Source of the DNA: Raillietiella orientalis
Lineage: Eukaryota
Assembly (NCBI GenBank): GCA_036172245.1
Contig: JAYWIR010000026.1
Coordinates: 124,001-188,000 of the forward strand
Length of the DNA stretch: 64,000 bases
Direction: 5' to 3'
Under the pieces are notes generated by a model. The model ran no database searches. It was not told the DNA's origin and worked only from the letters and a program-made list of their open reading frames with translations. How positions within the stretch are numbered: the first letter of the stretch is position 1; every line of letters begins with the position of its first letter. Both the position numbers and the translations under genes were made by a program. Below are positions 1 through 64,000 of this stretch, piece by piece.

Positions 1-350
1 GAGACGCCTCCTGGCGCATGCTTCCGCATGATGTCACGAAAATAGGGGAGGAGGAGATGTTAAGCCTCGACGAGCCTTTTAACACCGGTGAAATCCACGC
101 CGGCATTAAAAGGCTTAAGAGGCGTAAAGCTGCAGGGGAGGAAGGCTTGCCCGCGGAGTTCTTTCAAAGCTTCGCGGAAGAGTTGGCCTCCCTGTTGCTA
201 CAATTGACAGGGATAATCTGGGACGAAGGCGCTGTTGCCGCCCCGTTTCGGTCAGACAGAGTGAGGCTCCTTCTGAAGGGAAGAGACCTTAGGAAACTTA
301 GCAACTGGGGTCCGATCACGATTGTAAACATGGACGCCAAGTTGATCGCT
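1..350 (+). mobile_element. Non-LTR retrotransposon ORF2 fragment (RT N-terminal region), A-like, truncated
   Basis: Translates LSLDEPFNTGEI...KAAGEEGLPAEFF...NWGPITIVNMDAKL, homologous to ORF2 at ~8230-8575. Similarity stops abruptly at ~350. Confidence 0.9.
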
Positions 351-1135
351 GTTCCGCTACGAAATCGGTATACGGTGACGTCACGTTCGCTTAACCCGCC
401 GTCGCGCATGCGCCGACGCCGCCACCAAGTCGCGAATCGAGCGTAAGCAGCCAAGACGGAGCTTTCAGGAAAGCGACGGAAGAGCTGGTGGCCATGTTCG
501 AGCAGCAACCCAAGGCCGAGGAAATGGCGTTGAACCCATCGGCTGAGGCGAAAGGACCAGAGACTAGCGAGTCCGAAGCCGAAGACGGCAACGTTCCTTC
601 CGTCGATCTCCGAAACAGCCGGGCAGGTTGTAAGGTAGGCAACCAGAGACGCACCACTCCTACTCAGGCGGAGGAAGGAATGCGCACGGAAGACCAGGAG
701 GCGAAGTCCGCTAGGTCTCGCGACCCCTCTCCGGAAGCGACGATGCCTAAGATACACCGCCCTTGATCGACGCACAGCAAACATGCGATGCTCAAGCCGT
801 CGAAGTTAATGCACTTCTCCCGCCTCCTGAACAGGAGGCATTGATCACCGCATCATGATAAGTACACCATCGCGTGGACTCTCCTCCCACCGGCGCTTGC
901 GTGTAATCAGTAGGAACGTCAACGGATAGCGTGAAGACGGAAAAAGGAGAGGAATAGCCGTCACCTTGAGAGATTTCGATCTGGCACTCCTGTAGGAGAC
1001 ACACGTGCTCCATGCGGAAGGGGCTCAGGAAATTGAAACGATCGTAGGAGGGCGCCTCAAATGGCGAAACGGTCAAAACCACACCCGCGGTGTAGCGTTC
1101 TTCGTAAGACCAAACATCAATCAGGCGCTGCGACG
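351..1135 (+). mobile_element. Degenerate LINE fragment: ORF1 C-terminus plus start of APE endonuclease
   Basis: Low-complexity acidic ORF ends at 766. It is followed by remnants of NVNG and AQEIETIVGGRLKWRNGQNHTRGVAFFVRP, homologous to the APE N-terminus of family A. Confidence 0.75.
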
Positions 1136-1785
1136 TTTTCACCCGGTAAAGCCGGAGCCTTTATTTGAAAACTCACAGAATTTGCAGTACAAGGCCCGCT
1201 GCGGCCAATAGTTCTATAAAGCTGTCGGGTGGTCGGTGCACAGACCGACTTAACACCCCACGCCAACCAATGGGGTTGGGAAGAAAACAAACATAAAATA
1301 AACAAAAAACAAAAAGTACAAACACTTGTCAATTGGAGGGCCGGGAAGGGATCACTGCCCGTTGCGTGGAGCTTCCATCCTTTGCAGGATGCCGACGAGG
1401 TCCTAGTACATATTTCCCAGGTGGGGCCAGCAGGATGCTATTCGCAGACAGCGAGCTGCATACTCCAAGGCATCCCTTTCGTTCACATTCTCTGCTTCTT
1501 TGGATCCACTCCAAGCTGCCACAATACCTCGTACGCAGCAGAGAGCTGCTATTACAGCGGCTGGCTGCAGGGTTTCCCGCACGAAAAGGAGCATAAAAAC
1601 GTCTCTGGGAAGGCTACCTTCCAGGATCCCTAATGTGGAACCGAAACGTTCCCACAGTAACAGGAGGGCAGCACTGTAACCAAAAAGTGCGGGAGGGTTT
1701 CCCGCTGCTCCCACCGGGCACAGTTGGGCTTCAGACCTGTGTCTTTCTAGGGAGAGGAGGTGGTTTGCATTGTTCAGCGGTCTAG
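1136..1785 (-). mobile_element. Family K LINE 3' fragment (ORF2 C-terminus, 3' UTR, terminal hairpin)
   Basis: Minus-strand LWERFGSTLG...QPAAVIAALCCVRGIV...WPHLGN. Ends in AATAAA-GGCT-CCGG-CTTTA-CCGG-GTGAAAA at 1136-1165. Confidence 0.85.
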
Positions 1786-3764
1786 TTAGTGCGAAGGTAT
1801 TCGGTGATTTTGTACGGTGTGTAGGAGCGCCGGACTCCCATGGAAGAAATGCCTGAGGACACCGCGATGGAAATTGGGGGAGGAGAGGCGAATTTCTTTC
1901 CACCACCCATAAAAGTGGAAGCGTCCGCCCTCACGGAATCCGGGGCACTTGCCCCATCGGAATCGAGGGCAACCGTCCCTTCGCGATTCTTTTCGCCAGC
2001 GGCGCAAAGTTGGAGTGCCGTCGTTGCTGCACCATTCTTGGCTGCAGTAGCGGAGCAGACTGCCTACAAGGACAGCGGCTACAAACCGTCGCTGATCTAC
2101 AAGATAGGCAGTGTCTTCGACGAGAAAATTGCACGCTCCTTTGAAATGGAGCTGCAAAGACATGAATGTGAGGGAGAAAGAACTAGAGAGCCTCTCCGTC
2201 CTTAGTGGGGGGCAGCGAGTTGAGCTGACTTGCAGAGAGGCAAGTCTAGCGCAGCGCCTGCTAAACACCCCCATTACGGTGGACGGCCGCAGGATCTTCC
2301 CTGTGACGGAGGACCGCTCCGTCGTGGTCCACCTCACGGGCGTATCACTCCTAATGGACAAAACCAGCGTTCATGAGGAGTTGTCAAAACATAGTAATGT
2401 GCACGCGTATTGGGCCAAACCCAATGTCTTCCGAACGTACGGAAGACTATTCAGTGGGATGGCCGCTGACCGCGTCACACTACCGGAGAATGGTAAGTTT
2501 CCCCACAAACTAAATATAGGCGAAGAAAAAGTCGATGATTGGTACGTAAGATAGCCCAAGTATTGTGGCCATTGCGATTCTACAGGACACTTAAAAAAAC
2601 GGTGCCCTAACATCCAATGCCACTTATGTGGAAACAAGGGCCACATCCGCAAGGTGTGCCCAAGACGAGAAATTCCGGTCCCTCTCGCTGCCAAAAACGA
2701 AAAGGGGAAACGGGCGGGAGAAAAGAATACCATGAAGCAGGCCATAAGGAGCCAGATGCCAGTCCCTAAGCCATCCCAGCAAACGTCGGCTGAGAGCACT
2801 CCCGACGACGCTGGCGACGGCGAAGGCTGGCAGATGGTACAGCCCAGAAGAAAGCCCGGGAGTCCCGAACGAAGCGCGGTGAAAACAAAAACGCAGCGCG
2901 AAAAACCTTGCAGCGAAAAACTTTGCGCTTGTTTGGTAAAATTAGAGCGTGTGGGGCACTCTATGCCGCCACCGGGGGAGCAATCCCCCCTTCCCGTCCG
3001 CCGAAACCGCGACGGTCGATGGCTAATTCTCTGGGGAAACAGAGGGGGAACTGCGCTCCGCGCTCGATGCGATCGAGGAGGCCGCCTTCCAGCAGGCGGT
3101 GGAAGAACTCGCGGCAGAACTGCAAAGCTGTGAGAAGAACTCCCGGAAAGGCTTACGAAGGCTGCCGCGAGGAAGGCTCCGGATGCAGGTGAGGCCAAAC
3201 AGAATGCCGGAAGTGCGTCCTCCTCAACGGAGGCGCCACCAAAGATGACAGGACGCAAGTCCCAGAATCCCAGGAGGCGCATACGCATCAAGGAGGATGA
3301 ACTGGCACCCGAGGGGGAAGCCGGCAGCGTGGGAGGCGAGGGTGGGAATCCCTCATTTCTCCACACCGTGCAGCTGGCGACCCCCATGGAGGAGGAAGTA
3401 CAGGTGGCTGGAACCCCCCTTTCTCTGCACGGCCCTGACGAAGACAAAGCCCCCATAGAGGAGGGAGAAGCGATGCGCGACGCACCCCCTCCTCCTAGCG
3501 TCCCGCCCGACAAGGTGGCGGGAGCCCCATTGCCACTTTCCCAGGATTAACACCTAGGCTCGCCTGTAGCTGTAGGATCCGCATAGCCTCCTGGAACGTC
3601 AACGGGCTGCGCGACGACGGCAACAGGCGGGATCCGGCCGACACCCTGCGCGACTTCGACCTGGCGCTCCTGCAGGAGATCCACGTGATCACCGCGGAGA
3701 ACGCCCAGAAGATCGAGAGCATCTCAGGGGGTCGTCTGTTTTGGCAATGTGGCGCTCGCAACAC
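1786..3764 (+). mobile_element. Family F LINE 5' part: frameshifted ORF1 (1840-3550) and APE start
   Basis: ORF1 is homologous to family A ORF1 (GYKPSLIYKIG, CCHC knuckles CGHC..GH...C and CHLC...GH...C). TAACA junction at 3548-3552, then IASWNVNG...LLQEIH. Confidence 0.9.
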
Positions 3765-3892
3765 CTGAAGGAGACGTTGATCAGCGCATTCCTCCAGCAA
3801 GAGCGCGAGTAGGAAAGAAGAGAGGGTTGGAGGTTCATGCGACCCAAAAGCTCCAGCAGTAGCTTCTGGTCCACGCAGTCGAACGCCTTGTG
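3765..3892 (-). mobile_element. RT fragment of a host LINE, starting at HKAFDCV
   Basis: Minus-strand HKAFDCVDQKLLLELLGRM...WRNALINVSF. Confidence 0.85.
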
Positions 3893-5265
3893 TGCTCCAG
3901 GGTGGACGCGTTTTCTCGGTGCTCCTCGTGCCAGGAAGTCTCCCTCAGTGCAAGCGTCGTGTGGTTCGGTGGTCAATCAGGCAGCGATGCCTGACGCGAC
4001 CATTAGAGATGGCCAGGGGGCAGCGGAAACGCCGCCCTTAGAGGCGATGGAGAGCCAGGGGGCGGCGGCAACGTCGTCCCCAGAGGCGATGGAGGTGGGG
4101 GCATCCGCCCCCACAGAATCAGGCCCCGCTGCAGCGCGGGCGTGGAGCGCCGTTGTGTCGGCGCCATCGCCTGCAGCCGCGGCGGAATAGTCGGCCTATG
4201 TGGAGGAGGGGTACAACCCCTCATTGTTCCACAAGGTAGACAATTTATATTCTTTAGAGAGCGCGCGCGCCTTCTCGAAGGGCATGCGCGCTCTCGATTT
4301 GAAAGAGGAGCTCAGCGCTATGACCATCCGCAGCGGGGGTCAGTACGTTGAGGTCATCAGCAAACAAGCAGAGCTGACCCAACGACTGCTTAAAACCCCC
4401 GTGGTGATGGGGACGCGCAGGCTCCTCCCTATTACGGCGGACCGCAGCATGGTGGTCCACCTGTTAGGTGTTACCGCGCGGATGCGCAAGGAACAGGTTC
4501 GCGCTGCGGTGGAGAAATACGGAACGGTCAACGCGCAGTGGACAAAAGTTAGTCCTTCCGAGGACTACAAGGGGCTGCAACACGGCTTCACTGCTGCGCG
4601 CGTGACCGTTCGGAACGGCTGCACTCTTTTCCACAAACTGGTGGTCGAAGGCGAAACCGTCGACCTCTGGTATGTGGGGAAGCCAAAATACTGCGGCTTC
4701 TGCAATACGTCGGGTCACCTCAAAAAGAAGTGTCCCAATGTGCAGTGCCAAGTATGCGGAACCATGGGACACACGAGGGAGGTGTGCTCTAGAGCAGCAG
4801 TGCGGGTGGTTTCCAAGAGAAACCTTAAAAAACGTGCCCGGCTTCTGCAGAAAAGGCTGACGGCGAAAGCTGCCGCGAAGGCTGTGCCACCCGCGCCCAA
4901 GGCCCAGGCCGCACCCGAGAACACGGCGAACAACGCCGAACAAGTCGAGGGAACAAGCCAGGAGCCTGGGTGGCAGGTGGCTACGGCCAAAAAATCAAAG
5001 AAGGAGAGGAGGATAAAGAAAAAGCTCGCGCACCGCCAGAAAAAACAGCAGGCAAGCGAGCAAATTCAAGAATGCAGCGTTGTCGTCGAGCGTATTCCCG
5101 ACCGCTGCGAAAAAGAACTCGCCGCTACCGACGAACACCCCTCTGTTGACTCTGTCAACAGCGAGGGGAGCGAGCCGGCGGCGGCGTCCGTCATCGACAC
5201 CACCATCGATGACGTAGCCTTCGCGCGAGACGCGGAGGAGCTGGCAGCCTCGTTGCAGCCAGAAC
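3893..5265 (+). mobile_element. Family G LINE, copy 1 (5' UTR and ORF1 N-terminal part, interrupted by family A)
   Basis: 5' GGACGCGTTTT at 3904. ORF1 has two CCHC knuckles (CGFCNTSGHLKKKC, CQVCGTMGHTREVC). Homologous to 30779-32145 and 47013-48183. Confidence 0.9.
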
Positions 5266-5369
5266 CCTCCAAGGCCAGTAGGAGGACGTGTTTTTCCTTC
5301 ACTTCCCAAAGAGTAGTAGGAAAGCGCTTTTTCTTCTGTGTGGTGTTTTGTGTACATCGTCGGTGTCCA

Positions 5370-7118
5370 ATGGCCACGACGCCAGAGGACACCGCGATGG
5401 AGGTGGGAGTGGGGGAGGCTAGTTCGCCCCCACAGCCTACTGGAGCAGGGGCAGCCGCCCCGGATTCATCCCCGGCCACGCCGAGGACATGGAGCGCCAT
5501 GGTGGCCGCGCCCAGCGCAGAAGCCATGGCGGAGATGGCCGCATACAAGGCCTCCGGGTACAAGCCTTCGCTTGTGTACCAGGTAGGCAACTTGTTCGAC
5601 GGCCAGACAGCGCGCGCCTTCAGCAAAGCGTTGAAGGACGCGAATGTCACAGAGAAGGATCTGGACGGCCTCTCCGTCCTCAGCGGCGGGCAGCGGGTCG
5701 AAGTGGTCTGCAAAGATGTCACCTTGGCTCACCGCCTTATCCATGCGCCGCTGAACGTAGACGGCCGCAAGATCCTGCCAGTATCTATGGACCGCTCCGT
5801 GGTGGTCCACATGACTGGCATCACCAGCCGCATGACGCGGTCAGCGGTTGGTGAGGAATTACGGAAGTACGGTGAGGTGCACGCACTGTGGCCGAAACCC
5901 TCCATTTTCGACGGCTTCGATACCCTTTTTGGTGGGCAGGCTGCAGCGCGGGTCAGCGTACGGGAGAATTGTGGGCTTCCCCACAAACTACAGGTGGCGC
6001 AAGAAAACGTCGACCTGTGGTATGTAGGGAAACCCCGGTATTACGGGCATTGTGATACCGTGGGACACCTACGTAAAAGGTGTCCCAATATACAATGCCA
6101 TTTGTGCGGGGAGCGGGGCCACGTTCGGCGCGTGTGTCCCAAACGCCCCACCCCGGTTCCCCCTGCCGCGAAAAAAGCGCAGGGGAAACGTGCTTCAATG
6201 GTCTCTAGACCTAAAGTAGAAAAGGGCCAGCACAAGCTGCCAACACCTCAACCTCCGGCGCGTAAGCCGGAGGATAAACCTTCTGAAACGGTGGAAGGCG
6301 AAGAGGGATAGCAGCTTGTAGAGGCCAGAAAGCAGAGGAAACTCCCACCCGCGAAGAGCAAAGAGCGCAAGACGGCCGGTGAGCCGAAAAAACCCGGTCC
6401 GCGCTCGAAAACTTTGCGCGAGTGCACGGTGGCACTGGAACGAATCGTCGTTCCCGAGATTGCCACCTGGAGCGTCGATCCTCCCCTTGCCGTTTCCGCT
6501 GCACCCGAGGCTCGCGACGGCGAACCCTCTGTTTACACAGAGGGTGAGCCGCGCGACATAGCGGCGGTCGAAGCCGCGGACGCCGCGTTCGCGCAGGCGG
6601 CGGAGGAGCTCGCGGTCACGCTGGCCGAGCGTGAGAACCCCTCGCGCAAGGCCGTGCGAAGGCCGGCCCTGGCGAGGAAGGCCCCCAAAGGTGAGTTAGA
6701 CCTGGGGACCGGAAGCACATCCTTCTCCTCGGAGGCACCCCCCAGGAAGTCGGGACGCAAGTCCCAGAAGCCCAGGAGGCGCCTCCACTCCACCAGCGAG
6801 GAGAAGACGGAAGCCGTCGCCAGCGTGGGAAATTTGGAGGAGGAATTCCCACGCTCGGAAGCCGTCGATGCGGCCACCCCCATGGAGGAGGGTGAACAAT
6901 GGGGTCAAGTCCCCCCTGCAGGCGCCGACCCTGAACAGCCCGCCCCCATGGAGGAGGGTGAACAGGTAGGCGCGACTCCACCTGCGGGTAATCCGGCCGA
7001 CGCGCCGGCACAGATGGAGGAGGGGGACCAGGTGCCTTCAGCACCTGACCCCCCTGCTCCACCTAGCGTCCCGCCCCAGCAGGTGGCGGACGCCGCACTG
7101 CCATCTTCCCAGGAGTAA
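5370..7118 (+). pseudogene. Family A ORF1 (gag-like, two CCHC zinc knuckles), one in-frame TAG at 6309
   Basis: Colinear with ORF 28923-30545(-), where the same codon is TGG. Knuckles (C/Y)GHCDTVGHLRKRC and CHLCGERGHVRRVC. Confidence 0.9.
6878..7060 (+). repeat. Three 66-bp tandem repeats encoding P/QMEEG(E/D)Q...P in the ORF1 tail
   Basis: ATGGAGGAGGG recurs at 6882, 6948 and 7014. Also present in the copy at ~28980-29165(-). Confidence 0.85.
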
Positions 7119-10100
7119 CACCTGGGCTCGCCAGTCGCCGTCGGATTCGCGCGGCCTGTTGGAATGTCAACGGGCTGCGCGACGACGGTAACAGGCGAGA
7201 TACGGCCGACACCCTGCGTGAGCTCGACCTGGCCCTGCTGCAGGAGATCCACGTGATCACCGCGGCAGACGCCCAGGAGATCGAGACGATCGCGGGGGGT
7301 CGGCTGTATTGCCGGTGCGGCCTCCGCAACACCTGCGGGGTCGCGTTCTTCGTGAAGCCGGCCATCGACGCTGCCGTGAAGGGCGTGCGCTTCGATGACG
7401 ACGGTCGGGTCGGTCAGCTGACTCTCGGCTGGTCGGACTCGATCGATCTGATCGTCACGAATGTGTACGCCCAAACCGGTCAAAAGGGATACAGCAACCG
7501 TACCAAGCTGCTTGAATCCTTGAAGCGCGACTGGCTGGCGAACACGAGCGTGCGGAATGCTCACCTGATAGCGGGAGATTTCAATCTCCACCTGCTAACA
7601 GGTGAGCCGGAAACACAGGTGAACGCGATGAACGAGTTGTGCGCCGCCATGCGTGCGCGCAACTTGTTTGCAGGTGAGAGGGGAATGGTCCGCAGCATCG
7701 ACCACGTCTTCCTCGACGCTGACCTGTGTTCACGGGTCGGCAAACGGGGGAGGGTTGCGTCAACGTTGCCGGACCCTTCCCGGTTAATTTTCGAGATGCG
7801 GCCTCGCGACAAAGGACCGCCATCCAGGGACTGGCGTCTGCCAGAGGACTGGACACGACTCTCAGGTGCGAAGGAACACCTTCGCGAAAACCTGAGAGGC
7901 GTCACGCTCCGGAATCTCCAAGACTGGGACCTTTTTAAGGAATCGGTCCGGGAATTCTGCGAGCAGTTCCCCCTGGGCCGCCTGCCCTCCGGATTCGGCG
8001 AGGGTCCTCGCAAGCATCGGGCCTATTTACAGTCCCGTAGGTACGAGCGAACCCCTAACTTCCGTCGCCTGGCCGAGTACCGCGCCGGGGCCGAACGCCA
8101 AGCCTGGCAATCCGGGTCGGCCAGCTTGCTGGACGACCAGGGCCGGGAATGTACGTCCCCGGCGTCGGTATGGCATCTCGTGCGGAGTTATTATTCCTCC
8201 CTTTACGCCAGGGCGCCCCCGGATCAAGATGCCTCTCGGCTCTTGCATCCCGATGGTGCCCCGGCAATAGGGGAGGAGGAGTCGTTAAGCCTCGATGAGC
8301 CTTTTACCACCGGCGAAATTCTCGCCGGTATCAAAAGGCTCAAGAGGCGGAAAGCTCCAGGGGAAGACGGCTTGCCCGCGGAGTTTTATCAGAGCTTCGC
8401 GGAAGAGCTGGCACCCCTGCTGCTTCAGCTGACAAGGCTGATCCGAGACGAATGCGAAGTTCCCGCCTCGTTTCGGTCAGCCAGAGTGAGGCTCCCTCCG
8501 AAAGGGGGAGACCTTAGGAATTTGAACAACTGGCGTTCGATCACGATTGTGAATACGGACGCCAAGTTGGTTGCCGGGCTATGGGCTTCGCGTCTGGGGC
8601 AGATGGCAGAATCCATTATTAGCCCGGAGCAGACATATGCTGTTCCCGGGCGAAGTATGGATGCCAACCTCTTCTTCGCGAGCACGTGGATGCACGCGCA
8701 GAGGTGTCAAAAGGAAGGAAAAGGAAAAATCGGCAACCCCACTTTGGGGCCGCCAGCAGGGCAGGGAATGGACTCCCGGGCGGGGAAGGGGGCCTTAGCG
8801 CTCGCAGTCGATCTCCATAAGGCGTTCGACTGTGTTGACCAGGGGCTTTTGTTGGAGCTCCTGGGTCGCATGGGCTTCCCACCCTCCTTGATCAACTACC
8901 TGCGCTCCTGCTGGCGCCATGCGATAATTTCCGTCTCTTTCAGCGGTCAGAAGGTGCATGGCGTGCCGGTTCGGCGGGGCATCAGGCAGGGAGATAGCCT
9001 GAGTCCCCTGCTCTTCAGCACCTACTTTGAGTTGGTGCTGAGAGCCTACAGAGTGACTTTGGCCTCCTTGCCTAGCTCGTGTCCCGGCACGCCCGCCGTA
9101 GCAGCCTATGCCGACGACCTTCTGCTCCGGTTACCTATCTCCACCCCGGCGAAGGCGGTCGGAGACTTCTTCGATCTGCTCAGCCGTGGGACCGGACTGC
9201 AGGTCAACAGGGCGAAGTCGTCGGTGGTGCCAGTAGGTGCGGCGTGGGCAGGGCAGCAGGACTGGGTCCGTCTGGGGATCCCCACGGCGAGGTGCCTCAA
9301 GTACCTTGGTGTGCCGTTGGGTGACTACTCCCCTGCGGAAGCGTGGTCCAGCTGTCTTCAAAAACTCGAAACGGTGATCGGCCCGTTCCTGGAAGGCAAG
9401 TTTCACTTGCCGGAACGGGCCGCGGTTTGGAACGCCTTCGCGGCCCCCATCCTCCGCCCCTTGCTTTCTGTTTGCCCCGCCCCCAGAGAATGCAAAAAGA
9501 GGACGAAGGACCTCCTCCGCATCGCCCTTTGGGGCAAGGGGAGGCCCCGAGTCCCTCTGCAGGACTTGTGCGCTCCGCGTCGGGACGGCGGCCTTGGCCT
9601 CCTGACGCTGGAGCGCGGGGAAATCCAGCTGCGGTGGCGAACCCTCGCCATCGCAGCGAAGATGTGGAGCACCCCTTGGTGCGTTCCGGCCCGCCACCTC
9701 GCTAGGCGTGTGTCCCGATGCGAAGGACTCGCGTCGTTTCTTCTGTGCCCTGGCCGGAAGATCCGAAGATGCGGCCTTATGCTCGGACGCATAGCAACCT
9801 TGGCGAAGACGAACGGTTGGATGGTTTGTGGCCCCGCCAACTCCTCCGCCTGGTTAGGGGAGTCTGCTGGCACATGGGCTAAGCTGAACCGGAGGAGCGA
9901 AAACCACATGAACTGCCTGCGAATCGGCCCATACGCCAACCGCACCCTGCGGGAAATACTGGAATTTCCTCGGAGTCGCAGGTGGGCGTTGACGACCCCC
10001 CTTGCTACGGCGATGCCCTACCTCCTGAGGGCGCTTCAGGATTGCCAGAAGCCGAGGTGGCAAGTCACCGGCCAGATCGCAGGCAGGGAGAAGGTGTTAA

Positions 10101-10711
10101 GCGGCTGGACCACAGGAGAACTGGCGGACGCCACGACCCCGAGCGTCCAGCCGCGTGGACTAATGAGATGGGGCGAGCTGCTCGCCATCCCTACGGATGT
10201 GCTGAAGTGGCCCCCGGTATTAAAGGACTCCAGGATCCTGCCCCTTAAGTGGCAAGAGTCGGCGTTGCTTTTGTTGCACTGGGGTCTACCCTGCAACGCG
10301 CGCCGCTTCCACTGGACGAGGGGAGCTGTGGATCCTGCGTGTGCCAGGTGCGGCTAGCGGGAGTCGCTTCCCCACCTAATTGTGGATTGTGCTGCCATCC
10401 GACCCCTCTGGGAACGGTTCGGGGCGACCCTAGGTCTCCCTACGGGCAGCACCCCCAGAGACGTTCTTCGGCCCCTCTTCGTGAAGGACGCACTGCAGCC
10501 AGCCGCAGCCATCGCAGCCTTGTGCTGTGTCCGTGGCATCGTGGCAGCATGGAGCGACGCCAATAACGAAGGAGTGGGTCCACACGCGAGGGATGTCGTC
10601 CCATACGCCCAACGCTTCATGCGGAGAGCTGCCGGATGGCCCCAAGTGGGGAATATACGGACGGAACTCAAGGGCTTCCTTCAACGGATGGGCCCTCCTC
10701 ACAGCGTTTAG
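7118..10711 (+). pseudogene. Family A ORF2: APE endonuclease, reverse transcriptase, CCHC finger (~1197 codons; one TAG at 10355)
   Basis: Motifs WNVNG, LQEIH, GDFN, IDH, KAPGEDG, DLHKAFD, GIRQGDSLSP, YADD, KYLG, CARCG..ESLPHLIVDC. Confidence 0.95.
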
Positions 10712-10933
10712 TGATCCCTTCCCTGCCCTCCAACTTCTTTTTGTCTGTTTATGTTTTTTATTTTTCTTTTTGTTTTATCCCCATCCCCCTTTGCTGCTGA
10801 GGAACGCTACGCTGGGCTGCGTCCCGGCGTCCCGGCAGGTCCAGTGCATATGGCCGTGAGCGGAGCCTTGTACCGCGGATGTAGAGTTGTTTTTTTTTGA
10901 AAAAAAAAAGCCCCGGGCGTACCCGGGTGTAAA

Positions 10934-12116
10934 CCTCCAACGCCAGTTGGAGGACGTGTTTTTCCTTCACTCTTCAAGAGTAGTAGGAAAGCGCATTCTA
11001 GTGTGTGGTGTTTTGTGTACATCGTCGGTGTACAATGGCCACAAAGCCAGAGAACACCGCGATGGAGGTGACAGTGGGGGAGTCTAGTTCGTCCCCACAG
11101 CCTACTGGAGCAGGGGCAGCCGCCCCGGAATCATCCCCGGCCACGCCGAGGACATGGAGCGTAATGGTGGCCGCGCCCAGCGCAGAAGCCATGGCGGAGA
11201 TGGCCGCATACAAGGCCTCCGGGTACAAGCCATCGCTTGTCTACCAGGTAGGCAACTTGTTCGACGTCCGGACAGCGCGCGCCTTCAGCAAAGCGTTGAA
11301 GGACGCGAATGTTACTGAGAAGGATCTGGACGCCCTCTTCGTCCTCAGCGGCGGGCAGCGGGTCGAGGTGGTCTGCAAAGATGTCACCTTGGCTCACCGC
11401 CTAATCCATGCGCCGCTGAACGTAGACGGCCGCAAGATCCTGCCAGTATCTATGGACCGCTCCGTGGTGGCCCACATGACTGGCATCACCAGCCGCATGA
11501 CGCGGTCAGCGGTTGGTGAGGAATTGCGGAAATACGGTGAGGTGCACGCACTGTGGCCGAAACCCTCCATTTTCGACGGCTCCGATAGCCTTTTTCGTGG
11601 GCAGGCTGCAGCGCGGGTCACCGTACGGGAGAATTGTGGGCTTCCCCACAAACTACAGGTGGCGCAAGAAAACGTCGACCTGTGGGATGTAGGGAAGCCC
11701 CGGTATTGCGGGCATTGTGATACCGTGGGATACCTACGTAAAAGGTGTCCCAATATACAATGCCATTTGTGCGGGGAGCGGGGCCACGTTCGGCGCCTGT
11801 GTCCCAAACGCCCCACTTCGGTTCCCCCTGCCGCAAAAAAAGCTCAGAGGAAACGTGCTTCAAAGGTCTCTAGACCTAAAGTAGAAAAGGGCCAGCACAA
11901 GCTGCCAACACCTCAACCTCCGGCGCATAAGCCGGAGGATAAACCTTCTGAAACGTTGAAGGCGAAGAGGGATGGCAGCTTGTAGAGGCCAGAAAGCCGA
12001 GGAAACAACCACCCGCGGAGAGCAAAGAGCGCAAGACGGCCGGTAAGCCGAAAAAACCCGGTCCGCGCTCGAAAACTCTGCGCGAGTGCACGGTGGCACT
12101 GGAACGAATCGTCGTT
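10934..12116 (+). mobile_element. Family A copy 2, 5' part (head-to-tail with copy 1), internally deleted
   Basis: GGACGTGTTTT at 10952. ORF1 from ATG 11035 is near-identical to copy 1 and breaks at ECTVALERIVV. Confidence 0.9.
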
Positions 12117-12122
12117 AAATCG

Positions 12123-14699
12123 AGAGTGAATCCGGGAATGTCGCGGATTCCTTCCGCTCAGCGAAGGTGCGTCTCCTGCCGAAAGGCGGAGACTTGCGTC
12201 AACTTAACAACTGGCGTCCGATCACCTTGGTGAACTCGGACGTCAAGTTGTTTTCCAAGCTGAGGGTTGCGCGGTTAGGAAGTATCGCGGAATCTGTGGT
12301 GAGCCCGGAACAAACCTACGCGGTTCCGGGACGATCCATGGAGGCGAACATCCTTTTCGCGCGTACATGGTTGCAGCTGCAGGAAGTTGTGGCGTAGCAA
12401 AGCCAGGCTGCTACGAAAGTCACTGCCGCAGGCAAGAAGAACAGGCGCCGACGGCAGAAGGGAACGCCAGGTGCCTTGGCGGTCGCGGTCGATCTCCACA
12501 AGGCGTTCGACTGCGTAAACCAGAAGCTGCTTTTGGAGCTTATGGAACGCCTTGGGTTCCCGGCGCAACTCCTGCTGTATTTGCGCACGTGCTGGCGCCA
12601 CGCGCTAACCTGCATCACTTTTAGCGGCTACCGCGTGTATGGTATTCCCGTTCGTAGGGGCATCCGACAGGGCGACAGCTTAAGCCCGTTGCTCTTCAGC
12701 ATCTTCTTTGAGTTGGTGCTAAGAGCATACAGGCTGACGCTGTCTTACTTGCCAAGCTCCTGCCCGGGAACGCCTGCCGTGGCCGCCTACGCTGATGACC
12801 TGCTTCTTCTGCTCTCCATGTCCACCCCGGCGTCCAGTGTCGAGGATTTCTTCGACCTGATTCGTCGGGGAGCGGGCGTGAGCTTGAACAGAGAGAAGAG
12901 CGTGGTCGTTCCTGTGGGTACGTCGTAAGAGGGGCAGTCCGACTGGATCCGCCTGGGGATTCCCACGGGCGGGTACTTTAAGTACCTTGGCGTTCCGTTG
13001 GGCGCTTTCGGCGCAGCCGAAGCGTGGGCGGACTGTCTTCAGAAAGCAGAGTTGGCCATCAGCCCGTTCTTTAACGGCAAGTTTACCTTGCAGGAACGGG
13101 CGACTATTCTGAACACCTTTGTGGCCCCCCTCCTCCGTCCCCTGTTTTTTGTTTTGGACCCCCCCTATGCGGCAGAACAGCGCGCTCAGCGCCTGCTCAG
13201 GAACGCTCTGTGGGGTCCGGAGAGATCCAGGATCCGCCTTAAAGATTTGTCAGCTCCGCGTCGGGATGCTGGTTTGGGTATCTTGACAATGGAGCGAATC
13301 GGACTGCAGGTGCAGTTCCGACTGCTGGCACTGTGTGCCCAGCTATGGACATCCCCCCTGTGTGTGCCAGCCCGCATTCTCCTGCGGAGATGCGCCGGCA
13401 GCGGAGGATTTCTCTCGCTTTTGCCGGGCACTCAATACAGGAAGCTGGGTTTCGGGTTTCCATTGCGGCAGTTGACCGCACTTGTGGAAGCTCACTCGTG
13501 GATCTCCTGCCGCCCAATGAACTTTGAAGCTTGGCGGCAGGAGTCTGTTGAATCCTGGGCGGCGTTTCAAGGAATACGCCCTAAAGATCTTCGCCTTCTG
13601 CGTCAATTCTTTCCACGATCCTTGGAAGAAGTACTGCAGGACGAGGTGAAGTTTTCTACCCTGGCTGCCACGCCTCTTGCCGCAGCGCTGTCTGCCCTCA
13701 GGGCAAGAAACGACAGTTACCAACCGGCGAGGTGGGAGGTTTTCTGCACGATAGCGGGAAAAACCAAAATCCTTGGCGCCTGGAAGACGAGTGAGTTGGC
13801 GGACGCCGCCACTCCTCGTGTTACTGCAAAGGGACTCCTCCGATGGTCAGAAGAACTTGCTGTCACCCCCGAAGAACTTGTAGTCCCTCCACAGTGTATT
13901 GACAGTTCGCTGCTCCCCCTTGCTTGGAAACAAGCCGTGCTGCTTTTCGTTCACTGGGGTTTTCAGTGCAACGAGCGTTGGCATCGTGACTCCGGGGGAC
14001 TTGCGTCTGCGAACTGCGTTCGGTGCGGATCGACGGAGTCGATTCCGCACCTACTTCTGGACTGCGGTGTCCTACAAGGACTGTGGCGTAGGCTGGCAAC
14101 AGCACTAATGCATCCCGTGGACACCGCAAGAGACTTGCTGCGACGATTCTTTACGCCGAGCGGGCTGTCACTAAGCGCAAGGATTGCAACAATCGGTTGC
14201 ATACGCGCGATAGTTTTTGTCCGCCAGGCGTTGGTAATCAACGGACAGCACCAAGAGGTAATCAGCAAAGTATTCTTCTACATGGGAGCATTTGCTAGAT
14301 GGCCTCATTTGACAGAGGAGACAAAAAGGAATCTCGCCGCAATACACCGCCGGTTTACACACCCTCAGCAGCGGCCAACCCGGTGATCATTGCCCTACCC
14401 TCCATAAACTAATTTTGTATTTTCTTTATACACCCGCGTCCCCATAGGCTCCGGAACATTTGAGGTGCTCATCGTTTAAATCCCCGTGAGTACGGAGCCT
14501 AACCAAAAACCCTTTTCCCTTTCCTCCAGTTTTTGATTTTTGTTTGTTTCCCCTCATTCCCCCCACGCTGCGAGCGGTTTGTTTACCAGGCCTGCGTGCC
14601 GGTAATTTTTCTATGTTCTCTGTCGTTCTGTTGGTTGGGGACATTGTCCCTGACCAGTTTATTATTATTAATAAACGCCCCGGCGTGACCGGGTGATAA
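12123..14699 (+). mobile_element. Family C LINE, 3' half (RT to 3' end)
   Basis: RT motifs DLHKAFD, RQGDSLSP, YADD. ORF2 stop at 14386. Terminal AATAAACGCCCCGGCGTGACCGGGTGATAA at 14670-14699. Confidence 0.92.
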
Positions 14700-15040
14700 A
14701 TTTCAATCTCCGCCTGCTAACAGGTGAGCCAGAAACACAAGAGAACGCGATGAACGAGTTGTGCGCTGCCTTGCTTGCGCGCAACTTGTTCGCGGGTGAG
14801 AGGGGAATGGTCTGCAGCATCGACCACGTCTTCCTCGACGCTGACTTGTGTTCACGGGTCGGCTAACGGGGGAGGGTTGCGTCGACGTTGTCGGACCATT
14901 CCCGGTTAATTTTCGAGATGCGTCCTCGCGACAAGGGACCGCCATCCAGGGATTGGCGTCTGCCGGGGTATTGGACGCGACTCTCAGGTGCGAAGGAACA
15001 CCTTCGCGAATTCCTAAGAGGCGTCACGCTCCAGAATCTC
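14700..15040 (+). mobile_element. Family A APE remainder, resuming at (GD)FNL
   Basis: Matches 7578-7918. Confidence 0.9.
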
Positions 15041-18000
15041 TCTTTAAACCCGGTACGCCGGGACGTTTATTATTTCAAATAAACTCATACAAACTGTGAC
15101 TGGACCAGTAGTCCAGCCACGCCCTGGAAACATTCAGCCTGCCGGGCTAGCGGTGCACAGACCGGCGCGGTCGACCTCGGCAGCAGAGGGGAGGGGGAAT
15201 CAAAGAAAAAGGAAACAAAGAAATAAACACAACCGGGGAGGGAGCGGGAAGAGATCACTGTCTGCTGGGAGGGTCCGTCATCCTCTGGAGGATGCCGGCA
15301 AGCTGTCGCTGAATGGTGGGTTCCAGATGAAGCCATCGCGTCGCCATCCTCAGGAAACGAGCGGCGTACACGGTGGCGTCGCTGTCGCTGGACCCTCCCG
15401 TCGCTTTGTTCCAGGCCACGACGATCCCGCGTAGGCAGCATAGGGCTGCAAGCGAGGCCGCCGGGGGCAGAGCATCACGGACCAAGAGGGGGCGTAAAGC
15501 GTCTCTGGGGTTGCCTCCGAGGATCTCCAGGGCTGCGGCAAAGCGTTCCCACAAGGGACGGAGGGCAACACATCCCACTAGCAGGTGGGGGAGGTATTCC
15601 CTCTCCCCGCACTTACACAATTGGGGTTGACACCCCCCGCGTCCAGTGGTGTCGGCGGGCATTGCAGAAGAGGCCCCAATGCAACACCTGGAGTGCCGAC
15701 TGTTGCCACTTCATATGGAGGGTGCGCGAGTTCATGAGCACCGTGGGCCACTCCAGATGTTCCTTCGGAACATCCAGTAGCTCGCCCCAGCGCAAGAGTC
15801 CGTGTGGGGTGGTCCTCGGGGTCGCAGCGTTGGTGAGCTGACCCGTTCTTCAATCCCCGATCTTCTTTGCCCTGCTGGCGATCTTGACAGTAACCTCCCA
15901 TTGTGCCGCGACGTCGCTGCCCAGATGCTCCCGTAGGGTAGGCAGTACCGCAGCAAGGGAGGTTCTTTGAGCCCACGCTCTCCTTCGGGTATCCTCGAGG
16001 ATTTCTCGGAGCGTGCGATGGGCGTGAGGCCCGAACAGAGCTATTCGCTCATGTTACGGGCTCTGCTCCTGAGTCATCGCCCACGTGCGGACGGTTTCCT
16101 GCAACCAGGCAGGACCGTTCGCGGGGCGTACGAGGATCCGCTCCGAGTTGGTCTTTACCAGCTTGGCCGCCCTAGGAAGCTGAAATCCGCAGTGGCAGAT
16201 GGCGCTTCGGAGTGCAAAGTAGGACGAGAGTCCCGCATTGCCGGTGGCCCGCTCGACACAGAGACGTGCAGGGAGGTACCTGGCGGTGCACCAATTTTTT
16301 GCCATAAAGGCAACACTCCGGAACTGGAGCTGAAGCTCCAGCCTCTCCAGCGTCAGGAGGCCAAGACCGCCGTCCCGACGCGGAGCGCACAAGTCCGCGA
16401 GACGGATTCGGGGCCTCCCTCTGCCCCAAAGGGCTATCCTCAGTAGGTCTTTCGTCCTTTTCCCAGACTCTGCTGAGGGGGGGCAAACAAAAAGCAAGAA
16501 GCGAACGAGGGGTGACGCAAACGTGTTCCACGCCGCGGCCCGTTCCTGCAGGTAGAACCTGCCGTCCTGGAACGGGCCGATCGCCGCCTGAGCCTTCTGA
16601 AGGCAGCCGCACCACGCTTTCGCAGGGGAGTAGTCTCCCAACGGCACACCAAGGTAGTTGAAGTACCTCACCGTGGTGATCCCCAAACGGACCCAGTCCT
16701 GCTGCCCTGCCCACGCCGCTCCGCCTGGCATTACGAACGACTTCGCCCTGTTCACCATAAGTCCGGTTCCCCGATGCAGCAGGTCGAAGAACTCCTCGAC
16801 CGCCGTAGCCGGGGTGGACATAGGGAGCAGCAGCAGAAGGTCGTCCGCGTATGCTCAAACGGCCGGCGTACCGGCACAGTCGTGCGGCAGGTGCGCCAGA
16901 GTTCCCCTGTACGCTCTCAGTACCAACTCAAAGTAGGTACTGAAGAGCAAGGGGCTCAGGCTGTCTCCCTGCCAGATCACACGTCGCACCGGCACGCCGT
17001 GAACAGTATGCCCGCTGAAAGTAACATTGATTTGCGAATCGCGCCAGCTAGAGCGCAGATAGGCCTATAATGAGGCCGGGAAGCCCAAGCGTTCCAAATG
17101 CTCCAGCAGGAGATTCTGGTCGACGCTGTCGAATGCTTTACGCAAGTCGACACCGACCGCAAGTGCTCCCTCCCCTATCCGACCATCCGTCGCATGGCTG
17201 ACGGACTCACCGGAATTCCCGGTGCGCATCAAGCCCCTTTCGTGTTGGAGCTCTAGCCTGGTGGAAGCGAGGAACAGGCTCGCCTCCATGCTTCGCCCGG
17301 GAACAGCATATGTCTGTTCCGGGCTGATGAAGATGTTGGCAACCCGTCCCAGACGCTCTGCCCAAACCTTAGCCACCAACTTGGCGTTCGCATTCACTAT
17401 TGTGATGGGACGCCAGTTGTTCAGGCTCCTCAGATCTCCTCCCTTAGGGAGAAGCCGCACTTTTGACGAACGAAACGAGGCGAAAACGTCACCTGTCTCG
17501 CGTATCATCAAGGTGATTTGCTGTACCAGGGAGGTAAGCTGAGCCGCGAAAGTTTGGTAAAACTTCGCAAGCAGGCCGTCCTTCCCTGGAGCCTTGCGTT
17601 TCTGGAGCTTTCCGATGGCCAAGAGGATCTTGTCCATCGTGAAAGGCTCGTCGAGGGACTTTCTCTGCTCCTCCCCGATCGCTGAAGCGCCTTCCGGAAG
17701 CAGGAGTCGTGAGACGTTCCTCTCCGGAGGTGCCTTGGCATACAGGGAGGAGTAGTATCTTCGCAGCAGGCCGCGGATTTGGGCAGGTGCCGAGTGCTCC
17801 TGGCCCTGATCGTCCAGTAAGCTGGCCGATCCGAACTGCCAGGCTTGTCTCTCGGCTCCCGCTTTGTATTCCGCCAGCCTGCGGATGTCGGGCGTCCTGG
17901 CGTGACGACGGGCCTGCAGGTAGGCTCGTTCGTTACGGACCCCGGTCCCAAAACCCGTAGGTAGGCGGTTCAGAGGGAACTGGTCGCAGAACTCCTGGAC

Positions 18001-19197
18001 CAATCCTGGAGTGTCCGCAGCCTGGAGCTCAGTATGAACGTGCGGAGATGTTCCGCCGCGTCCGGAAGCTTCAGCCAGTCCCCTGGGAGGCGTCACGCTG
18101 ACGAGGGGGGGCCCCTGTCGCGAGGATGGATCTCGCGGACTAGCGGGCGATGGTCGGACAGCTCTTACGGTAACTTGCCGCGCCTGCCCACGCGAGGGCA
18201 CAGGTACTCGTCCAGAAACACGTGGTCAATGCTGTCTTCCATCCACGGTGCACTGGCCAACAGATTACAGGTGTGCACCGCCATGCACACCTCGTTGACC
18301 AGTTCACGCTAAGGATTCTGCTCATCTGGTTTCAGGCGAACGTTGAAATCGCCTGCAACCAGATGGGCATTCCGCACGCCTGCTTCGGTCAGCCAGTCTC
18401 GCCGGAGGGCAAGGAAAAACTCTTTCCTCGCCCTCCTGTTCATCAGGTCCTTGCCGCTCGGTGCGTACACGTTCGTGACGATCAGATCGATCGAGTCGGT
18501 CCACCTGAGAGTCAGCTGGCCGACACGACCGTGATCGTCGAACCGCACGCCCCGAGCCGCGGCCTCGACGGCTGGCCGAAGCAGGTAGGCGACACCGCAA
18601 CTTTTTACTCTCCCACACCTGTATCATAGCCGCCCTCCGGAGATCCGTTCGATCTCTTGCGCTTGTTCTGCAGAGATCACGTGGATCTCCTGCAGCAGCG
18701 CAAGGTCGTAGGACTCAAGAAGGGCGGCCATGTCTCGTCTCCTGCCGGCGTCTGTCATGCCGTTCACGTTCCAAACGGCGATGCGCAGACGACGGCGGGA
18801 GGAGATTCCCGGCATTACTGCTGGGAAGATTAAGGTGTGGGGGAGCCCTCCTCTTGCGAGGCGGGCGAGATGTCCATGGGGGTTTCGGCCTTCTCAGGCA
18901 CCTGAGGCACCTGTTCGGCCTCCACCCCCTCCATTCCCTCCGTGTCCGTGCGTGGGAGTCTCTCGGGCGACGGGACCCGAGAGTTTCCCACGCTCATGGC
19001 ACCCTCGCTTGCGGAAGCCATCTCTTCGCCTTCGACGGGGGAGACGAGCTTCCTTGGCTTTGTGGACTTACGTCCAGCGTTCTTGCGCGGTGCCGTAGAA
19101 ACGGAGGCTGCGCTTCCGGACTCCACCTCGGGGTCGGAAGTGGGGGACTCCTGAGGGGAGGCCGGAAGCCTTACGGCCTTCTTGCCAGCCTAGGAGG

Positions 19198-22100
19198 TTT
19201 ACACCCGGGTACGCCCGGGGCGTTTATTTTTAAAAAACAACTCTACATACGCGGTACAAGGCCCCGCTCACAGCCATATGCACTGGACCTGCCTGGACGC
19301 CGGGACGAAGCCCAGCGTAGCGTTCCTCAGCAGCGAAGGGGGATGGGGATAAAACAAAAAGAAAAATAAGAAAAAAAACAGACAAAAAGAAGTTGGAGGG
19401 CAGGGAAGGGATCACTGAACGCTGTGAGGAGGGCCCATCCGTTGAAGGAAGCCCTCGAGATCCGTCCGTATATTACCCAGTTGGGGTCATCCGGCAGCTC
19501 TCCGCATGAAGCGTTGGGCGTATGGGATGACATCCCTCGCGTGTGGACCCACTCCTTTGTTATTGGCGTCGCTCCATGCCGCCAGGATTCCACGGACACA
19601 GCACAAGGCTGCGATGGCTGCGGCTGGCTGCAGTGCGTCCTTCACGAAGAGGGGCCGAAGAACGTCTCTGGGGGTGCTGCCCGTAGGGAGACCTAGGGTC
19701 GCCCCGAACCGTTCCCAGAGGGGTCGGATGGCAGCACAATCCACAATAAGCTGGGGAAGCGACTCCCGCTCCCCGCACCTGGCACACGCAGGATCCACAG
19801 CTCCCCTCGTCCAGTGGAAGCGACGCGCGTTGCAGGGTAGACCCCAGTGCAACAAAAGCAACGCCGACTCTTGCCACTTAAGGGGCAGGATCCTGGATTC
19901 CTTAAATACCGGGGGCCACTTCAGCACATCCGTAGGGATGGCGAGCAGCTCGCCCCATCTCATTAGTCCACGCGGCTGGACGCTCGGGGTCGTGGCGTCC
20001 GCCAGTTCTCCTGTGGTCCAGCCGCTTAACACCTTCTCCCTGCCTGCGATCTGGCCGGTGACTTGCCACCTCGGCTTCTGGCAATCCTGAAGCGCCCTCA
20101 GGAGGTAGGGCATCGCCGTAGAAGGGGGGTCGTCAACGCCCACTTGCGACTCCGAGGAAATTCCAGTATTTCCCGCAGGGTGCGGTTGGCGTATGGGCCG
20201 ATTCGCAGGCAGTTCATGTGGTTTTCGCTCCTCCGGTTCAGCTTAGCCCATGTGCCAGTAGACTCCTCTAACCAGGCGGAGGAGTTGGCGGGGCCACAAA
20301 CCATCCAACCGTTCGTCTTCGCCAAGGTTGCTATGCGTCCGAGCATAAGGCCGCATCTTCGGATCTTCCGGCCAGGGCACAGAAGAAACGACGCGAGTCC
20401 TTCGCATCGGGACACACGCCTGGCGAGGTGGCGGGCCGGAACGCACCAAGGGGTGCTCCACCTCTTCGCTGCGATGGCGAGGGTTCGCCACCGCAGCTGG
20501 ATTTCCACGCGCTCCAGCGTCAGGAGGCCAAGGCCGCCGTCCCGACGCGGAGCGCACAAGTCCTGCAGAGGGACTCGGGGCCTCCCCTTGCCCCAAAGGG
20601 CGATGCAGAGGAGGTCCTTCGTCCTCTTTTTGCATTCTCTGGGGGCGGAGCAAACAGAAAGCAAGGGGCGGAGGATGGGGGCCGCGAAGGCGTTCCAAAC
20701 CGCGGCCCGTTCCGGCAAGTGCAACTTGCCTTCCAGGAACGGGCCGATCGCCGTCTCGACTTTTTGAAGACAGCTGGACCACGCTTCCGCAGGGGAGTAG
20801 TCACCCAACGGCACAGCAAGGTACTTGAGGCACCTCGCCGTGAAGATCCCCAGACGGACCCAGTCCTGCTGCCCTGCCCACGCCGCACCTACTGGCACCA
20901 CCGACGACTTCGCCCTGTTGACCTGCAGTCCGGTCCCACGGCTGAGCAGATCGAAGAAGTCTCCGACCGCCTTCGCCGGGGTGGATATAGGTAACAGGAG
21001 CAGAAGGTCGTCGGCATAGGCTGCTACGGCGGGCGTGCCGGGACACGAGCTAGGCAAGAAGGCCAAAGTCACCCTGTAGGCTCTCAGCACCAACTCAAAG
21101 AAGGTGCTGAAGAGCAGGGGACTCAGGCTATCTCCCTGCCTGATGCCTCGCCGCACCGGCACGCCATGCACCTTCTGACTGCTGAAAGAGACGGAAATTA
21201 TGGCATGGCGCCAGTAGGAGCGCAGTTAGTTGATCAAGGAGGGTGGGAAGCCCATGCGACCCAGGAGCTTCAACAAAAGCCCCTGGTCAACGCAGTCGAA
21301 CGCCTTATGGAGATCGACTGCGAGCGCTAAGGCCCCCTTCCCCGCCCGGGAGTCCATTCCCTGCCCTGCTGGCGGCCCCAAAGTGGGGTTGCCGATTTTT
21401 CCTTTCCCTTCCTTTTGACACCTCTGCGCGTGCATCCACGTGCTCGCGAAGAAGAGGTTGGCATCCATACTTCGCCCGGTAACAGCATATGTCTGCTCCG
21501 GGCTAATAATGGATTCTGCCACCTGCCCCAGACGCGAAGCCCATAGCCCGGCAACCAACTTGGCGTCCGTATCCACAATCGTGATCGGACGCCAGTTGTT
21601 CAAATTCCTAAGGTCTGCCCCTTTCGGAAGGAGCCTCACTCTGGCTGACCGAAACGAGGCGGGAACATCGCCTTCGTCTCGGATCAGCCTTGTCAGCTGC
21701 AGCAGCAGGGGTGCCAGCTCTTCCACGAAACTCTGATAGAACTCCGCGGGCAAGCCGTCTTCCCCTGGAGCTTTCCGCCTGTTGAGCCTTTTGATACCGG
21801 CAAGAATTTCGCCGGTGGTAAAAGGCTCATCGAGGCTTAACGACTCCTCCTCCTCTATTGCCGGGGCACCATCCGGAAGCAAGAGCCGAGAGGCATCTTG
21901 ATCCGGGGGCGCCCTGGCGTAAAGGGAGGTATAATAACTCCGCACGAGATGCCGTACCGACGCCAGGGACGAACATTCCCGGCCCTGGTCGTCCAGCAAG
22001 CAGGCCGACCCGGATTCCCAGGCTTGGCGTTCGGCCCCGGCGCGGTACTCGGCCAGGCGACGGACATTAGGGGTTCGCACGTACCTACGGGCCTGCAAAT

Positions 22101-25100
22101 AGGCCCGATCGTTTCGAGGACTCTCGCCGAATCCGGAGGGCAGGCGGCCCAGGGGGAACTGCTCGCAGAATTCCCGGACCGATTCCTTAAAAAGGTCCCA
22201 GTCTTGGAGATTCCGGAGCGCGACGTCTCTCAGGTGTTCGCGAAGGTGTTCCTTCGCACCTGAGAGTCGCGTCCAGTCCCCCGGCAGACGCCAGTCTCTG
22301 GATGGCGGTCCTTTGTCGCGAGGCCGCATCTCGAAAATTAACCGGGAATGGTCCGACAACGTTGACGCAACCCTCCCCCGTTTGCCGACCCGTGAACACA
22401 GGTCAGCGTCGAGGAAGACGTGGTCGATGCTGCGGACTATTCCCCTCTCACCCGCGAACAAGTTGCGCGCACGCATGGCGGCGCACAACTCGTTCATCGC
22501 GTTCACCTGTGTTTCCGGCTCACCTGTTAGCAGGCGGAGATTGAAATTTATCACCCGGTCACGCCGGGGCGTTTATTAATAATAATAAACTGGTCAGGGA
22601 CAATGTCCCCAACCAAGAGAACGACAGAGAACATAGAAAAATTACCGGCACGCAGGCCTGGTAAACAAACCGCTCGCAGCGTGGGGGGAATGAGGGGAAA
22701 CAAACAAAAATCAAAAAGTGGAGGGAAGGGTAACGGGTTTTTGGTTATGCTCCGAACTCACGGGGATTTATACGATGAGCACCTAGAATGTTCCGGACCC
22801 TATGGGGACGCGGGTGTAAAAAGAAAATACAAATTTAGTTTATGGAGGGTAGGGCAATGATCACCGAGTTGGCCGCTCATGAGGGTGTGTAAACCGGCGG
22901 TGTACTGCGGCGAGATTCCTCTTTGTCTCCTCTGTCAAATGAGGCCATCTAGCGGATGCTTCCATGTAGAAGGATGCTTTGCTGATTACCTCTTGGTGCT
23001 GTCCGTTGATTACCAACGCCTGGCGGACGGAAACTATCGCGCGTATGCAACCGATGGTTGCAATCCTTGCGCTTAGTGAAAGCCCGCTCGGCGTGAAGAA
23101 TCGTCGCAGCAAGTCTCTTGCGGTGTCCACGGGATGCAATAGTGCTGTTGCCAGCCTACGCCACAGTCCTTGTAGGACACCGCAGTCCAGAAGTAGGTGC
23201 GGAATCGACTCCCTCGATCCGCACCGAACGCAGTTCGCAGACGCAAGTCCCCCGGAGTCACGATGCCAACGCTCGTTGCACTGAAAACCCCAGTGAACGA
23301 AAAGCAGCACGGCTTGTTTCCAAGCAAGGGGGAGCAGCGAACTGTCAATACACTGTGGAGGGACTACAAGTTCTTCGGGGGTGACAGCAAGTTCTTCTAC
23401 CCACCGGAGGAGTCCCTTTGCAGTAACACGAGGAGTGGCGGCGTCCGCCAACTCACTTGTCTTCCAGGTGCCAAGGAGTTTGTTTCTTCCCGCTATCGTG
23501 CAGGAAACCTCCCACCTCGCCGGTTGGTAACTGTCGTTTCTTGCCCTGAGGGCAAACAGCGCTGCGGCAAGAGGCGTGGCAGCCAGGGTAGAAAACTTCA
23601 CCTCGTCCTGCAGTACTTCTTCCAAGGATCGTGGAAAAAATTGGCGCAGGGGGCGAAGATCTTCAGGGCGTATTCCTTGGAACGCCGCCCAGGATTCAAC
23701 AGACTCCTGCCGCCAAGCTTCAAAGTTCATTGGGCGGCAGGAGATCCACGAGTGAGCTTCCAGAAGTGCGGTCAACTGCCGCAATGGAAACCCGAAACCC
23801 CGCTTCCTGTATTAAGTGCCAGGAAAAAGCAAGAGAAATCCTCCACTGCCGGCGCATCTCCGCAGGAGAATGCGAGCTGGCACACACAGGGGGGATGTCC
23901 ATAGCTGGGCACACAGTGCCAGCAGTCGGAACTGCACCTGCAGTCCGATTCGCTCCATTGTCAGGATACCCAAACCAGCATCCCGACGCGGAGCTGACAA
24001 ATCTTTAAGGCGGATCCTGGATCTCTCCGGACCCCACAGAGCGTTCCTGAGCAGGCGCTGAGCGCGCTGTTCTGCCGCATAGGGGGGGTCCAAAACAAAA
24101 AACAGGGGACGGAGGAGGGGGGCCACAAAGGTGTTCCAAATAGTCGCCCGTTCCTGCAAGGTAAACTTGCCGTTAAAGAAAGGGCTGATGGCCAACTCTG
24201 CTTTCTGAAGACAGTCCGCCCACGCTTCGGCTGCGCCGAAAGCGCCCAACGGAACGCCAAGGTACTTAAAGTACCCGCCCGTGGGGATCCCAAGGCGGAT
24301 CCAGTCGGACTGCCCCTCCCACGACGTACCCACAGGAACGACCACGCTCTTCTCTCTGTTCACGCTCACGCCCGCTCCCCGACGAATCAGTTCGAAGAAA
24401 TCCTCGACACTGGACGCCGGGGTGGACATGGGGAGCAGAAGAAGCAGGTCATCAGCGTAGGCGGCCACGGCAGGCGTTCCCGGGCAGGAGCTTGGCAAAT
24501 GAGACAGCGTCAGCCTGTATGCTCTTAGCACCAACTCAAAGAAGATGCTGAAGAGCAACGGGCTTAAGCTGTCGCCCTGTCGGATGCCCCTACGAACGGG
24601 AATACCATACACGCGGCAGCCGCTAAAAGTGATGCAGGTTAGCGCGTGGCGCCAGCACGCGCGCAAATACAGCAGGAGTTGCGCCGGGAACCCAAGGCGT
24701 TCCATAAGCTCCAAAAGCAGCTTCTGGTTTACGCATTCGAACGCCTTGTGGAGATCGACCGCGACCGCCAAGGCACCTGGCGTTCCCTCCTGCCGTCGGC
24801 GCCTGTTCTTCTTGCCTGCGGCAGTGACTTTCGCAGCAGCCTTGCTTTGCTGCGCCACAACTTCCTGCAGCTGCATCCATGTACGCGCGAAAAGGATGTT
24901 CGCCTCCATGGATCGTCCCGGAACCGCGTAGGTTTGTTCCGGGCTCACCACAGATTTCGCGATTCTTCCTAACCGCGCGACCCACAGCTTGGAAAACAAC
25001 TTGACGTCCGAGTTCACCAAGGTGATCGGACGCCAGTTGTTAAGTTGGCGCAAGTCTCCGCCTTTCGGCAGGAGACGCACCTTCGCTGAGCGGGAGGAAT

Positions 25101-28100
25101 CAGGGACATTCCCGGATTCACTCATCAGCGTCGCGAGTTTAAGCATCAAGGGAATGAGCTCCACTGCAAAGCACTGATAAAACTCTGCAGGGAGCCCATC
25201 CTCGCCTGGCGCCTTTCGTCTCTTCAGCCCAGCGATGGCGGACGAAAATTCATCCGCCGTGAAGGGCTCGTCGAGACGTTCGCGTTCCTCCTCGCCGACA
25301 ACACGAGCATCTTGAGACAGGAGTATCTCAGAAAGAATATCCTCCGTCGGGGATTCCGCGTAGAGCGAGGAGTAGTAGCGTCTCACAATGCGGCGTACTT
25401 CTGCTGGGGCCGAACATTCGTGGCCCTTGTCGTCCAACAGGCATGCTGCTCCGGACTGCCACACCTGGCGCTCGGCCCTCGCCTTGTACTCTGCGAGACG
25501 CCCCACATCCGCGCGTCTCGAAAACGTGAGGTCCTGCAGAATGTCTCTACTGTTGGCCACGCCCTCTCCGAAACCGCGTGGAAGCCGGTGCAAGGGGAAT
25601 TGGCAGCAGAACTCGCGGACAGATCTTTTGAGATCGTCCCAGTCCGCAAGTTCTTGAATGGCAAAGCCCCGGAGGTATCCACGTAGATGCTCCGCAGCCT
25701 CCGGTTGGCTAAGCCAATCCGCCTGCATCCTCCAGCTTTGCAACGGAGGCCCCCTGCCTGGCGAAAGGATCTCAAACTCCAACCTGTGGTGGTCAGAAAG
25801 CTCAGTCAACAATCTTCCTCTCCTACCCACACGCGAATGCAGGTTTTCATCGAGGAAAACGTGATCGAGCGATCTTTCCATTCCAGGTTCGCTGACCATC
25901 AAGTTGGCATCGTGCACGGACGCGCACATCTCGATGGGCAGCGCGCGCTCCCTCGGGCGGCTCCAATCGTCGGAGAGCAGGCGGACGTTGAAGTCCCCAG
26001 CGACGAGGTGCGCCACTTGGAAGCCGGAGTTGTTGAGCCACTGGCTCTGCACCTCACCAAAGAAAGCTACTCTTTCTTCGAGGTAGCGAGAGCCACTCGG
26101 CTCGTAGACGTTTGTAACGACGAGATCGATGGACTCGGACCACTTGATGACAAGCTGGCCTATCCGTCCGTTGTCATCGAAACGAACACTGCGCACCGCT
26201 TCCGCCATTTTACCTCTTACGAGGAACGCGACGCCGCACGTGTGTGCGCCGCCGCACCGCCAATGTAGCGTTCCGCCTGCGCGCTCCTCGATTTCGGCTG
26301 CCTGCTCGTCGGAGATTACGTGAATCTCCTGCAGCAGCGCGAGGTCGAAGGGGCGCAGGGCGTTGGCTACTAATCGCCTCTTCTCGTCGTTCTGCAGTCC
26401 GTTCACGTTCCAACACGTTACGGACAGACGACGAGAAGACGCGATTCCCCGCATTACTGCTGGAAAGGTGGCGGCTTTTTGCTCGCTTTATCAGGCGAGC
26501 AGACGGCGAGCAGCACGACTGGCTGGCGGGGACGGTCGCCACCGTCCTCTGTCGTGCTGCATGCATGTAATGCCTCCACGCCAGGCTGAATCCCGTCGGG
26601 TTTCGTGGAGACTTCGCGTTGCTTCGCGGCGAGCGTTGCCTGGCTGCCTACTTTTGATCGGCGCGCACACGCTTTTGAACGAGTTGTCCTCGTCTCGGTG
26701 ATCGGAACGGCATCCATTTCGGAGTCCGACCGGCGCATGTTCGATCGGGTTTCGGCCTTCCGCGAAGCAGTGACAGGTTCTGCTGGATTGACAGCTGTCC
26801 TGTTTTCGTTTTCCGTCACCAGAGCATCGCTTTTTGTGACGGCTGCTTTCCCGGCGCGCGCGTTTTCAGCGTGCTCACGCGCAGTTGCACGAGGGACCTT
26901 TGCTGGAGTCTTCTTTACTTCATTACGGTTCCTCACTTCGCGTGGCGCCGTAAATGGAGATTGTGCTCCATTGCCATCTTTGAAGCCATCCTTGTCTTTG
27001 AACGGGAGCACTTTCGATGGCTCCGACACGCTCGTCATGGACGATGCTTTCGGAAGGGCTTTTAATCCCTTCGTTGGCATGGCATCCGCGCCAGTCGAGA
27101 GCTTGCTGTCCGACTGCGACGGCGTGAGATTTGTCTCCGCTTTCGCGGTGTTGGATCGCGACGCGGATTTTTTTTTGCCGACTTTCGAAGTCGACACGGC
27201 ACAACCCTTCTTACCCGATTTGGGCTTCTCAGCCACTGCAGGAGGTGAGGGAATGGATCTGACGGTACTGGAAGTGTCCTTACCGCCGTTGTCCATTGGC
27301 GTCCCCGCCGGTTGCTCGAACTCCGAGAGAGCCGGGCGTGCTTGGGAAGGACAGCTATTGCGCCTAGGGGGACTTACCATTGCCTCGGATTCCCCGCACC
27401 ATTTCTTTTGCGGCTCCCTTGCCGCGAGAGGGGGTGCGCAGGGCTTCGCGTGCGAGATTTCCTGCTGCTTTGGGGCGACATTCCGCCTCGCGTTTTTACC
27501 GAATTTCTACCGTGGGGTCTCCAGGTTTTTCGCAAATTTTTTCTTTTTATCCGCGCTTTGTTTCTTAAGATGAAGCTCCGCGGCTGCCTTTTTTCGCAAA
27601 AGATCCGGGCAAGTTTTCAATTGGTGCCCGGATAGTTTGCAATAACGGCATTTTCCAGAGAAGCATTTATCCAAACAATGCCCCTCCTTCCCGCATTGCT
27701 CGCACGTTTTTACTTTGCCCACGAACCACAGGTGAACGACCGTGTCTTTCACCTGTAGTTTCGTGGGCAGCAGACGGCGGTCCGGCATTGTAAGCCGGTC
27801 TCCAGCGACTCCGCTGTGTATGGACGGGAAGTCCTTGAGGTTGCTACGCACCCTCCACAGCGCATGGACCGTGGCGAATTTCGCCAACGCGTTCCGAATA
27901 TCAGTATCGGAGATTTCCGACTCGATGTTAAAAATCTCCACCACAAATGAGTCGTCCATGGCGGCCGGGAAGTCCTTCTGGCCACGGATCGACAACGGGG
28001 TGCGCAGCAAGCGTTGCACAAGTGCAGCGTCTTTGCAACGCACCTTGAAATAGCCCATGTCTTTTACGGGCATAATGAAGAGAAGGTCCTCCTCCCGCAC

Positions 28101-30778
28101 GCCAACACGGGTCAGTTCATGGTTGAACTGATTCCCGTCGCGCGCAGAAAGAAAACCAATCACCTTATATCGGAGAGCAGGTCTATAGCCTTGGGCTACG
28201 TATGCCCGCAACTCCGACTCGTCGAGTGGTTTCCCTTTGACGGCTGCAGTGGCAGCAACGTCAGCAAAACTCCTCTCCATTGGCGAGAAAGACGAAGTGG
28301 AGGCGGCCGTCGGTTCCGCGATTGCAGATCCGGATGCTGTTCCTCCAACTTCAGTAGCTTCAAGTTGGGTCGACATCGTCGTCAAAAGGTACGACGCCAA
28401 GATGAAGCAGATGAAAGCACGTAGACGAGAGCGAAGAAAAACACGTCCGCACTCGATTGAAATCTCCCGCTATCAGGTGAGCCTTCCGCACGCTCGTGTT
28501 CGCCAGCCAGTCGCGCTTCAAGGATTCAAGCAGCTTGGTACGGTTGCTGTATCCCTTTTGACCGGTTGGGGCGTACACATTCGTGACGATCAGATCGATC
28601 GAGTCCGACCAGCCGAGAGTCAGCTGACCGACCCGACCGTCGTCATCGAAGCGCACGCCCTTCACGGCAGCGTCGATGGCCGGCTTCACGAAGAACGCGA
28701 CCCCGCAGGTGTTGCGGATGCCGCATTGCCAGTACAGCCGACCCCCCGCGATCGTCTCGATCTCCTGGACGTCTGCCGCGGTGATCACGTGGATCTCCTG
28801 CAACAGGGCCAGGTCGAACTCCCGCAGGGTGTCGGCTGTATCTCGCCTGTTACCGTCGTCGCGCAGCCCGTTGACATTCCAACAGGCCGCGCGAATCCGA
28901 CGGCGACTGGCGAGCCCAGGTGTTACTCCTGGGAAGATGGCAGTGCGGCGTCCGCCACCTGCTGGGGCGGGACGCTAGGTGGAGCAGGGGGGTCAGGTGC
29001 TCTAGGCACCTGGTCCCCCTCCTCCATCGGTGCCGGCGCGTCGGCCGGATCACCCGCAGGTGGAGTCGCGCCTACCTGTTCGCCCTCCTCCATGGGGGCG
29101 GGCTGTTCAGGGTCGGCGCCTGCAGGGGGGACTTCACCCCCCTGTTCACCCTCCTCCATGGAAGTGGCCGCATCGACGGCTTCCGAGCGTGGGAATTCCT
29201 CCTCCGAATTTCCCACGCTGGCGACGGCTTCCGTCTTCTCCTCCTTGCTGGTGGAGGGGAGGCTCCTCCTGGGCTTCTGGGACTTGCGTCCCGACTTCCT
29301 CGGGGGTGCCTCCGAGGAGGAGGATGTGCTTCCGGCCCCCAGGTCTAACTCACCTTTGGGGGCCTTCCTCGCCGGAGCCGGCCTTCGCACGGCCTTGCGC
29401 GAGGGGTTCTCACGCTCGGCCAGCGTGACCGCGAGCTCCTCCGCCGCCTGCGCGAACGCGGCGTCCGCGGCTTCGACCGCCGCTATGTCGCGCGGCTCAC
29501 CCTCTGTGTAAACAGAGGGTTCGCCGTCGCGAGCCTCGGGCGCAGCGGAAACGGCAAGGGGAGGATCGACGCTCCGGGTGGCAATCTCGGGAACGACGGT
29601 TCGTTCCAGTGCCACCGTGCACTCGCGCAGAGTTTTCGAGCGCGGACCGGGTTTTTTTGGCTTTCCGGCCGTCTTGCGCTCTTTGCTCTCCGCGGGTGGG
29701 AGTTTCCTTGGTTTTCTGGCCTCTACATGCTGCCATCCCTTTTCGCCTTCCACCGTTTCAGAAGGTTTATCCTCCGGCTTACGCGCCGGAGGTTGAGGTG
29801 TTGGCAGCTTGTGCTGGCCCTTTTCCACTTTAGGTCTAGAGACCTTTAAAGCGCGTTTCCCCTGCGCTTTTTTCGCGGCAGGGGGAACCGTGGTGGGACG
29901 TTTTGGGCACACGCGCCGAACGTGGCCCCGCTCCCCGCACAAATGGCATTGTATATTGGGACACCTTTTACGTAGGTGTCCCACGGTATCACAATGCCCG
30001 CAATACCGGGGCTTCCCTACATACCACAGGTCGACGTTTTCTCGCGCCACCTGTAGTTTGTGGGGAAGCCCACAATTCTCCCGTACGGTCACCCGCGCTG
30101 CAGCCTGCCCACCAAAAAGGCGATCGAAGCCGTCGAAAATGGAGGGTTTCGGCCACAGTGCGTGCACCTCACCGTACTTTCTTAATTCCTCACCAACCGC
30201 TGACCGCGTCATGCGGCTGTTGATGCCAGTCATGTGGACCACCACGGAGCGGTCCATTGATACTGGCAGGATCTTTCGGCCGTCTACGTTCAGCGGCGCA
30301 TGGATTAGGCGGTGAGCCAAGGTGACATCTTTGCAGACCACCTCGACCCGCTGCCCGCCGCTGAGGACGGAGAGGCCGTCCAGTTCCTTCTCAGTAACGT
30401 TCGCGTCCTTCAACGCTTTGCTGAAGGCGCGCGCTGTCCGGCCGTCGAGCAAGTTGCCTACCTGGTAGACAAGCGATGGCTTGTACCCGGAGGCCTTGTA
30501 TGCGGCCATCTCCGCCATGGCTTCTGCGCTGGGCGCGGCCACCATGGCGCTCCATGTCCTCGGCGTGGCCGGGGATGATTCCGGGGCGGCTGCCCCTGCT
30601 CCAGTAGGCTGTGGGGGCTAACTAGCCTCCCCCACTCCCACCTCCATCGCGGTGTCCTCTGGCGTCGTGGCCATTGGACACCGACGATGTACACAAAACA
30701 CCACACAGAAGAAAAAGCGCTTTCCTACTACTCTTTGGGGAGTGAAGGAAAAACACGTCCTCCTACTGGCCGTGGAGG
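19198..30778 (-). mobile_element. Family A full-length copy 3, interrupted by family C
   Basis: Reverse-complement homolog of 5266-10933. ORF1 30674->28923. ORF2 28923->~19415, split at GDFN (28455/22547). 3' hairpin at 19204-19219. Confidence 0.95.
22548..28454 (-). mobile_element. Family C full-length LINE (~5.9 kb) with a 9-bp flanking duplication ATTTCAATC
   Basis: 5' GGACGTGTTTT at 28448. ORF1 ~28376->26454 (CEQCGKEGHCLDKC, CRYCKLSGHQLKTC; frameshifted). TAATG overlap, then ORF2 26454->22861 with a frameshift near 23815. GATTGAAAT at 22539-22547 and 28455-28463. Confidence 0.93.
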
Positions 30779-32145
30779 GTTCTGGCTGCAAGGAGGCTGC
30801 CATCTCCTCCGCGGCTCGCGCGAAGGCTACGTCATCGATGGTGGTGTGGATGACGGACGCCGCCGCCGGCTCGCTCCCCTCGCTGTTAACTGTGTCAACA
30901 GAGGGGTTGTCGTCGGTAGCGGCGAGTTCTTTCCGGCAGCGTTCGACAACGACGCTGCACTCTTTAATTATCGCGCTACCCTGCTCTTTCTTCTTCTGTT
31001 GGTAGGTGATTTTCTTTTCCATCCTCCTCTCCTTCTTTGATTTTTTGGCCGTTGCCACTTGCCACTCAGTCTCCTGGCCGGCTCCCTCAACTTTTTCGGC
31101 GTTGGTCGCCGGGGTCTCGGGTGCGGCCTGGGTCTTGGGCGCGGGTGGCACAGCCTTCGCGGCAGCTTTCGCCGCCAGTCTTTTCTGCAGAAGCCGGGCG
31201 CGTTTTTTAAGGTTTCTCTTGGAAACCACCCGCACTGCTGCTTTTGGGCACACCTCCCTCGTTTGGTCAATCGTGCCGCATACTTGGCACTGCACATTGG
31301 GACACCTCTTTTTGAGGTGGCCCGACGTATTGCAGAAGCCACAGTATTTCGGCTTCCCCACATACCAGAGGTCGACGGTTTCGCCTTCGACCACCAGTTT
31401 GTGGGGAAGAGTGCAGCCCTCCCGAAAGGTCACGCGCGCAGCAGTGAGGCCGTGTTGCAGCCCCGTGTAGTCCTCGAAAGGACTAACTTTCGTCCACTGC
31501 GCGTGGAACGTTCCGAACTGTTCCAAAGCGGCGCGAACCTGTTCTTTGCGCATTCGCGCGGTCACGCCTAACAGGTGTACCACCATGCTGCGGTCCGATG
31601 TACTGGGGAGAAGCCTGCGCGTCCCCATCACAACGGGGGTTTTAAGCAGTCGTTAGGCCAGCTCTGCATGTTTGCAGATGACCTCAACGTACTGACCCCC
31701 GCTGCGGATGGTCATAGCGCTGAACTCCTCCTCTTTCACATCGAGAGCGCGCATGCCCTTCGAGAAGGCGCGCGCGCTCTCTAAAGAATATGAATTGCCT
31801 ACCTTGTAGAACAATGAGGGGTTGTACCCCTCTTCCACATAGGCCGACAATTCCGCCGCGGCTGCAGGCGATGGCGCCGACACAACGGCGCTCCACGCCC
31901 GCGCTGCAGCGGGGACCGATTCTGTGGGGGCGGATGCCCCCACCTTCATCGCCTCTGGGGACGACGTTGCCGCCGCCCCCTGGCTCTCCATCGCCTCTGG
32001 GGGCGGCATAACCGCTGCCCCCTGGCCATCCCTGGTGGTCGCGTCAGGCATCGCTGCCTGATCGACCACCGAACCACACGACGCTTGCACTGGGGGAGAC
32101 TTCCTGGAACGAGGAGCACCGAGAAAACACGTCCACCCTGGAGCG

Positions 32146-34247
32146 CACAAGGCGTTCGACTGTGTAGACCAGGAACTCTTCTTGGAGCTCCTGGGTCGCA
32201 TGGGCTTCCCACCCTCCCTGATTTCCTACTTGCGCTTTTGCTGGCGGAATGCGATGATTACCGTCTCTTTCAGCGGTCACAAGGTCAATGGCGTGCCGGA
32301 GCGGCGGGGCATAAGGCAGGGAGATAGCCTCAGCCCCCTGCTCTTCAGCACCCACCTTGTGTTGGTGCTGAGAGCCTACAGTGTGACTTTGGCCTCCTTG
32401 CCGTGCTCGTGCCCCGGCACGCTCGCCGTAGCAGCGTACGCCGACGATCTTCTGCTCTTGTTGCCAATGTCCACCCCGGCAAAGGCGGTCGGAGACTTCT
32501 TCGATTTGCTCAGCCGCGGGACCGGACTGCAGGTTAACAGGGCGAAGTCGTCGGTGGTGCCAATAGGTGCGGCGTGGGCAAGGTAGCAGGACTGGGTTCG
32601 TCTGAGGATCCCCAAGGCGAGGTGCTTCAAGTACCTTGATGTGCCGTTGGGGGACTACTCCCCTGCGGAAGCATGGTCCAGCTGCCTCCAAAAAGTCGAG
32701 ACGGCCATCGGCCCGTTCCTGGAAGGCAAGTTTCACCTGCCGGAACGGGCCGCGGTTCTGAACGCGTTTGCGGTTCTTATCCTCCCTCTGGCTTTTTGTT
32801 TGCCTTTTCACCTTGGAAACCAAGAAAAGGACGAAGGACCTCCTTCATATCGCCCTTTGAGGCAAGGGGAGGCCTAGAGTCCCACTGAAGGACTTGTGCG
32901 CTCCGCGTCGGGACGGCGGCCTTGGCCTCCTGACGCTGGAGTGCGTGGAGAAGCAGCTGCGGTGGCGAACCCTCGCCATCGCAGCGAAGATGTGGAGCAC
33001 CCCTTGGTGCACTCCGACCCGCCTCTTGGCCAGTCGTGTGTCCGGGTGGGATGGACTCTCGTCTTTTCTTCTGAGCCGTGGCCGGAAGATGCGAAGATGC
33101 GGCCTACTGCTCGGGCGTATGGCAACATTGGTCAAGGAGAACAGCTGGATTGTTTGCTGCCCCGCCAACTCTTCCGCCTGGCTGGAGGAGAATATTGGAA
33201 CGTGGGCAGTGGTAAACCAGAGGAGCCACAAGACGTGGAATCGTCTCCGATGCAGCCCCTACGCCCGCTGCACGCTGCGGAATCTCCTGGAGAGTTAAGC
33301 AAGATGCATGTGGGCGGAGACGACCTACCTAGCCACGGCGCTGCCCTTCCTGAGGAGGGCACTTCACAGCAGCCGGACCCAAAGGTGGCAAGTCTCCTGC
33401 TGCATCGAGGGACGCGAGAAGTTGATCAGCGGCTGGACAACAGGAGAACTGGCTGATGCCACGACCCCGAGCGTCGAGCCGCGAGGATTATTAAGATGGG
33501 GCGAGCTGCTCGCCATCCCCAGGGATGAGCTGAAGTGGCCGTCTGTGATGAAGGAATCCAGGATCCTGCCCCTTAAGTGGCAAGAGTCGGCGTTGCTTTT
33601 GTTGCACTGGGGTCTACTCTGCAACGCGCGCCGCTTCCACTGGACGAGGGGAGCTGTGGTTCCTGCGTGTGCCTGGTGTGGGGAGCGGGAGTCACTCCCC
33701 CACCTTATTGTGGATTGTGCTGCCCTCCGATCCCTTTGGGAACGGTTCGGGACTTCCCTCGGGCTCCCTACAGGCAGCACCCCCAGAGACGTCTTTCGGG
33801 CCCTCTTCGTGAAGGACGCACTGCAGCCAGCCGCAGCCATCGCAGCCTTGTGCTGCGTCCGTGGCATCGTGACGGCATGAAGCGACGCCAACAACGAAGG
33901 AGTGGGTCCACAGGCGAGGGATGTCATCCCGTATGCCCAACGCTTCTTGCGAAGAGCTGCCGGATGGCCCCAACTGGGGAATATGCAGACAGACCTCGAG
34001 GGCTTCCTTTGACGGATGGGCCCTCCCCTTAGCGACCGGTGATCCCTTCCCTGCCCTCCAACTTCTTTTTGTTTGTTTCTTTTTATTTTTCTTTTTATCT
34101 TATCCATATCCCCCTTCGCTGTCGGGGAGTGCCACGCCGGGCTGCGTCCCGGTGTCCCGTCAGGTCCTGTGTTTACTTTCGTGGTGGGGCCTCGTACCAC
34201 GCATGCAGAGTTTACAAATAAACGCCCCGGGGGTACCCGGGTGATAA
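32146..34247 (+). mobile_element. Family H LINE, 3' half (from RT HKAFD to 3' end)
   Basis: RQGDSLSP, YADD, C-terminal finger. Distinct 3' UTR. AATAAACGCCCCGGGGGTACCCGGGTGATAA at 34217-34247. Confidence 0.9.
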
Positions 34248-36870
34248 CGCCGAAGCCCGGCGGAAGACGTTCCAGGGGAAACTGGTCGCAAAACTCGCGG
34301 ACTGAGCACTTCATTTCGTCCCAGTCCGCGAGCGTCTGAAGATGGAATCCTCGCAGGAAGGCGCGTAGATGTTCCGCCGCTCCTGCGAGGCGCAACCAGT
34401 TTCCTGGCAGGCGCCACGTTTCCAGGGGAGGGCCTTTGTCGCGTGGATGTATCTCGAGCACGAGCCGTGGATGGTCGGACAGCTGTGCCGGGAGCGTTCC
34501 TCGATTTCCCACCCGCGTGCATAGGTGGTTGTCGAGGAACATGTGGTCGATGTTTTGATCTCTCCCGGCATCACCGGCCAACAAGTTGAGCGCATTCCTG
34601 GCTGCGCACAACTCGTTGACCAGTCGTGCTCGACTGCTGGGAGCACCTGCCACAGGCGGAGATTGAAGTCGCCCGCGATGAGGTGCGCCCGCCGTACGCT
34701 TGCTTCAGCCAACCAGTCTCGCCGCAGGGATTCGAAGAACGCAGTGCGTTCCTCGGCCCTGTAGCTGCTCACCAAGGCGTACAGGTTCGTCACCACGAAA
34801 TCGATCGAGTCGGACCACTTGAACACAAGCTGTCCAACTCGACCGTCCTCGTCGAACCTAACGCTGCGCAATGCGTTGTCGACGGCTGGCATTAGCGTAA
34901 AGGCCACTCCGCAGGAGCGGTCGTTTCCGTTCCTCCACAGTAGCCGCCCTCCTGCGATGCTTTCGATTTATTGGACATCTCCTGCTCTGAGAACGTGCTT
35001 CTCTTGCAGGAGCACCAGGTCGAACTCTGGCAGTATGGCGGGTACGTCTCGCATCTCACCGTCGTCGCGCAACCCGTTGACGTTCCAACAGGTGATGCGC
35101 AAGCGGCGGCAGGAGACTAGCCCACGCATTGGTGTATTTATGGTGGGGTGGAGGCGGCCTCCTCCCTTTCAGGAGGCGGCTCGTTGGCGGCCGTGACGAC
35201 GGTCGGCTGCTCACACGGGAGCACGTCGTCTCCAGCGACTTCCATTGGGCTGGCTTCCGTGACACGGACGGGAGAAGGGTCGCGTGGCGCGACGCACATT
35301 GCCTCCGCCTCCGCACCCAAAGACATGGGCTCCTCTACTTGGGAGGAGGCGACACGTCTCAGGCATCCGGCCTTCTTGCCACCCTTTCTCTTCGGCACGG
35401 CTGTGGAAGTAGAGCAACCGGCTTCAGCGTCCTACCCGGAAGATTCCGGGTCCTTCGCCGTCGCCGGTCGTCTCAAGGCCTTCTTTTCGGCCTGGCAGGC
35501 TGCCGCAACATGGCTGCCAGCTCTTCTGCGGCCTGCGCGAAGGTCGCGTCTGTGATACGCGCCGCCTCATCGCTTTCCGCACCGACGATCGGCGCAGGCG
35601 CGACGGGGACGGCTTTATAGACCGGCGCGCAGACGTCCTTCGCTGGCAATGCCGGAGCGGCATTCTCTTTAGCTGATGGTGATGTCACTGCGGGCACGAT
35701 CGGCTCCGATACAACGGTATCAATCGCATTCACCGTTACTTTCTTCACGGCTCTTGCGATCGACACGCGTTCGATTTTCACTGAACAAGCGCGGACTGCC
35801 GGCTTCTGCTTCTTCGGAGCCGCCTTGTTAATTCTTTTTACCTCCTTGATGGGGGCCTTCTTCTTCTTCACCACCTTCTGCCAACCTTCCTCGTTCCCTG
35901 CGCTTTCTCCAGCTGGTTGTTCGCTGGAGGATGGCTGAGCAGCGGGTTGGTCGGCAGGGTGGGTTTCTGCCAGTTGTTGGCTTCGGTCCTTTTCCTTCGG
36001 CGTCTCTTCCTTTCTCGCGCCTGACGAAACGGACCTTTTTCGGTTGGGGCACAGCCCAAGCACACGATGTTGGGGCATTTCTTTTTTAAATGCCCCGACA
36101 CCTGGTAAAAGCCGCAGTAAACGGGTTTCCCCACATACCACAGGTCGATCTCTTCGTCTCCGACCTGTAGTCTGTGGGGTAGCCCACCCTCGGCACGGAC
36201 TGTCACGCGCGCAGCGGCGTACCCACTAAAAGCCCTGGTGTAACCCAGGACATTGGGTTTCGCACACAACGCGTGGACGGTGCCGTATTGCTCTAAAGAT
36301 TCGCAAGCGGCGGTCTTTGCCATTCGCATGGTGATGCCGGTGAGGTGGACAACGATGGAGTTGTCCGCCGTGAACGGGAAGATTCTTCGACCGTTCACCG
36401 TCACCGGCAGGCGGAGCAGCTGCTGAGCCATCTCTGCAGACTTGCAGTTCAGCACAACCAGCTGCCCGCCACTTCGCACGGAAAACCCGAGGACTTTTTC
36501 CTCCGGGACTTTCAATTTCTTAAATTCGGCCGCAAACGACCGCAATACCGCGGGGGAGTACAGGCCACCTACCTTGTACAGGAGGGCCGGGTTGTATCCG
36601 TCGGCCATGTACGCTTGCTGTTCCTCTGCGGGGGGCGGCGCAGGCGCCGCCACCACCGCGCTCTAAGCCCTCGCCGGGGCGAAGGACGAATCCGTGGGGG
36701 TGTTGGCCCCAACATCCATGGGCTGGGGGGACAAGGCTCGCTGGCGCCCCTCCGCCGTGTTGGCGGTGTCCTCGAGCATTGCTTCCCAGGAACAACCGCT
36801 CCAGAAAACACCGCAAACACTCGCAAAAAAAGGTTTTCGGCAGCACCGAAAAAACACGTCCTCTCACTGC
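34248..36870 (-). mobile_element. Family D LINE 5' part: ORF1 (~36779->35138, disrupted) and APE (35129->34248)
   Basis: GGACGTGTTTT at 36861, GYNPALLYKVG, MRGLVSCRRLRITCWNVNG, HLIAGDFN, IDH, LSDH. Ends at LPPGFG. Confidence 0.9.
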
Positions 36871-37490
36871 AGGTTCGGGGTGAGCTCTCGCTCCTTCGCG
36901 GCCTGCGCTGCGCGCCTCAGGGCCTTAGCCCGTCGCGCTACGGCTTCCGCGCGTGTGATCCGACGTGCGTCGGTGATCTCAGACTCCGTTTGGGAGTCCG
37001 ATTGAAGCACAGGCGCTTCGCAACTCACCTGCTCTGTCGGTTTGGAGGTGCTTGCGAATGAGACCGCGGACACTTCCTTTTTCGCGATCACCTGAACATC
37101 GTCCATGGCGATCGCAACTTTCGCGCCATTCGCGACCGCGGCGGTAGCCTTTGCAGCGGCAGAGGGAACCTTCGCGCGAGTCTCCTGCATCGCGCTACTG
37201 TTTTTTACCTTGGAGAGGCGCTTGCAGTTAGGTTGCGGAGAATTTTTGGGAGATTTTATTGTTCTTTCTTTCACCGCAACCGTCCACCCACCGTCCGTTC
37301 GTTCGAAGCGCTCCTCGACTTTCGTGAGGGACGCCATCGAACGTTCCTGCCCAACCGCCTAGGGCGCAGCTTTCGCTGCACCCTTAAAAAGCGGCGGAAA
37401 CGCGGCCTCCGCGGCAGCCGGGAGATTGCTCCTCTCCTTTTGAGTCGGCAAACTTGCTTCGCGGCTCAAAGTATTGTGCGCTCGACAAAG
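36871..37490 (-). mobile_element. Probable ORF1 internal fragment of a further LINE family (host of D)
   Basis: Basic/Ala-rich ORF 36864-37337 with DGGWTVAV resembling the EGWQ.V motif of other ORF1s. No catalytic motif. Confidence 0.5.
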
Positions 37491-37492
37491 TA

Positions 37493-40400
37493 ATCAGTTA
37501 ATTGTGCTCGTGTGTGCCCGGAGAGGGGAAGTTTTCCAGACGAAACTACAAAAGAAGCGCCGAGGAGATCGCGGCAAAAGACCTGCAGTGGTCCCGTGCA
37601 GCAAGACCAGCTGCCAGGATGCAGGCACCTAGAGGAGGAGTGGAGAGACCGTCGTCCCCCATGGAAGCCATGGAGGTAACGTGCGGCAACGGCGAGGCGG
37701 TGGCAGGCATGCCGAGGATCGCGCCCGCGGCGGGCTTTGCTGCGCCGGCGGCGGCGATGCCAAGGGTCGTGCCCGCGGCGACGACGGCGAAGGTCGTGCC
37801 CACGGCGGCGACGCCGAGGATCGTGCCCGCGGCATGGAAGGTCGCGCCTGCGGCGGCGATGCCGAGGGTGCCGCCCGCGGCGGCAACGGTGGCGACGTCG
37901 AGGGTTGCGCTCGGAGCGGCGGCGTCCCAGGCATGACCTACGGGCATCCACGCGGTTCAGGGCGAGACGCCATCTTGTTCGGCTGCGGCGGCGCAGCCCT
38001 TTTCCTATGCGTCGGTGGCGGCTGGACAAGCGAGTGTCCACCCACCAAGAAAATTCGGGAAGCCGCTATGCGGTAAAGTCCAAAAGGTAGATCGGCCGAT
38101 CGTGGAGTTAGGGCCGAATGTGAAGCCCATCATTTTCAAGACTGGGCTGATCAAGTTCAATAATATCAGGGAGGTGTATCTGTCCCTCGATAAAACGGAC
38201 ATGAATTTTGATCGCATACAGGCGATCATACCAGCAAATAACGGGTTCACAGTCTTCACAGACTGTGAAAAGATTAGAGAGCGATTGATCCAGAAGGGGA
38301 TCAATATACAAGGGAGGATGGTTTGTGGTGTTGGCGAGATGCCATACACAACCGTGTTTCTGAACGGCATCTCCATCCTTACACCGCAACTAACGGTGTG
38401 GAACTTTTTGGAGCAGTATGGGGAAGTTCTGGACCTTGAATTCCAGAACTTCTCTGGAAATATATTTTCTGGCGACATGATCGCCAAAATGAAGTTGAAA
38501 GAGGGAGCTGTGATCCCTGGATTAGCCGTTCTTGACGAACAATCCCAGGGAGTGAACGTGCGTTACCGGCAACAGCCGATATTCTGCACCGGGTGCAAGC
38601 AGTTCGGCCACAGGTCCGGCGCTTGCCCAACGTGTCGTTGTTTCCGCTGCGGCAAAGTAGGACATCAAGTCCGAAACTGCCCGCAGCCGGAGGTGTGCTC
38701 CTTCTGCAAGAAACACGGACATGCCAAATGGAGCTGTCCGGAGTTTGCAAACTGCAGAAGGATTCGAGGTCTCTCTCCCGTGAGAGAGAGAAACACCAAG
38801 GAGGCGGAACAGCCTCAGAAGGCAGGAAGGCCGAAGAAGGTGAAAGAAGCCGTCCCGGTATCGGAAGACGGCTTCATACAGGTAGGGAAGAAAGGAAAGA
38901 GGAGGATGCTCGTCAAGGAGCAAGAAGCTCCTCTTATCCTACAAGGTCAAGAGCAAGAAGGCGACAAGATGGAGGTAGCGCAGGAAGGCGCGGAAGAAGA
39001 AATAGCCGAAGCCACTCCGGTGTCGCAGGAGGCCCTGCAATCTACGGAGGAGTTGGCATCACTAGCTAATGAAGTCCTAGAGGTGCAGAGCGGTCCCCAG
39101 CAAGAGAAAATCTTGCAGAAAATCTGCAATGCACAGGAGAAGGTCAACCAGGTTGTGAAGGTCACCGAGCGCGAAAAGCTAGAGGAACAGCTTCTCGACG
39201 TAAAGGCGAACTTTTGCGCCAAGGTCCAGATAGAGACGCTATCTCAAAAACCGATCGCGCGGGCCGAACACTCGACGGAGGAGGCGGAAGTAATCGACCT
39301 CACTGGAACAGACAGTGACGCCGGCAGCGAGAAGCCCGCTGCTTCTTCATTGTCTGGAAGAGCACGCTCTCTCAGACAGAAGAAGCTCAGGAAGGCCAAG
39401 AAATAGGTCTTCCCCTTTTATGGCCTCTTCCCTATCGACCGCCAGGAGGCTGAACATCGCCTCCTGGAATGTAAACGGTATGGTCGACCAGGGAAAAAGA
39501 AAAAGGATTGTGCGGACCATCGCACAACAAGACATAGTGTGCCTGCAGGAGACCCACAAGATGGGTCTCGAGATTAGTCAGCAAGTGGAACGGCGATTCA
39601 ACGGGCAGATTTTCGTCAGCGAGGGAGAACGGAACACGCAGGGTGTGGCGGTCCTAATCAAGAACAACTTGGCCCCCACTATTCTGGAAGTGTTCTGTGC
39701 CCAACCCGGACGAATCATCGGCGTGCGACTGGCCTGGTCCGCTACTGTTCACCTCATCCTGGTGAACGTGTACGGGCTGCACAGGCTAAAACATCGTTGT
39801 GCGGAGGCGCTGCATGCAGCACTCCGTGAAAAGGTCGCCCCCAAGGACGTCGTGATTGTTGCTGGCGATCTCAACATATTGGATGAGATCACTCACTCCG
39901 AAGACGCCAGAGGAAGGACGGCGTATCGGCGGTTATCCGACGAGTTCGGACTCGTGTGGCCAACTGCAAGTCAAAAGCCGATCGATCACGTCCTGCACAG
40001 CACCGAACTTGGAAATCGCATCCAGGGTTTTCGAGACATTATGACCACGGTGTCCGATCACCCCCTGGTGCGGTTTTCCCTAAGAACGGAGAATCCTCGG
40101 CGGAGGCAAGGCACCAGGGTGGCGCTCATCAGCATGCCCGCCTGGTTCGAAATTCATCCCGGACATCAGGCTGTCCTGGAGACGATTCTGAAGGCAACAA
40201 CAATCCGAAGAGTCGCCAGCTGGGCCAGCCTAAAACACAGGATACACCTGTTTGCAAACATGCAGTTCGGGGATAGGCGCTTGAAGCAGGAGGCGTACCA
40301 GGAGGTGAACATCCAAGATCGCTCACTCTCAAAGTACTTCGATCAGTACGAGAGTTGGTACGTTTTCAGAAACATAAAAGGGGAAGTCGGCGTGCGGGAG

Positions 40401-43066
40401 AAGAGAAATCTGGCAACAGATATCTTCTGCATCCAGTACGACGGTCAAAAGCGACAGTGGTCTGAGGACATCGTGGATGCTTTTCACAGGGATTACACGA
40501 AACACTTCAGGCGACAACATCTTTGTGGCTCTGGTCAACAGGCCTTTATGAGCTACCTCGAGAAGAGGACCGACGATCTCCAGCGCAACAGACTGGAGGA
40601 GGAGTTCTCCGAAGAAGAGGTGAAGACTGCGTTTGGTCAACTACGCAAGGACGTGGCAGCGGGCCCTGACAGCGTACCCATCACTCACTATCAGCGGTAC
40701 TTGCATGCCTACCTGCGTTTGTTCCACCAGTTGACCCTCTGCATCCGCGAAGAAGGAAGACTTCCACAGTCCTTCTACGAGAGTCGGATGAGATTGTTGC
40801 CAAAAGGAGGCGACCTCACGCAGGTCGCTCAATGGAGGCCAATCTCGATCCTGAACTCCGATGCCAAGTGGTTGGCGAAGATCTGGTCCAACCGCTTCGG
40901 CAAGGTCATGTCGAGGCTCATCTCTCCGGTCCAAACGTGTGCAGTCCCTGGACGTCACATGTCGGACAATGTCAAGTGTGCCCAGGCCACCGTCGGACTC
41001 AGCCGATACGTCGGCGAGAATCTGGCGCTGGTGTTCACTGACATGGAGAAGGCTTTCGACTCCATCGACCATGGGATGCTGCTGAAGGTCCTGGAGAAGC
41101 TAGGCCTTCCGGAACACTTCAGCAACTTCGTGAGGGTGGTACTCCAGAACCAGTACTGCCGAATTAAAATAAACGGCCAGGAGACGGCAGCAATCCGGTT
41201 GGAACGGGAAGTCCGGTAGGGCGATTCGCTAAGTCCGATGCTGTTCGTCATCTACATGGAGGCGTTGTCGTCCTTTATCGAGAAGAGCGGACGACTGCAA
41301 GGCATAACAATCGATGGCCAGCGTCTTACCCATCTGGCATACGCTGATGATCTACTCTTCTTTATCAAGGGAGAGAGAAATCAACGGGCGTTTCTGGATG
41401 TGGTAGACCTGATGGATCAAGGCCTCGGTCTAAAGATCAACGCCCAGAAAAGTTAGCTCTTGCCCGTTGGAATCCTCGATCTCTCCACTCTAGCGGGGAG
41501 AGGATTCCGAACGGTGGACAAGGCCCTGGGTGTCTACATTGGCGACGTCTCCGCGTCGAAGCTATTGTGGACCGAGATCCTAGGGAAAACGGCCAAGGAA
41601 GCAGCCAAGTACACCCGAACGGACCTTGGAATGAAGCGAAAGGCCAACATATGGAACGGAGTACTCCTTCCAAAAGTGCTCTTCGGGGCGGCCTTCGCGA
41701 GGATGAACAAGGACACTACTAGTGAGTTCGACAAGCTGCAAAGAAAAACACTCTGGGGCCACTATCGCCCAAGAGTCCGACTAAAACCCCTGTGTCGTCC
41801 CAGGGAAGAAGGCGGTTCCGGGATGAAGTCGCTTGCACACTCCATAGAAATCATGGATACGCGACACATCCTGGACATTGCCACTCACTGGGGTGACTGG
41901 CCGTATGCGGCGCACAGGGCTTACGCGTTGTTGTTGAACAACTGGAAAGGCCTGATGACTGCGCTGCTAGGCCGAGCAGGCGAATGGAAAAAAATGGACC
42001 CAACCTAAGACGAGGAAGCAACGGCTGGTGCAAAAGCACAAAATCAAGATCGTGCTGAGAAGCAGGGAACTCTGGCAGGACGAGTCCATCCTGGTGATCC
42101 CTTGGATGCTTCCTGTCCCGCCGGACACGAGAAGCTGGATCTACCAGCGGTCCAGAGTTACCCTTCAACGAATCCAGGAGTGGAAACGAGGAGGGTACCT
42201 ACATCACACTCGTATACTTAGGTATATAGAGATGATGTTAGGAAGGTTTACCCACATGACTCGCGAAGTGTGGTTCAATCACAACGACTTTGTGTGGTCC
42301 AGGGTAACCAAAACAAACCTCCGAAGACTAATTCAAGAAGGACACAATGATATTAGTGCCCTCCAGGAAGCCGCCGATCGCTACGGGAGTGACCGGATCA
42401 ACCTGTTAGCGATTGGCACGACGCTCTGGAGGAGTGACCTTCCGCCGGGCACCCAGGATGACCTCCTGATGTTTTATCATGGAGGAATCCAGAGTGGGTC
42501 CCGATTGCAGCACTACACCGGAAGAAGGGAAGATCGAGACTGCACAGCATGTGGAGACATCGACACGAGACTTCTCGTCTTGACGTGTCCCACATTGCTG
42601 CATGACTGGCTGATCCTGAAAAGGATCATCGGACTCACCACCAGGTCCGTAATGGAGATCCTCGCCGGGATGTTTCAGGGGGATGGTAATGTTTCCTGTT
42701 ACAATCCCATGGTGAGGACGACCATCGCCCTCTTCATCACCGCGATACTTGTGCGGTGGTGGAAAATGAGGAAAGCCAGGAGAGCCGCACCACCGATGGA
42801 GATCCTACAAGGGCTCTTGAAGAGGGAAATCGGCATCAGGAACTGCGGGAAGATCCACGCCTGGACGTACCGATTCATCCTGAAGAGGATCCAGGACGAC
42901 GCCCGGGACCATCCAGCTGGAATTCCCCCCTGAAAAGCAGAACTCTAGTGCAACCCAAGGACCCCCAAGTGCAAAATGTTTGTATCGAGTGAATGAGAGT
43001 GCGAAGGTAAATATTGTATTTTTATAGAAAAATAAACTTACCCCACCCCTTGTGGGACTTATGGAA
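37493..43066 (+). mobile_element. Family E full-length LINE (most divergent family)
   Basis: Begins at Inr-like TCAGTT (37494). ORF1 37619-39406 has one TGA and three CCHC knuckles. ORF2 39420-42933 has WNVNG, LQETH, GDLN, SDH, DMEKAFD, YADD, in-frame stops and a frameshift near 42000. 3' AATAAA plus CCCAC-CCCTT-GTGGG hairpin at 43031-43056. Confidence 0.92.
37700..37920 (+). repeat. Imperfect 24-27 bp tandem repeat encoding (A)MPRVVPAA in family E ORF1
   Basis: Recurrent AAGG/AGGA-TCGTGCCCGCGGCG units, about 7 copies. Confidence 0.8.
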
Positions 43067-44562
43067 ACTTAGCGATCGCGAGAGGCGCTGCCTCTTCCAG
43101 ATCGGTGTGTTCGCGCGTTGCCTTTGCGACCGTTGGTGGCACTGCTGTAGCGGTTGTGCTCGCCCTAGCAGTTTGTACCTTGGCCGCAGTAGGCGCTGCG
43201 TCCGCGCGCGAGGACTGCGGGTTTGCCGGCTGATTCTTCGCGGCACTCGGCGCCTGGGGCTCCTTGGCCGCGGTTGCTTCAGACGGCGCGGTGTTCTTTG
43301 CCCGCGGGCACGTTTTTCCCGTATCGGGCGAACGACCGCATTCCGCGCCGCTCGTCGAGGCCTTGGTACGAGGCTTCGCGGTAGTGATGCCGACAGTAGG
43401 AGGCTTTTTGACCTTCGGCACAATGTCTCCTGCATTCAACAACTGTCTGCGAGGTCTCGTAGAAAGGTCGCATTCTTCGCGAGCTTCCTTCGGGTAGATA
43501 GCCGGAGGCTTAGCCGACCTAAGCCGCGACGAGTTTTTTTGTGTTTTTCACCCGTTCTTTGTGGGGGCGAGAAACAGTTTTCTGCACGTGCGTGGGCGCG
43601 GTTTTCGCAACGCTTTTCGAAGCTTTGATGTTTCTTTCTCTCGATTCGCGGCGCTTATTCCGCGATGCGGAACGCGATTCGTTCCTGCGCTTTTCGTTTT
43701 TTAAAAGGAGCTCCGGGCACGTCCCCTTAGTGTGCCCGTGCTCGTGGCAGTGACGGCAAGCGGCCGAGGGACACTCCGTAATGCGGTGACCCTCCTGCCC
43801 GCATTCCGCGCATACACGGGTTTGCCCGGCAAACCACAGGCGGACGGTCATCCCATCCACCTGCAGTCGCGTGGGCATTGCCCGGCGATCCGCCATCGTC
43901 ACTCGCGCCTGCGCGAGCCCGCTGTGGTGGTCTTCGAACCCTTCAGCAGGGTTTGGCAGCCTCCAAATCGCGTGGACGGTAGCGAATTTTTCAAGGGCCT
44001 CCACGACCTGGCGGTCCGAAAGGCCCTTACACACTCCACTGAGCCGGACAACGAACGACTGGTCCGTTGTGACAGGGAGTATTTCCTGCCCACGAATGAG
44101 CAGCGGCGTGTGCAGCAAACGCTGCGTAAGGAGATCGTCCTTACTGGACACCTCCCAGTAGCCGCACCCACTCATGGGCATGATGGACTCCAGTTGGCCT
44201 TTTTGAACTCCAATCCGTTGGAGTTCCTGGCCAAACTCGCGTCCAACCCGCTCAGGCATAAGGACACTTATCTTTTACCTAAGTGCAGGCGTGTAGCCAT
44301 TTGCTACATACGCCTGAAGCTCAGGGCTGTCGGGCGAAGGTTCCATCGTAGCCGCGAGGGCAGCGACCCGGGCGAATGTCCTCGCCGTCGGCGAGGACAG
44401 AGGCTCCTTGCTAGCAGCCGAAGCAGCCATCTCAGGAGCAGGTGGCGTTCCCTTCTTGCGGCTGATGTTCTTCTTTGCTCCCATTGCAGCACAGAAGCAC
44501 AGCAGAACAAAAACACACAAGAGCCAATCTACCGCGGAGCGACGCAAAAGCACGTCCGTACG
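43067..44562 (-). mobile_element. Family I LINE 5' part (ORF1 from ATG 44484, disrupted)
   Basis: GGACGTGCTTTT at 44557, AYVANGYTPALR, knuckles CAECGQEGHRITEC and CRHCHEHGHTKGTC. Confidence 0.88.
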
Positions 44563-47012
44563 CGACCGTCGCTGATGCGTGAGACGGGAGATGTTCCCCC
44601 TTCTTTCCGCTCTGCAAAGGTGCGGCTCCTGCCGAAAGGCGGTGATTTGCGTCACCTCAGCAACTGGCGCCCGATCACATTGGTGAATTCGGACGTCAAG
44701 TTGTTCTCCAGGCTATGGGTAGCGCGCCTGGGGAGAATCGCGGAGTCCTTGGTAAGTCCGGAGCAGACGTATGCTGTTCCTGGGCGGTCCATGGACGCGA
44801 ATCTCTTCTTCGCGCGAACATGGTTCGAGTTGCAGCAGCGCGTGGCGCAGCAGAGCCAGGCAGCCGAAATCGCCGCTGCCAAAGGTAAGCGGCGGTGTTC
44901 AAGGCACGATGGAACGCCGGGAGCCTTAGCGGTCGCCGTCGATCTCTGCAAAGCGTTCGACAGCGTAAACCAGGACCTCCTTCTGGAGCTTCTGGGACGC
45001 CTAGGCCTCCCGACGCACCTCATCGCCTACTTGCGCTCCTGCTGGCGCCACGCGTTATGCTGTATCCCTTTCAGCGGGCGCCACGTGTACGGCATTCTTA
45101 TACGGCGGGGTATCAGGAAGGAAGACAGCTTAAGACCCCTGCTCTTCAGCATCTTCTTTGAGTTGGTGCAGAGGGCGTACACGCTGACGCTGTCCAACCT
45201 GCGGAGCTTCTTCCCTGGAGCGCCGGCCGTGGCCGCCTATGCTGACGACCTTCTCCTGCTGCTGCCCATGTCCACCCCGACGTCCAGGCTCGAGGACTTC
45301 TTCGTGCTCATTCGTTGGGGAGCGGGCCTGAGCGTCAACAGGCCGAAATCCACCGTTGTATCGGTTGGCTCTGCGTTAGAGGGGCAGTCCAACTGGATCC
45401 ACCTGGGGATACCCACGGGCAGGTACTTGAAGTACGTCGGCGTTTCATTGGGATAATTGTTTTGCCGAAGCGTGGTCGCATTGACTTCACAAGGCAGAAA
45501 CTGCTTTGGGCCTGTTCCAAGGTCGCTGGTTCCACCTGCCAAAGCAAGCCTTTGTGTGGAACATTTTCGTTGCCCCCCTCCTCCGTCCCCTCTTTTTTGT
45601 TTGTCCCCCTCCCTACTCGGCTTAGCGCCGGGCGCAACGCCTGTTGCGGAACGCCCTGTGGGGACCTGCCAGGTCCAGGATACGCCTGAAGGACTTGGCG
45701 GCTCCTCGGCGGGATGCAGGATTGGGCATCCTGACGCTGGAGCGGATCGGACTGCTAGTGCAGTTCCGCATGCTGGCACTTTGTGCGCAGCTCTGGACTA
45801 CTCCCTGGTGTGCTCCAGCGCGGCTGCTGCTGCGGCGCTGCACGGGTGGCGACGGACTACGTTCGTTGCATCTGCGCACGGAGCGCGCCCAGAGAGAATT
45901 CGGCTTCCCTTTGAAGCAGCTCGCCACGCTTCTGGGGAAGCATGAGTGGATCTCCTGCCGGCCGACGAACTTCAACGCCTGGAGGCAGGAAGCCTTATCG
46001 TCCTGGGCAGCGCAACAGGATGTGTCCCGTTTGGAACTCCGTTGCGTGAAACCTTCCCCATACTGTCCAGTGGGGGAGGTGCTGGAAGACCAGGACCAGT
46101 GGACACGCCTAGCCGCTACGCCACTCGCCGAAGCACTGTGTGCACTGATGGTGCGAGATGACAGTGACCTGCCGGCGAGGTGAGAGATCACTTGCGAAAT
46201 CGCAGGCGAAACCCTGCTGCTGGGAGGCTGGCGGACTTGCGAAGTGGCAGACGCTGCCACACCTCGCCTTCGTGCAAAGGGGCTTCTCCGGTGGAGTGAA
46301 CTCCTCGGGGTGCCCACCGATGAACTTGTGGTCCCTTCTGCGTGTTTAGACGCGACTCTCTTCCCCCTTCGGTGGAAACAGGACCCTTTTCTGCTGATGC
46401 ATTGGGGTTTGTACTGCAACCGGCGGGCGCACCTGATTTCTGGGTGAGTTGCGTCCCCGAACTGTGCCCAATGCGGAGCGGTGGAATCGCTTCCGCATTT
46501 TCTGTTTGAGTGCGGTGCCCTCCAGGAGCTGTGGCAGCGGCTGTCTTCAGCGCTCCTGCACCCTGGACACACCGCACTGGATTCGATGCGCCGCTTCTAC
46601 ACGCGTGGCGGTCTTTCTCTTGGAGCGATCGTCTCAATCATCTGCTGCGTGCGCGCCATTGTCAGGGCCCGCCACGTATTGAGATGTGAGCAGTCCCAAC
46701 ATCGGTCCACGACACCGCAGCCTGCAACCTGCAAATGGTTTCCGGGTGGCCATTAGATTGGAGCAGAAGTGAGGACGGAGATCGGCGGCATTCACCGCCG
46801 GTTCTGAGAATAGGAACGGTGAGACTGCATACCCCTGTCCCCGCCCTCCCACCCAATTTATTTATTTATTGTGTCACCCCCTCCCGTTCCGAACTCTCAG
46901 TGTACCCGCCCTGCGTTCTGGGAAATCTACTCCCCATATTCTGTTCCCTTGCCTGAGAACACAGTTCGCACTTGATATTATGAATAAACGTCCCGGCGCA
47001 ACCGGGTTATGA
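44563..47012 (+). mobile_element. Family J LINE 3' half, copy 1
   Basis: RLLPKGGD, DLCKAFD, YADD. 3' AATAAACGTCCCGGCGCAACCGGGTTATGA at 46983-47012. Confidence 0.9.
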
Positions 47013-48183
47013 ACGACGACGCTGCATTCTTTAATTTGCTCGCTTGCCTGCTGTTTTTTCTGGCGGTACGCGAGGTTTTTCTCCATCCTCCTCTCCTTCT
47101 TTGATTTTTTGGCCGTAGCCACCTGCCACCCAGGCTCCTGGCTTGTTCCCTCGACTTGTTCGGCACTGTTCGCCGGGGTCTCGGGTGCGGCCTAAGCCTT
47201 GGGCGCGGGTGGCACAGCCTTCGCGGCATCTTTCGCCGCCAGCTTTTTCTGCAGCAGCCGGGCGCGTTTTTTAAGGTTTCTCTTGGAAACCACCCGCACT
47301 GCTGCTTTAGGGCACACCTCCCTCGTGTGACCCATTGTGCCGCATACCTGGCACTGCACGTTGGGACACCTCTTTTTGAGGTGGCCCGACGTATTGCCGA
47401 AGCCGCAGTATTTCGGCTTCCCCACATATTAGAGGTCGACGGTTTCGCCTTCGACCACCAGTTTGTGGGGAAGAGTGCAGCCCTCCCGAACGGTCACGCG
47501 CGCAGCAGTGAGGCCGTGTTGCAGCCCCGTGTAGTCCTCGAAAGGACTTACTTTCGTCCACTGCGCGTGGACCGTTCCAAATTGTTCCAAAGCGGCGCGA
47601 ACCTGTTCTTTGCGCATTCGCGCGGTTACGCCTCACAGGTGGACCACCATGCTGCAGTCCGCCGTAGTGGGGAGGAGCCTGCGCGTCTCCATCACAACGC
47701 GGGTTTTAAGCAGTCGTTGGGCCAGCTCTGCATGTTTGCAGATGACCTCAACGTACTGACCCCCGCTGCGGATGGTCATAGTGCTGAGCTCCTCCTCTTT
47801 CACATCGAGAGCGCGCATCCGCTTCGAGAGGCGCGCGCGCCTTCTAATGAATAGAGATTGTCTTCCTTGTGGAACAATGAGGGGTTATATCCCTTCTCCA
47901 CATAGGCCGACAATTCCGCCGCGGCTGCAGGCGATGGCGCCGACGCAACGGCGCTCCACGCCCGCGCTGCAGCGGGGACCGATTCTGTCGCCTCTGGCGG
48001 AGACGTTGCCGCCCTTCCTGGCTCTCCATCGCCTCTGGAGGCGGCGTTGCCGCTGCCCCCTGGCCATCCCTGGTGGTCGCGTCAGGCATCGCTGCCTGAT
48101 CGACCACCGAACCACACGACGCTTGCACTGGGGGAGACTTCCTGGCACAAGGAGTACTGAGAAAACATGTCCGTCCTAGAGCG
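47013..48183 (-). mobile_element. Family G copy 3, 5' part
   Basis: GGACATGTTTT at 48172. ORF1 homologous to 3987-5088. Broken at ECSVVV by J. Confidence 0.9.
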
Positions 48184-50386
48184 CGCAAGGCGGTCGACTG
48201 CGTGAACCAGGGGCTTTTCTTGGAACTTCTGGAATGCCTTGGATTTTCGGCGCATCTCCTGCTTTACTTGCGCGCTTGCTGGCGCCACGCGCTAACCTGT
48301 ATTTCTTTCAGCGGCTGCCGCGTGTACGGTATTCCTGTGCGCAGGGGCATTCGGCAAGTTGATAGCTTAAGCCCGTTACTCTTTGGCATCTTCTTTGAGT
48401 TGGTGCTAAGAGCATACAGGCTGACGCTGTCTTACTTGCCAAGCTCCTGCCCGGGAACGCCTGCCGTGGCCGCCTACGCTGATGACCTGCTTCTTCTGCT
48501 CCCCATGTCCACCCCGGCGTCCAGTGTCGAGGATTTCTTCGACCTGGTTCGTCGTGGAGCGTGCGTGAGCGTGAACAGAGAGAAGAGCGTGGTCGTACCG
48601 GTGGGTGCGTCGTAAGAGGGGCAGTCAGACTGGATCCGCCTGGGGATCCCCAAGGGAGGGAACTTTAAGTACCTTGGCGTTTCGTTGGGCGCTCTCGGCG
48701 CAGCCAAAGCGTGGTCGGACTGCCTTCAGAAAGCAGAGCTGGCCGTCAGCCCGTTCATCAATGGCAAGTTCACCTTGCAGGAACGGGCGACTATTTGGAA
48801 CACCTTTGTGGCCCCCCTCCTCCGTCCTCTCTTTTTTGTTTTGAACCTCCCCTATGCGGCAAAACAGCGGGCTAAACTCCTGCTTTGGAACGCGCTCAGG
48901 GGTCCGGCGAGATCCAGGATCCGCCTTAAAGACTTGGCTGCTCCACGTCGGGATGTTGGTTTGGGTATCCTGACAATGGAGCGAATCGGTCTGCAGGTGC
49001 AGTTCCGACTGCTGGCACTGTGTGCCCAGCTGTTGACATCCCCCCTGTGTGTGCCTGCACGCATTCTACTGCGGAGATGCGCCGGCAGCGGAGTACTGCT
49101 CTCGCTTTTGCCGGGCACCCAATACAGGAAGCGAGGTTTTGGGCTTCCATTGCGGCAGTTGACCGCACTTCTGGAAGCCCATTCGTGGATCTCCTGCCGC
49201 CCAATGAACTTCGAAGCTTGGCGGCAGCAGTCTGTTGAATCCTGGGCAGCGTTCCATGGAATGCGCCCTGAAGATCTTCGCCCACTGCGCCATCTTCTTC
49301 CGCGATCTTTGGAAGAAGTACTGCAGGAAGAGGTGAAGTTTTCTACCCTGGCTTCCACGCCTCTTGCCGCACCGCTGTCTGCCTTCAGGGCAAGAAACGA
49401 CAGTTGCCAACCGGCAAGGTGAGAGGTTTTTTGCACGATAGCGGGGAAAACAAAACTCCTTGGCGCCTGGAAGACGAGTGATTTGGCGGACGCCGCCACT
49501 CCTCGTTGTACTTCAAAGGGACTCCTCCGGTTGGAAGAAGAACTTGCTGTCACCCCCGAAGAACTTGTAGTTCCTCCACAGTGTGTTAAAGTTCGCTGCT
49601 CTTCCTTGCTTGGAAACAAGCCGTGCTGCTTTTCGTTCACTGGGGTTTTCAGTGCAACGAGCGATGGCATTGAGACTCCGGGGGACTTGCATCTGCCAAC
49701 TGCGTTCGGTGCGGTTCGACGGAGTCGATCCCGCACCTACTTCGGGACTGCAATGTCCTACAAGGACCGTCGCGTAGGCTGTCAACAGCACTAATGCATC
49801 CCGTGGACACCGCAAGAGACTTGCTGCGACGACTCTTCATGCCGAGCGGGCTGTCCCTAAGCGCAAGGATTGCAACCATCGGTTGCATACGCGCGATAGT
49901 TTCCGTCCGACAGGCGTTGGTTATGAACGGGCAGCACCAAGAGGTAATCAGAAAAGCATCCTTCTACATGGAAGCAGTTGCTAGATGGCCTCATTTGACA
50001 GAGGAGTCAAAAAGGAATCTCGCCGAAATACATCGCCGGTTTACACACGCTCAGCAGCGGCCAACCCGGTGATCATTGCCCTACCCTCCATAAACTAATT
50101 TTGTATTTTCTTTCTACATTCGCGTCCCCATAGGCTCCGGAACATTTCAGGTGCTCCCCGTTTAAATCCCCGTGAGTACGGAGCCTAACCAAAGATCCGT
50201 TACCCTTCCCTCCAGTTTTTGATTTTTGTTTGTTATCCCCTTATTCCTCCCACGTTGCAAGCGGTTTGTTTACCAGGCCTGCGTGCCGGTAATTTCTCTA
50301 TGTTTCCTGTCATTCTGTTGGTTGGGGACATTGTCCCTGACCAGTTTATTATTATCAATAAACGCCCCGGCGTGAACGGGTGACAA
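48184..50386 (+). mobile_element. Family C 3' half, copy 3 (starts at RT KA.DCV)
   Basis: Homologous to 12497-14699 including the 3' UTR. Terminal AATAAACGCCCCGGCGTGAACGGGTGACAA. Confidence 0.92.
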
Positions 50387-51485
50387 ACTTCAATCACCAT
50401 CTGCTAACAGGTGAGCCTGAAACACAAGTAAACGCGATGAACGAGTTGTGCGCCGCCATGCGTGCGCGTCATCTTTTTCAGTGGACGCCCCTTTACCCAT
50501 GGAGGAGGAGGACCAGGTGCCTTCAGCACCTGACCCTCCCCATCCACCTAGCGTCCCGCCATAACAGGTGGCGGACGCCGCACTGCCATCTTCCCAGGAG
50601 TAACACCTGGGCTCGCCTGTCGCCGTCGGATTCGCGCGGCCTGTTGGAACGTCAACGGGCTGCGCAAGGACGGCAACAGACGAGATACTGCCTACACCCT
50701 GCGTGACTTCGACCTGGCCCTGCTGCAGGAGATTCACGTGATCACCGCGGCAGACGTCCAGGAGATCGAGACGATCGCGGGGGGTCGGCTGTATTGGCAA
50801 TGCGGCATGCGCAACACCTGCGGTGTCGCGTTCTTCGTGAAGCCGGCCATCGACGCTGCTGTGAAGGGCGTGCGCTTCGATGACGACGGTCGGGACGGTC
50901 AGCTGATTCTCAGCTGGTCCGACTCTATCGATCTGATCGTCACGAATGCGTACGCCCCCAGCGGGAAAAAGGGATACAGCGACCGCACCAGGTTGCTGGA
51001 ATCCCTGAAGCGCGAATGGCTGGCCGATACGAAAGTGCGGAAGGCACACCTGATAGCTGGGGACTTCAATCTCCGTCTGCTGTCAGGTCAGCCCGAAGCG
51101 CAAGAACGCACGGCCAACGAGTTGTGCGCTGCCATGCGCACGCGCAAATTCTTGGCGGACGTAGAGGGAATGGACCACAGCATAGACCACGTCTTCCTGG
51201 ATGCTGACCTGTGCTCGCGGGTCGGCAAACGGGGGAAAGTTGCGTCGACGCTGTCGGACCATTCCCGGTTAATCGCAGAGGTATGCCCGCGCGACAAAGG
51301 ACCCCCGTCCAGGGCCTGACGGCTGCCTGGGGACTGGATGCGGCTCTCTGGTGCGAAGGAACACCTACGCCAATTCCTGAGAGGCGTCACCCTCCGGAAT
51401 ATCGCTGACTGGGACCTTTTTAAGGAATCGGTCCGTGAGTTCTGCGAGGAGTTCCCCTTGCACCGCCTGCCCCCCGGATTTGGGG
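50387..51485 (+). mobile_element. A-type APE stub (50387-~50480) fused to A-like ORF1 end and APE (~50480-51485)
   Basis: FNHHLLTGEPETQVNAMN, then ...LPSSQE* TAACA at 50601, WNVNG, GDFN, IDH, SDH. Ends at LPPGFG. Confidence 0.88.
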
Positions 51486-52724
51486 TTATCACCCGGGTAC
51501 GCCCGGGGCGTTTATTTATAAACTCCACATGCGTAGTACGAGGCCCCACCACGGCCGTAAACACAGGACCTGTCGGGACACCGAGACGCAGCCCGGCGTG
51601 GCACTCCCCGACAGCGAAAGGGGATGAGGGAAGAAAAACAAAAAGAAAAATAAAGAAATAAACATACAAAAAGAGTTTAGAGGGCAGGATAGGGATCACT
51701 GGACGCTGTGAGGAGGGCCCATCCTTTGAAGGAAGCCCTCGAGGTCTCTCCGCATATTTCCCAGATGGGGCCATCGAGCAGCTATCCGCAAGAAGCGTAC
51801 TGCATACTGGATGACGTCCCTCTCGTTTTCGTCCACATCTTCGTTACTGGCGTTGCTCCAGGCCTCCACGATGCCTCGGACACAGCACAAGGCTGCGATG
51901 GCTGCGGCTGGCTGCAGTGCGTCCTTCACGAAGAGGGGCCGAAGAACGTCTCTGGGGGTGCTGCCCGTAGGGAGACCTAGGGTCGCCCCGAACCGTTCCC
52001 AGAAGGGTCGGATGGCAGCACAATCCACAATAAGGTGGGGAAGCGACTCCCGCTCCCCGCACCTGGCACACGCAGAATCCACAGCTCCCGTGGTCCAGTG
52101 GAAGCGGCGCGCGTTGCAGGGTAGACCCCAGTGCAACAGGAGCAACGCCGACTCTTGCCACTTGAGGGGCAGGATCCTGGATTCATTCATCACCGGGGGC
52201 CACTTCAGCTCATCCCTGGGGATGGCGAGCAGCTCGCCCCATCTTGATAATCCTCGCGGCTGGACGCTCGGGGTCGTGGCGTCGGCCAGTTCTCCTGTTG
52301 TCCAGGCGCTAATCAACTTCTCCCGTCCCTCGATGCAGCAGGAGACTTGCCACCTTTGGGTCCGGCTGCTGTGAAGTGCCCTCCTCAGGAAGGGCAGCGC
52401 CGTGGCTAGGTAGGTCGTCTCCGCCCACATGCATCTTGCTTAACTCTCCAGGAGATTCCCCAGCGTGCAGCGGGCATAGGGGCTGCATCGGAGACGATTC
52501 CACGTCTTGTGGCTCCTCTGGTTTACCACTGCCCACGTTCCAATATTCTCCTCCAGCCAGGCGGGGGAGTTGGCGGGGCAGAAATCCATCCAGCTGTTCT
52601 CCTTGGCCAATGTTGCCATGCGCCCGAGCAGTAGGCCGCATCTTCGCATCTTCGGGCCTGGGCACCGAAGAAAAGACGCGAGTCCATCGCACCGGGACAC
52701 ACGGCTGGCCAGGAGGCGGGTCGG
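51486..52724 (-). mobile_element. Family H 3' fragment, copy 2
   Basis: Homologous to 33013-34247. Terminal AATAAACGCCCCGGGCGTACCCGGGTGATAA. Confidence 0.9.
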
Positions 52725-53084
52725 TTGCAATAGAATTGTACGTAAATTCACGTTTCACTAACAATATTGCGAAGCATCAAATGTTTCAAAAAACGAGTGC
52801 AAACTTAGCATTAATAAAACCTATGCAATTTCTTGATAGCGACAAAGCAAAAACTCTTACCTTGGCCAACCAATAGCTCTCTAGTTAACTATGGCAGCTG
52901 CGAGCCAACAGAGAAAAATCCGGATCTCCGCAACACTAAATTACCATACTATTTTTCCGTGTACAGCTAGAGTACGTATATATGTATCACAAAACGGTGA
53001 ATGAGCACAAGTCGTGGCGAGAAAAATTTCTAATACTACTTGAACTTCTCAACGGCGGAGCTACGCTCAAACACGTCTTGCCGC
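52725..53084 (-). mobile_element. AT-rich insert, putative 5' end of another element (M)
   Basis: AGACGTGTTTG on the minus strand at 53078, next to the junction with J RT. No recognisable protein motif. Confidence 0.4.
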
Positions 53085-54924
53085 GCAGGCTGACGCTGGC
53101 CAACCTGCGGAGCTTCTTCCCTGGAGCGCCGGCCGTGACCGCCTATGCTGACGACCTACTTCTCCTGTTGCCCATGTCCACCCCGGCGTCCAGGCTCGAA
53201 GACTTCTTCGACCTCATTCGTCGGGGAGCTGCCGTGAGCGCCAACAGGCCGAAATCCACCGTTGTATCGGTTGGCTCTGCGTTAGAGGGGCAGTCCGACT
53301 GGATCCACCTGGGGATACCCACGGGCAGGTACTTTAAGTACCTTGGCGTTCCATTGGGATAATTGTTTTGCCGAAGCGTGGTCGCATTGCCTTCACAAGG
53401 CAGAAACTGCTTTGGGCCTGTTCCAAGGTCGCTGGTTCCACCTGCCAAAGCAAGCCTTTGTGTGGAACATTTTCGTTGCCCCCCTCCTCCGTCCCCTCTT
53501 TTTTGTTTGTCCCCCTCCCTACTCGGCTTAGCGCCGGGCGCAACGCTCGTTGCGGAACGCCCTGTGGGGACCTGCCAGGTCCAGGATACGCCTGAAGGAC
53601 TTGGCGGCTCCTCGGCGGGATGCAGGATTGGGCATCCTGACGCTGGAGCGGATCGGACTGCTAGTGCAGTTCCGCATGCTGGCACTTTGTGCGCAGCTCT
53701 GGACTACTCCCTGGTGTGCTCCAGCGCGGCTGCTGCTGCGGCGCTGCACGGGTGGCGACGGACTACGTTCGTTGCATCTGCGCACGGAGCGCGCCCAGAG
53801 AGAATTCGGCTTCCCTTTGAAGCAGCTCGCCACGCTTCTGGGGAAGCATGAGTGGATCTCCTGCCGGCCGACGAACTTCAACGCCTGGAGGCAGGAAGCC
53901 TTATCGTCCTGGGCAGCGCAACAGGATGTGTCCCGTTTGGAACTCCGTTGCGTGAAACCTTCCCCATACTGTCCAGTGGGGGAGGTGCTGGAAGACCAGG
54001 ACCAGTGGACACGCCTAGCCGCTACGCCACTCGCCGAAGCACTGTGTGCACTGATGGTGCGAGATGACAGTGACCTGCCGGCGAGGTGAGAGATCACTTG
54101 CGAAATCGCAGGCGAAACCCTGCTGCTGGGAGGCTGGCGGACTTGCGAAGTGGCAGACGCTGCCACACCTCGCCTTCGTGCAAAGGGGCTTCTCCGGTGG
54201 AGTGAACTCCTCGGGGTGCCCACCGAAGAACTTGTGGTCCCTTCTGCGTGCTTGGACGCGACTGTATTTCCCCTTCGGTGGAAGCAGGACGCATTTCTGC
54301 TGGTGCATTGGGGTCTGTGCTGCAACCAGCGCGCGCACCTGGTTTCCGGGGCAGTTGCGTCCGCGTACTGTGCAACATGCAGAGCGGTGGAATCGCTTCC
54401 GCATTTGCTGTTTCAATGCGGTGCCCTCCAGGAGCTGTGGCGGCGGCTGTCTTCAGCGCTCCTGCACCCTGGACACACCGCACTGGATTGGATGCGCCGC
54501 TTCTTCACGGGGTGCGGTCTATCTCTTGGAGCGGTCGTCGCAATCATCTGCTTCGTCCGCGCCATTTTTCAGGGCCCGCCACGTATCGCAGATGCGAGCG
54601 GTCCCAACATCTGTCCCCGACACTGCAGCCTGCAGCCTGCAACTAGCTGCAGGGGGGTCACACCTTAACACAGAAGTGAGGACGGAGATTGCCGGCATTC
54701 ACCGCCGGTTCTGAGAATAGGAACGGCTGAAACAGATGACCCCTGTCCTCAAACTTCTACTATATTTCCTTATTTAATTGCCCCTCCCTGCTGCTGTTCA
54801 GAACTCTCAGTGTGCCTGACCGGCGTCTGGGGAACCCTCCTCCAAATCTTCTGTTCCCCTTGCCTGGGAACGCAGTTCCCAGATGATCTGCAAAAGCAAA
54901 TGTCCCAGCGCAACCGGGTAACAT
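53085..54924 (+). mobile_element. Family J 3' part, copy 2
   Basis: Homologous to ~45180-47012. Degenerate terminus AAATGTCCCAGCGCAACCGGGTAACAT. Confidence 0.9.
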
Positions 54925-55188
54925 GCGAAGACGCCTGTCTCATGGGCGCACCTCGAGCACGATCCGGTCATGGTCCGGCAGTTCCGACGGTAACTTGCCG
55001 CGCCTGTGCACGCGTGAGCATAGATGCTGGTCAAGAAACACGTGATCTATGCTGTTGGCCATTTCCGCATCTCCCGCGAACAAGTTGCGCGTGTGCATCT
55101 CTGAGCACAGCTCGTTAACGCGGTCCCGAACTGTGTCAGGCGCACCTGACATCAGGCGAAGGTTAAAGTCGCCTGCGATCAGGTGCTC
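54925..55188 (-). mobile_element. APE fragment, last LINE piece of the block
   Basis: HLIAGDFNLRL...SIDHVFLD...LPDHDRIVLEVRP. Confidence 0.88.
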
Positions 55189-58100
55189 ATATATCTGTAT
55201 ATAAATTTCCACATCGGTATAGGCGATCAGCATATGTATATACCTTCGCGACCTTTCGGGGGATTTTGGCAGCTCGGAATTTGGTTCGAATGCGTCCCGC
55301 AGGGCGGCGCATATATTTGGCAACAAAAATTTCGATGACGGAACAAAAATTGATGAAGATGAATTCCACTTTGATAGGGAATACCATTCTGTCGATTTTG
55401 CGGGTTTCAAGCAGTTCCGTCTGGGCTTATAAGTTCCACTGGAATGAAAAATGAGGTTTTCGACATTGTATGCCACGAAGAACTCGTCGTTTCAGTAGTT
55501 GTGGTGGCTGCGACCCCACGGGGTCACCGCCTGAGGCTGCACACACGGCGAAGATTGGGTGAAATCTCCACATCGTTGAGTGACACCAGCAGCCCACGTT
55601 CCGGAGGTGTTTGTTCCGTGGTGTTTGGAATGGAAGCTGCGTGTCTTCGTCGCGTGCCAAAAGAGACCTTGTGGATGCGACCGGCACTCCGTTTCCAGGG
55701 GAACTGCAGCAACGTCTTCCCTGTGGTACTCGCGCCTGCGGGAAGTGCGGCCCGGTTCACGGTCATGAGGAGTGGGGGTTGACGTGCTCTGGGCCCGCTG
55801 CGACATCCGCGGTCAACCGGTCACAGGAAGGGGAACGCCTGCCAGAAGCGGAGTTCCGCAACGTGGGGCCGAACCCACGGTCAAGTCAGCATTCCCGGAT
55901 CGAGTGAAGGCGGCATGAAAAGAAATACGCTGTCACGGAAAGGTTGGATGACTATCGATGCGACTCGCGCTCGAGCTCGGGTGGGAAACAAAAATGCCAA
56001 TCTCAGGTTACTCCCTCTTCCCGCTTTAGCAAAAATGCTGGATGGCCCTAAACACTGGTTTTTGTGTTCGCATCTCCTTCTGTTCCTCATAAATTCGTGT
56101 CCGTATCTTTAGACTGCTTACCAGACTGCAGATCTCAACCGAACACGTTGGAATTAGGGAAGCTCTGCCTTTCCTTCATCGATTTTTCTACGGAAGAGGA
56201 GCAGCAGCGAATGATTCCTTTCGTGGAAAGCAACGAATGGGACCTCCCACCCGTGGAATCCTCCCTCTCCCTCGTATCGGTGGATCCGTGGACTATCTTC
56301 TTCTCTGCCCCTCAATCGTCAGTGGCCAGCGCACTGCCATTTGTTCGCCAATTCCAAGTTTACGTACGTTTCAGAATTCAGCTGCTGGAGAAAATCCGCA
56401 AATATTAAAATTGGATACCTTCCTTTCAAAACTGCTATGGAATTCGAACGAGCGATTGTCTTCATAAGAGAAGACACTTCATGGTAGGGTCAACACATAA
56501 AAATGGATAAACTAAAGTTTCTCCAGCCGGGCGGTGGAGGCTCTCACCATCTTATGGAGATGGTGAAATCATCTTATGGAGAAACAGCCAGAAGATTCAA
56601 CGACACCAAACAACACCTTCTTTTGTTTATGCTGCTCTGACCGGAATGTCCCATACGTGCCTACGTCTCCATGAAAATCCCATGAGTGATTGGTACCCCC
56701 TGCACTCCACATTTTCCTTTCCTTTGCGGATTCTGCGAACTTCCTGCTCGAGGATTATGAAATCATCGAATTCATAATGAAAAGATACTTTTTCTGTGCA
56801 AAAGGCTCTGATTGAGAGCGTCCGTTCCGAATTCGCAGTGGTCTTCGCTATGCCATCGTTGTTCAGTTCAGTGTTTCTTTCCTATTTGTGGTTTCATTCT
56901 ATATTCGTTCGATCACGTGGTCAATCAAAGAGAACAAGGAGCGAGCTTCTAGAAGAGTACTCTTAAAAGGAGGATGGGCATTACAAGGCTCAGAATACCA
57001 TCTCCGGATGACCATGACTTTGTGGAAATGCGAGTCGTGGGAAATGATGCATGCAGTTTGCTATACATTCCAAGTTAGGTGATTCCCACTTTCATGAAGA
57101 TTCTCTCCAGGTATGAGGTTTTTCCGCCCACTTGGAGATCACCAAGTTGCCACAGCAACAGAACTGCGCGCAACATTTCAGCTGAGGACGCTGCAGCGAC
57201 ATCGGTCAGCGGACCGAAGTGCTGCACTCAGGAGTGCAATACAAAGTCGGGTGGGCAAGGTCACCATTTGATGTGGTTTTCCCGAAACCACGGCCGTCCT
57301 CTGTATTTGTTCTCCCCGGTAAGAAACAACGTACCGGAAAAGCATGCCGAGTGCGCGACGAACTCCTATGGTCGGCTAGGGTGAGGAAAAAATGGGACTT
57401 GGAATGTGCGCAGCCAAAGGTTCTTCTCTTCCTACGCAGAAATCGTCTTCAGGATTCTTCAGCATCTCGCGCCACACGCTGCTGGTGGTGGTGGTGGTGG
57501 TCTTTGCAACTCCCCTCCGTGAAATGCGATGATACCGTCCGCCCTGTCCTGCATGGTCAGGTCCGATTTGCTTCTATGGAAGCGCACGAAATGGGATGGC
57601 ATACAAAAAGAGGAGATGAGGAACCCACGGCGCTTCCGACCTTGTGGGTTGGGAAACGGCAGCGATGGTGAGTGACTGACTTGGAGCTTCGTGCCCGAAG
57701 GCGAAGCGAGCGCCCCGTCTCCGGTGGTTGCCAGTCCGTCGATTTTTCCCTTCGGTGGCACGAAGCGGCTCCAACGGTTGTCGTCCGTGCGCGTGGCAAA
57801 GGAACGTGTGGCTTCCCTGGTCACCGCCGCGGAGGACTTCTCCGGCCGTGCGGAGGAGCCACGGCAACCCTCACGTTGTTCGTCCGGCCCACTCCTGCGG
57901 GACGCTGCGTGTCTTCGGGGCAGCGAATTCGGAGTGGGCAGCGGCGAAATCGCGTTCGAGAGGAATCGAACGCTCTCGAAGCATCGTCATCCCGCAGCTG
58001 CATCTTTCACCCACACTCCAACAGGAATCGCGATGGGCCGACCCCGCTCCGTTCCTGTTTCCTCTCCGCAGCAGGCACTGCTCGGCAACGTCTGGAGTCG

Positions 58101-58561
58101 GTGTCGCCGCTCTTTAATCGTCTTCGAGTACCGTTATGTCCTCCCGAATCGATCACGGCGAGTTGGGAGCATCCGCGGGTTACGGGGTGAATCGAAAACA
58201 CGTCCGGCGTCCGCGCAAAGAGCTTCGGTGTGTTCCGCGTCGAGGAGGAAGGCTTTCGTAGCTGCAGGCGGAAGAGTGACCACCGCGGTGCGGGGACAGT
58301 GGGCTGCTGCTGCTCCGCCTCCAGAGTCCATGCGAGCGTTTCGTGAGGAATGCCGGCCACTTGCATCTTTCAGTCGGCCATCCACAGGACCGGGAACTGA
58401 CGGGGAATGCTCGGGCAGCCGAATCGGGGAGTGCTCCGCGCCGAAGGAGGTTTGTTGACTGACGGAGAGCCCTCAGGAATTTGAGAATGAATGGTCCTGC
58501 AGGGATGAATGAAGCGTAAACCCCGGAATTGCCGAAATTTGTTTCTCGTCATCACACTGTG

Positions 58562-61500
58562 ATGTGGAAACAAATCTGCCTGTTGAATTTTATGGTACTC
58601 TGGAAATTCATAACCAATGAAATCATTGATGTGAACAATGGCTTTGACAATCTGAACAGGATAAAGTTGTTTTCTGAGAAATACTTATCCAATAAAACTG
58701 TTGAGAAGGCACCCTATGGGGAAGTAAAAGCTGCAGCCAAACTTCTGGGTTCCAAATTAAGACAGCTTGTAAATCAGGAGCTCGGTGTGACATTTCTCCA
58801 GGTAAAAATTGGGTTGAATGTTCAAGGAACGAAATTAGTAAAGTTCAAAGAACACCGGAGCATTTATGTGCCCCTGCAAGCATTTTAGTTGTAATCTCTA
58901 CTAGATTGGAAAAACATGATTCTGATCAGGTTTCTCAGATTGGTAATGTTTGCTTTCAGGGTACATTTGATGCTCTTTCATTCACATCTTTGGAAGACAA
59001 ACAAGCAGTGATTGATACTGTAAGTAAATGATAATTTGTAATTGCAGTTTAATTTGTGAGCATGGTTGAAGTAAATGAATGGTACCAGGATAACTTTCCA
59101 TGTTTCTGTTTGCAAAACCTAGATTGCTGATAATCTTTCAAGGAAGTTTTATCGTTACTTTCAACTTTTATCAGACATACGATTGCATGTACAGAAGTTA
59201 TTTAAACGGTGGAGAACCTTGCCCTTATCTGAAAGAAAATTATGTGTTCATTTCCCCTCTTCTTCCTTGGGGTAATTGTGTGCCTTTTTTTGGCGACAGT
59301 ATTTTATTAATCATTTTCAGGTATAGTATTCGATTTCAAACAAATGTCAGCACATCTAGCAGTTGTGAAACTTCAACAAATCTAATATCAGCAAACGTGT
59401 TTACAATAGGACAACATTTAAATAAAGGTATTGGAATTTCTGTGGGGATGTTTCTGTGGAAAGGTGTCAACTATAAGACTGTCAACAGTCGCATTGCTTT
59501 GGATTGTCACATTATTTTTTTTCTTAACAGAAAATAATGAAAATAAGCGTTTTATTTTTTTTATTTTGCATTAGAAGTAATTGCATTTAAAATTTCTTCA
59601 TGATACATTCATTTTTAGTAATAATTTATGCATCCTACGAATTAGTGCCTGTGCATGTGAGTTGATCATATTGCAAAGGAAATTTCCTCGTTTTTTTTTT
59701 CTTTCCAATAAATACTTTTAATTGGATGCTGTTATCTCAGTTATGGAGTCAGCAAGACTATTAATTTTAGAATGTGAATTGAAATTTTGTAATGTTTTTA
59801 ATTTGCATTTCGGATTCTTTAACTAATTAATGTTTTTGAATGACTTTACAGTTTTTCAAGAAAACATACAGAATCAGTCTGCTCTCAAATGGCAATATTT
59901 TGTATCAAATCATAGCACTGCTGATATTTTTCCTGCATTTCATTTAAATCCCAAAGTAAATTCCAATTGGTTGCAACAAAATAATTATGAGTTGCTTTCC
60001 ATGTGTATTTATTCTGCCCCAAAGGCAGTATTTATACTAATTGACAGAGGCAATATGCCTTCAAATGCTTACCTTTTTTTAGCTAAGTCTCTAGGTAAGG
60101 TTTTTTGAGCATGGTAGCTCATTGTGTAACTGCCTCATTTTAGGGAAACATATTTTATCATTAATATCTCCTCATGACTTTTTGATGGTTATGAGCTTGG
60201 CTGATGATGTCCACATGCCACTGAGTAATGTAGCTTGTTTGATTCGTCCAATGCCTTTAGCTACTTTTCTAACAAAACAGAAATTTGTTATTTATTTGGA
60301 GGAACTAGAAGGATCTAAAGGTTGGCAGTATTTCTGGTATCCTGATTAACAATCATTTTGCATATAGCCTCTACAAATCATTCACAAGGATTGAGAATGA
60401 CTTGTACTATAATTCAGTCTATGATCCAGCATCAGAAGTTTTCTGGATCTGTTTTAATAGTATATATAATTCAAGAGAAATTTATCCGGCTTCTGGAAAA
60501 AGAAATGTTCATGTTAGCTGAAAATTGCAAGTTCACAGCAAACTTCACAATTGATACTTATATTCTTTCAGATGGTATATTTGTTTTTGCTTTTTTTAAT
60601 ATACATGTTTTTGCAAATTTTTCTCTCCAGAAGTTGGAATCAATTCAACTGCAGTGCAATTTTTCAATACATTTGCTACAGGTGGCTCCAATAACTGTAG
60701 TGATTGCAATCAGTTCAATTTCAAAGGTCGAACAGTTTTCCTGACCATAAATACCACTTTACATAGAGCTGTTGGAGACATATATCAGTCTCTTAGTATA
60801 TCTCCGAATTCCGATTTTATGTTGTCTTTGCCAAAATGGGATAACATAGGAAAAGGTTAGGTTGGAAAATTTGTCTAGCAATTGAAATGGTCGTAGGAGT
60901 TGTTGTCAGCATGTGCCAAGCATGTTTTTATGATGACGAAGTGTTTGGTATAGTTGGATTTGACATTTCTGCAGAAGCACTCTTAGAAGATTTATTTCTG
61001 TATTCCCCTCCTCGAGATAACTATATGTTTGTTGTGGACATTTCTGGTAAACAGCTTAGCATATGAACACTTTTGTTCTTGGTAGCTCAGGTCAGACAAT
61101 AGTTCACCCAGCTGTGTATTCCAAACTTGATGTACCAGAAAGTCTTCACAATCAAGGTATTATTGAAGTAGAGCCTCACTTAAATTCGACTGTTATTCAT
61201 ATGATATTGTTCCAAGAGAACGGTCAGATCACATTACTAGATGAAAAACAAGCTAAGAAACTGGTGAGCAAGTCTTGTATCTATAAACTAGCACATTATT
61301 TCTGCTGATAGTATTCGTGGAAAAGAGTCAAACATAGTCCATATGTAATAGTGGAAGTGGCACAATATCCCCTTTCAAGCACATCCAAAATAAAAGAGGT
61401 GACCGAACTGAATAGTGATATTTTGTATCACCAGCTTAACCTAATGCCATCCTCTGCAAATATCGGTTTATGTCGACATTTGCACACATTAGCATCACTT

Positions 61501-63627
61501 GGTAAGTTGAAAGAAACATTGTGTGTGTATCTTTAGTTTGTAGCAGGAGGAGGTCTTTTCTTACCCCCTGCTGCTTTTACTTCCCCATTTGAACATAAGC
61601 TTGAATCGGAAACAACACTGGAAGTACAGAGTTACTTAGCTTACTTGACTGATAGCCTGAATCTGGTGGCTAATCCAGGTCTTCAACAATCAGTGAAAAA
61701 TAATGTGCGTGCACTTTCTTTAATACTTCAAGAATGGAAAAATCAGTTTCTGCATTCCAACCTTCAAGAGGCAATTGTCCGCAGGTAGTTGTGCAGCTGT
61801 CTGTGAGTGAGATTGGGGGGCTGTGCTGGTTTCAGATATGCTTCTACTCCTCAAGGTCTCTTGCTCACATATCCAAGTGCAGCAATTAAAAGAGAAGCAA
61901 ATCCCATTAAGCAGCAGTGGTTTGTGCAAGCATTTGCGAATTTTCCCGGAACAATTGTGTTGAATAGCCCAATCTTAGATGCTGGAGGTGCAGGCTACGT
62001 GGTAGCCATCAGTCACACCATATATCAAGGTCAATCAGCAGCTATGCATAGCAATGAAGACAGTGTACAGGCAGTGTTATCTCTTGAGCTAACACTGGGT
62101 TTTCTACATGGTTTGATTTTGGATGTTATTCCATCATGTCAAATGCAACAGATTCGATGTTACTTGATAGACAATTATGGATACATTATAACTCATCCAC
62201 ATCTACCTATCAACAATGAACATCTTCACATCTTTCGTGAAGAGCCTCTAGTGGCAAATAGTATGTTGACACAGCCAATGTTTGTGCAGAAGCAAGCTTG
62301 TAATAATCCCAAGGATCAGATGTTTCAAAGGTAGAATGGAAAATAATCTAGTGCACTCTTAATGTCAAACAGATGGTATAAATTTAATACGAGCTTTTCT
62401 TCTGTGGTCACAAATGCTGCATCCGGACAGGCGTGTACTCAGTATCAAGCAATAGCTGTTCCTGGTACCAACACATTCCTAGTGATGATCAACCAATCAT
62501 GTGATTCAATTGCACCATTCTGTCCATGTAGTTCAGTAAGATATTGCAATTTTTCTAGCTGTGTCATAGCCATTTTTAAGGCCTGCAACAGAGTTATTGA
62601 ATTTGCTCACTTTGTTAGGTAGCACACGTCTGCCTGAACTGCTTTCGAATGGAGCCTAATGAATGTGAGTGCCCTTGCACATGCCCATCAGAACTAGAAT
62701 TTTGTGATAAATATGCTCAACCTCCCAATTTGTGTCCAGCAAATTTCCAAGCAGAACAGAAGTCTATGATAGATGATCAGGAATCAGCAATGGATTTGCC
62801 TATGTGTGTGCCCATTGCATGTGAAAGCTATAGCAGTCAAAGGTGAAGCTGTATGCAAAAAGAAAAGCACCCTTGCTAACTGTATCATGTCAGATCGTGT
62901 TTAGGGGTACTAGGATGTCAGTGGTGTACAATAGATGCAGATGGAATAACAAAACTTCCTTTTCCTTATTGTAGTCCACATCTTCTTTGTTTTGGTGGAC
63001 AAAAAAAAGGATTCCATCCTTACTGGCAGCATGACAAAAGTATTTTCATAAAATCGTTTTCGTCACATACGTATTTTCTTTTCAGGTTATTTACCATCTG
63101 TGCAAGTAATGATCCAGAATTCTTCACCTGTTGGAATTATTGTTGGTGTTATCATTGGTTGTTTTTTGATGATTGGACTAATAGTTTACTGCTATAAGCA
63201 TCATGGAAATGAATTTAGTGCAAACAGAGTGATACAATCCCAGTGTTTGGTGCAAGATTCGGAAGGTGAGCACTTGGACATGAATTCCTGTATTGTAACC
63301 AGCAAGCAATCTCCCTTTCCGAATTTTACTCATATCACCTCTCCTTATAATTTGGAATGTTGGTCCCATTACAAAATACCTACAGCAGAATCTGACTATG
63401 GCTATTCCACTATGACTCCTTTAGAAGACAGTGAAACAACACATGCACCTTCTACTTTGCATGATCAAAACATGTCTGTTTCACTTCCCTCAGCTCATCA
63501 TTTATCTAATTCATCTAGTGAATGTGAATCTCAGTCAGATAGCGTATTTGCATTTAAAAGTGTTAATTCTGAGAAACCTAAAGGTTCTTGGATGTTGGTC
63601 TCTGCTCAAGTCCATGCTGTTAGCTAA
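58562..63627 (+). CDS. CACHD1: VWFA and cache domain-containing protein 1 homolog (multi-exon, short introns)
   Basis: Exons give LRQLVNQELGVTFLQ, LKWQYF, PKAVFILIDRG, LNSPILDAGGAGYVVAISHTIY, CYLIDNYGYII, AVPGTNTFL, MEPNECECPC, a TM segment SPVGIIVGVIIGC and ESDYGYSTMTP, recalled as characteristic of CACHD1. Short GT-AG introns (first donor at 58802). Exact exon limits not all resolved. Confidence 0.88.
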
Positions 63628-63695
63628 GTGCCATTGCAAATCAAGTATTCATAATTAAAATGTTTATAAAAATATATTTTTATACTCTGACATAA

Positions 63696-63911
63696 TTATC
63701 GGAACCATATGAGAAAGCTCAATAAAAAACAAGCTACAACTGCTGCAGCTGTGTATAAAGATATGCGCCGACCATTTTTGCTGGAACTAATCATTTTGTG
63801 GAAGTATGCACTACTGTTCCCCATCAATGCATCTGCATTATCAAAGTCTTCGGAGACACCATCCAGTACACGATTCTGTTCCTTGGTTTCCATTTCAATA
63901 TCAAAGGCAAG
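63696..63911 (-). CDS. BET1L: Last exon of a Qc-SNARE, BET1-like/GS15 homolog (gene continues beyond the window)
   Basis: After acceptor tttgtcag: LAFDIEMETKEQNRVLDGVSEDFD...NGRRISLYTAAAVVACFLLSFLIWFR*. This is a SNARE coil plus C-terminal TM, resembling BET1L 'LALDID....QNRYLDGMDSDF'. Confidence 0.78.
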   Translation of the reverse strand, partial: LAFDIEMETKEQNRVLDGVSEDFDNADALMGNSSAYFHKMISSSKNGRRISLYTAAAVVACFLLSFLIWFR

Positions 63912-64000
63912 CTGACAAATTTAAGAAATGTTGAACAAACATGTTGAAAACTTATGTGTAGCAGTTCTTCATAACATTAAAAATTAACAATAGTTAACAA

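Follow-up and report, generated by a model that had tools for sequence, protein, structure and literature searches.

The 64-kb window, i.e., the whole 64,000-nucleotide stretch of Raillietiella orientalis DNA that was analysed, contains at positions 1-55188 a nest of GC-rich non-LTR retrotransposons with APE and RT domains, which reaches up to five levels of depth (Table 1). In these ~5.5-kb elements, multiple independent junctions recur at the same nucleotide and in the same orientation, far beyond chance, although the numbers are small (two to three per class, in one assembled window). The reconstructed target strings are found in the 64 kb only at homologous LINE sites. Targeting is a directed network with a closed loop, in which A invades G, G invades C, and C invades A. 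As an explanation of the whole, it is very probable that related families of L1/Tx1-like non-LTR retrotransposons, five or more in number (A, C, G, H, and E), form a guild.

The first-pass annotation had set the limits of the array at 1 and 55188, which agrees with the fragment of family N that forms its outer edge. It had also located C in the GDFN codons of A (14700, 22547/28455, 50387), G in antisense within the DL|HKAFD codons of the RT (3892, 32146, 48184), A in the ORF1 of G (5266, 30778/19198), and H in antisense after LPPGFG (34248, 51485). A nucleotide-level check bore out all of these positions, accounting for three of three C 3′ ends, three of three G 5′ ends, and two of two H 3′ ends, and, for A, for two G-flanked 5′ junctions, one 3′ junction, and one tandem. 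The G copy at 47013-48183 lies in a C element, as had been noticed, adjoining C3 at 48184-50387. The description as a self-building nested array stood with regard to nesting; however, deletions or rearrangements are also required, at 3765, 12116/12124, ~50487, and the AT-rich patch 52725-53085. Older elements would have been buried under younger ones by repeated insertion, in the order J, H, G, A, and C, and these insertions would disrupt the ORFs of the invaded elements. A host gene is located ~5 kb from the edge of the nest; a search with its exons gave relatives only 34-35% alike, which are dCache/VWA proteins.

Table 1. Elements and element fragments of the nest, by position in the window.
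Positions	Strand	Element or fragment	Support
1-350	+	A/H-like LINE ORF2 fragment (residues ~388-503), cut by window start	72% aa with A ORF2 (tblastn); 82% with A1 (blastn)
820-1135	+	J-like ORF2 fragment (residues ~20-105), host of Q	
1136-1722	-	Q, 3′ part, further family; 3′ end ...CCGGGTGAAAA adjoins antisense ORF2 of J-like fragment	hairpin fold
1750-3765	+	K, 5′ part of further family: ORF1 and ORF2 residues 1-89; broken at 3765	
3765-3892	-	RT fragment of H type, residues 584-631; flanks G copy 1 as its host	81% identical to H flank at 32146
3893-5266	+	G copy 1, 5′ part: 5′ UTR and N-terminal part of ORF1; interrupted by A1	90% to G2
5267-10938	+	A1, full-length A	
10939-12116	+	A3, 5′ part with full 5′ end; second A, head-to-tail behind A1	
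12124-14699	+	C1, 2.6 kb from the 3′ part of C; linked with A3 by 8-nt filler (deletion junction)	
14700-15043	+	A3 continued (A''): ORF2 residues 171-284, starts inside GDFN codons, cut by G2 3′ end	
15044-19197	-	G2, 3′ part: ORF1 C-terminus, degenerate ORF2, 3′ UTR, hairpin	
19198-22547	-	A2, 3′ part: GDFN codons to 3′ end	
22548-28455	-	C2, full-length C of 5908 nt within A2; 8-bp duplication ATTTCAAT on both sides	
28456-30778	-	A2, 5′ part	
30779-32145	-	G2, 5′ part	
32146-34248	+	H, from RT residue 584 through 3′ end; hosts G2, invades J	
34249-36875	-	J: 5′ end, ORF1, ORF2 residues 1-311; interrupted by H behind LPPGFG	
37400-43000	+	M, APE+RT LINE, distant and lower in GC	27% aa to A ORF2
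43594-44557	-	P, 5′ part of further family (ORF1); 5′ end motif adjoins E1 antisense	
44558-47012	+	E1, ORF2 residue ~455 to 3′ end; 3′ end adjoins antisense G3 ORF1	
47013-48183	-	G3, 5′ 1.2 kb of G, inside C3	
48184-50387	+	C3, RT residue 585 to 3′ end; host of G3, invader of A fragment	
50388-50486	+	A fragment, ~90 nt, starts inside GDFN codons	
50487-51484	+	A-like2: ORF1 end, ORF2 residues 1-311; interrupted by H2 behind LPPGFG	87% to A1
51485-52724	-	H2, 3′ 1.24 kb of H; 90% to H	
53086-54925	+	E2, 3′ 1.8 kb of E; 3′ end adjoins antisense ORF2 of N	92% to E1
54926-55188	-	N, further family: ORF2 residues 166-249; outer edge of nest	

By their ORF2 domains and recurrent junctions, the elements would belong functionally to the sequence-specific APE-type non-LTR retrotransposons. 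Exo_endo_phos and RVT_1 (Pfam) are present in the ORF2 of A, C, and M, and a PDB search gave human L1 ORF2p as the nearest solved relative (E 5.6e-47). Every family of the guild would encode CCHC knuckles in ORF1 and APE plus RT in ORF2. CCHC zinc knuckles in ORF1 are a feature of the Tx1 clade, to which the elements may belong; zf-CCHC was barely over the Pfam cut-off in the 4191-6311 frame (21.3 vs 20.8 bits), was also over it in the ORF1 of M, and was below it elsewhere. The ORF1 of A1 carries one in-frame stop, and its ORF2 (7067-10357) is open and encodes 1096 aa with APE and RT. A protein search with the A ORF2 retrieved nine relatives, only one of which is close (67% over 56%). M is outside the targeting guild as far as seen, and single junctions suggest that P and Q are also members.

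All of the families share the 5′ terminal motif GGACGTGTTTT(T)C, and 8 of its 11 matches in the window are element starts. Their common 3′ end consists of AATAAACG, a 5-6-bp GC hairpin, and a further 4-7 bases. The terminal hairpin was present in 6/6 folded 3′ ends (one per family), with energies weakly better than those of shuffled sequences (z -2.8 to +0.4); the case for it is its conserved position and not its folding energy. This hairpin would be the recognition element of the RT. Poly(A) tails are absent from the 3′ ends; 11 of 11 terminate in a hairpin and 4-7 nt, none having an A run at the junction. A metagenome scan for the 3′ terminal motif yielded 24 loci, which are considered chance matches because none of them (0/24) resembles the LINEs of the window by blastn or tblastn.

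Regarding the target of C, this family would insert in the sense orientation at GGAGATTTCAAT^CTCC, in the GDFN codons of the A-type APE. The three C 3′ ends (14699; 22548, minus strand; 50387) read ...GGGTGA(T/C)AA and continue into A(T/C)TTCAATC(T/A)CC, which corresponds to the DFN codons of the A-type APE domain. The 5′ end of C2, the only full-length C (22548-28455, minus strand), adjoins ...GGGAGATTTCAAT, giving an 8-bp target duplication, ATTTCAAT; the site is a near-palindrome, and on this basis each of its strands would be nicked behind AAT. The corresponding site of C itself is AAC^GTCC, vs AAT^CTCC in the target. J and A-like2 contain close C targets that are unoccupied, and in A1 the GDFN, LPSGFG, and HKAFD sites are all empty.

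The G target, entered in antisense, would be GCCTTGTG^GAGATCGAC, where the RT of H-type and C elements encodes DL|HKAFD. Its three 5′ ends (3893; 32145 and 48183, minus strand) come directly after ...GTCGA(A/C)CGCCTTG(T/C)G, which is the HKAFD coding sequence in reverse complement. The window contains no canonical G 3′ junction; the lone 3′ junction of G2 is at CAGTCTTG^GAGATTCC, a near-cognate site that has TG^GAGAT in common with the canonical one. The flanks of G2 (residue 284 of A'' and residue 584 of H) do not fit one simple insertion. The own site of G is GACTTGCGTAAAGCATTCGAC, vs GATCTCCACAAGGCGTTCGAC in its target, and perfect G targets in C1 and C2 (12504, 24743) are empty.

A would insert in the sense orientation at AGAAC-CCTCC^TAGG in the tail of the G ORF1, with a 5-bp duplication. 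The A 5′ ends at 5267 and 30778 directly follow ...GCCAGAAC of the G ORF1, CCTCCTAGGCTGG of this ORF1 comes next after the A 3′ end at 19198, and the target duplication of A2 is 5 bp, CCTCC. Directly behind the 3′ end of A1 (10938) lies the complete 5′ end of a second A, which constitutes an A-A tandem. The proposal that the targets are coding motifs of sister LINEs was right as to coding sequence, but the A target is a poorly conserved ORF1 tail. Interpretation of 3893-10938 as one element with a duplicated ORF1 and a 5′-truncated tandem copy was rejected: the ORF1 modules are only ~40% alike, the G ORF1 tail and G ORF2 follow the A 3′ end in copy 2, and a contig of the public run X1 (described below) joins both G halves without A.

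For H, the target would lie immediately behind the LPPGFG codons, entered in antisense, in J-type and A-like elements. Both H 3′ ends (34248; 51485, minus strand) read ...CCCGGGTGATAAC and continue into the reverse complement of these codons. E would insert in antisense at a CGAMGACGC-like string. A target shared by P and the C1 breakpoint was also considered and rejected; the 5′ limits of E1 and C1 are near the same ORF2 residue (455-464) but ~17-20 nt apart, so that P and C1 have no junction in common.

The 3′ junctions thus listed fall at one target nucleotide for C (3/3), H (2/2), and A (2/2; one into G and one tandem A). Complete insertions with a target duplication are available once each for C (C2, 8 bp) and A (A2, 5 bp), and G and H are without one junction. 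The rock-paper-scissors cycle of the first-pass annotation is present in its three steps, A in G (30778/19198), G in C (48184), and C in A (28455/22547), but it is not a clean three-way cycle; because G also invades H-type elements, it is better described as a network. Extra arrows lead from H into J-type and A-like elements, and E, P, and Q add more. Each family would integrate by target-primed reverse transcription at its own short sequence in the coding regions of other families, and the encoded APE endonucleases would carry the specificity, by analogy with R1Bm and Tx1L, for which this is established. That the nest reflects such mutual, motif-precise targeting, site by site as above, is to be expected with good confidence. 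As to a benefit to the elements or the host, a "safe haven", an inactivation of competitors, and rock-paper-scissors dynamics, these are what we infer; what the window itself shows is physical disruption of the invaded copies.

As judged from sequence divergence, the recurrent junctions are independent events and not copies of one insertion. For G as well as for H, the hosts come from different families. Overall, invaders are 91-97% alike, vs 67-94% for their hosts. The G copies are 91-92% alike, and their host flanks, in different families, 81% (p 6e-4) and 69% (p 1e-33, 5e-11); the H copies are 90.6% alike vs 67.5% for the hosts (p 1e-38), and the A copies 96.6% vs 91.2% for the G hosts (p 1e-11). 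C is the weakest case for independence, with a modest gap between C1/C2 (96.8%) and the A hosts (94.3%, p 3e-4). The first-pass annotation had named congruent host and invader trees as the result that would speak against it; for the A hosts and C, the comparison was incongruent, in that the host tree is ((A1,A2),A3), yet C occurs in A2 and A3 only and not in A1 (contrast p ~0.02).

These data bear on the possibility that each junction type arose once and recurred by segmental duplication or by composite retrotransposition of an A already carrying C. Large inverted similarities (3765-7586 vs 32273-28455; 12124-15040 vs 25123-22207) would be in keeping with it, C1 and C2 align continuously together with their flanks at 96%, and A3 with its C sits at the target of A itself, as a retrotransposed composite would. 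However, invader and host divergence differ significantly in every class, the hosts of G and H (69% and 67.5% alike) belong to different families, beyond what duplication can yield, and the A topology conflicts with a C in A2 and A3 only. A single origin is very unlikely. In particular, an inverted segmental duplication relating copy 1 and copy 2 was rejected because divergence is uneven along the copies (81% for the flank, 91% for G, and 96.6% for A).

It is very unlikely that the elements merely prefer LINE-rich chromatin or DNA breaks, with exact positions determined by microhomology or RNA template switching. All 11 of the 3′ ends found in the window lie within LINE DNA, which would also be expected from a regional preference, and the two targets of E are non-homologous sites; such a preference, however, offers no explanation for single-nucleotide recurrence across host families. 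From template switching, chimeras in the same sense and lacking duplications would be expected; instead, the G, H, and E insertions are antisense, and C carries its 8-bp duplication. The H 3′ terminus shows no visible microhomology with either of its flanks.

X1 is one public short-read run, used as contigs and representing a small share of words; it was placed on 14501-34500, and the joints given here are among those listed. The families are multi-copy in X1 (548 contigs). One contig bridges 19188 to 30784, i.e., a G with an empty A site, and the backing of X1 for the junctions is weak. An empty G site in X1 differs at 8 of 14 core letters and has identical flanks, which is a possible lead on escape variants. 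Mis-joining of repeats 80-97% identical into false junctions, for which the highly repetitive region and several breakpoints unexplained by insertion might speak, is hardly credible, since mis-joins fall inside shared sequence and not at exact termini beside unrelated families, C2 is surrounded by a target duplication, and independent X1 contigs extend across its junctions into the A flanks, by 29 nt at the 5′ side and by 18 nt at the 3′ side.

Sister LINEs that target one another with motif precision seem to be without a previous report; no description of LINE families targeting each other was found in the literature searched, which did not include Repbase Reports and subscription journals. 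Zepp and Zepp-like L1-clade LINEs of green algae are self-targeting and form arrays of 5′-truncated 3′ ends, and Zepp carries poly(A) tails. In contrast, the insertions of the nest are between families at fixed codon positions, many are full-length, and there is no poly(A); self-on-self insertion is confined to the A1-A3 head-to-tail tandem, and every nested junction is between different families. Homing endonuclease genes and inteins are selfish elements with a nuclease that recognises highly conserved codons of catalytic sites, where changes are difficult for the target. The guild may resemble them in that APE and RT have GDFN and KAFD, respectively, as catalytic motifs; they differ in using DNA homing instead of target-primed reverse transcription and in having a host gene as the target instead of a rival mobile element. 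Recognition of long sequences in rival coding regions, two of them in catalytic codons (GDFN and KAFD), a network of mutual killing with a loop, recoded own motifs, and possible escape variants might together represent an arms race like that of homing endonucleases, a tentative reading that is plausible rather than probable.

The rDNA-specific R1/R2 and other sequence-specific LINEs likewise have exact 3′ junctions, target duplications or deletions that are short and constant, tandem insertions at one site, and no dependence on poly(A); the R1Bm endonuclease is described as sequence-specific (PMC1919474), and tandem Utopia insertions are reported (PMC4640811). The targets of R1/R2 are host multicopy genes, whereas those in the nest are other retrotransposons. 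Tx1L of Xenopus laevis and Tx1-clade families are likewise APE-type LINEs with a preferred site in another transposable element, their specificity being ascribed to the endonuclease. According to two reports (PMC4494074; PMC6719617), crocodilian Tx1-Mar inserts into Mariner-N4_AMi, Tx1-9_AMi into Harbinger, and Tx1-8_Crp and Tx1-4_AMi into LTR retrotransposons. The Tx1-type targets described there are DNA transposons, LTR retrotransposons, small RNA genes, and microsatellites; here they are coding sequences of sister LINEs, targeted mutually and in a closed loop.

If this is true, "safe-haven" targeting includes sister LINEs in addition to multicopy genes of the host and transposons that are unrelated, competition among elements is written into endonuclease specificities, and the growth of LINE-only nests beside genes without hitting them is explained. 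The parallel with homing endonucleases predicts measurable signatures of an arms race, such as recoded self sites and escape variants. At least five related APE endonucleases with recognition strings of ~10-16 bp would constitute a rare natural specificity series on one scaffold, from which the determinants of LINE target specificity could be learned, and such a LINE series bears on the current question of programmable gene insertion.

Base composition divides the window into a GC-rich part (55-63% GC over bases 1 to about 55.2 kb) and an AT-rich part (37-40% from 58.5 kb on). Both strands of the GC-rich part are filled with fragments of ORF2, which encodes an APE endonuclease and a reverse transcriptase (RT), and of ORF1, which carries CCHC knuckles. 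Since these ORFs are present and, among solved structures, human LINE-1 ORF2p is closest to the best ORF2 (7067-10357; E 5.6e-47), the elements are classified, on their coding content, as L1/Tx1-like non-LTR retrotransposons. The individual pieces were resolved by self-comparison, tblastn with one reference and best-hit segmentation. Nucleotide identity between different families is approximately 66-71%, and H is 84% identical to A. M, located mid-nest, is less GC-rich, contains APE and RT domains with 27% amino acid identity to the A ORF2, and has its own ORF1 with a CCHC knuckle.

Coordinates of LINE copies, E junctions and misfitting breakpoints in the window
Feature	Position	Remarks
A1	5267-10938	full length
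A2	30778-19198	minus strand; split by C2
A3	10939-12116 plus 14700-15043	
C1	12124-14699	
C2	28455-22548	full length
C3	48184-50387	
G1	3893-5266	
G2	32145-30779 plus 19197-15044	
G3	48183-47013	
H	32146-34248; 52724-51485	two pieces
E	44558-47012; 53086-54925	two pieces
J, K, N, P, Q		one piece each
M	37400-43000	distant LINE
E 3' junction	47012/47013	flank is antisense G ORF1
E 3' junction	54925/54926	flank is antisense N, ORF2 residue 249
Misfit breakpoint	3765	K against H-like
Misfit breakpoint	12116/12124	A3 against C1, 8-nt filler
Misfit breakpoint	about 50487	
Misfit region	52725-53085	AT-rich patch, 361 nt

All GC-rich families have common termini. The 5' terminal motif, GGACGTGTTTT(T)C, has 11 matches in the window, eight at element starts, two internal and one (58205-58193, minus strand) unexplained, within GC-rich DNA beyond the nest end; the start of P was recognised by eye. 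The 3' end (11 in the window) reads AATAAACG, then a GC hairpin of 5-6 bp and 4-7 further bases, with no poly(A). The terminal hairpin appeared in all six 3' ends folded, with energies only weakly better than those of shuffles. Past the nest end, 55189-58460 is GC-rich DNA without similarity to the LINE proteins; it possibly represents a relative that is degenerate or non-autonomous. In the AT-rich part, about 5 kb off the nest edge, 60000-63650 contains exons of a gene for a membrane protein of the dCache/VWA type (alpha2delta/CACHD1-like); its top database relatives are just 34-35% identical, indicating that the organism is poorly sampled.

The first-pass annotation had reported that insertion junctions recur at the same nucleotide in different host copies, and all four junction classes were recovered at those spots. 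All three 3' ends of C are followed by A(T/C)TTCAATC(T/A)CC within the GDFN codons of an A-type endonuclease. The 5' side of the full-length copy C2 reads ...GGGAGATTTCAAT, giving an 8-bp duplication. The C target, GGAGATTTCAATCTCC, is nearly palindromic, with two mismatches against its own reverse complement, and because of the 8-bp duplication, the nicks on the two strands would both be placed after AAT^CTCC. All three 5' ends of G lie precisely between DL and H in the RT, preceded by the HKAFD codons in reverse complement. Two 5' ends of A are preceded by ...GCCAGAAC in the tail of G ORF1, and after the 3' end of A2 that ORF1 resumes with CCTCCTAGGCTGG, a 5-bp duplication. Immediately after the 3' end of A1, another complete A 5' end begins; such a head-to-tail tandem is what two hits on one site would be expected to produce. 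In both H copies, the sequence after the 3' end is the reverse-complemented LPPGFG coding sequence of ORF2. The deepest stack comprises five levels, from outer to inner J, H, G2, A2 and C2.

Additional families may behave similarly. The two 3' ends of E adjoin antisense LINE coding DNA at non-homologous spots, and their flanks, ACGACGACGCTG and CGAAGACGCCTG, share a CGAMGACGC-like string; these two cases hint at short-motif specificity and are a lead. The full 5' end of P (44557) adjoins the start of the first E piece (E1) in antisense orientation, and P may be another site-specific invader. The 3' end of Q (1136) adjoins antisense ORF2 of a J-like piece. The starts of C1 and E1 are both near ORF2 residues 455-464, approximately 17-20 nt apart.

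A single insertion that was copied later would leave invader and host equally diverged, with congruent trees. This outcome, which the first-pass annotation had named as refuting its reading, was examined by comparing the identity of invader parts with that of host parts across each junction pair; divergence was unequal at every pair, and congruent trees were not seen.

Identity of invader and host parts across junction pairs
Pair	Invader	Host	p
G, 3892 v 32146	91.6%	81.1% (127 nt)	6e-4
G, 32146 v 48184	92.0%	68.9% (host is C)	1e-33
G, 3892 v 48184	91.2%	68.8% (host is C)	5e-11
H, 34248 v 51485	90.6%	67.5%	1e-38
A in G, 5266 v 30779	96.6%	91.2%	1e-11
C1 v C2	96.8%	94.3%	3e-4

The independence of the G and H recurrences is beyond doubt. 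That of the C recurrence is the weakest class: of the three A hosts, A1 is closest to A2 (96.2% and 96.1% in two regions, with 92-95% for either against A3), and C is present in A2 and A3 and absent from A1, a topology contrast that is modest (p about 0.02).

Simple nesting does not account for every boundary. The 5' flank of G2 (32145/32146) is canonical, at H RT residue 584, and its 3' flank (15043/15044) is antisense A3 at ORF2 residue 284; the two flanks do not come from one simple insertion. At the spot of this 3' junction, the uninterrupted A1 reads CAGTCTTG^GAGATTCC, a near-cognate (TG^GAGAT) of CCTTGTG^GAGATCGAC; the near-cognate site string is CAGTCTTGGAGATTCC. It is possible that one event cut the canonical and the near-cognate site, deleting approximately 900 nt of mosaic host; recombination between two G copies is possible as well. 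The other misfits in the first table also need deletions or rearrangements. Among them, the AT-rich patch resembles host DNA and separates, within the nest, the 5'-truncated ends of the second H and E pieces.

Contigs of one public sequencing run (X1) were aligned to 14501-34500 at a likeness of at least 85%. A total of 548 contigs matched, including 43 with at least 99% identity, and the families are therefore multi-copy in X1. C2 is covered by a contig of 3755 nt that continues for 29 nt past 28455 into flanking A sequence, and a second begins 18 nt deep in the A sequence that flanks C2 at 22547. When metagenomes were scanned for the 3' motif, 24 loci matched, all of them unrelated.

The nick that APE-type LINEs make in their target primes reverse transcription, and in sequence-specific lineages the endonuclease determines the site, as described in PMC4494074 and PMC1919474. 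The fixed junction nucleotides, the orientation, the duplications, the common termini and the independent events are observed in the nest; on the proposed mechanism, each family's endonuclease would recognise its own string of approximately 10-16 bp, the 3' hairpin would be the recognition element for the RT, and invaded copies would be inactivated by the splitting of their ORFs. PMC4494074 and PMC6719617 describe Tx1-clade families that favour other transposons, such as Tx1L, which goes into Tx1D, crocodilian Tx1 families whose targets are Mariner-N4_AMi and Harbinger elements, and two families that go into LTR retrotransposons. For Zepp, an L1-clade LINE, its own copies are the target, according to PMC8226300. 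No account of LINE families mutually targeting coding motifs was found in the full-text literature, Repbase Reports and subscription journals excluded. Regarding the rock-paper-scissors cycle proposed in the first pass, site-specific mutual targeting is supported and a loop in which A goes into G, G into C and C into A is present; the reading is not supported as a demonstrated dynamic of that kind, nor as a genome-wide rule.

Of the families, A seems to be the youngest, possibly with recent activity: the ORF2 of A1 (1096 aa) is completely open, with all three target sites within it unoccupied, and its ORF1 has one in-frame stop (6309-6311). A peptide scan of the window revealed seven GDFN, nine HKAFD-like and seven LPxGFG-like sites. 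The G targets in C1 and C2 match yet are empty, those in A1 and A2 are one base off, and the near-matching C targets in J and in an A-like piece (A-like2) are empty too. The G family's own site differs from the G target in 7 of 21 letters, while A, C and H agree with it in 20-21 of 21 and E in 18 of 21; the own site of C is AAC^GTCC versus its target AAT^CTCC. These differences, read from one copy per family, fit self-avoidance. Finally, one X1 contig joins 19188 to 30784, representing G with an empty A site, in which the target core departs from that of the occupied lineage in 8 of 14 letters and the 17-19 nt on either side are identical. ORF1 stays open in the empty form, and the reconstructed occupied form carries an in-frame TAG. 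This single contig provides a lead that the empty G may be a target-escape variant.

Follow-up and report, generated by a model that had tools for sequence, protein, structure and literature searches.

LINEs with site-specific insertion are known to target rRNA and snRNA genes, microsatellites and telomeres, and a few DNA or LTR transposons. The rDNA-specific elements R1 and R2 nick a conserved multicopy target in a sequence-specific manner, and both junctions of their insertions are documented. Mobile elements serve as targets of Tx1-type LINEs; according to the available part of the source, Tx1 targets the piggyBac-type Tx1D, and crocodilian Tx1 families target LTR retrotransposons (PMC4494074). 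In green algae, L1 LINEs of the Zepp/ZeppL type form clusters of nested elements that "target existing copies", the available passages of these papers naming neither a fixed nucleotide nor a coding motif as target (PMC8226300, PMC3446292, PMC9940879). No target site is given either in the passages found of a 2025 preprint on CENH3 and ZeppL. A LINE that uses RT-motif codons of other LINEs as its fixed target is not described in the literature covered, outside of which lie the two first papers on Zepp (Higashiyama 1997, Yamamoto 2003), which may give integration sites.

The DNA analysed here, a stretch of 64,000 nucleotides (the window), consists of LINE nested in LINE from position 1 to about 58,200, i.e., it holds a localised nested cluster in which existing copies are targeted, as in Zepp/ZeppL. 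The last ~6 kb are not LINE-like, and Pfam found nothing meaningful at 55-64 kb, where one faint match remained at chance level (16 bits versus a cut-off of 36). Within the nest, one lineage, termed GH, is likely to integrate sequence-specifically and in antisense orientation into the motif A DNA (V-D-L|H-K-A-F-D) of other L1-like LINE lineages.

Nested LINEs and anatomy of the GH element

The L1-likeness of the LINEs of the window is seen from the E lineage, the ORF2 protein of which is closest to human L1 ORF2p among solved structures (E=5.6e-47). A protein search with E ORF2 gave 3 matches; the best one, P0001, has 67% identity and an uninterrupted AVAVDLRKAFD. Common to all lineages of the window are a GGACGTGTTTT motif located 6-16 nt from the 5' terminus and a 3' hairpin of the CCCGGG-N4-CCCGGG type.

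What an earlier note on this DNA had described as a free-standing family G is the 94-nt 5' UTR and ORF1 of an L1-like, APE-type LINE of ~5.5 kb, i.e., GH, of which H (19192->15041) is the 3' part. Copy A of G (3893..5270, + strand) includes the 5' terminus, the 94-nt 5' UTR and ORF1, which starts with the ATG at 3987 and has one stop at 4188, and reaches up to the ORF1b site in which an E element is nested. Copy B (30774..32145, - strand) has its 5' terminus at 32145 and ends at the ORF1b site, and copy C (47013..48183, - strand), with its 5' terminus at 48183, has an ORF1 that an antisense F-type LINE cuts with its 3' end at ~47013. The leader length of 94 nt is identical in all three copies. 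ORF1 of G is gag-like, and two Cys-His knuckles can be read by eye in its translation.

H (15041..19192, - strand) is the 3' part of the element to which copy B belongs and comprises the rest of ORF1b, a decayed ORF2 with RT, the 3' hairpin and a tail ...CCGGGTTTAAAGA. It begins exactly at the point in ORF1b at which G stops (...LQPEPS | AGKKAVRLPASPQE..., versus ...ENPSRKAVRRPALARK in the paralogue), and in copy B the two are separated by an E insertion (30773->19193, carrying a D element) with a CCTCC-type target duplication. Since H continues ORF1b exactly where G stops, across the nested E, G and H are parts of one LINE. By tblastn, H matches ORF2 codons 6-1090, and RVT_1 is found in one surviving ORF; the 3' end of GH is a stem-loop with the tail ...AAACGTCCCGGCGTACCGGGTTTAAAGA, without poly(A). 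An APE endonuclease and RT are present as the Pfam domains Exo_endo_phos and RVT_1 in the sister elements E and D, H itself being decayed. All G/H copies are decayed, with 1, 1 and 7 stops among codons 1-380 of ORF1, and the 3' parts of copies A and C have been lost inside the nest.

The element nested in copy A, E#1 (5271..10931, + strand), is a full-length LINE with ORF1, ORF1b and ORF2 and is not part of G. Its ORF2 is intact (1096 aa, 7067-10357) and encodes an APE endonuclease and RT (Exo_endo_phos, RVT_1); downstream of the element come a copy of the target duplication and, at 10939, a second E 5' end. Because E#1 is nested in ORF1b of G, a 706-aa frame at 4191-6311 is an accidental read-through of the junction. 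It holds ORF1 twice, with 45% identity, and its zf-CCHC Pfam match sits in the second unit, which is that of E. Logan contigs of one sequencing run, X1 (0.21 of the sampled words), compared with positions 3400-10900, have a length of ~300 bp, 22 of 437 being at least 99% alike. One of these contigs (side 41) shows a joint 3694->8792.

G 5' termini in the codons of RT motif A

After re-orientation of the junctions, the same G 5' terminus (YGCTCCAGGGTGGACG...) is found to adjoin antisense ...HKAFD codons at 3892/3893, 32145/32146 and 48183/48184. In the orientation of G, junction A reads ...GTCGAACGCCTTGTG|TGCTCCAGGGTGGACGCGTTTTC (3892|3893, G on the + strand), junction B ...GTCGAACGCCTTGTG|CGCTCCAGGGTGGACGTGTTTTC (32146|32145, G on the - strand) and junction C ...GTCGACCGCCTTGCG|CGCTCTAGGACGGACATGTTTTC (48184|48183, G on the - strand). 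The host side, which directly precedes the G terminus in all three, is the antisense of CA(C)AAGGCG(T)TCGACTG and translates in the host sense into HKAFDCVDQKLLL... (A), HKAFDCVDQELFL... (B) and RKAVDCVNQGLFL... (C). The earlier note had placed G 5' ends against antisense RT motif A at 3892, 32146 and 48184, and all three junctions are found as it said.

Each host is the downstream half of a LINE or of its RT gene. Host A (3766..3892, - strand) consists of 127 bp of an E-like RT gene, translated from HKAFDCVDQKLLL... to ...INVSFS, and ends at 3765/3766 in a non-retrotransposition junction with CTG microhomology; a second junction of this kind, with a 9-nt filler, lies at 12117-12125. Host B (32146..34248, + strand) comes from an E-like LINE, is 84% alike to E and starts at HKAFD; at its other end is its own 3' hairpin, inserted antisense into the GFG codons of a further ORF2 (34249-35165, - strand). 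As this is an authentic 3' junction in another ORF2, host B was an ordinary insertion that was split later. Host C (48184..50386, + strand) comes from a D-like LINE, is 90% alike to D over 1200 nt and extends from RKAVD to its 3' end, located at a GDFN-codon site.

Four uninterrupted RT genes (8816 +, 21309 -, 12497 + and 24750 -), aligned with the junction copies, span the same bond with GTCGATCTC|CA(C/T)AAGGCGTTCGA. These genes read ...AVAVDL|HKAFD at the junction, so that the break separates the Leu codon from the His codon in V-D-L|H-K-A-F-D. It is located one codon past the Asp of V-D-L, which we take to be the catalytic residue of motif A in non-LTR RTs, and the Asp codon is on the absent upstream side. 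The target had been described as the motif with the catalytic Asp; the break is indeed inside the motif A codons, with the Asp codon upstream of it, one codon off.

The window contains 10 LINE 5' termini, recognised via the common GGACGTGTTTT-type motif. At the motif A bond are all three of the G-type termini and none of the seven others (3/3 and 0/7), i.e., independent G copies share an identical target nucleotide. Seen from the side of the target, three out of ten KAFD-coding sites are interrupted, each by G. With random breakpoints over an ORF2 of ~3.3 kb and two orientations, plain arithmetic gives a chance of ~(1/6600)^2 for two more hits on the same bond.

An uninterrupted target is preserved in a young D copy at 12479..12513 (+ strand), reading GCGGTCGATCTC|CACAAGGCGTTCGAC; the other exact one, at 24750 (- strand), is likewise in a young D element. 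These two are the only ones among the seven uninterrupted RT genes to keep the exact 13-mer. The remaining five have CAT (E#1 and E-B), TGCAAAG (F, GATCTCTGCAAAG), GACTTGCGTAAAGCA (H) and ACATGGAGAAGGCT (X), so CAT for CAC, TGCAAAG and GACTTGCGTAAAGC occur as natural variants of the site. The amino acid motif is preserved in all seven uninterrupted genes. A target that "hosts can hardly mutate", as the site had been called, is therefore an overstatement, as the nucleotide site is kept in 2/7 and synonymous variants of it exist. The RT motif A of GH itself (17119..17154, - strand; GGTGTCGACTTGCGTAAAGCATTCGAC, VDLRKAFD), with the spelling GTCGACTTGCGTAAAGCATTCGAC, is without the target sequence. 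Self-immunity through selected recoding is not claimed, the difference of H from the target being about that of H from the hosts overall. In metagenome scans, neither the G 5' terminus nor the combination of antisense KAFD codons with the 5' motif was matched (0 in both cases).

Proposed integration and alternative readings

From the junctions we infer target-primed integration of GH at motif A. The GH endonuclease would nick the host sense strand at GATCTC^CACAAGG (GTCGATCTC^CACAAGGCG), and the resulting ...ATCTC-3'OH would prime reverse transcription of the GH RNA, the conserved 3' stem-loop of which probably serves RT recognition. Joining of the full-length cDNA at the opposite bond would bring the GH 5' terminus next to antisense ...CCTTGTG. 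The site is conserved coding sequence and is therefore common to LINE clades that are ~59% alike, so that one element could hit several rival lineages. The outcome would be a LINE-only nest, with insertions kept away from genes.

The sole GH 3' end of the window (...GGGTTTAAAGA|GAGATTCTGGAGCG, GAGATTC) adjoins a stretch of E-type ORF2 codons 171-284 (14700..15040, + strand), which ends with ...GGAATCTC, an ATCTC^CA look-alike met in antisense. At codon 284, uninterrupted E copies read ...AGTCTTG|GAGATTCC. In host sense, the GH 3' end is at AATCTC^CAAGAC, as compared with GATCTC^CACAAGG at motif A, i.e., with the same heptamer, phase and antisense orientation; the frequency of ATCTCCA is 18 in 128,000 strand positions. 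This 3' flank of GH copy B derives from a different E copy (92-93% to E) than host B (84% to E). With flanks from different E lineages, copy B calls for the assumption of a further event, deletion or recombination: either two GH copies have recombined, or integration went along with loss of the intervening DNA. The idea that insertion always deletes 900 bp of target, from codon 284 to codon 584 of a single host, was rejected for the same reason. In a tblastn search of both strands of the window for an upstream host half (ORF2 ending with ...AVAVDL at codon 583; antisense GAGATCGAC...), 0 were found, versus 3 downstream halves. Both junctions in one target, with a defined duplication or deletion, are found in the window for D and E and not for GH.

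Such findings give some weight to an unlikely reading, according to which these LINE genes repeatedly break or recombine at the motif A bond (ATCTC^CA), and G 5' ends were attached there by end-joining or recombination within the dense nest of repeats; it is the break that would be specific, and not G. The imbalance of downstream and upstream host halves together with the presence of non-retrotranspositional junctions, i.e., with microhomology or filler, is what keeps a fragile bond under consideration, and the position of the GH 3' end at another ATCTCCA site of a different element, with mismatched flanks of copy B, points in the same direction. A bond that merely breaks would, however, not be expected to be used by G-type termini only, nor to be joined each time to the exact full-length G 5' terminus, and two exact sites survive uninterrupted in young D copies. 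Complete insertion with target duplication is the hallmark of target-primed integration, and the sister lineages show such insertions at sites of their own.

A single ancestral composite of host RT fragment and G, multiplied through segmental duplication or read-through (5' transduction), with flanks that later diverged or underwent gene conversion, is very unlikely. It would explain the same layout of arms A and B (E-like host fragment, G, E nested in ORF1b), the pairing of 3765-7586 with 32273-28455 by BLAST (93.7%) and the shortness of host A, the 127 bp of which are as expected of a transduced flank. Against it stands the uneven divergence of the two arms, the segments of which are alike by family: 81.1% for the flank, 91.0% for G, 94.7-97.2% for the E copies and 96.8% for the D copies. 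The G copies themselves show identities of 91.0% (A-B), 91.4% (A-C) and 91.5% (B-C), and their private changes (51, 49 and 44) describe a star, with no excess shared by A and B (44 versus 49 and 51). As segment divergence is non-uniform and the G copies are star-like, a single composite copied as a unit is excluded; gene conversion, in turn, would have to halt exactly at the junction. On the same grounds of family-wise divergence and absence of an A=B excess, two special cases were rejected, namely A and B as one duplicated event, suggested by the BLAST pairing, and A and B as arms of a fold-back inversion joined via GAGAT microhomology. The like architecture of the arms is the expected outcome of recurrent site-specific nesting, and the order of nesting is the order of age by identity, with the hosts oldest, followed by G (91%), E (95-97%) and D (96.8%).

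The hosts differ accordingly. Compared over 1200 nt, hosts B and C are 84% alike to E and 90% alike to D, respectively, and 58.7% alike to each other; both match their different clades over >2 kb, up to their own 3' ends. A phylogeny of the host flanks, suggested in the earlier note, was run on hosts B and C, and the ML tree (9 rows, none dropped; host A left out as too short) groups host C with D at 100/100 support. There is no reasonable doubt that B and C were hit independently. Over the 127 bp of host A, the flanks are 81.1% (A-B), 63.0% (A-C) and 65.4% (B-C) alike, and the 24 mismatches between A and B have a binomial P of 4e-4 under the 9% divergence of G. On these 127 bp, the insertions in hosts A and B are probably independent and have occurred in sister hosts. 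The claim of independent events is borne out by the star of G copies and by the flanks (81/63/65%), with the A-B case resting on the short flank and its P of 4e-4; the three host families of that claim reduce to two clades, B and C being in different ones and A and B being sister copies.

The reverse assignment of roles, by which the hosts would be 5'-truncated LINEs inserted beside existing G 5' ends or one-event inversions of the twin-priming type, can be dismissed as highly improbable in spite of the frequency of 5' truncation and 5' inversion in L1-type integration, because LINEs of two clades would have to be truncated at one and the same nucleotide three times, always precisely at the G terminus, because hosts B and C have their 3' ends at their own lineage-specific targets (GFG and GDFN codons) and not beside G, and because the inverted segment and G come from different lineages (RT of H 58-70% alike to the hosts) with an identical breakpoint in three copies, whereas twin priming yields segments of one element with variable breakpoints.

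Sister lineages and known systems

Sequence-specific integration by GH would not be a solitary case in the window. In the D lineage, a full-length copy (28454->22548) interrupts the GDFN codons of the E endonuclease in sense orientation and is accompanied by a duplication of 9 bp (ATTTCAATC); its 3' junction recurs at 14699/14700 and, in the older D-like host C, at 50386/50387, which makes three junctions. The E lineage resides in ORF1b of GH, with both junctions and a duplication of the CCTCC type; in arm A, it forms a tandem pair with a copy of the duplication in between. From the E2 lineage, which is the family of host B, two ORF2s carry antisense 3' ends at their GFG codons; the inserts are 90.4% alike, and their hosts 65.6%. 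Two 3' ends of the F lineage adjoin flanks of the GA(C/A)GACGC type. A common site at ORF2 codon ~455 (12124, 44569) was rejected, as the junctions are 12-15 nt apart and one has a filler. The sites in the window are RT motif A, the endonuclease GDFN codons, the GFG codons and the ORF1b site, and the hits are arranged in a ring, i.e., G into D-like and E-like elements, D into E, and E into G. The chances are about even that this reflects a guild, in which every L1-like LINE lineage has one fixed nucleotide, within conserved coding motifs of related lineages, to which it homes, and the hits in a ring build and renew LINE-only arrays like those marking algal centromeres.

If true, a LINE aimed at the RT-core codons of its rivals would represent a new class of target, with transposons competing against one another, and would provide a concrete, testable route for formation and confinement of Zepp-like LINE-only clusters, i.e., the putative centromeres of green algae, as new copies would land only in old ones. 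The short defined target GATCTC^CACAAGG and the natural resistant variants make the specificity of the endonuclease directly testable.

As far as the available part of the Tx1 literature goes, GH resembles Tx1-type LINEs in the APE endonuclease, in a fixed insertion point within another mobile element, in precise full-length 5' junctions and in a repetitive, "safe" target. It differs in that its target is the coding sequence of a catalytic-core motif in related LINEs, used in antisense and common to different LINE clades, and in its 3' stem-loop, without a poly(A) or microsatellite tail. Like R1 and R2, GH uses one site in a conserved multicopy target repeatedly and would nick it in a sequence-specific manner; the target here is, however, a transposon gene and not a host RNA gene, and the GH junctions at motif A are 5' only. 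Homing endonuclease genes and inteins likewise use a conserved coding target across diverged hosts, as do the GH insertions, where hosts 59% alike have the same 17-mer. In contrast to these, GH would move by retrotransposition and not by DNA homing, the host gene is destroyed without splicing out, and synonymous escape is evident at the GH target. The layout of the window, with ~58 kb of LINE nested in LINE, is like that of the LINE-only Zepp/ZeppL clusters. The latter, in the passages at hand, are tandem arrays of 5'-truncated 3' ends, of a single family in Chlamydomonas, whereas several lineages, with own sites and full-length copies, are found here. Sequence-specific LINEs and nested LINE clusters are already known; the comparison suggests that what is new here is the use of RT-motif codons of other LINEs as the target.

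Antisense insertion of the E2 lineage

Besides G, the E2 lineage of LINEs has a fixed insertion site in antisense orientation. Two of its 3' ends, 34248/34249 and 51484/51483, each lie in a separate ORF2 gene, which encodes endonuclease and reverse transcriptase, and both meet the 'GFG' codons (about codon 311) in antisense. Identity is 90.4% between the inserts and 65.6% between the two ORF2 hosts. The ORF2 fragment hit by the former insert, that is, by host B, the downstream half of an E2-lineage LINE split by a G copy, spans 35165-34249 on the minus strand. It appears to derive from a parent element with a 5' terminus near 36870 (terminus region 36861-36875, minus strand) and an ORF1 at 36848-36051. 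On its upstream side, this element faces the distant LINE of the X family (37937-~43000), in which the motif TDMEKAFD is uninterrupted.

Sense insertions of the D and E lineages

The D-lineage LINE at 28454-22548 (minus strand) is inserted in sense orientation at the 'GDFN' codons in the endonuclease of an E-type ORF2, flanked by a 9-bp target duplication, ATTTCAATC, with copies at 28463-28455 and 22547-22539. Three D-type 3' junctions are found at this site, including 14699/14700 and 50386/50387, and one of the three belongs to host C, an older D-like LINE half.

E-lineage LINEs are found in sense orientation within ORF1b of GH, the L1-like LINE with G as its 5' part (junctions 5270/5271, 10931-10939, 30774/30773 and 19193/19192), and a CCTCC-type duplication accompanies the insertion. 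Arm A, the region of one G copy with nested E, contains two E copies head to tail with a copy of the duplication between them, as expected if one site were used repeatedly. The longest ORF1-type frame (4191-6311, plus strand; 706 aa) was rejected as a real gene; it arises by reading from G through its junction with E and on through the leader of E.

Junctions of the F lineage and of element Y

Two F-lineage 3' ends, at about 47013 and about 54925, are 92% alike and adjoin antisense flanks that resemble each other (GACGACGCTG versus GAAGACGCCTG); one site is within the ORF1 of G, the other within an ORF2 near codon 249. The 5' terminus of LINE Y (44557-44574, minus strand) stands antisense against an F-type ORF2 near codon 452, between ...ATL and MRET.... 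This single junction has the head-to-gene geometry of the G junctions at a different site.

Shared termini, edge of the nest and irregular junctions

The 3' ends of all lineages consist of AATAAACG-CCCGG(G)-loop-CC(C)GGGT followed by a lineage-specific tail of 4-7 nt, and lack poly(A) (10904-10936, 14673-14702, 34220-34250, 46986-47015 and 15068-15040 on the minus strand, among others). The 5' ends are likewise common to all: each carries GGACGTGTTTT as a motif at a distance of 6-16 nt from the terminus. The last match to this motif, at 58205-58220 (minus strand), possibly belongs to the element that lies outermost in the nest. From about 58.2 kb to 64 kb, neither similarity to LINE proteins nor any repeat within the window was found, and Pfam gave no meaningful match (a single faint one at chance level); the cluster may therefore end at about 58.2 kb.

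Two junctions do not look retrotranspositional. At 3765/3766, a CTG microhomology links an ORF2 codon-89 fragment with host A, a further G-split LINE half, at codon ~627, and at 12117-12125 a 9-nt filler, AAATCGAGA, is located between E ORF1b and D codon 456.

Follow-up and report, generated by a model that had tools for sequence, protein, structure and literature searches.

The C element found in this window, the single 64-kb stretch of DNA that was analysed and that sets the scope of our firm evidence, behaves as a site-specific element with another mobile element as its landing pad. We consider C to be, with a probability of roughly 0.78, an autonomous or recently autonomous L1-group LINE that inserts by target-primed reverse transcription (TPRT) at one specific site, located in the endonuclease codons of a second LINE, Y. 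The complete copy, C1, is a 5,907-bp L1-like LINE carrying an endonuclease and a reverse transcriptase, and its components and immediate surroundings are as follows.

22548..28454, minus strand: C1, the complete C element, which begins GAGTGCGGACGTGTTTTTC and terminates ...AATAAACGCCCCGGCGTGACCGGGTGATAA, without poly(A)
28455..28463, minus strand: upstream copy of the 9-bp target-site duplication, ATTTCAATC
22539..22547, minus strand: downstream copy of the 9-bp target-site duplication, ATTTCAATC
28464..30774, minus strand: 5' part of the host Y copy A2, from the 5' end through ORF1 and the linker to the GDFN of APE
19200..22538, minus strand: 3' part of the host Y copy A2 (remaining APE, RT, C-terminal region and 3' hairpin)
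26454..28376, minus strand: ORF1 frame of C1, 640 codons with one internal in-frame stop
22861..26454, minus strand: ORF2 frame of C1, 1,197 codons with one internal in-frame stop
about 25789-26412, minus strand: APE domain of C1 (Pfam), aa 15-222 of ORF2
25987-25995, minus strand: the GDFN codons of C1 itself, which read GACTTCAAC
about 24253-25068, minus strand: RT domain of C1 (Pfam), aa 463-734 of ORF2
22548..22607, minus strand: 3' end of C, with two neighbouring hairpins (AU-rich; CCCGG/CCGGG) followed by a 6-nt tail, UGAUAA

Along the minus strand the layout is ...CTGATAGCGGGAG ATTTCAATC / C1 (28454 down to 22548) / ATTTCAATC TCCGCCTGCTAAC..., as read in the sequence, which bears out the 9-bp repeat that a preliminary description of this DNA had placed on either side of the full-length element. 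The duplicated ATTTCAATC starts at the second nucleotide of the Asp codon of the host ORF2, covers its Phe and Asn codons and stops after one nucleotide of the Leu codon, such that the host freed of C1 and of one copy of ATTTCAATC reads L-I-A-G-D-F-N-L-R-L-L in frame, restoring the AGDFNLRLL proposed earlier. The exact duplication is found in one of the three C copies, because C1 alone has both junctions. The assignment of GDFN as an APE motif also holds: in a phmmer search against the PDB the host stretch LIAGDFNLHL aligned to LIMGDFNTPL of the human L1 endonuclease 1VYB, and by the printed numbering of the 1VYB chain the motif corresponds to G144-D145-F146-N147, of which D145 and N147 are catalytic.

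Judging from its coding sequence, C belongs to the L1 group, with ORF1 followed by an ORF2 in which APE, RT and a C-terminal Cys/His motif come in that order. The Pfam matches Exo_endo_phos (1.4e-12) and RVT_1 (6.5e-21) both exceed their cut-offs, and the C-terminal Cys/His motif matches zf-RVT weakly (E 0.0046, 18 bits against a cut-off of 27.5). ORF1 has a Cys/His-rich, zinc-knuckle-like stretch that gave no Pfam match, and its stop overlaps the start of ORF2 as TAATG; the internal stop of ORF2 is private to C1. The best solved relative of C is human L1 ORF2p (PDB 8sxt, 5e-45, versus 7e-15 for R2), its endonuclease matches human L1 EN (PDB 1vyb) at 8e-4, and its named protein matches are plant or algal L1-like proteins at 23-29% identity. 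Human LINE-1 ORF2p has the same domain order; however, human L1 cuts a loose TTTT/A consensus and has a poly(A) end, whereas C uses a single exact site and, lacking poly(A), carries a terminal twin hairpin. This 3' layout of two hairpins and a short tail is common to families X, Y and D.

The host was at first taken for a single element, family A, a view that has to be corrected: it consists of the 5' part of an element X and of a second element, Y, lodged at a fixed site in X, and it is Y that hosts C. The 3' part of A2 is 96.8% identical to the uninterrupted Y copy. As for the sites used in this nest, C lies in the GDFN codons of Y, Y in the linker of X, and X, in antisense, in the HKAFD codons that A'-type elements and C have in their RT; the 5' ends of X adjoin these codons in three different hosts, C3 being one of them. 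Divergence drops with each tier, from 24/128 (18.8%) for the hosts of X to 120/1,358 (8.8%) for X and about 3.5% for Y, and these other fixed-site insertions, with hosts older than their inserts, speak for the reading of C given above.

A blastn search of C against the 64-kb window returned exactly three copies at an identity of at least 85%, namely C1 and two partial ones, C2 and C3. They are listed here with their flanks and with the unoccupied sites used for comparison.

12124..14699, plus strand: C2, covering C from about position 3330 (3332 by blastn) to 5907, with 96.8% identity to C1
10939..12123, plus strand: 5' part of the C2 host, Y', which follows the Y of A1 in tandem and starts with a full-length Y 5' end
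14700..15040, plus strand: 3' host flank of C2, 341 bp of Y' from the GDFN site on, beginning ATTTCAATCTCC
48186..50386, plus strand: C3, C positions about 3707 to 5907, 90.6% identical to C1 and about 91% to C1 and C2
50387..50478, plus strand: host flank of C3, about 92 bp of Y-like sequence, beginning ACTTCAATCACC
7578..7586, plus strand: ATTTCAATC as an empty target site in A1, the Y copy without interruption (whole A1 assembly, 3765-10938)
51063..51071, plus strand: GDFN site ACTTCAATC without an insert, in an A-like element that has diverged from A1 (79-87% identity by stretch)

The 5' and 3' halves of A1 align on either side of C1 and overlap by 9 bp. The two further 3' ends of C that had been reported at 14700 and 50387 do meet the site, the junction of C2 (14692-14708) being GGTGATAA/ATTTCAATC and that of C3 (50379-50395) being GGTGACAA/ACTTCAATC. 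On its 5' side, C2 is fused straight to Y' at about Y position 2702, a joint that lacks about 1.1 kb of the host together with about 3.3 kb of C; its 3' host flank breaks off at 15040/15041, where an antisense X element cuts in with its 3' end. On the 5' side, C3 is cut short at its RT HKAFD codons, where an antisense X-type element (47013-48185) abuts with its 5' end, and past the short flank of C3 follows a different A-like element, from about Y position 3236.

All three copies share the same 3' junction and lie in sense orientation relative to the host gene. A 17-mer made of the last 8 nt of C and the 9-nt site found three matches in the window with up to three mismatches, against 0.05 expected from 100 shuffles, none of which gave three. 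Three of the four Y-family GDFN sites in the window are occupied, and none of the five sites of other families is, including that of C1 itself (GACTTCAACGTC) and that of X (GATTTCAACGTT); as a point against, TTCAATCTCC is present without an insert at three positions (7578, 51063 and 34669). By blastn, none of the three C copies of the window is off target. The census of junctions upholds the site for every copy in the window, but in two contigs of the public run X1 a C-like 3' end adjoins another sequence, which matches window positions 18654-18681 at 26/28 and lies antisense to the APE of X; these contigs represent either a sister lineage with another target or a C that is not strictly specific. 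A further point against is that two copies of the sister family D/E, which is 65-71% identical to C, have 3' flanks unlike each other. The different flank in the X1 contigs would suit a loose regional preference for LINE nests, set for instance by chromatin or a tethering factor, in which the shared site is a coincidence or a weak sequence bias, and Zepp-type LINEs are described, in the available part of PMC8226300, as targeting existing copies with no nucleotide site stated. We find this explanation scarcely credible, since the probability that two independent hits coincide by chance in nucleotide and strand along a 5.7-kb host is about 9e-5, and that for three about 8e-9, and the register is the same in 3/3 copies.

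We compared, as had been proposed, the divergence of the inserts with that of their hosts. The C1 and C2 inserts differ at 83 of 2,576 positions (3.2%) and their hosts at 86 of 1,519 (5.7%), which makes the hosts 1.8 times more diverged than the elements they carry (Fisher p = 2.3e-4). In the 346-348 bp past the site, the empty A1 differs from the host of C1 at 13/348 positions, whereas the host of C2 differs from A1 and from the host of C1 at 31/346 and 27/346, respectively; the empty copy is thus nearer to the host of C1 than the host of C2 is. The rate of Y is not elevated, as the Y of A1 and the Y of A2 differ by about 3.5% on either side of the site. These comparisons show that C1 and C2 are separate insertion events; C3, which is older, is probably a third.

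The competing possibility, already raised in the preliminary description, is that one ancestral C-in-Y composite was copied, by DNA duplication in the nest or by composite or read-through retrotransposition, and that the junction was inherited. For C1 and C2 the idea fails on the divergences just given, and further on the clean duplication of C1, with the host fully restored on both sides, and on the host sequence that flanks C2 on both sides. It retains some ground with C3, whose flank, with 7/82 differences counted by eye on the alignment, is as diverged as its insert (about 9%) and, in the manner of a transduced flank, runs for about 92 bp before an unrelated junction ends it; because this host flank is so short, C3 could be accompanied by a carried-along flank (read-through) or be a rearranged composite. 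In addition, C2 and C3 share an in-frame stop, in a codon that is Trp in C1 and Leu in the D/E family, which may point to common descent from an inactivated copy, to mobilisation of a defective line in trans or to a short tract of conversion, and composite junctions recur in the window at 80% identity (33014-35092 vs 52724-50640). However, the X insertion that interrupts C3 is absent from C1 and C2, and the branch between C3 and the C1/C2 pair bears the mark of selection. The C tree is ((C1,C2),C3), with polarised shared-derived sites at 26 vs 5 vs 4, and the internal C1/C2 branch has 9 nonsynonymous to 14 synonymous changes, against 34 to 13 on the terminal branch of C3 (Fisher p = 0.0098). 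From these counts, we conclude that the internal branch is under purifying selection and that C propagated by retrotransposition. Overall, copying of a single composite seems to us an unlikely source of the three junctions.

Even less likely in our opinion is that ectopic homologous recombination or gene conversion moved C from loaded to empty Y copies, in a homing-like manner but without a sequence-specific endonuclease. The hosts are 92-97% identical repeats crowded in one nest, a situation that favours conversion, and the small patch around the stop codon of C2 and C3 could be a conversion tract. Nevertheless, the host flanks of C1 and C2 differ from 32 bp past the junction on, with seven differences in the first 82 bp, so that a tract would need to stop almost exactly at the end of C; moreover, the 9-bp duplication of C1 marks staggered nicks, and C has its own APE and RT, which evolved under selection.

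Under the preferred reading, insertion by TPRT at one site of Y, C would integrate at GGAG^ATTTCAATC^TCC, within the G-D-F-N codons and in sense to the host gene. Following the standard TPRT model, the endonuclease of C would make its nick in the antisense strand, across from the G^A of the Asp codon, the 3'-OH released by the nick would prime cDNA synthesis on the 3' end of the C RNA, where the twin hairpin and the UGAUAA tail are the likely recognition element of the RT, and the sense strand would be cut 9 bp downstream. The GGAGATTTCAATCTCC duplex is the substrate that the C endonuclease would be expected to prefer over GAC, AAC or GTC variants.

The proposal that C specifically destroys the endonuclease of its host stands in part. 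The insertions do fall at one exact position and orientation in the GDFN codons and do split ORF2, and therefore each of them inactivates a Y copy; to see a purpose in this is an overreading. Disruption of the host endonuclease is a consequence of the landing place, and the Asp and Asn codons remain in the upstream fragment. Target-specific LINEs usually land in conserved, multicopy sequence that is hard to mutate, and what C gains is more likely to be a landing site that is safe, present in many copies and constrained in sequence than the killing of Y in itself.

By analogy, C is best read as comparable in its behaviour to the target-specific LINEs of the Tx1 and R1 types, on a target of a new type. 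According to the available part of PMC4494074, Tx1-clade LINEs target DNA transposons and LTR retrotransposons, the endonuclease mainly setting the target: Tx1L goes to the piggyBac-type Tx1D, Tx1-Mar to Mariner-N4_AMi, Tx1-9_AMi to Harbinger elements, and Tx1-8_Crp and Tx1-4_AMi to LTR retrotransposons. Like C, these are L1-group APE-type LINEs at a fixed place within another transposable element, and tandem double insertions enclosing a duplication are seen both there (SINEU-3) and in our window (Y). What sets C, which we liken to them by its behaviour, apart is its target: LINE coding sequence, at the catalytic codons of an endonuclease, in place of an RNA gene, a microsatellite, a DNA transposon or an LTR element. 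R1Bm, of the R1 clade, resembles C in that its APE endonuclease recognises one specific sequence of a multicopy target and cuts it on both strands (PMC1919474), and differs in that its target is the host 28S rRNA gene and its clade another one, the nearest solved relative of C being L1 ORF2p. Zepp of Coccomyxa and ZeppL of Chlamydomonas are L1 LINEs that enter existing copies and form LINE-only, GC-rich clusters; nested and tandem arrays are common to them and to our window, a resemblance in behaviour only, but the parts available of their descriptions mention neither a nucleotide-exact target nor cross-family targeting, unlike what we see for C (PMC8226300, PMC3446292, PMC9940879). These elements are algal, whereas the flank of the window looks animal, a point that we offer as a lead only.

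A broader and more speculative proposal, which we regard as possible but rather doubtful, is that the window lies in a self-building, LINE-only island in which each lineage owns an exact site in the coding sequence of another, so that mutual parasitism would take the form of a codon-level arms race. The sites would be in catalytic or conserved codons because the host protein cannot change there, and since protein constraint guards the landing site, escape would be open only by synonymous changes. The GDFN sites of C itself and of X read GAC/GAT-TTC-AAC-GTY, versus GAT-TTC-AAT-CTC in Y.

The known targets of target-specific LINEs are rRNA and snRNA genes, telomeric and simple repeats, DNA transposons and LTR elements, and a LINE that exactly targets the catalytic-motif codons of another LINE's endonuclease would be a new target class. 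C would offer a compact natural case of a single-site APE-type retrotransposon, one whose stagger is 9 bp and whose 3' RNA structure is defined, suited to studying integration-site choice by APE endonucleases together with 3' RNA elements. Mutual landing of this sort would build or extend LINE-only islands while leaving host genes unharmed, and it would constitute a testable conflict between mobile elements in which escape is limited to synonymous codons.

We searched the window by blastn (identity of at least 85%) with the L1-like LINE family C, and three copies were found:

22548-28454, minus strand: C1, the full-length C, 5,907 bp, by sequence reading
28455-28463 and 22539-22547, minus strand: 9-bp repeats ATTTCAATC flanking C1, by sequence reading
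12124-14699, plus strand: C2, C from about position 3330, 96.8% identity to C1
48186-50386, plus strand: C3, C from about position 3707, 90.6% identity to C1

On the minus strand the order around C1 is host...GGGAG ATTTCAATC, C, ATTTCAATC TCCGCC...host, and the host frame without C and one repeat reads LIAGDFNLRLL. The preliminary description, in which C1 was flanked by a duplication and its removal restored AGDFNLRLL, was right in this, and also in placing two other C 3' ends at GDFN codons: all three copies end at the same terminal nucleotide, followed by A(T/C)TTCAATC and the host in sense orientation. A 17-mer spanning this junction was found 3 times against 0.05 expected, a count of 3 being reached in none of 100 shuffles, and in the uninterrupted host copy (3765-10938), which represents the empty site, the two halves overlap by exactly 9 bp at 7578-7586. 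In an alignment with the human L1 endonuclease, the host GDFN falls on G144-D145-F146-N147, of which we take D145 and N147 to be catalytic. The insertion of C in Y, the LINE family that hosts it, is real, recurrent and site-specific, one LINE within another.

The ORF1 of C1 has 640 codons with one internal stop and a Cys/His-rich, zinc-knuckle-like stretch for which no Pfam match was obtained; its ORF2 has 1,197 codons, also with one internal stop, and its start overlaps the ORF1 stop as TAATG. Pfam recognized the endonuclease domain (APE, 1.4e-12) and the reverse transcriptase (RT, 6.5e-21) in ORF2, together with a weak C-terminal zf-RVT match below the Pfam cut-off, and the best solved relative was human L1 ORF2p (5e-45), with R2 at 7e-15. 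In the protein search the closest match was metagenomic and unnamed (60% identity) and the named matches were plant or algal L1-like proteins (23-29% identity), neither of which fixes the clade of C. From two metagenome loci related to C (38-41% identity), on contigs 1.4-1.8 kb long, no junction could be used. Poly(A) is absent at the 3' terminus, where an AU-rich hairpin is followed by a CCCGG/CCGGG hairpin and then by a TGATAA tail, a layout shared by the other families of the window. The hairpins were rejected as a strong structural signal, their fold z-scores being modest (-2.2 to +0.4); the case for them stands because the layout recurs across families, not on folding energy. All full-length 5' ends in the window share the motif ..GGACGTG(T/C)TTT(T)(T)C.., which could be a shared initiator or internal promoter:

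28454 (C); 32145, 3893 (X, another LINE family); 5271, 10939, 30766 (Y); 44566, 53085 (others): 5' ends with the GGACGTG motif

Of the nine distinct GDFN sites in the window, C was found at three of the four in the Y family and at none of the five in other families. C1's own site, GGG GAC TTC AAC GTC, and that of X, GGC GAT TTC AAC GTT, are among these five, and TTCAATCTCC is present at three unoccupied sites (7578, 51063 and 34669). As read from these sequences, the events are too few for a recognition sequence of C to be defined. In public sequencing data, the Logan contigs matching 22000-29000 numbered 136 in run X1, which has the same organism label and contains 53% of the sampled words, 1 in run X2 and 9 in run X3. 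Among the contigs listed, those that reach the C junctions continue into the host for 19 and 30 letters, under the bridging bar of 31, so they were not counted; the empty-site joint from 22538 to 28455 occurs in at least one Logan contig, its two sides sharing 9 letters and one side measuring 30. In at least two contigs a C-like 3' end lies beside the antisense of the APE of X (26/28 positions match 18654-18681), a sign either that a sister lineage uses another site or that specificity is imperfect. The D/E family was also considered for testing the GDFN target and was rejected, as the 3' flanks of its two copies differ and neither is of GDFN type:

44567-47012 and 53086-54925: D/E family, 65-71% identity to C and 92% to each other

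On its 5' side each D/E copy is interrupted by the 5' end of an antisense LINE, and the 3' flanks of the two, different yet loosely similar, read ..ATGAACGACGACGC.. and ..ATGCGAAGACGCC...

The preliminary description took the host as one element, "family A", which does not hold. Between A1, the uninterrupted assembly (3765-10938, plus strand), and A2, the assembly interrupted by C1, identity jumps at about position 1499, from 86-92% before it, except for one window of 96%, to about 96.5% after it, and is uniform across the C site. A LINE 5' end (..AGGAGGACGTGTTTTTCC..) starts at about 1499, behind AACCCTCC, and the 7-8 bp AACC(C)TCC recurs after the 3' end of Y; "A" is therefore a composite, the 5' part of X, in which a complete Y occupies one fixed position of the ORF1-ORF2 linker. 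Beyond the Y of A2, X resumes at 19192-15041 with APE and RT. Element B (15041-19192) was rejected as a family of its own, since its sequence is the remaining 3' part of the X that carries Y and C1. The junctions of the nest are:

5255-5271, 10931-10939, 30766-30782 and 19193-19199: Y in sense orientation at AACC(C)TCC of the X linker
3892/3893 (plus strand), 32145/32146 (minus strand) and 48185/48186 (minus strand): X 5' ends adjoining the antisense of RT codons H-K-A-F-D

A second Y (Y') lies in tandem behind the Y of A1, from 10939, head to tail with the Y at one of the two X copies; these two copies are ~9% diverged and the Y copies that they bear ~3.5%. The X-type 5' ends read ..GGGTGGACG(C/T)GTTTTCTC.., and the hosts at the three of them are a 128-bp fragment, an A'-type LINE and C3. 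From A1 to A2, divergence is 24/128 (18.8%) for the hosts of X, taken from the two comparable host flanks, 120/1,358 (8.8%) for X and about 3.5% for Y. Copying of a finished composite would give the same divergence at all tiers, whereas separate, repeated insertion into older copies would leave hosts more diverged than inserts, as was found. X at HKAFD is a second series of fixed-site insertions, in antisense. The 3' end of the minus-strand X at 15040/15041 adjoins the Y' codons ..L-R-N-L|Q.. and its 5' end adjoins a different element at HKAFD; with flanks from different elements there is therefore no single contiguous host, and at least ~900 bp of the host around this X is absent or rearranged. 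A 49-bp stretch of the C RT in the HKAFD region (12497-12545 and 24702-24750) matches 3844-3892 beside the A1 5' end, reversed, at 86-88%, because the A1 flank consists of an RT fragment from A1's host, and this match can be a source of wrong boundary calls.

We compared inserts with hosts, as the preliminary description had suggested, and C1 and C2 came out as separate events: the inserts differ at 83/2,576 positions (3.2%) and the hosts, counted as the 5' part of Y' plus the 341-bp flank versus the Y of A2, at 86/1,519 (5.7%; Fisher p = 2.3e-4 versus the inserts). In the flank past the site there are 13/348 differences between the empty A1 and C1's host, and 31/346 and 27/346 between C2's host and the empty A1 and C1's host, respectively. 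As the empty A1 is nearer to C1's host than C2's host is, a single composite ancestor would also have to be the ancestor of the empty copy. The host of C2 is Y' on both sides, from its full-length 5' end at 10939 to about Y position 2702, which is joined directly to about C position 3330. C2 was thus rejected as a simple 5'-truncated insertion, since its joint with its own host lies 1.1 kb upstream of the site; the joint may have arisen in a 5'-truncated insertion that deleted 1.1 kb of the target, or by deletion at a later time.

For C3 the Y-like flank is only ~92 bp long, is as diverged as the insert and stops at an unrelated junction with another A-like element, and an in-frame stop is found at one codon common to C2 and C3; read-through that carried the flank along may account for this, and so may a rearrangement. 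The tree is ((C1,C2),C3), with counts of 26, 5 and 4 polarised shared-derived sites, and polarised private changes number 54 in C3, 16 in C1 and 14 in C2, C3 being older than C1 and C2. The internal branch carries 9 nonsynonymous and 14 synonymous changes and the terminal branch of C3 34 and 13 (p = 0.0098 versus the internal branch); the internal-branch ratio indicates that the lineage linking C3 with C1/C2 stayed functional and so was propagating by retrotransposition. We count two firm insertion events of C and one probable. C3 was also rejected as a simple 5'-truncated insertion, as it is cut at HKAFD by the antisense X 5' end.

Other features of the window were noted. Two A'-type 3' ends (..CCCGGGTGATAAC) adjoin, in antisense, codons ..P-x-G-F-G.. 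just past the APE of two hosts (34243-34249 and 51483/51484); the A' composites 33014-35092 and 52724-50640 are 80.7% identical over 2.1 kb, and these junctions are either one site used twice or an old duplication. A more distant LINE at 38201-41834 (plus strand) lies where the GC content of the nest is lower (53-54%); its ORF1 (CCHC) looks intact, and its APE-RT ORF2 has only 27% identity to that of C. At the nest edge, from about 58.5 kb (58500-64000), GC falls from about 58% to 37-40% and exon-like frames appear, among them 61807-62334, which had no Pfam match; a language-model look-up suggests, as a lead only, an animal voltage-gated calcium-channel alpha2-delta/Cache-domain protein.

Many LINEs of the Tx1 clade are target-specific, the endonuclease mainly setting the target; DNA transposons are among the sequences targeted, as are LTR retrotransposons in the case of Tx1-8_Crp and Tx1-4_AMi, according to the sections consulted of PMC4494074. 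The portions consulted of PMC3446292, PMC9940879, PMC11005252 and bioRxiv 10.1101/2025.03.28.645958 do not state a nucleotide-exact site. In the full-text literature, with subscription journals and Repbase Reports outside its coverage, we found no report of a LINE targeting the catalytic codons of another LINE.

If C is site-specific, the target duplex of its endonuclease would carry GGAGATTTCAATCTCCGCC and the flanks of most C copies would read ATTTCAATCTCC on the 3' side and GGGAGATTTCAATC on the 5' side. In the predicted target-primed reverse transcription (TPRT), a nick would open the antisense strand opposite G^A of the Asp codon, the 3' end of the C RNA would be where cDNA synthesis is primed, and the sense strand would be nicked 9 nt downstream. 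C splits the host ORF2 after the Asn codon; the Asp and Asn codons stay upstream, but the rest of the APE and all of the RT are displaced by 5.9 kb. The proposal that C specifically destroys the endonuclease of its host stands as to the split ORF2 but not as to destruction being a function; loss of the endonuclease in the host is a consequence of the insertion rather than a demonstrated function.
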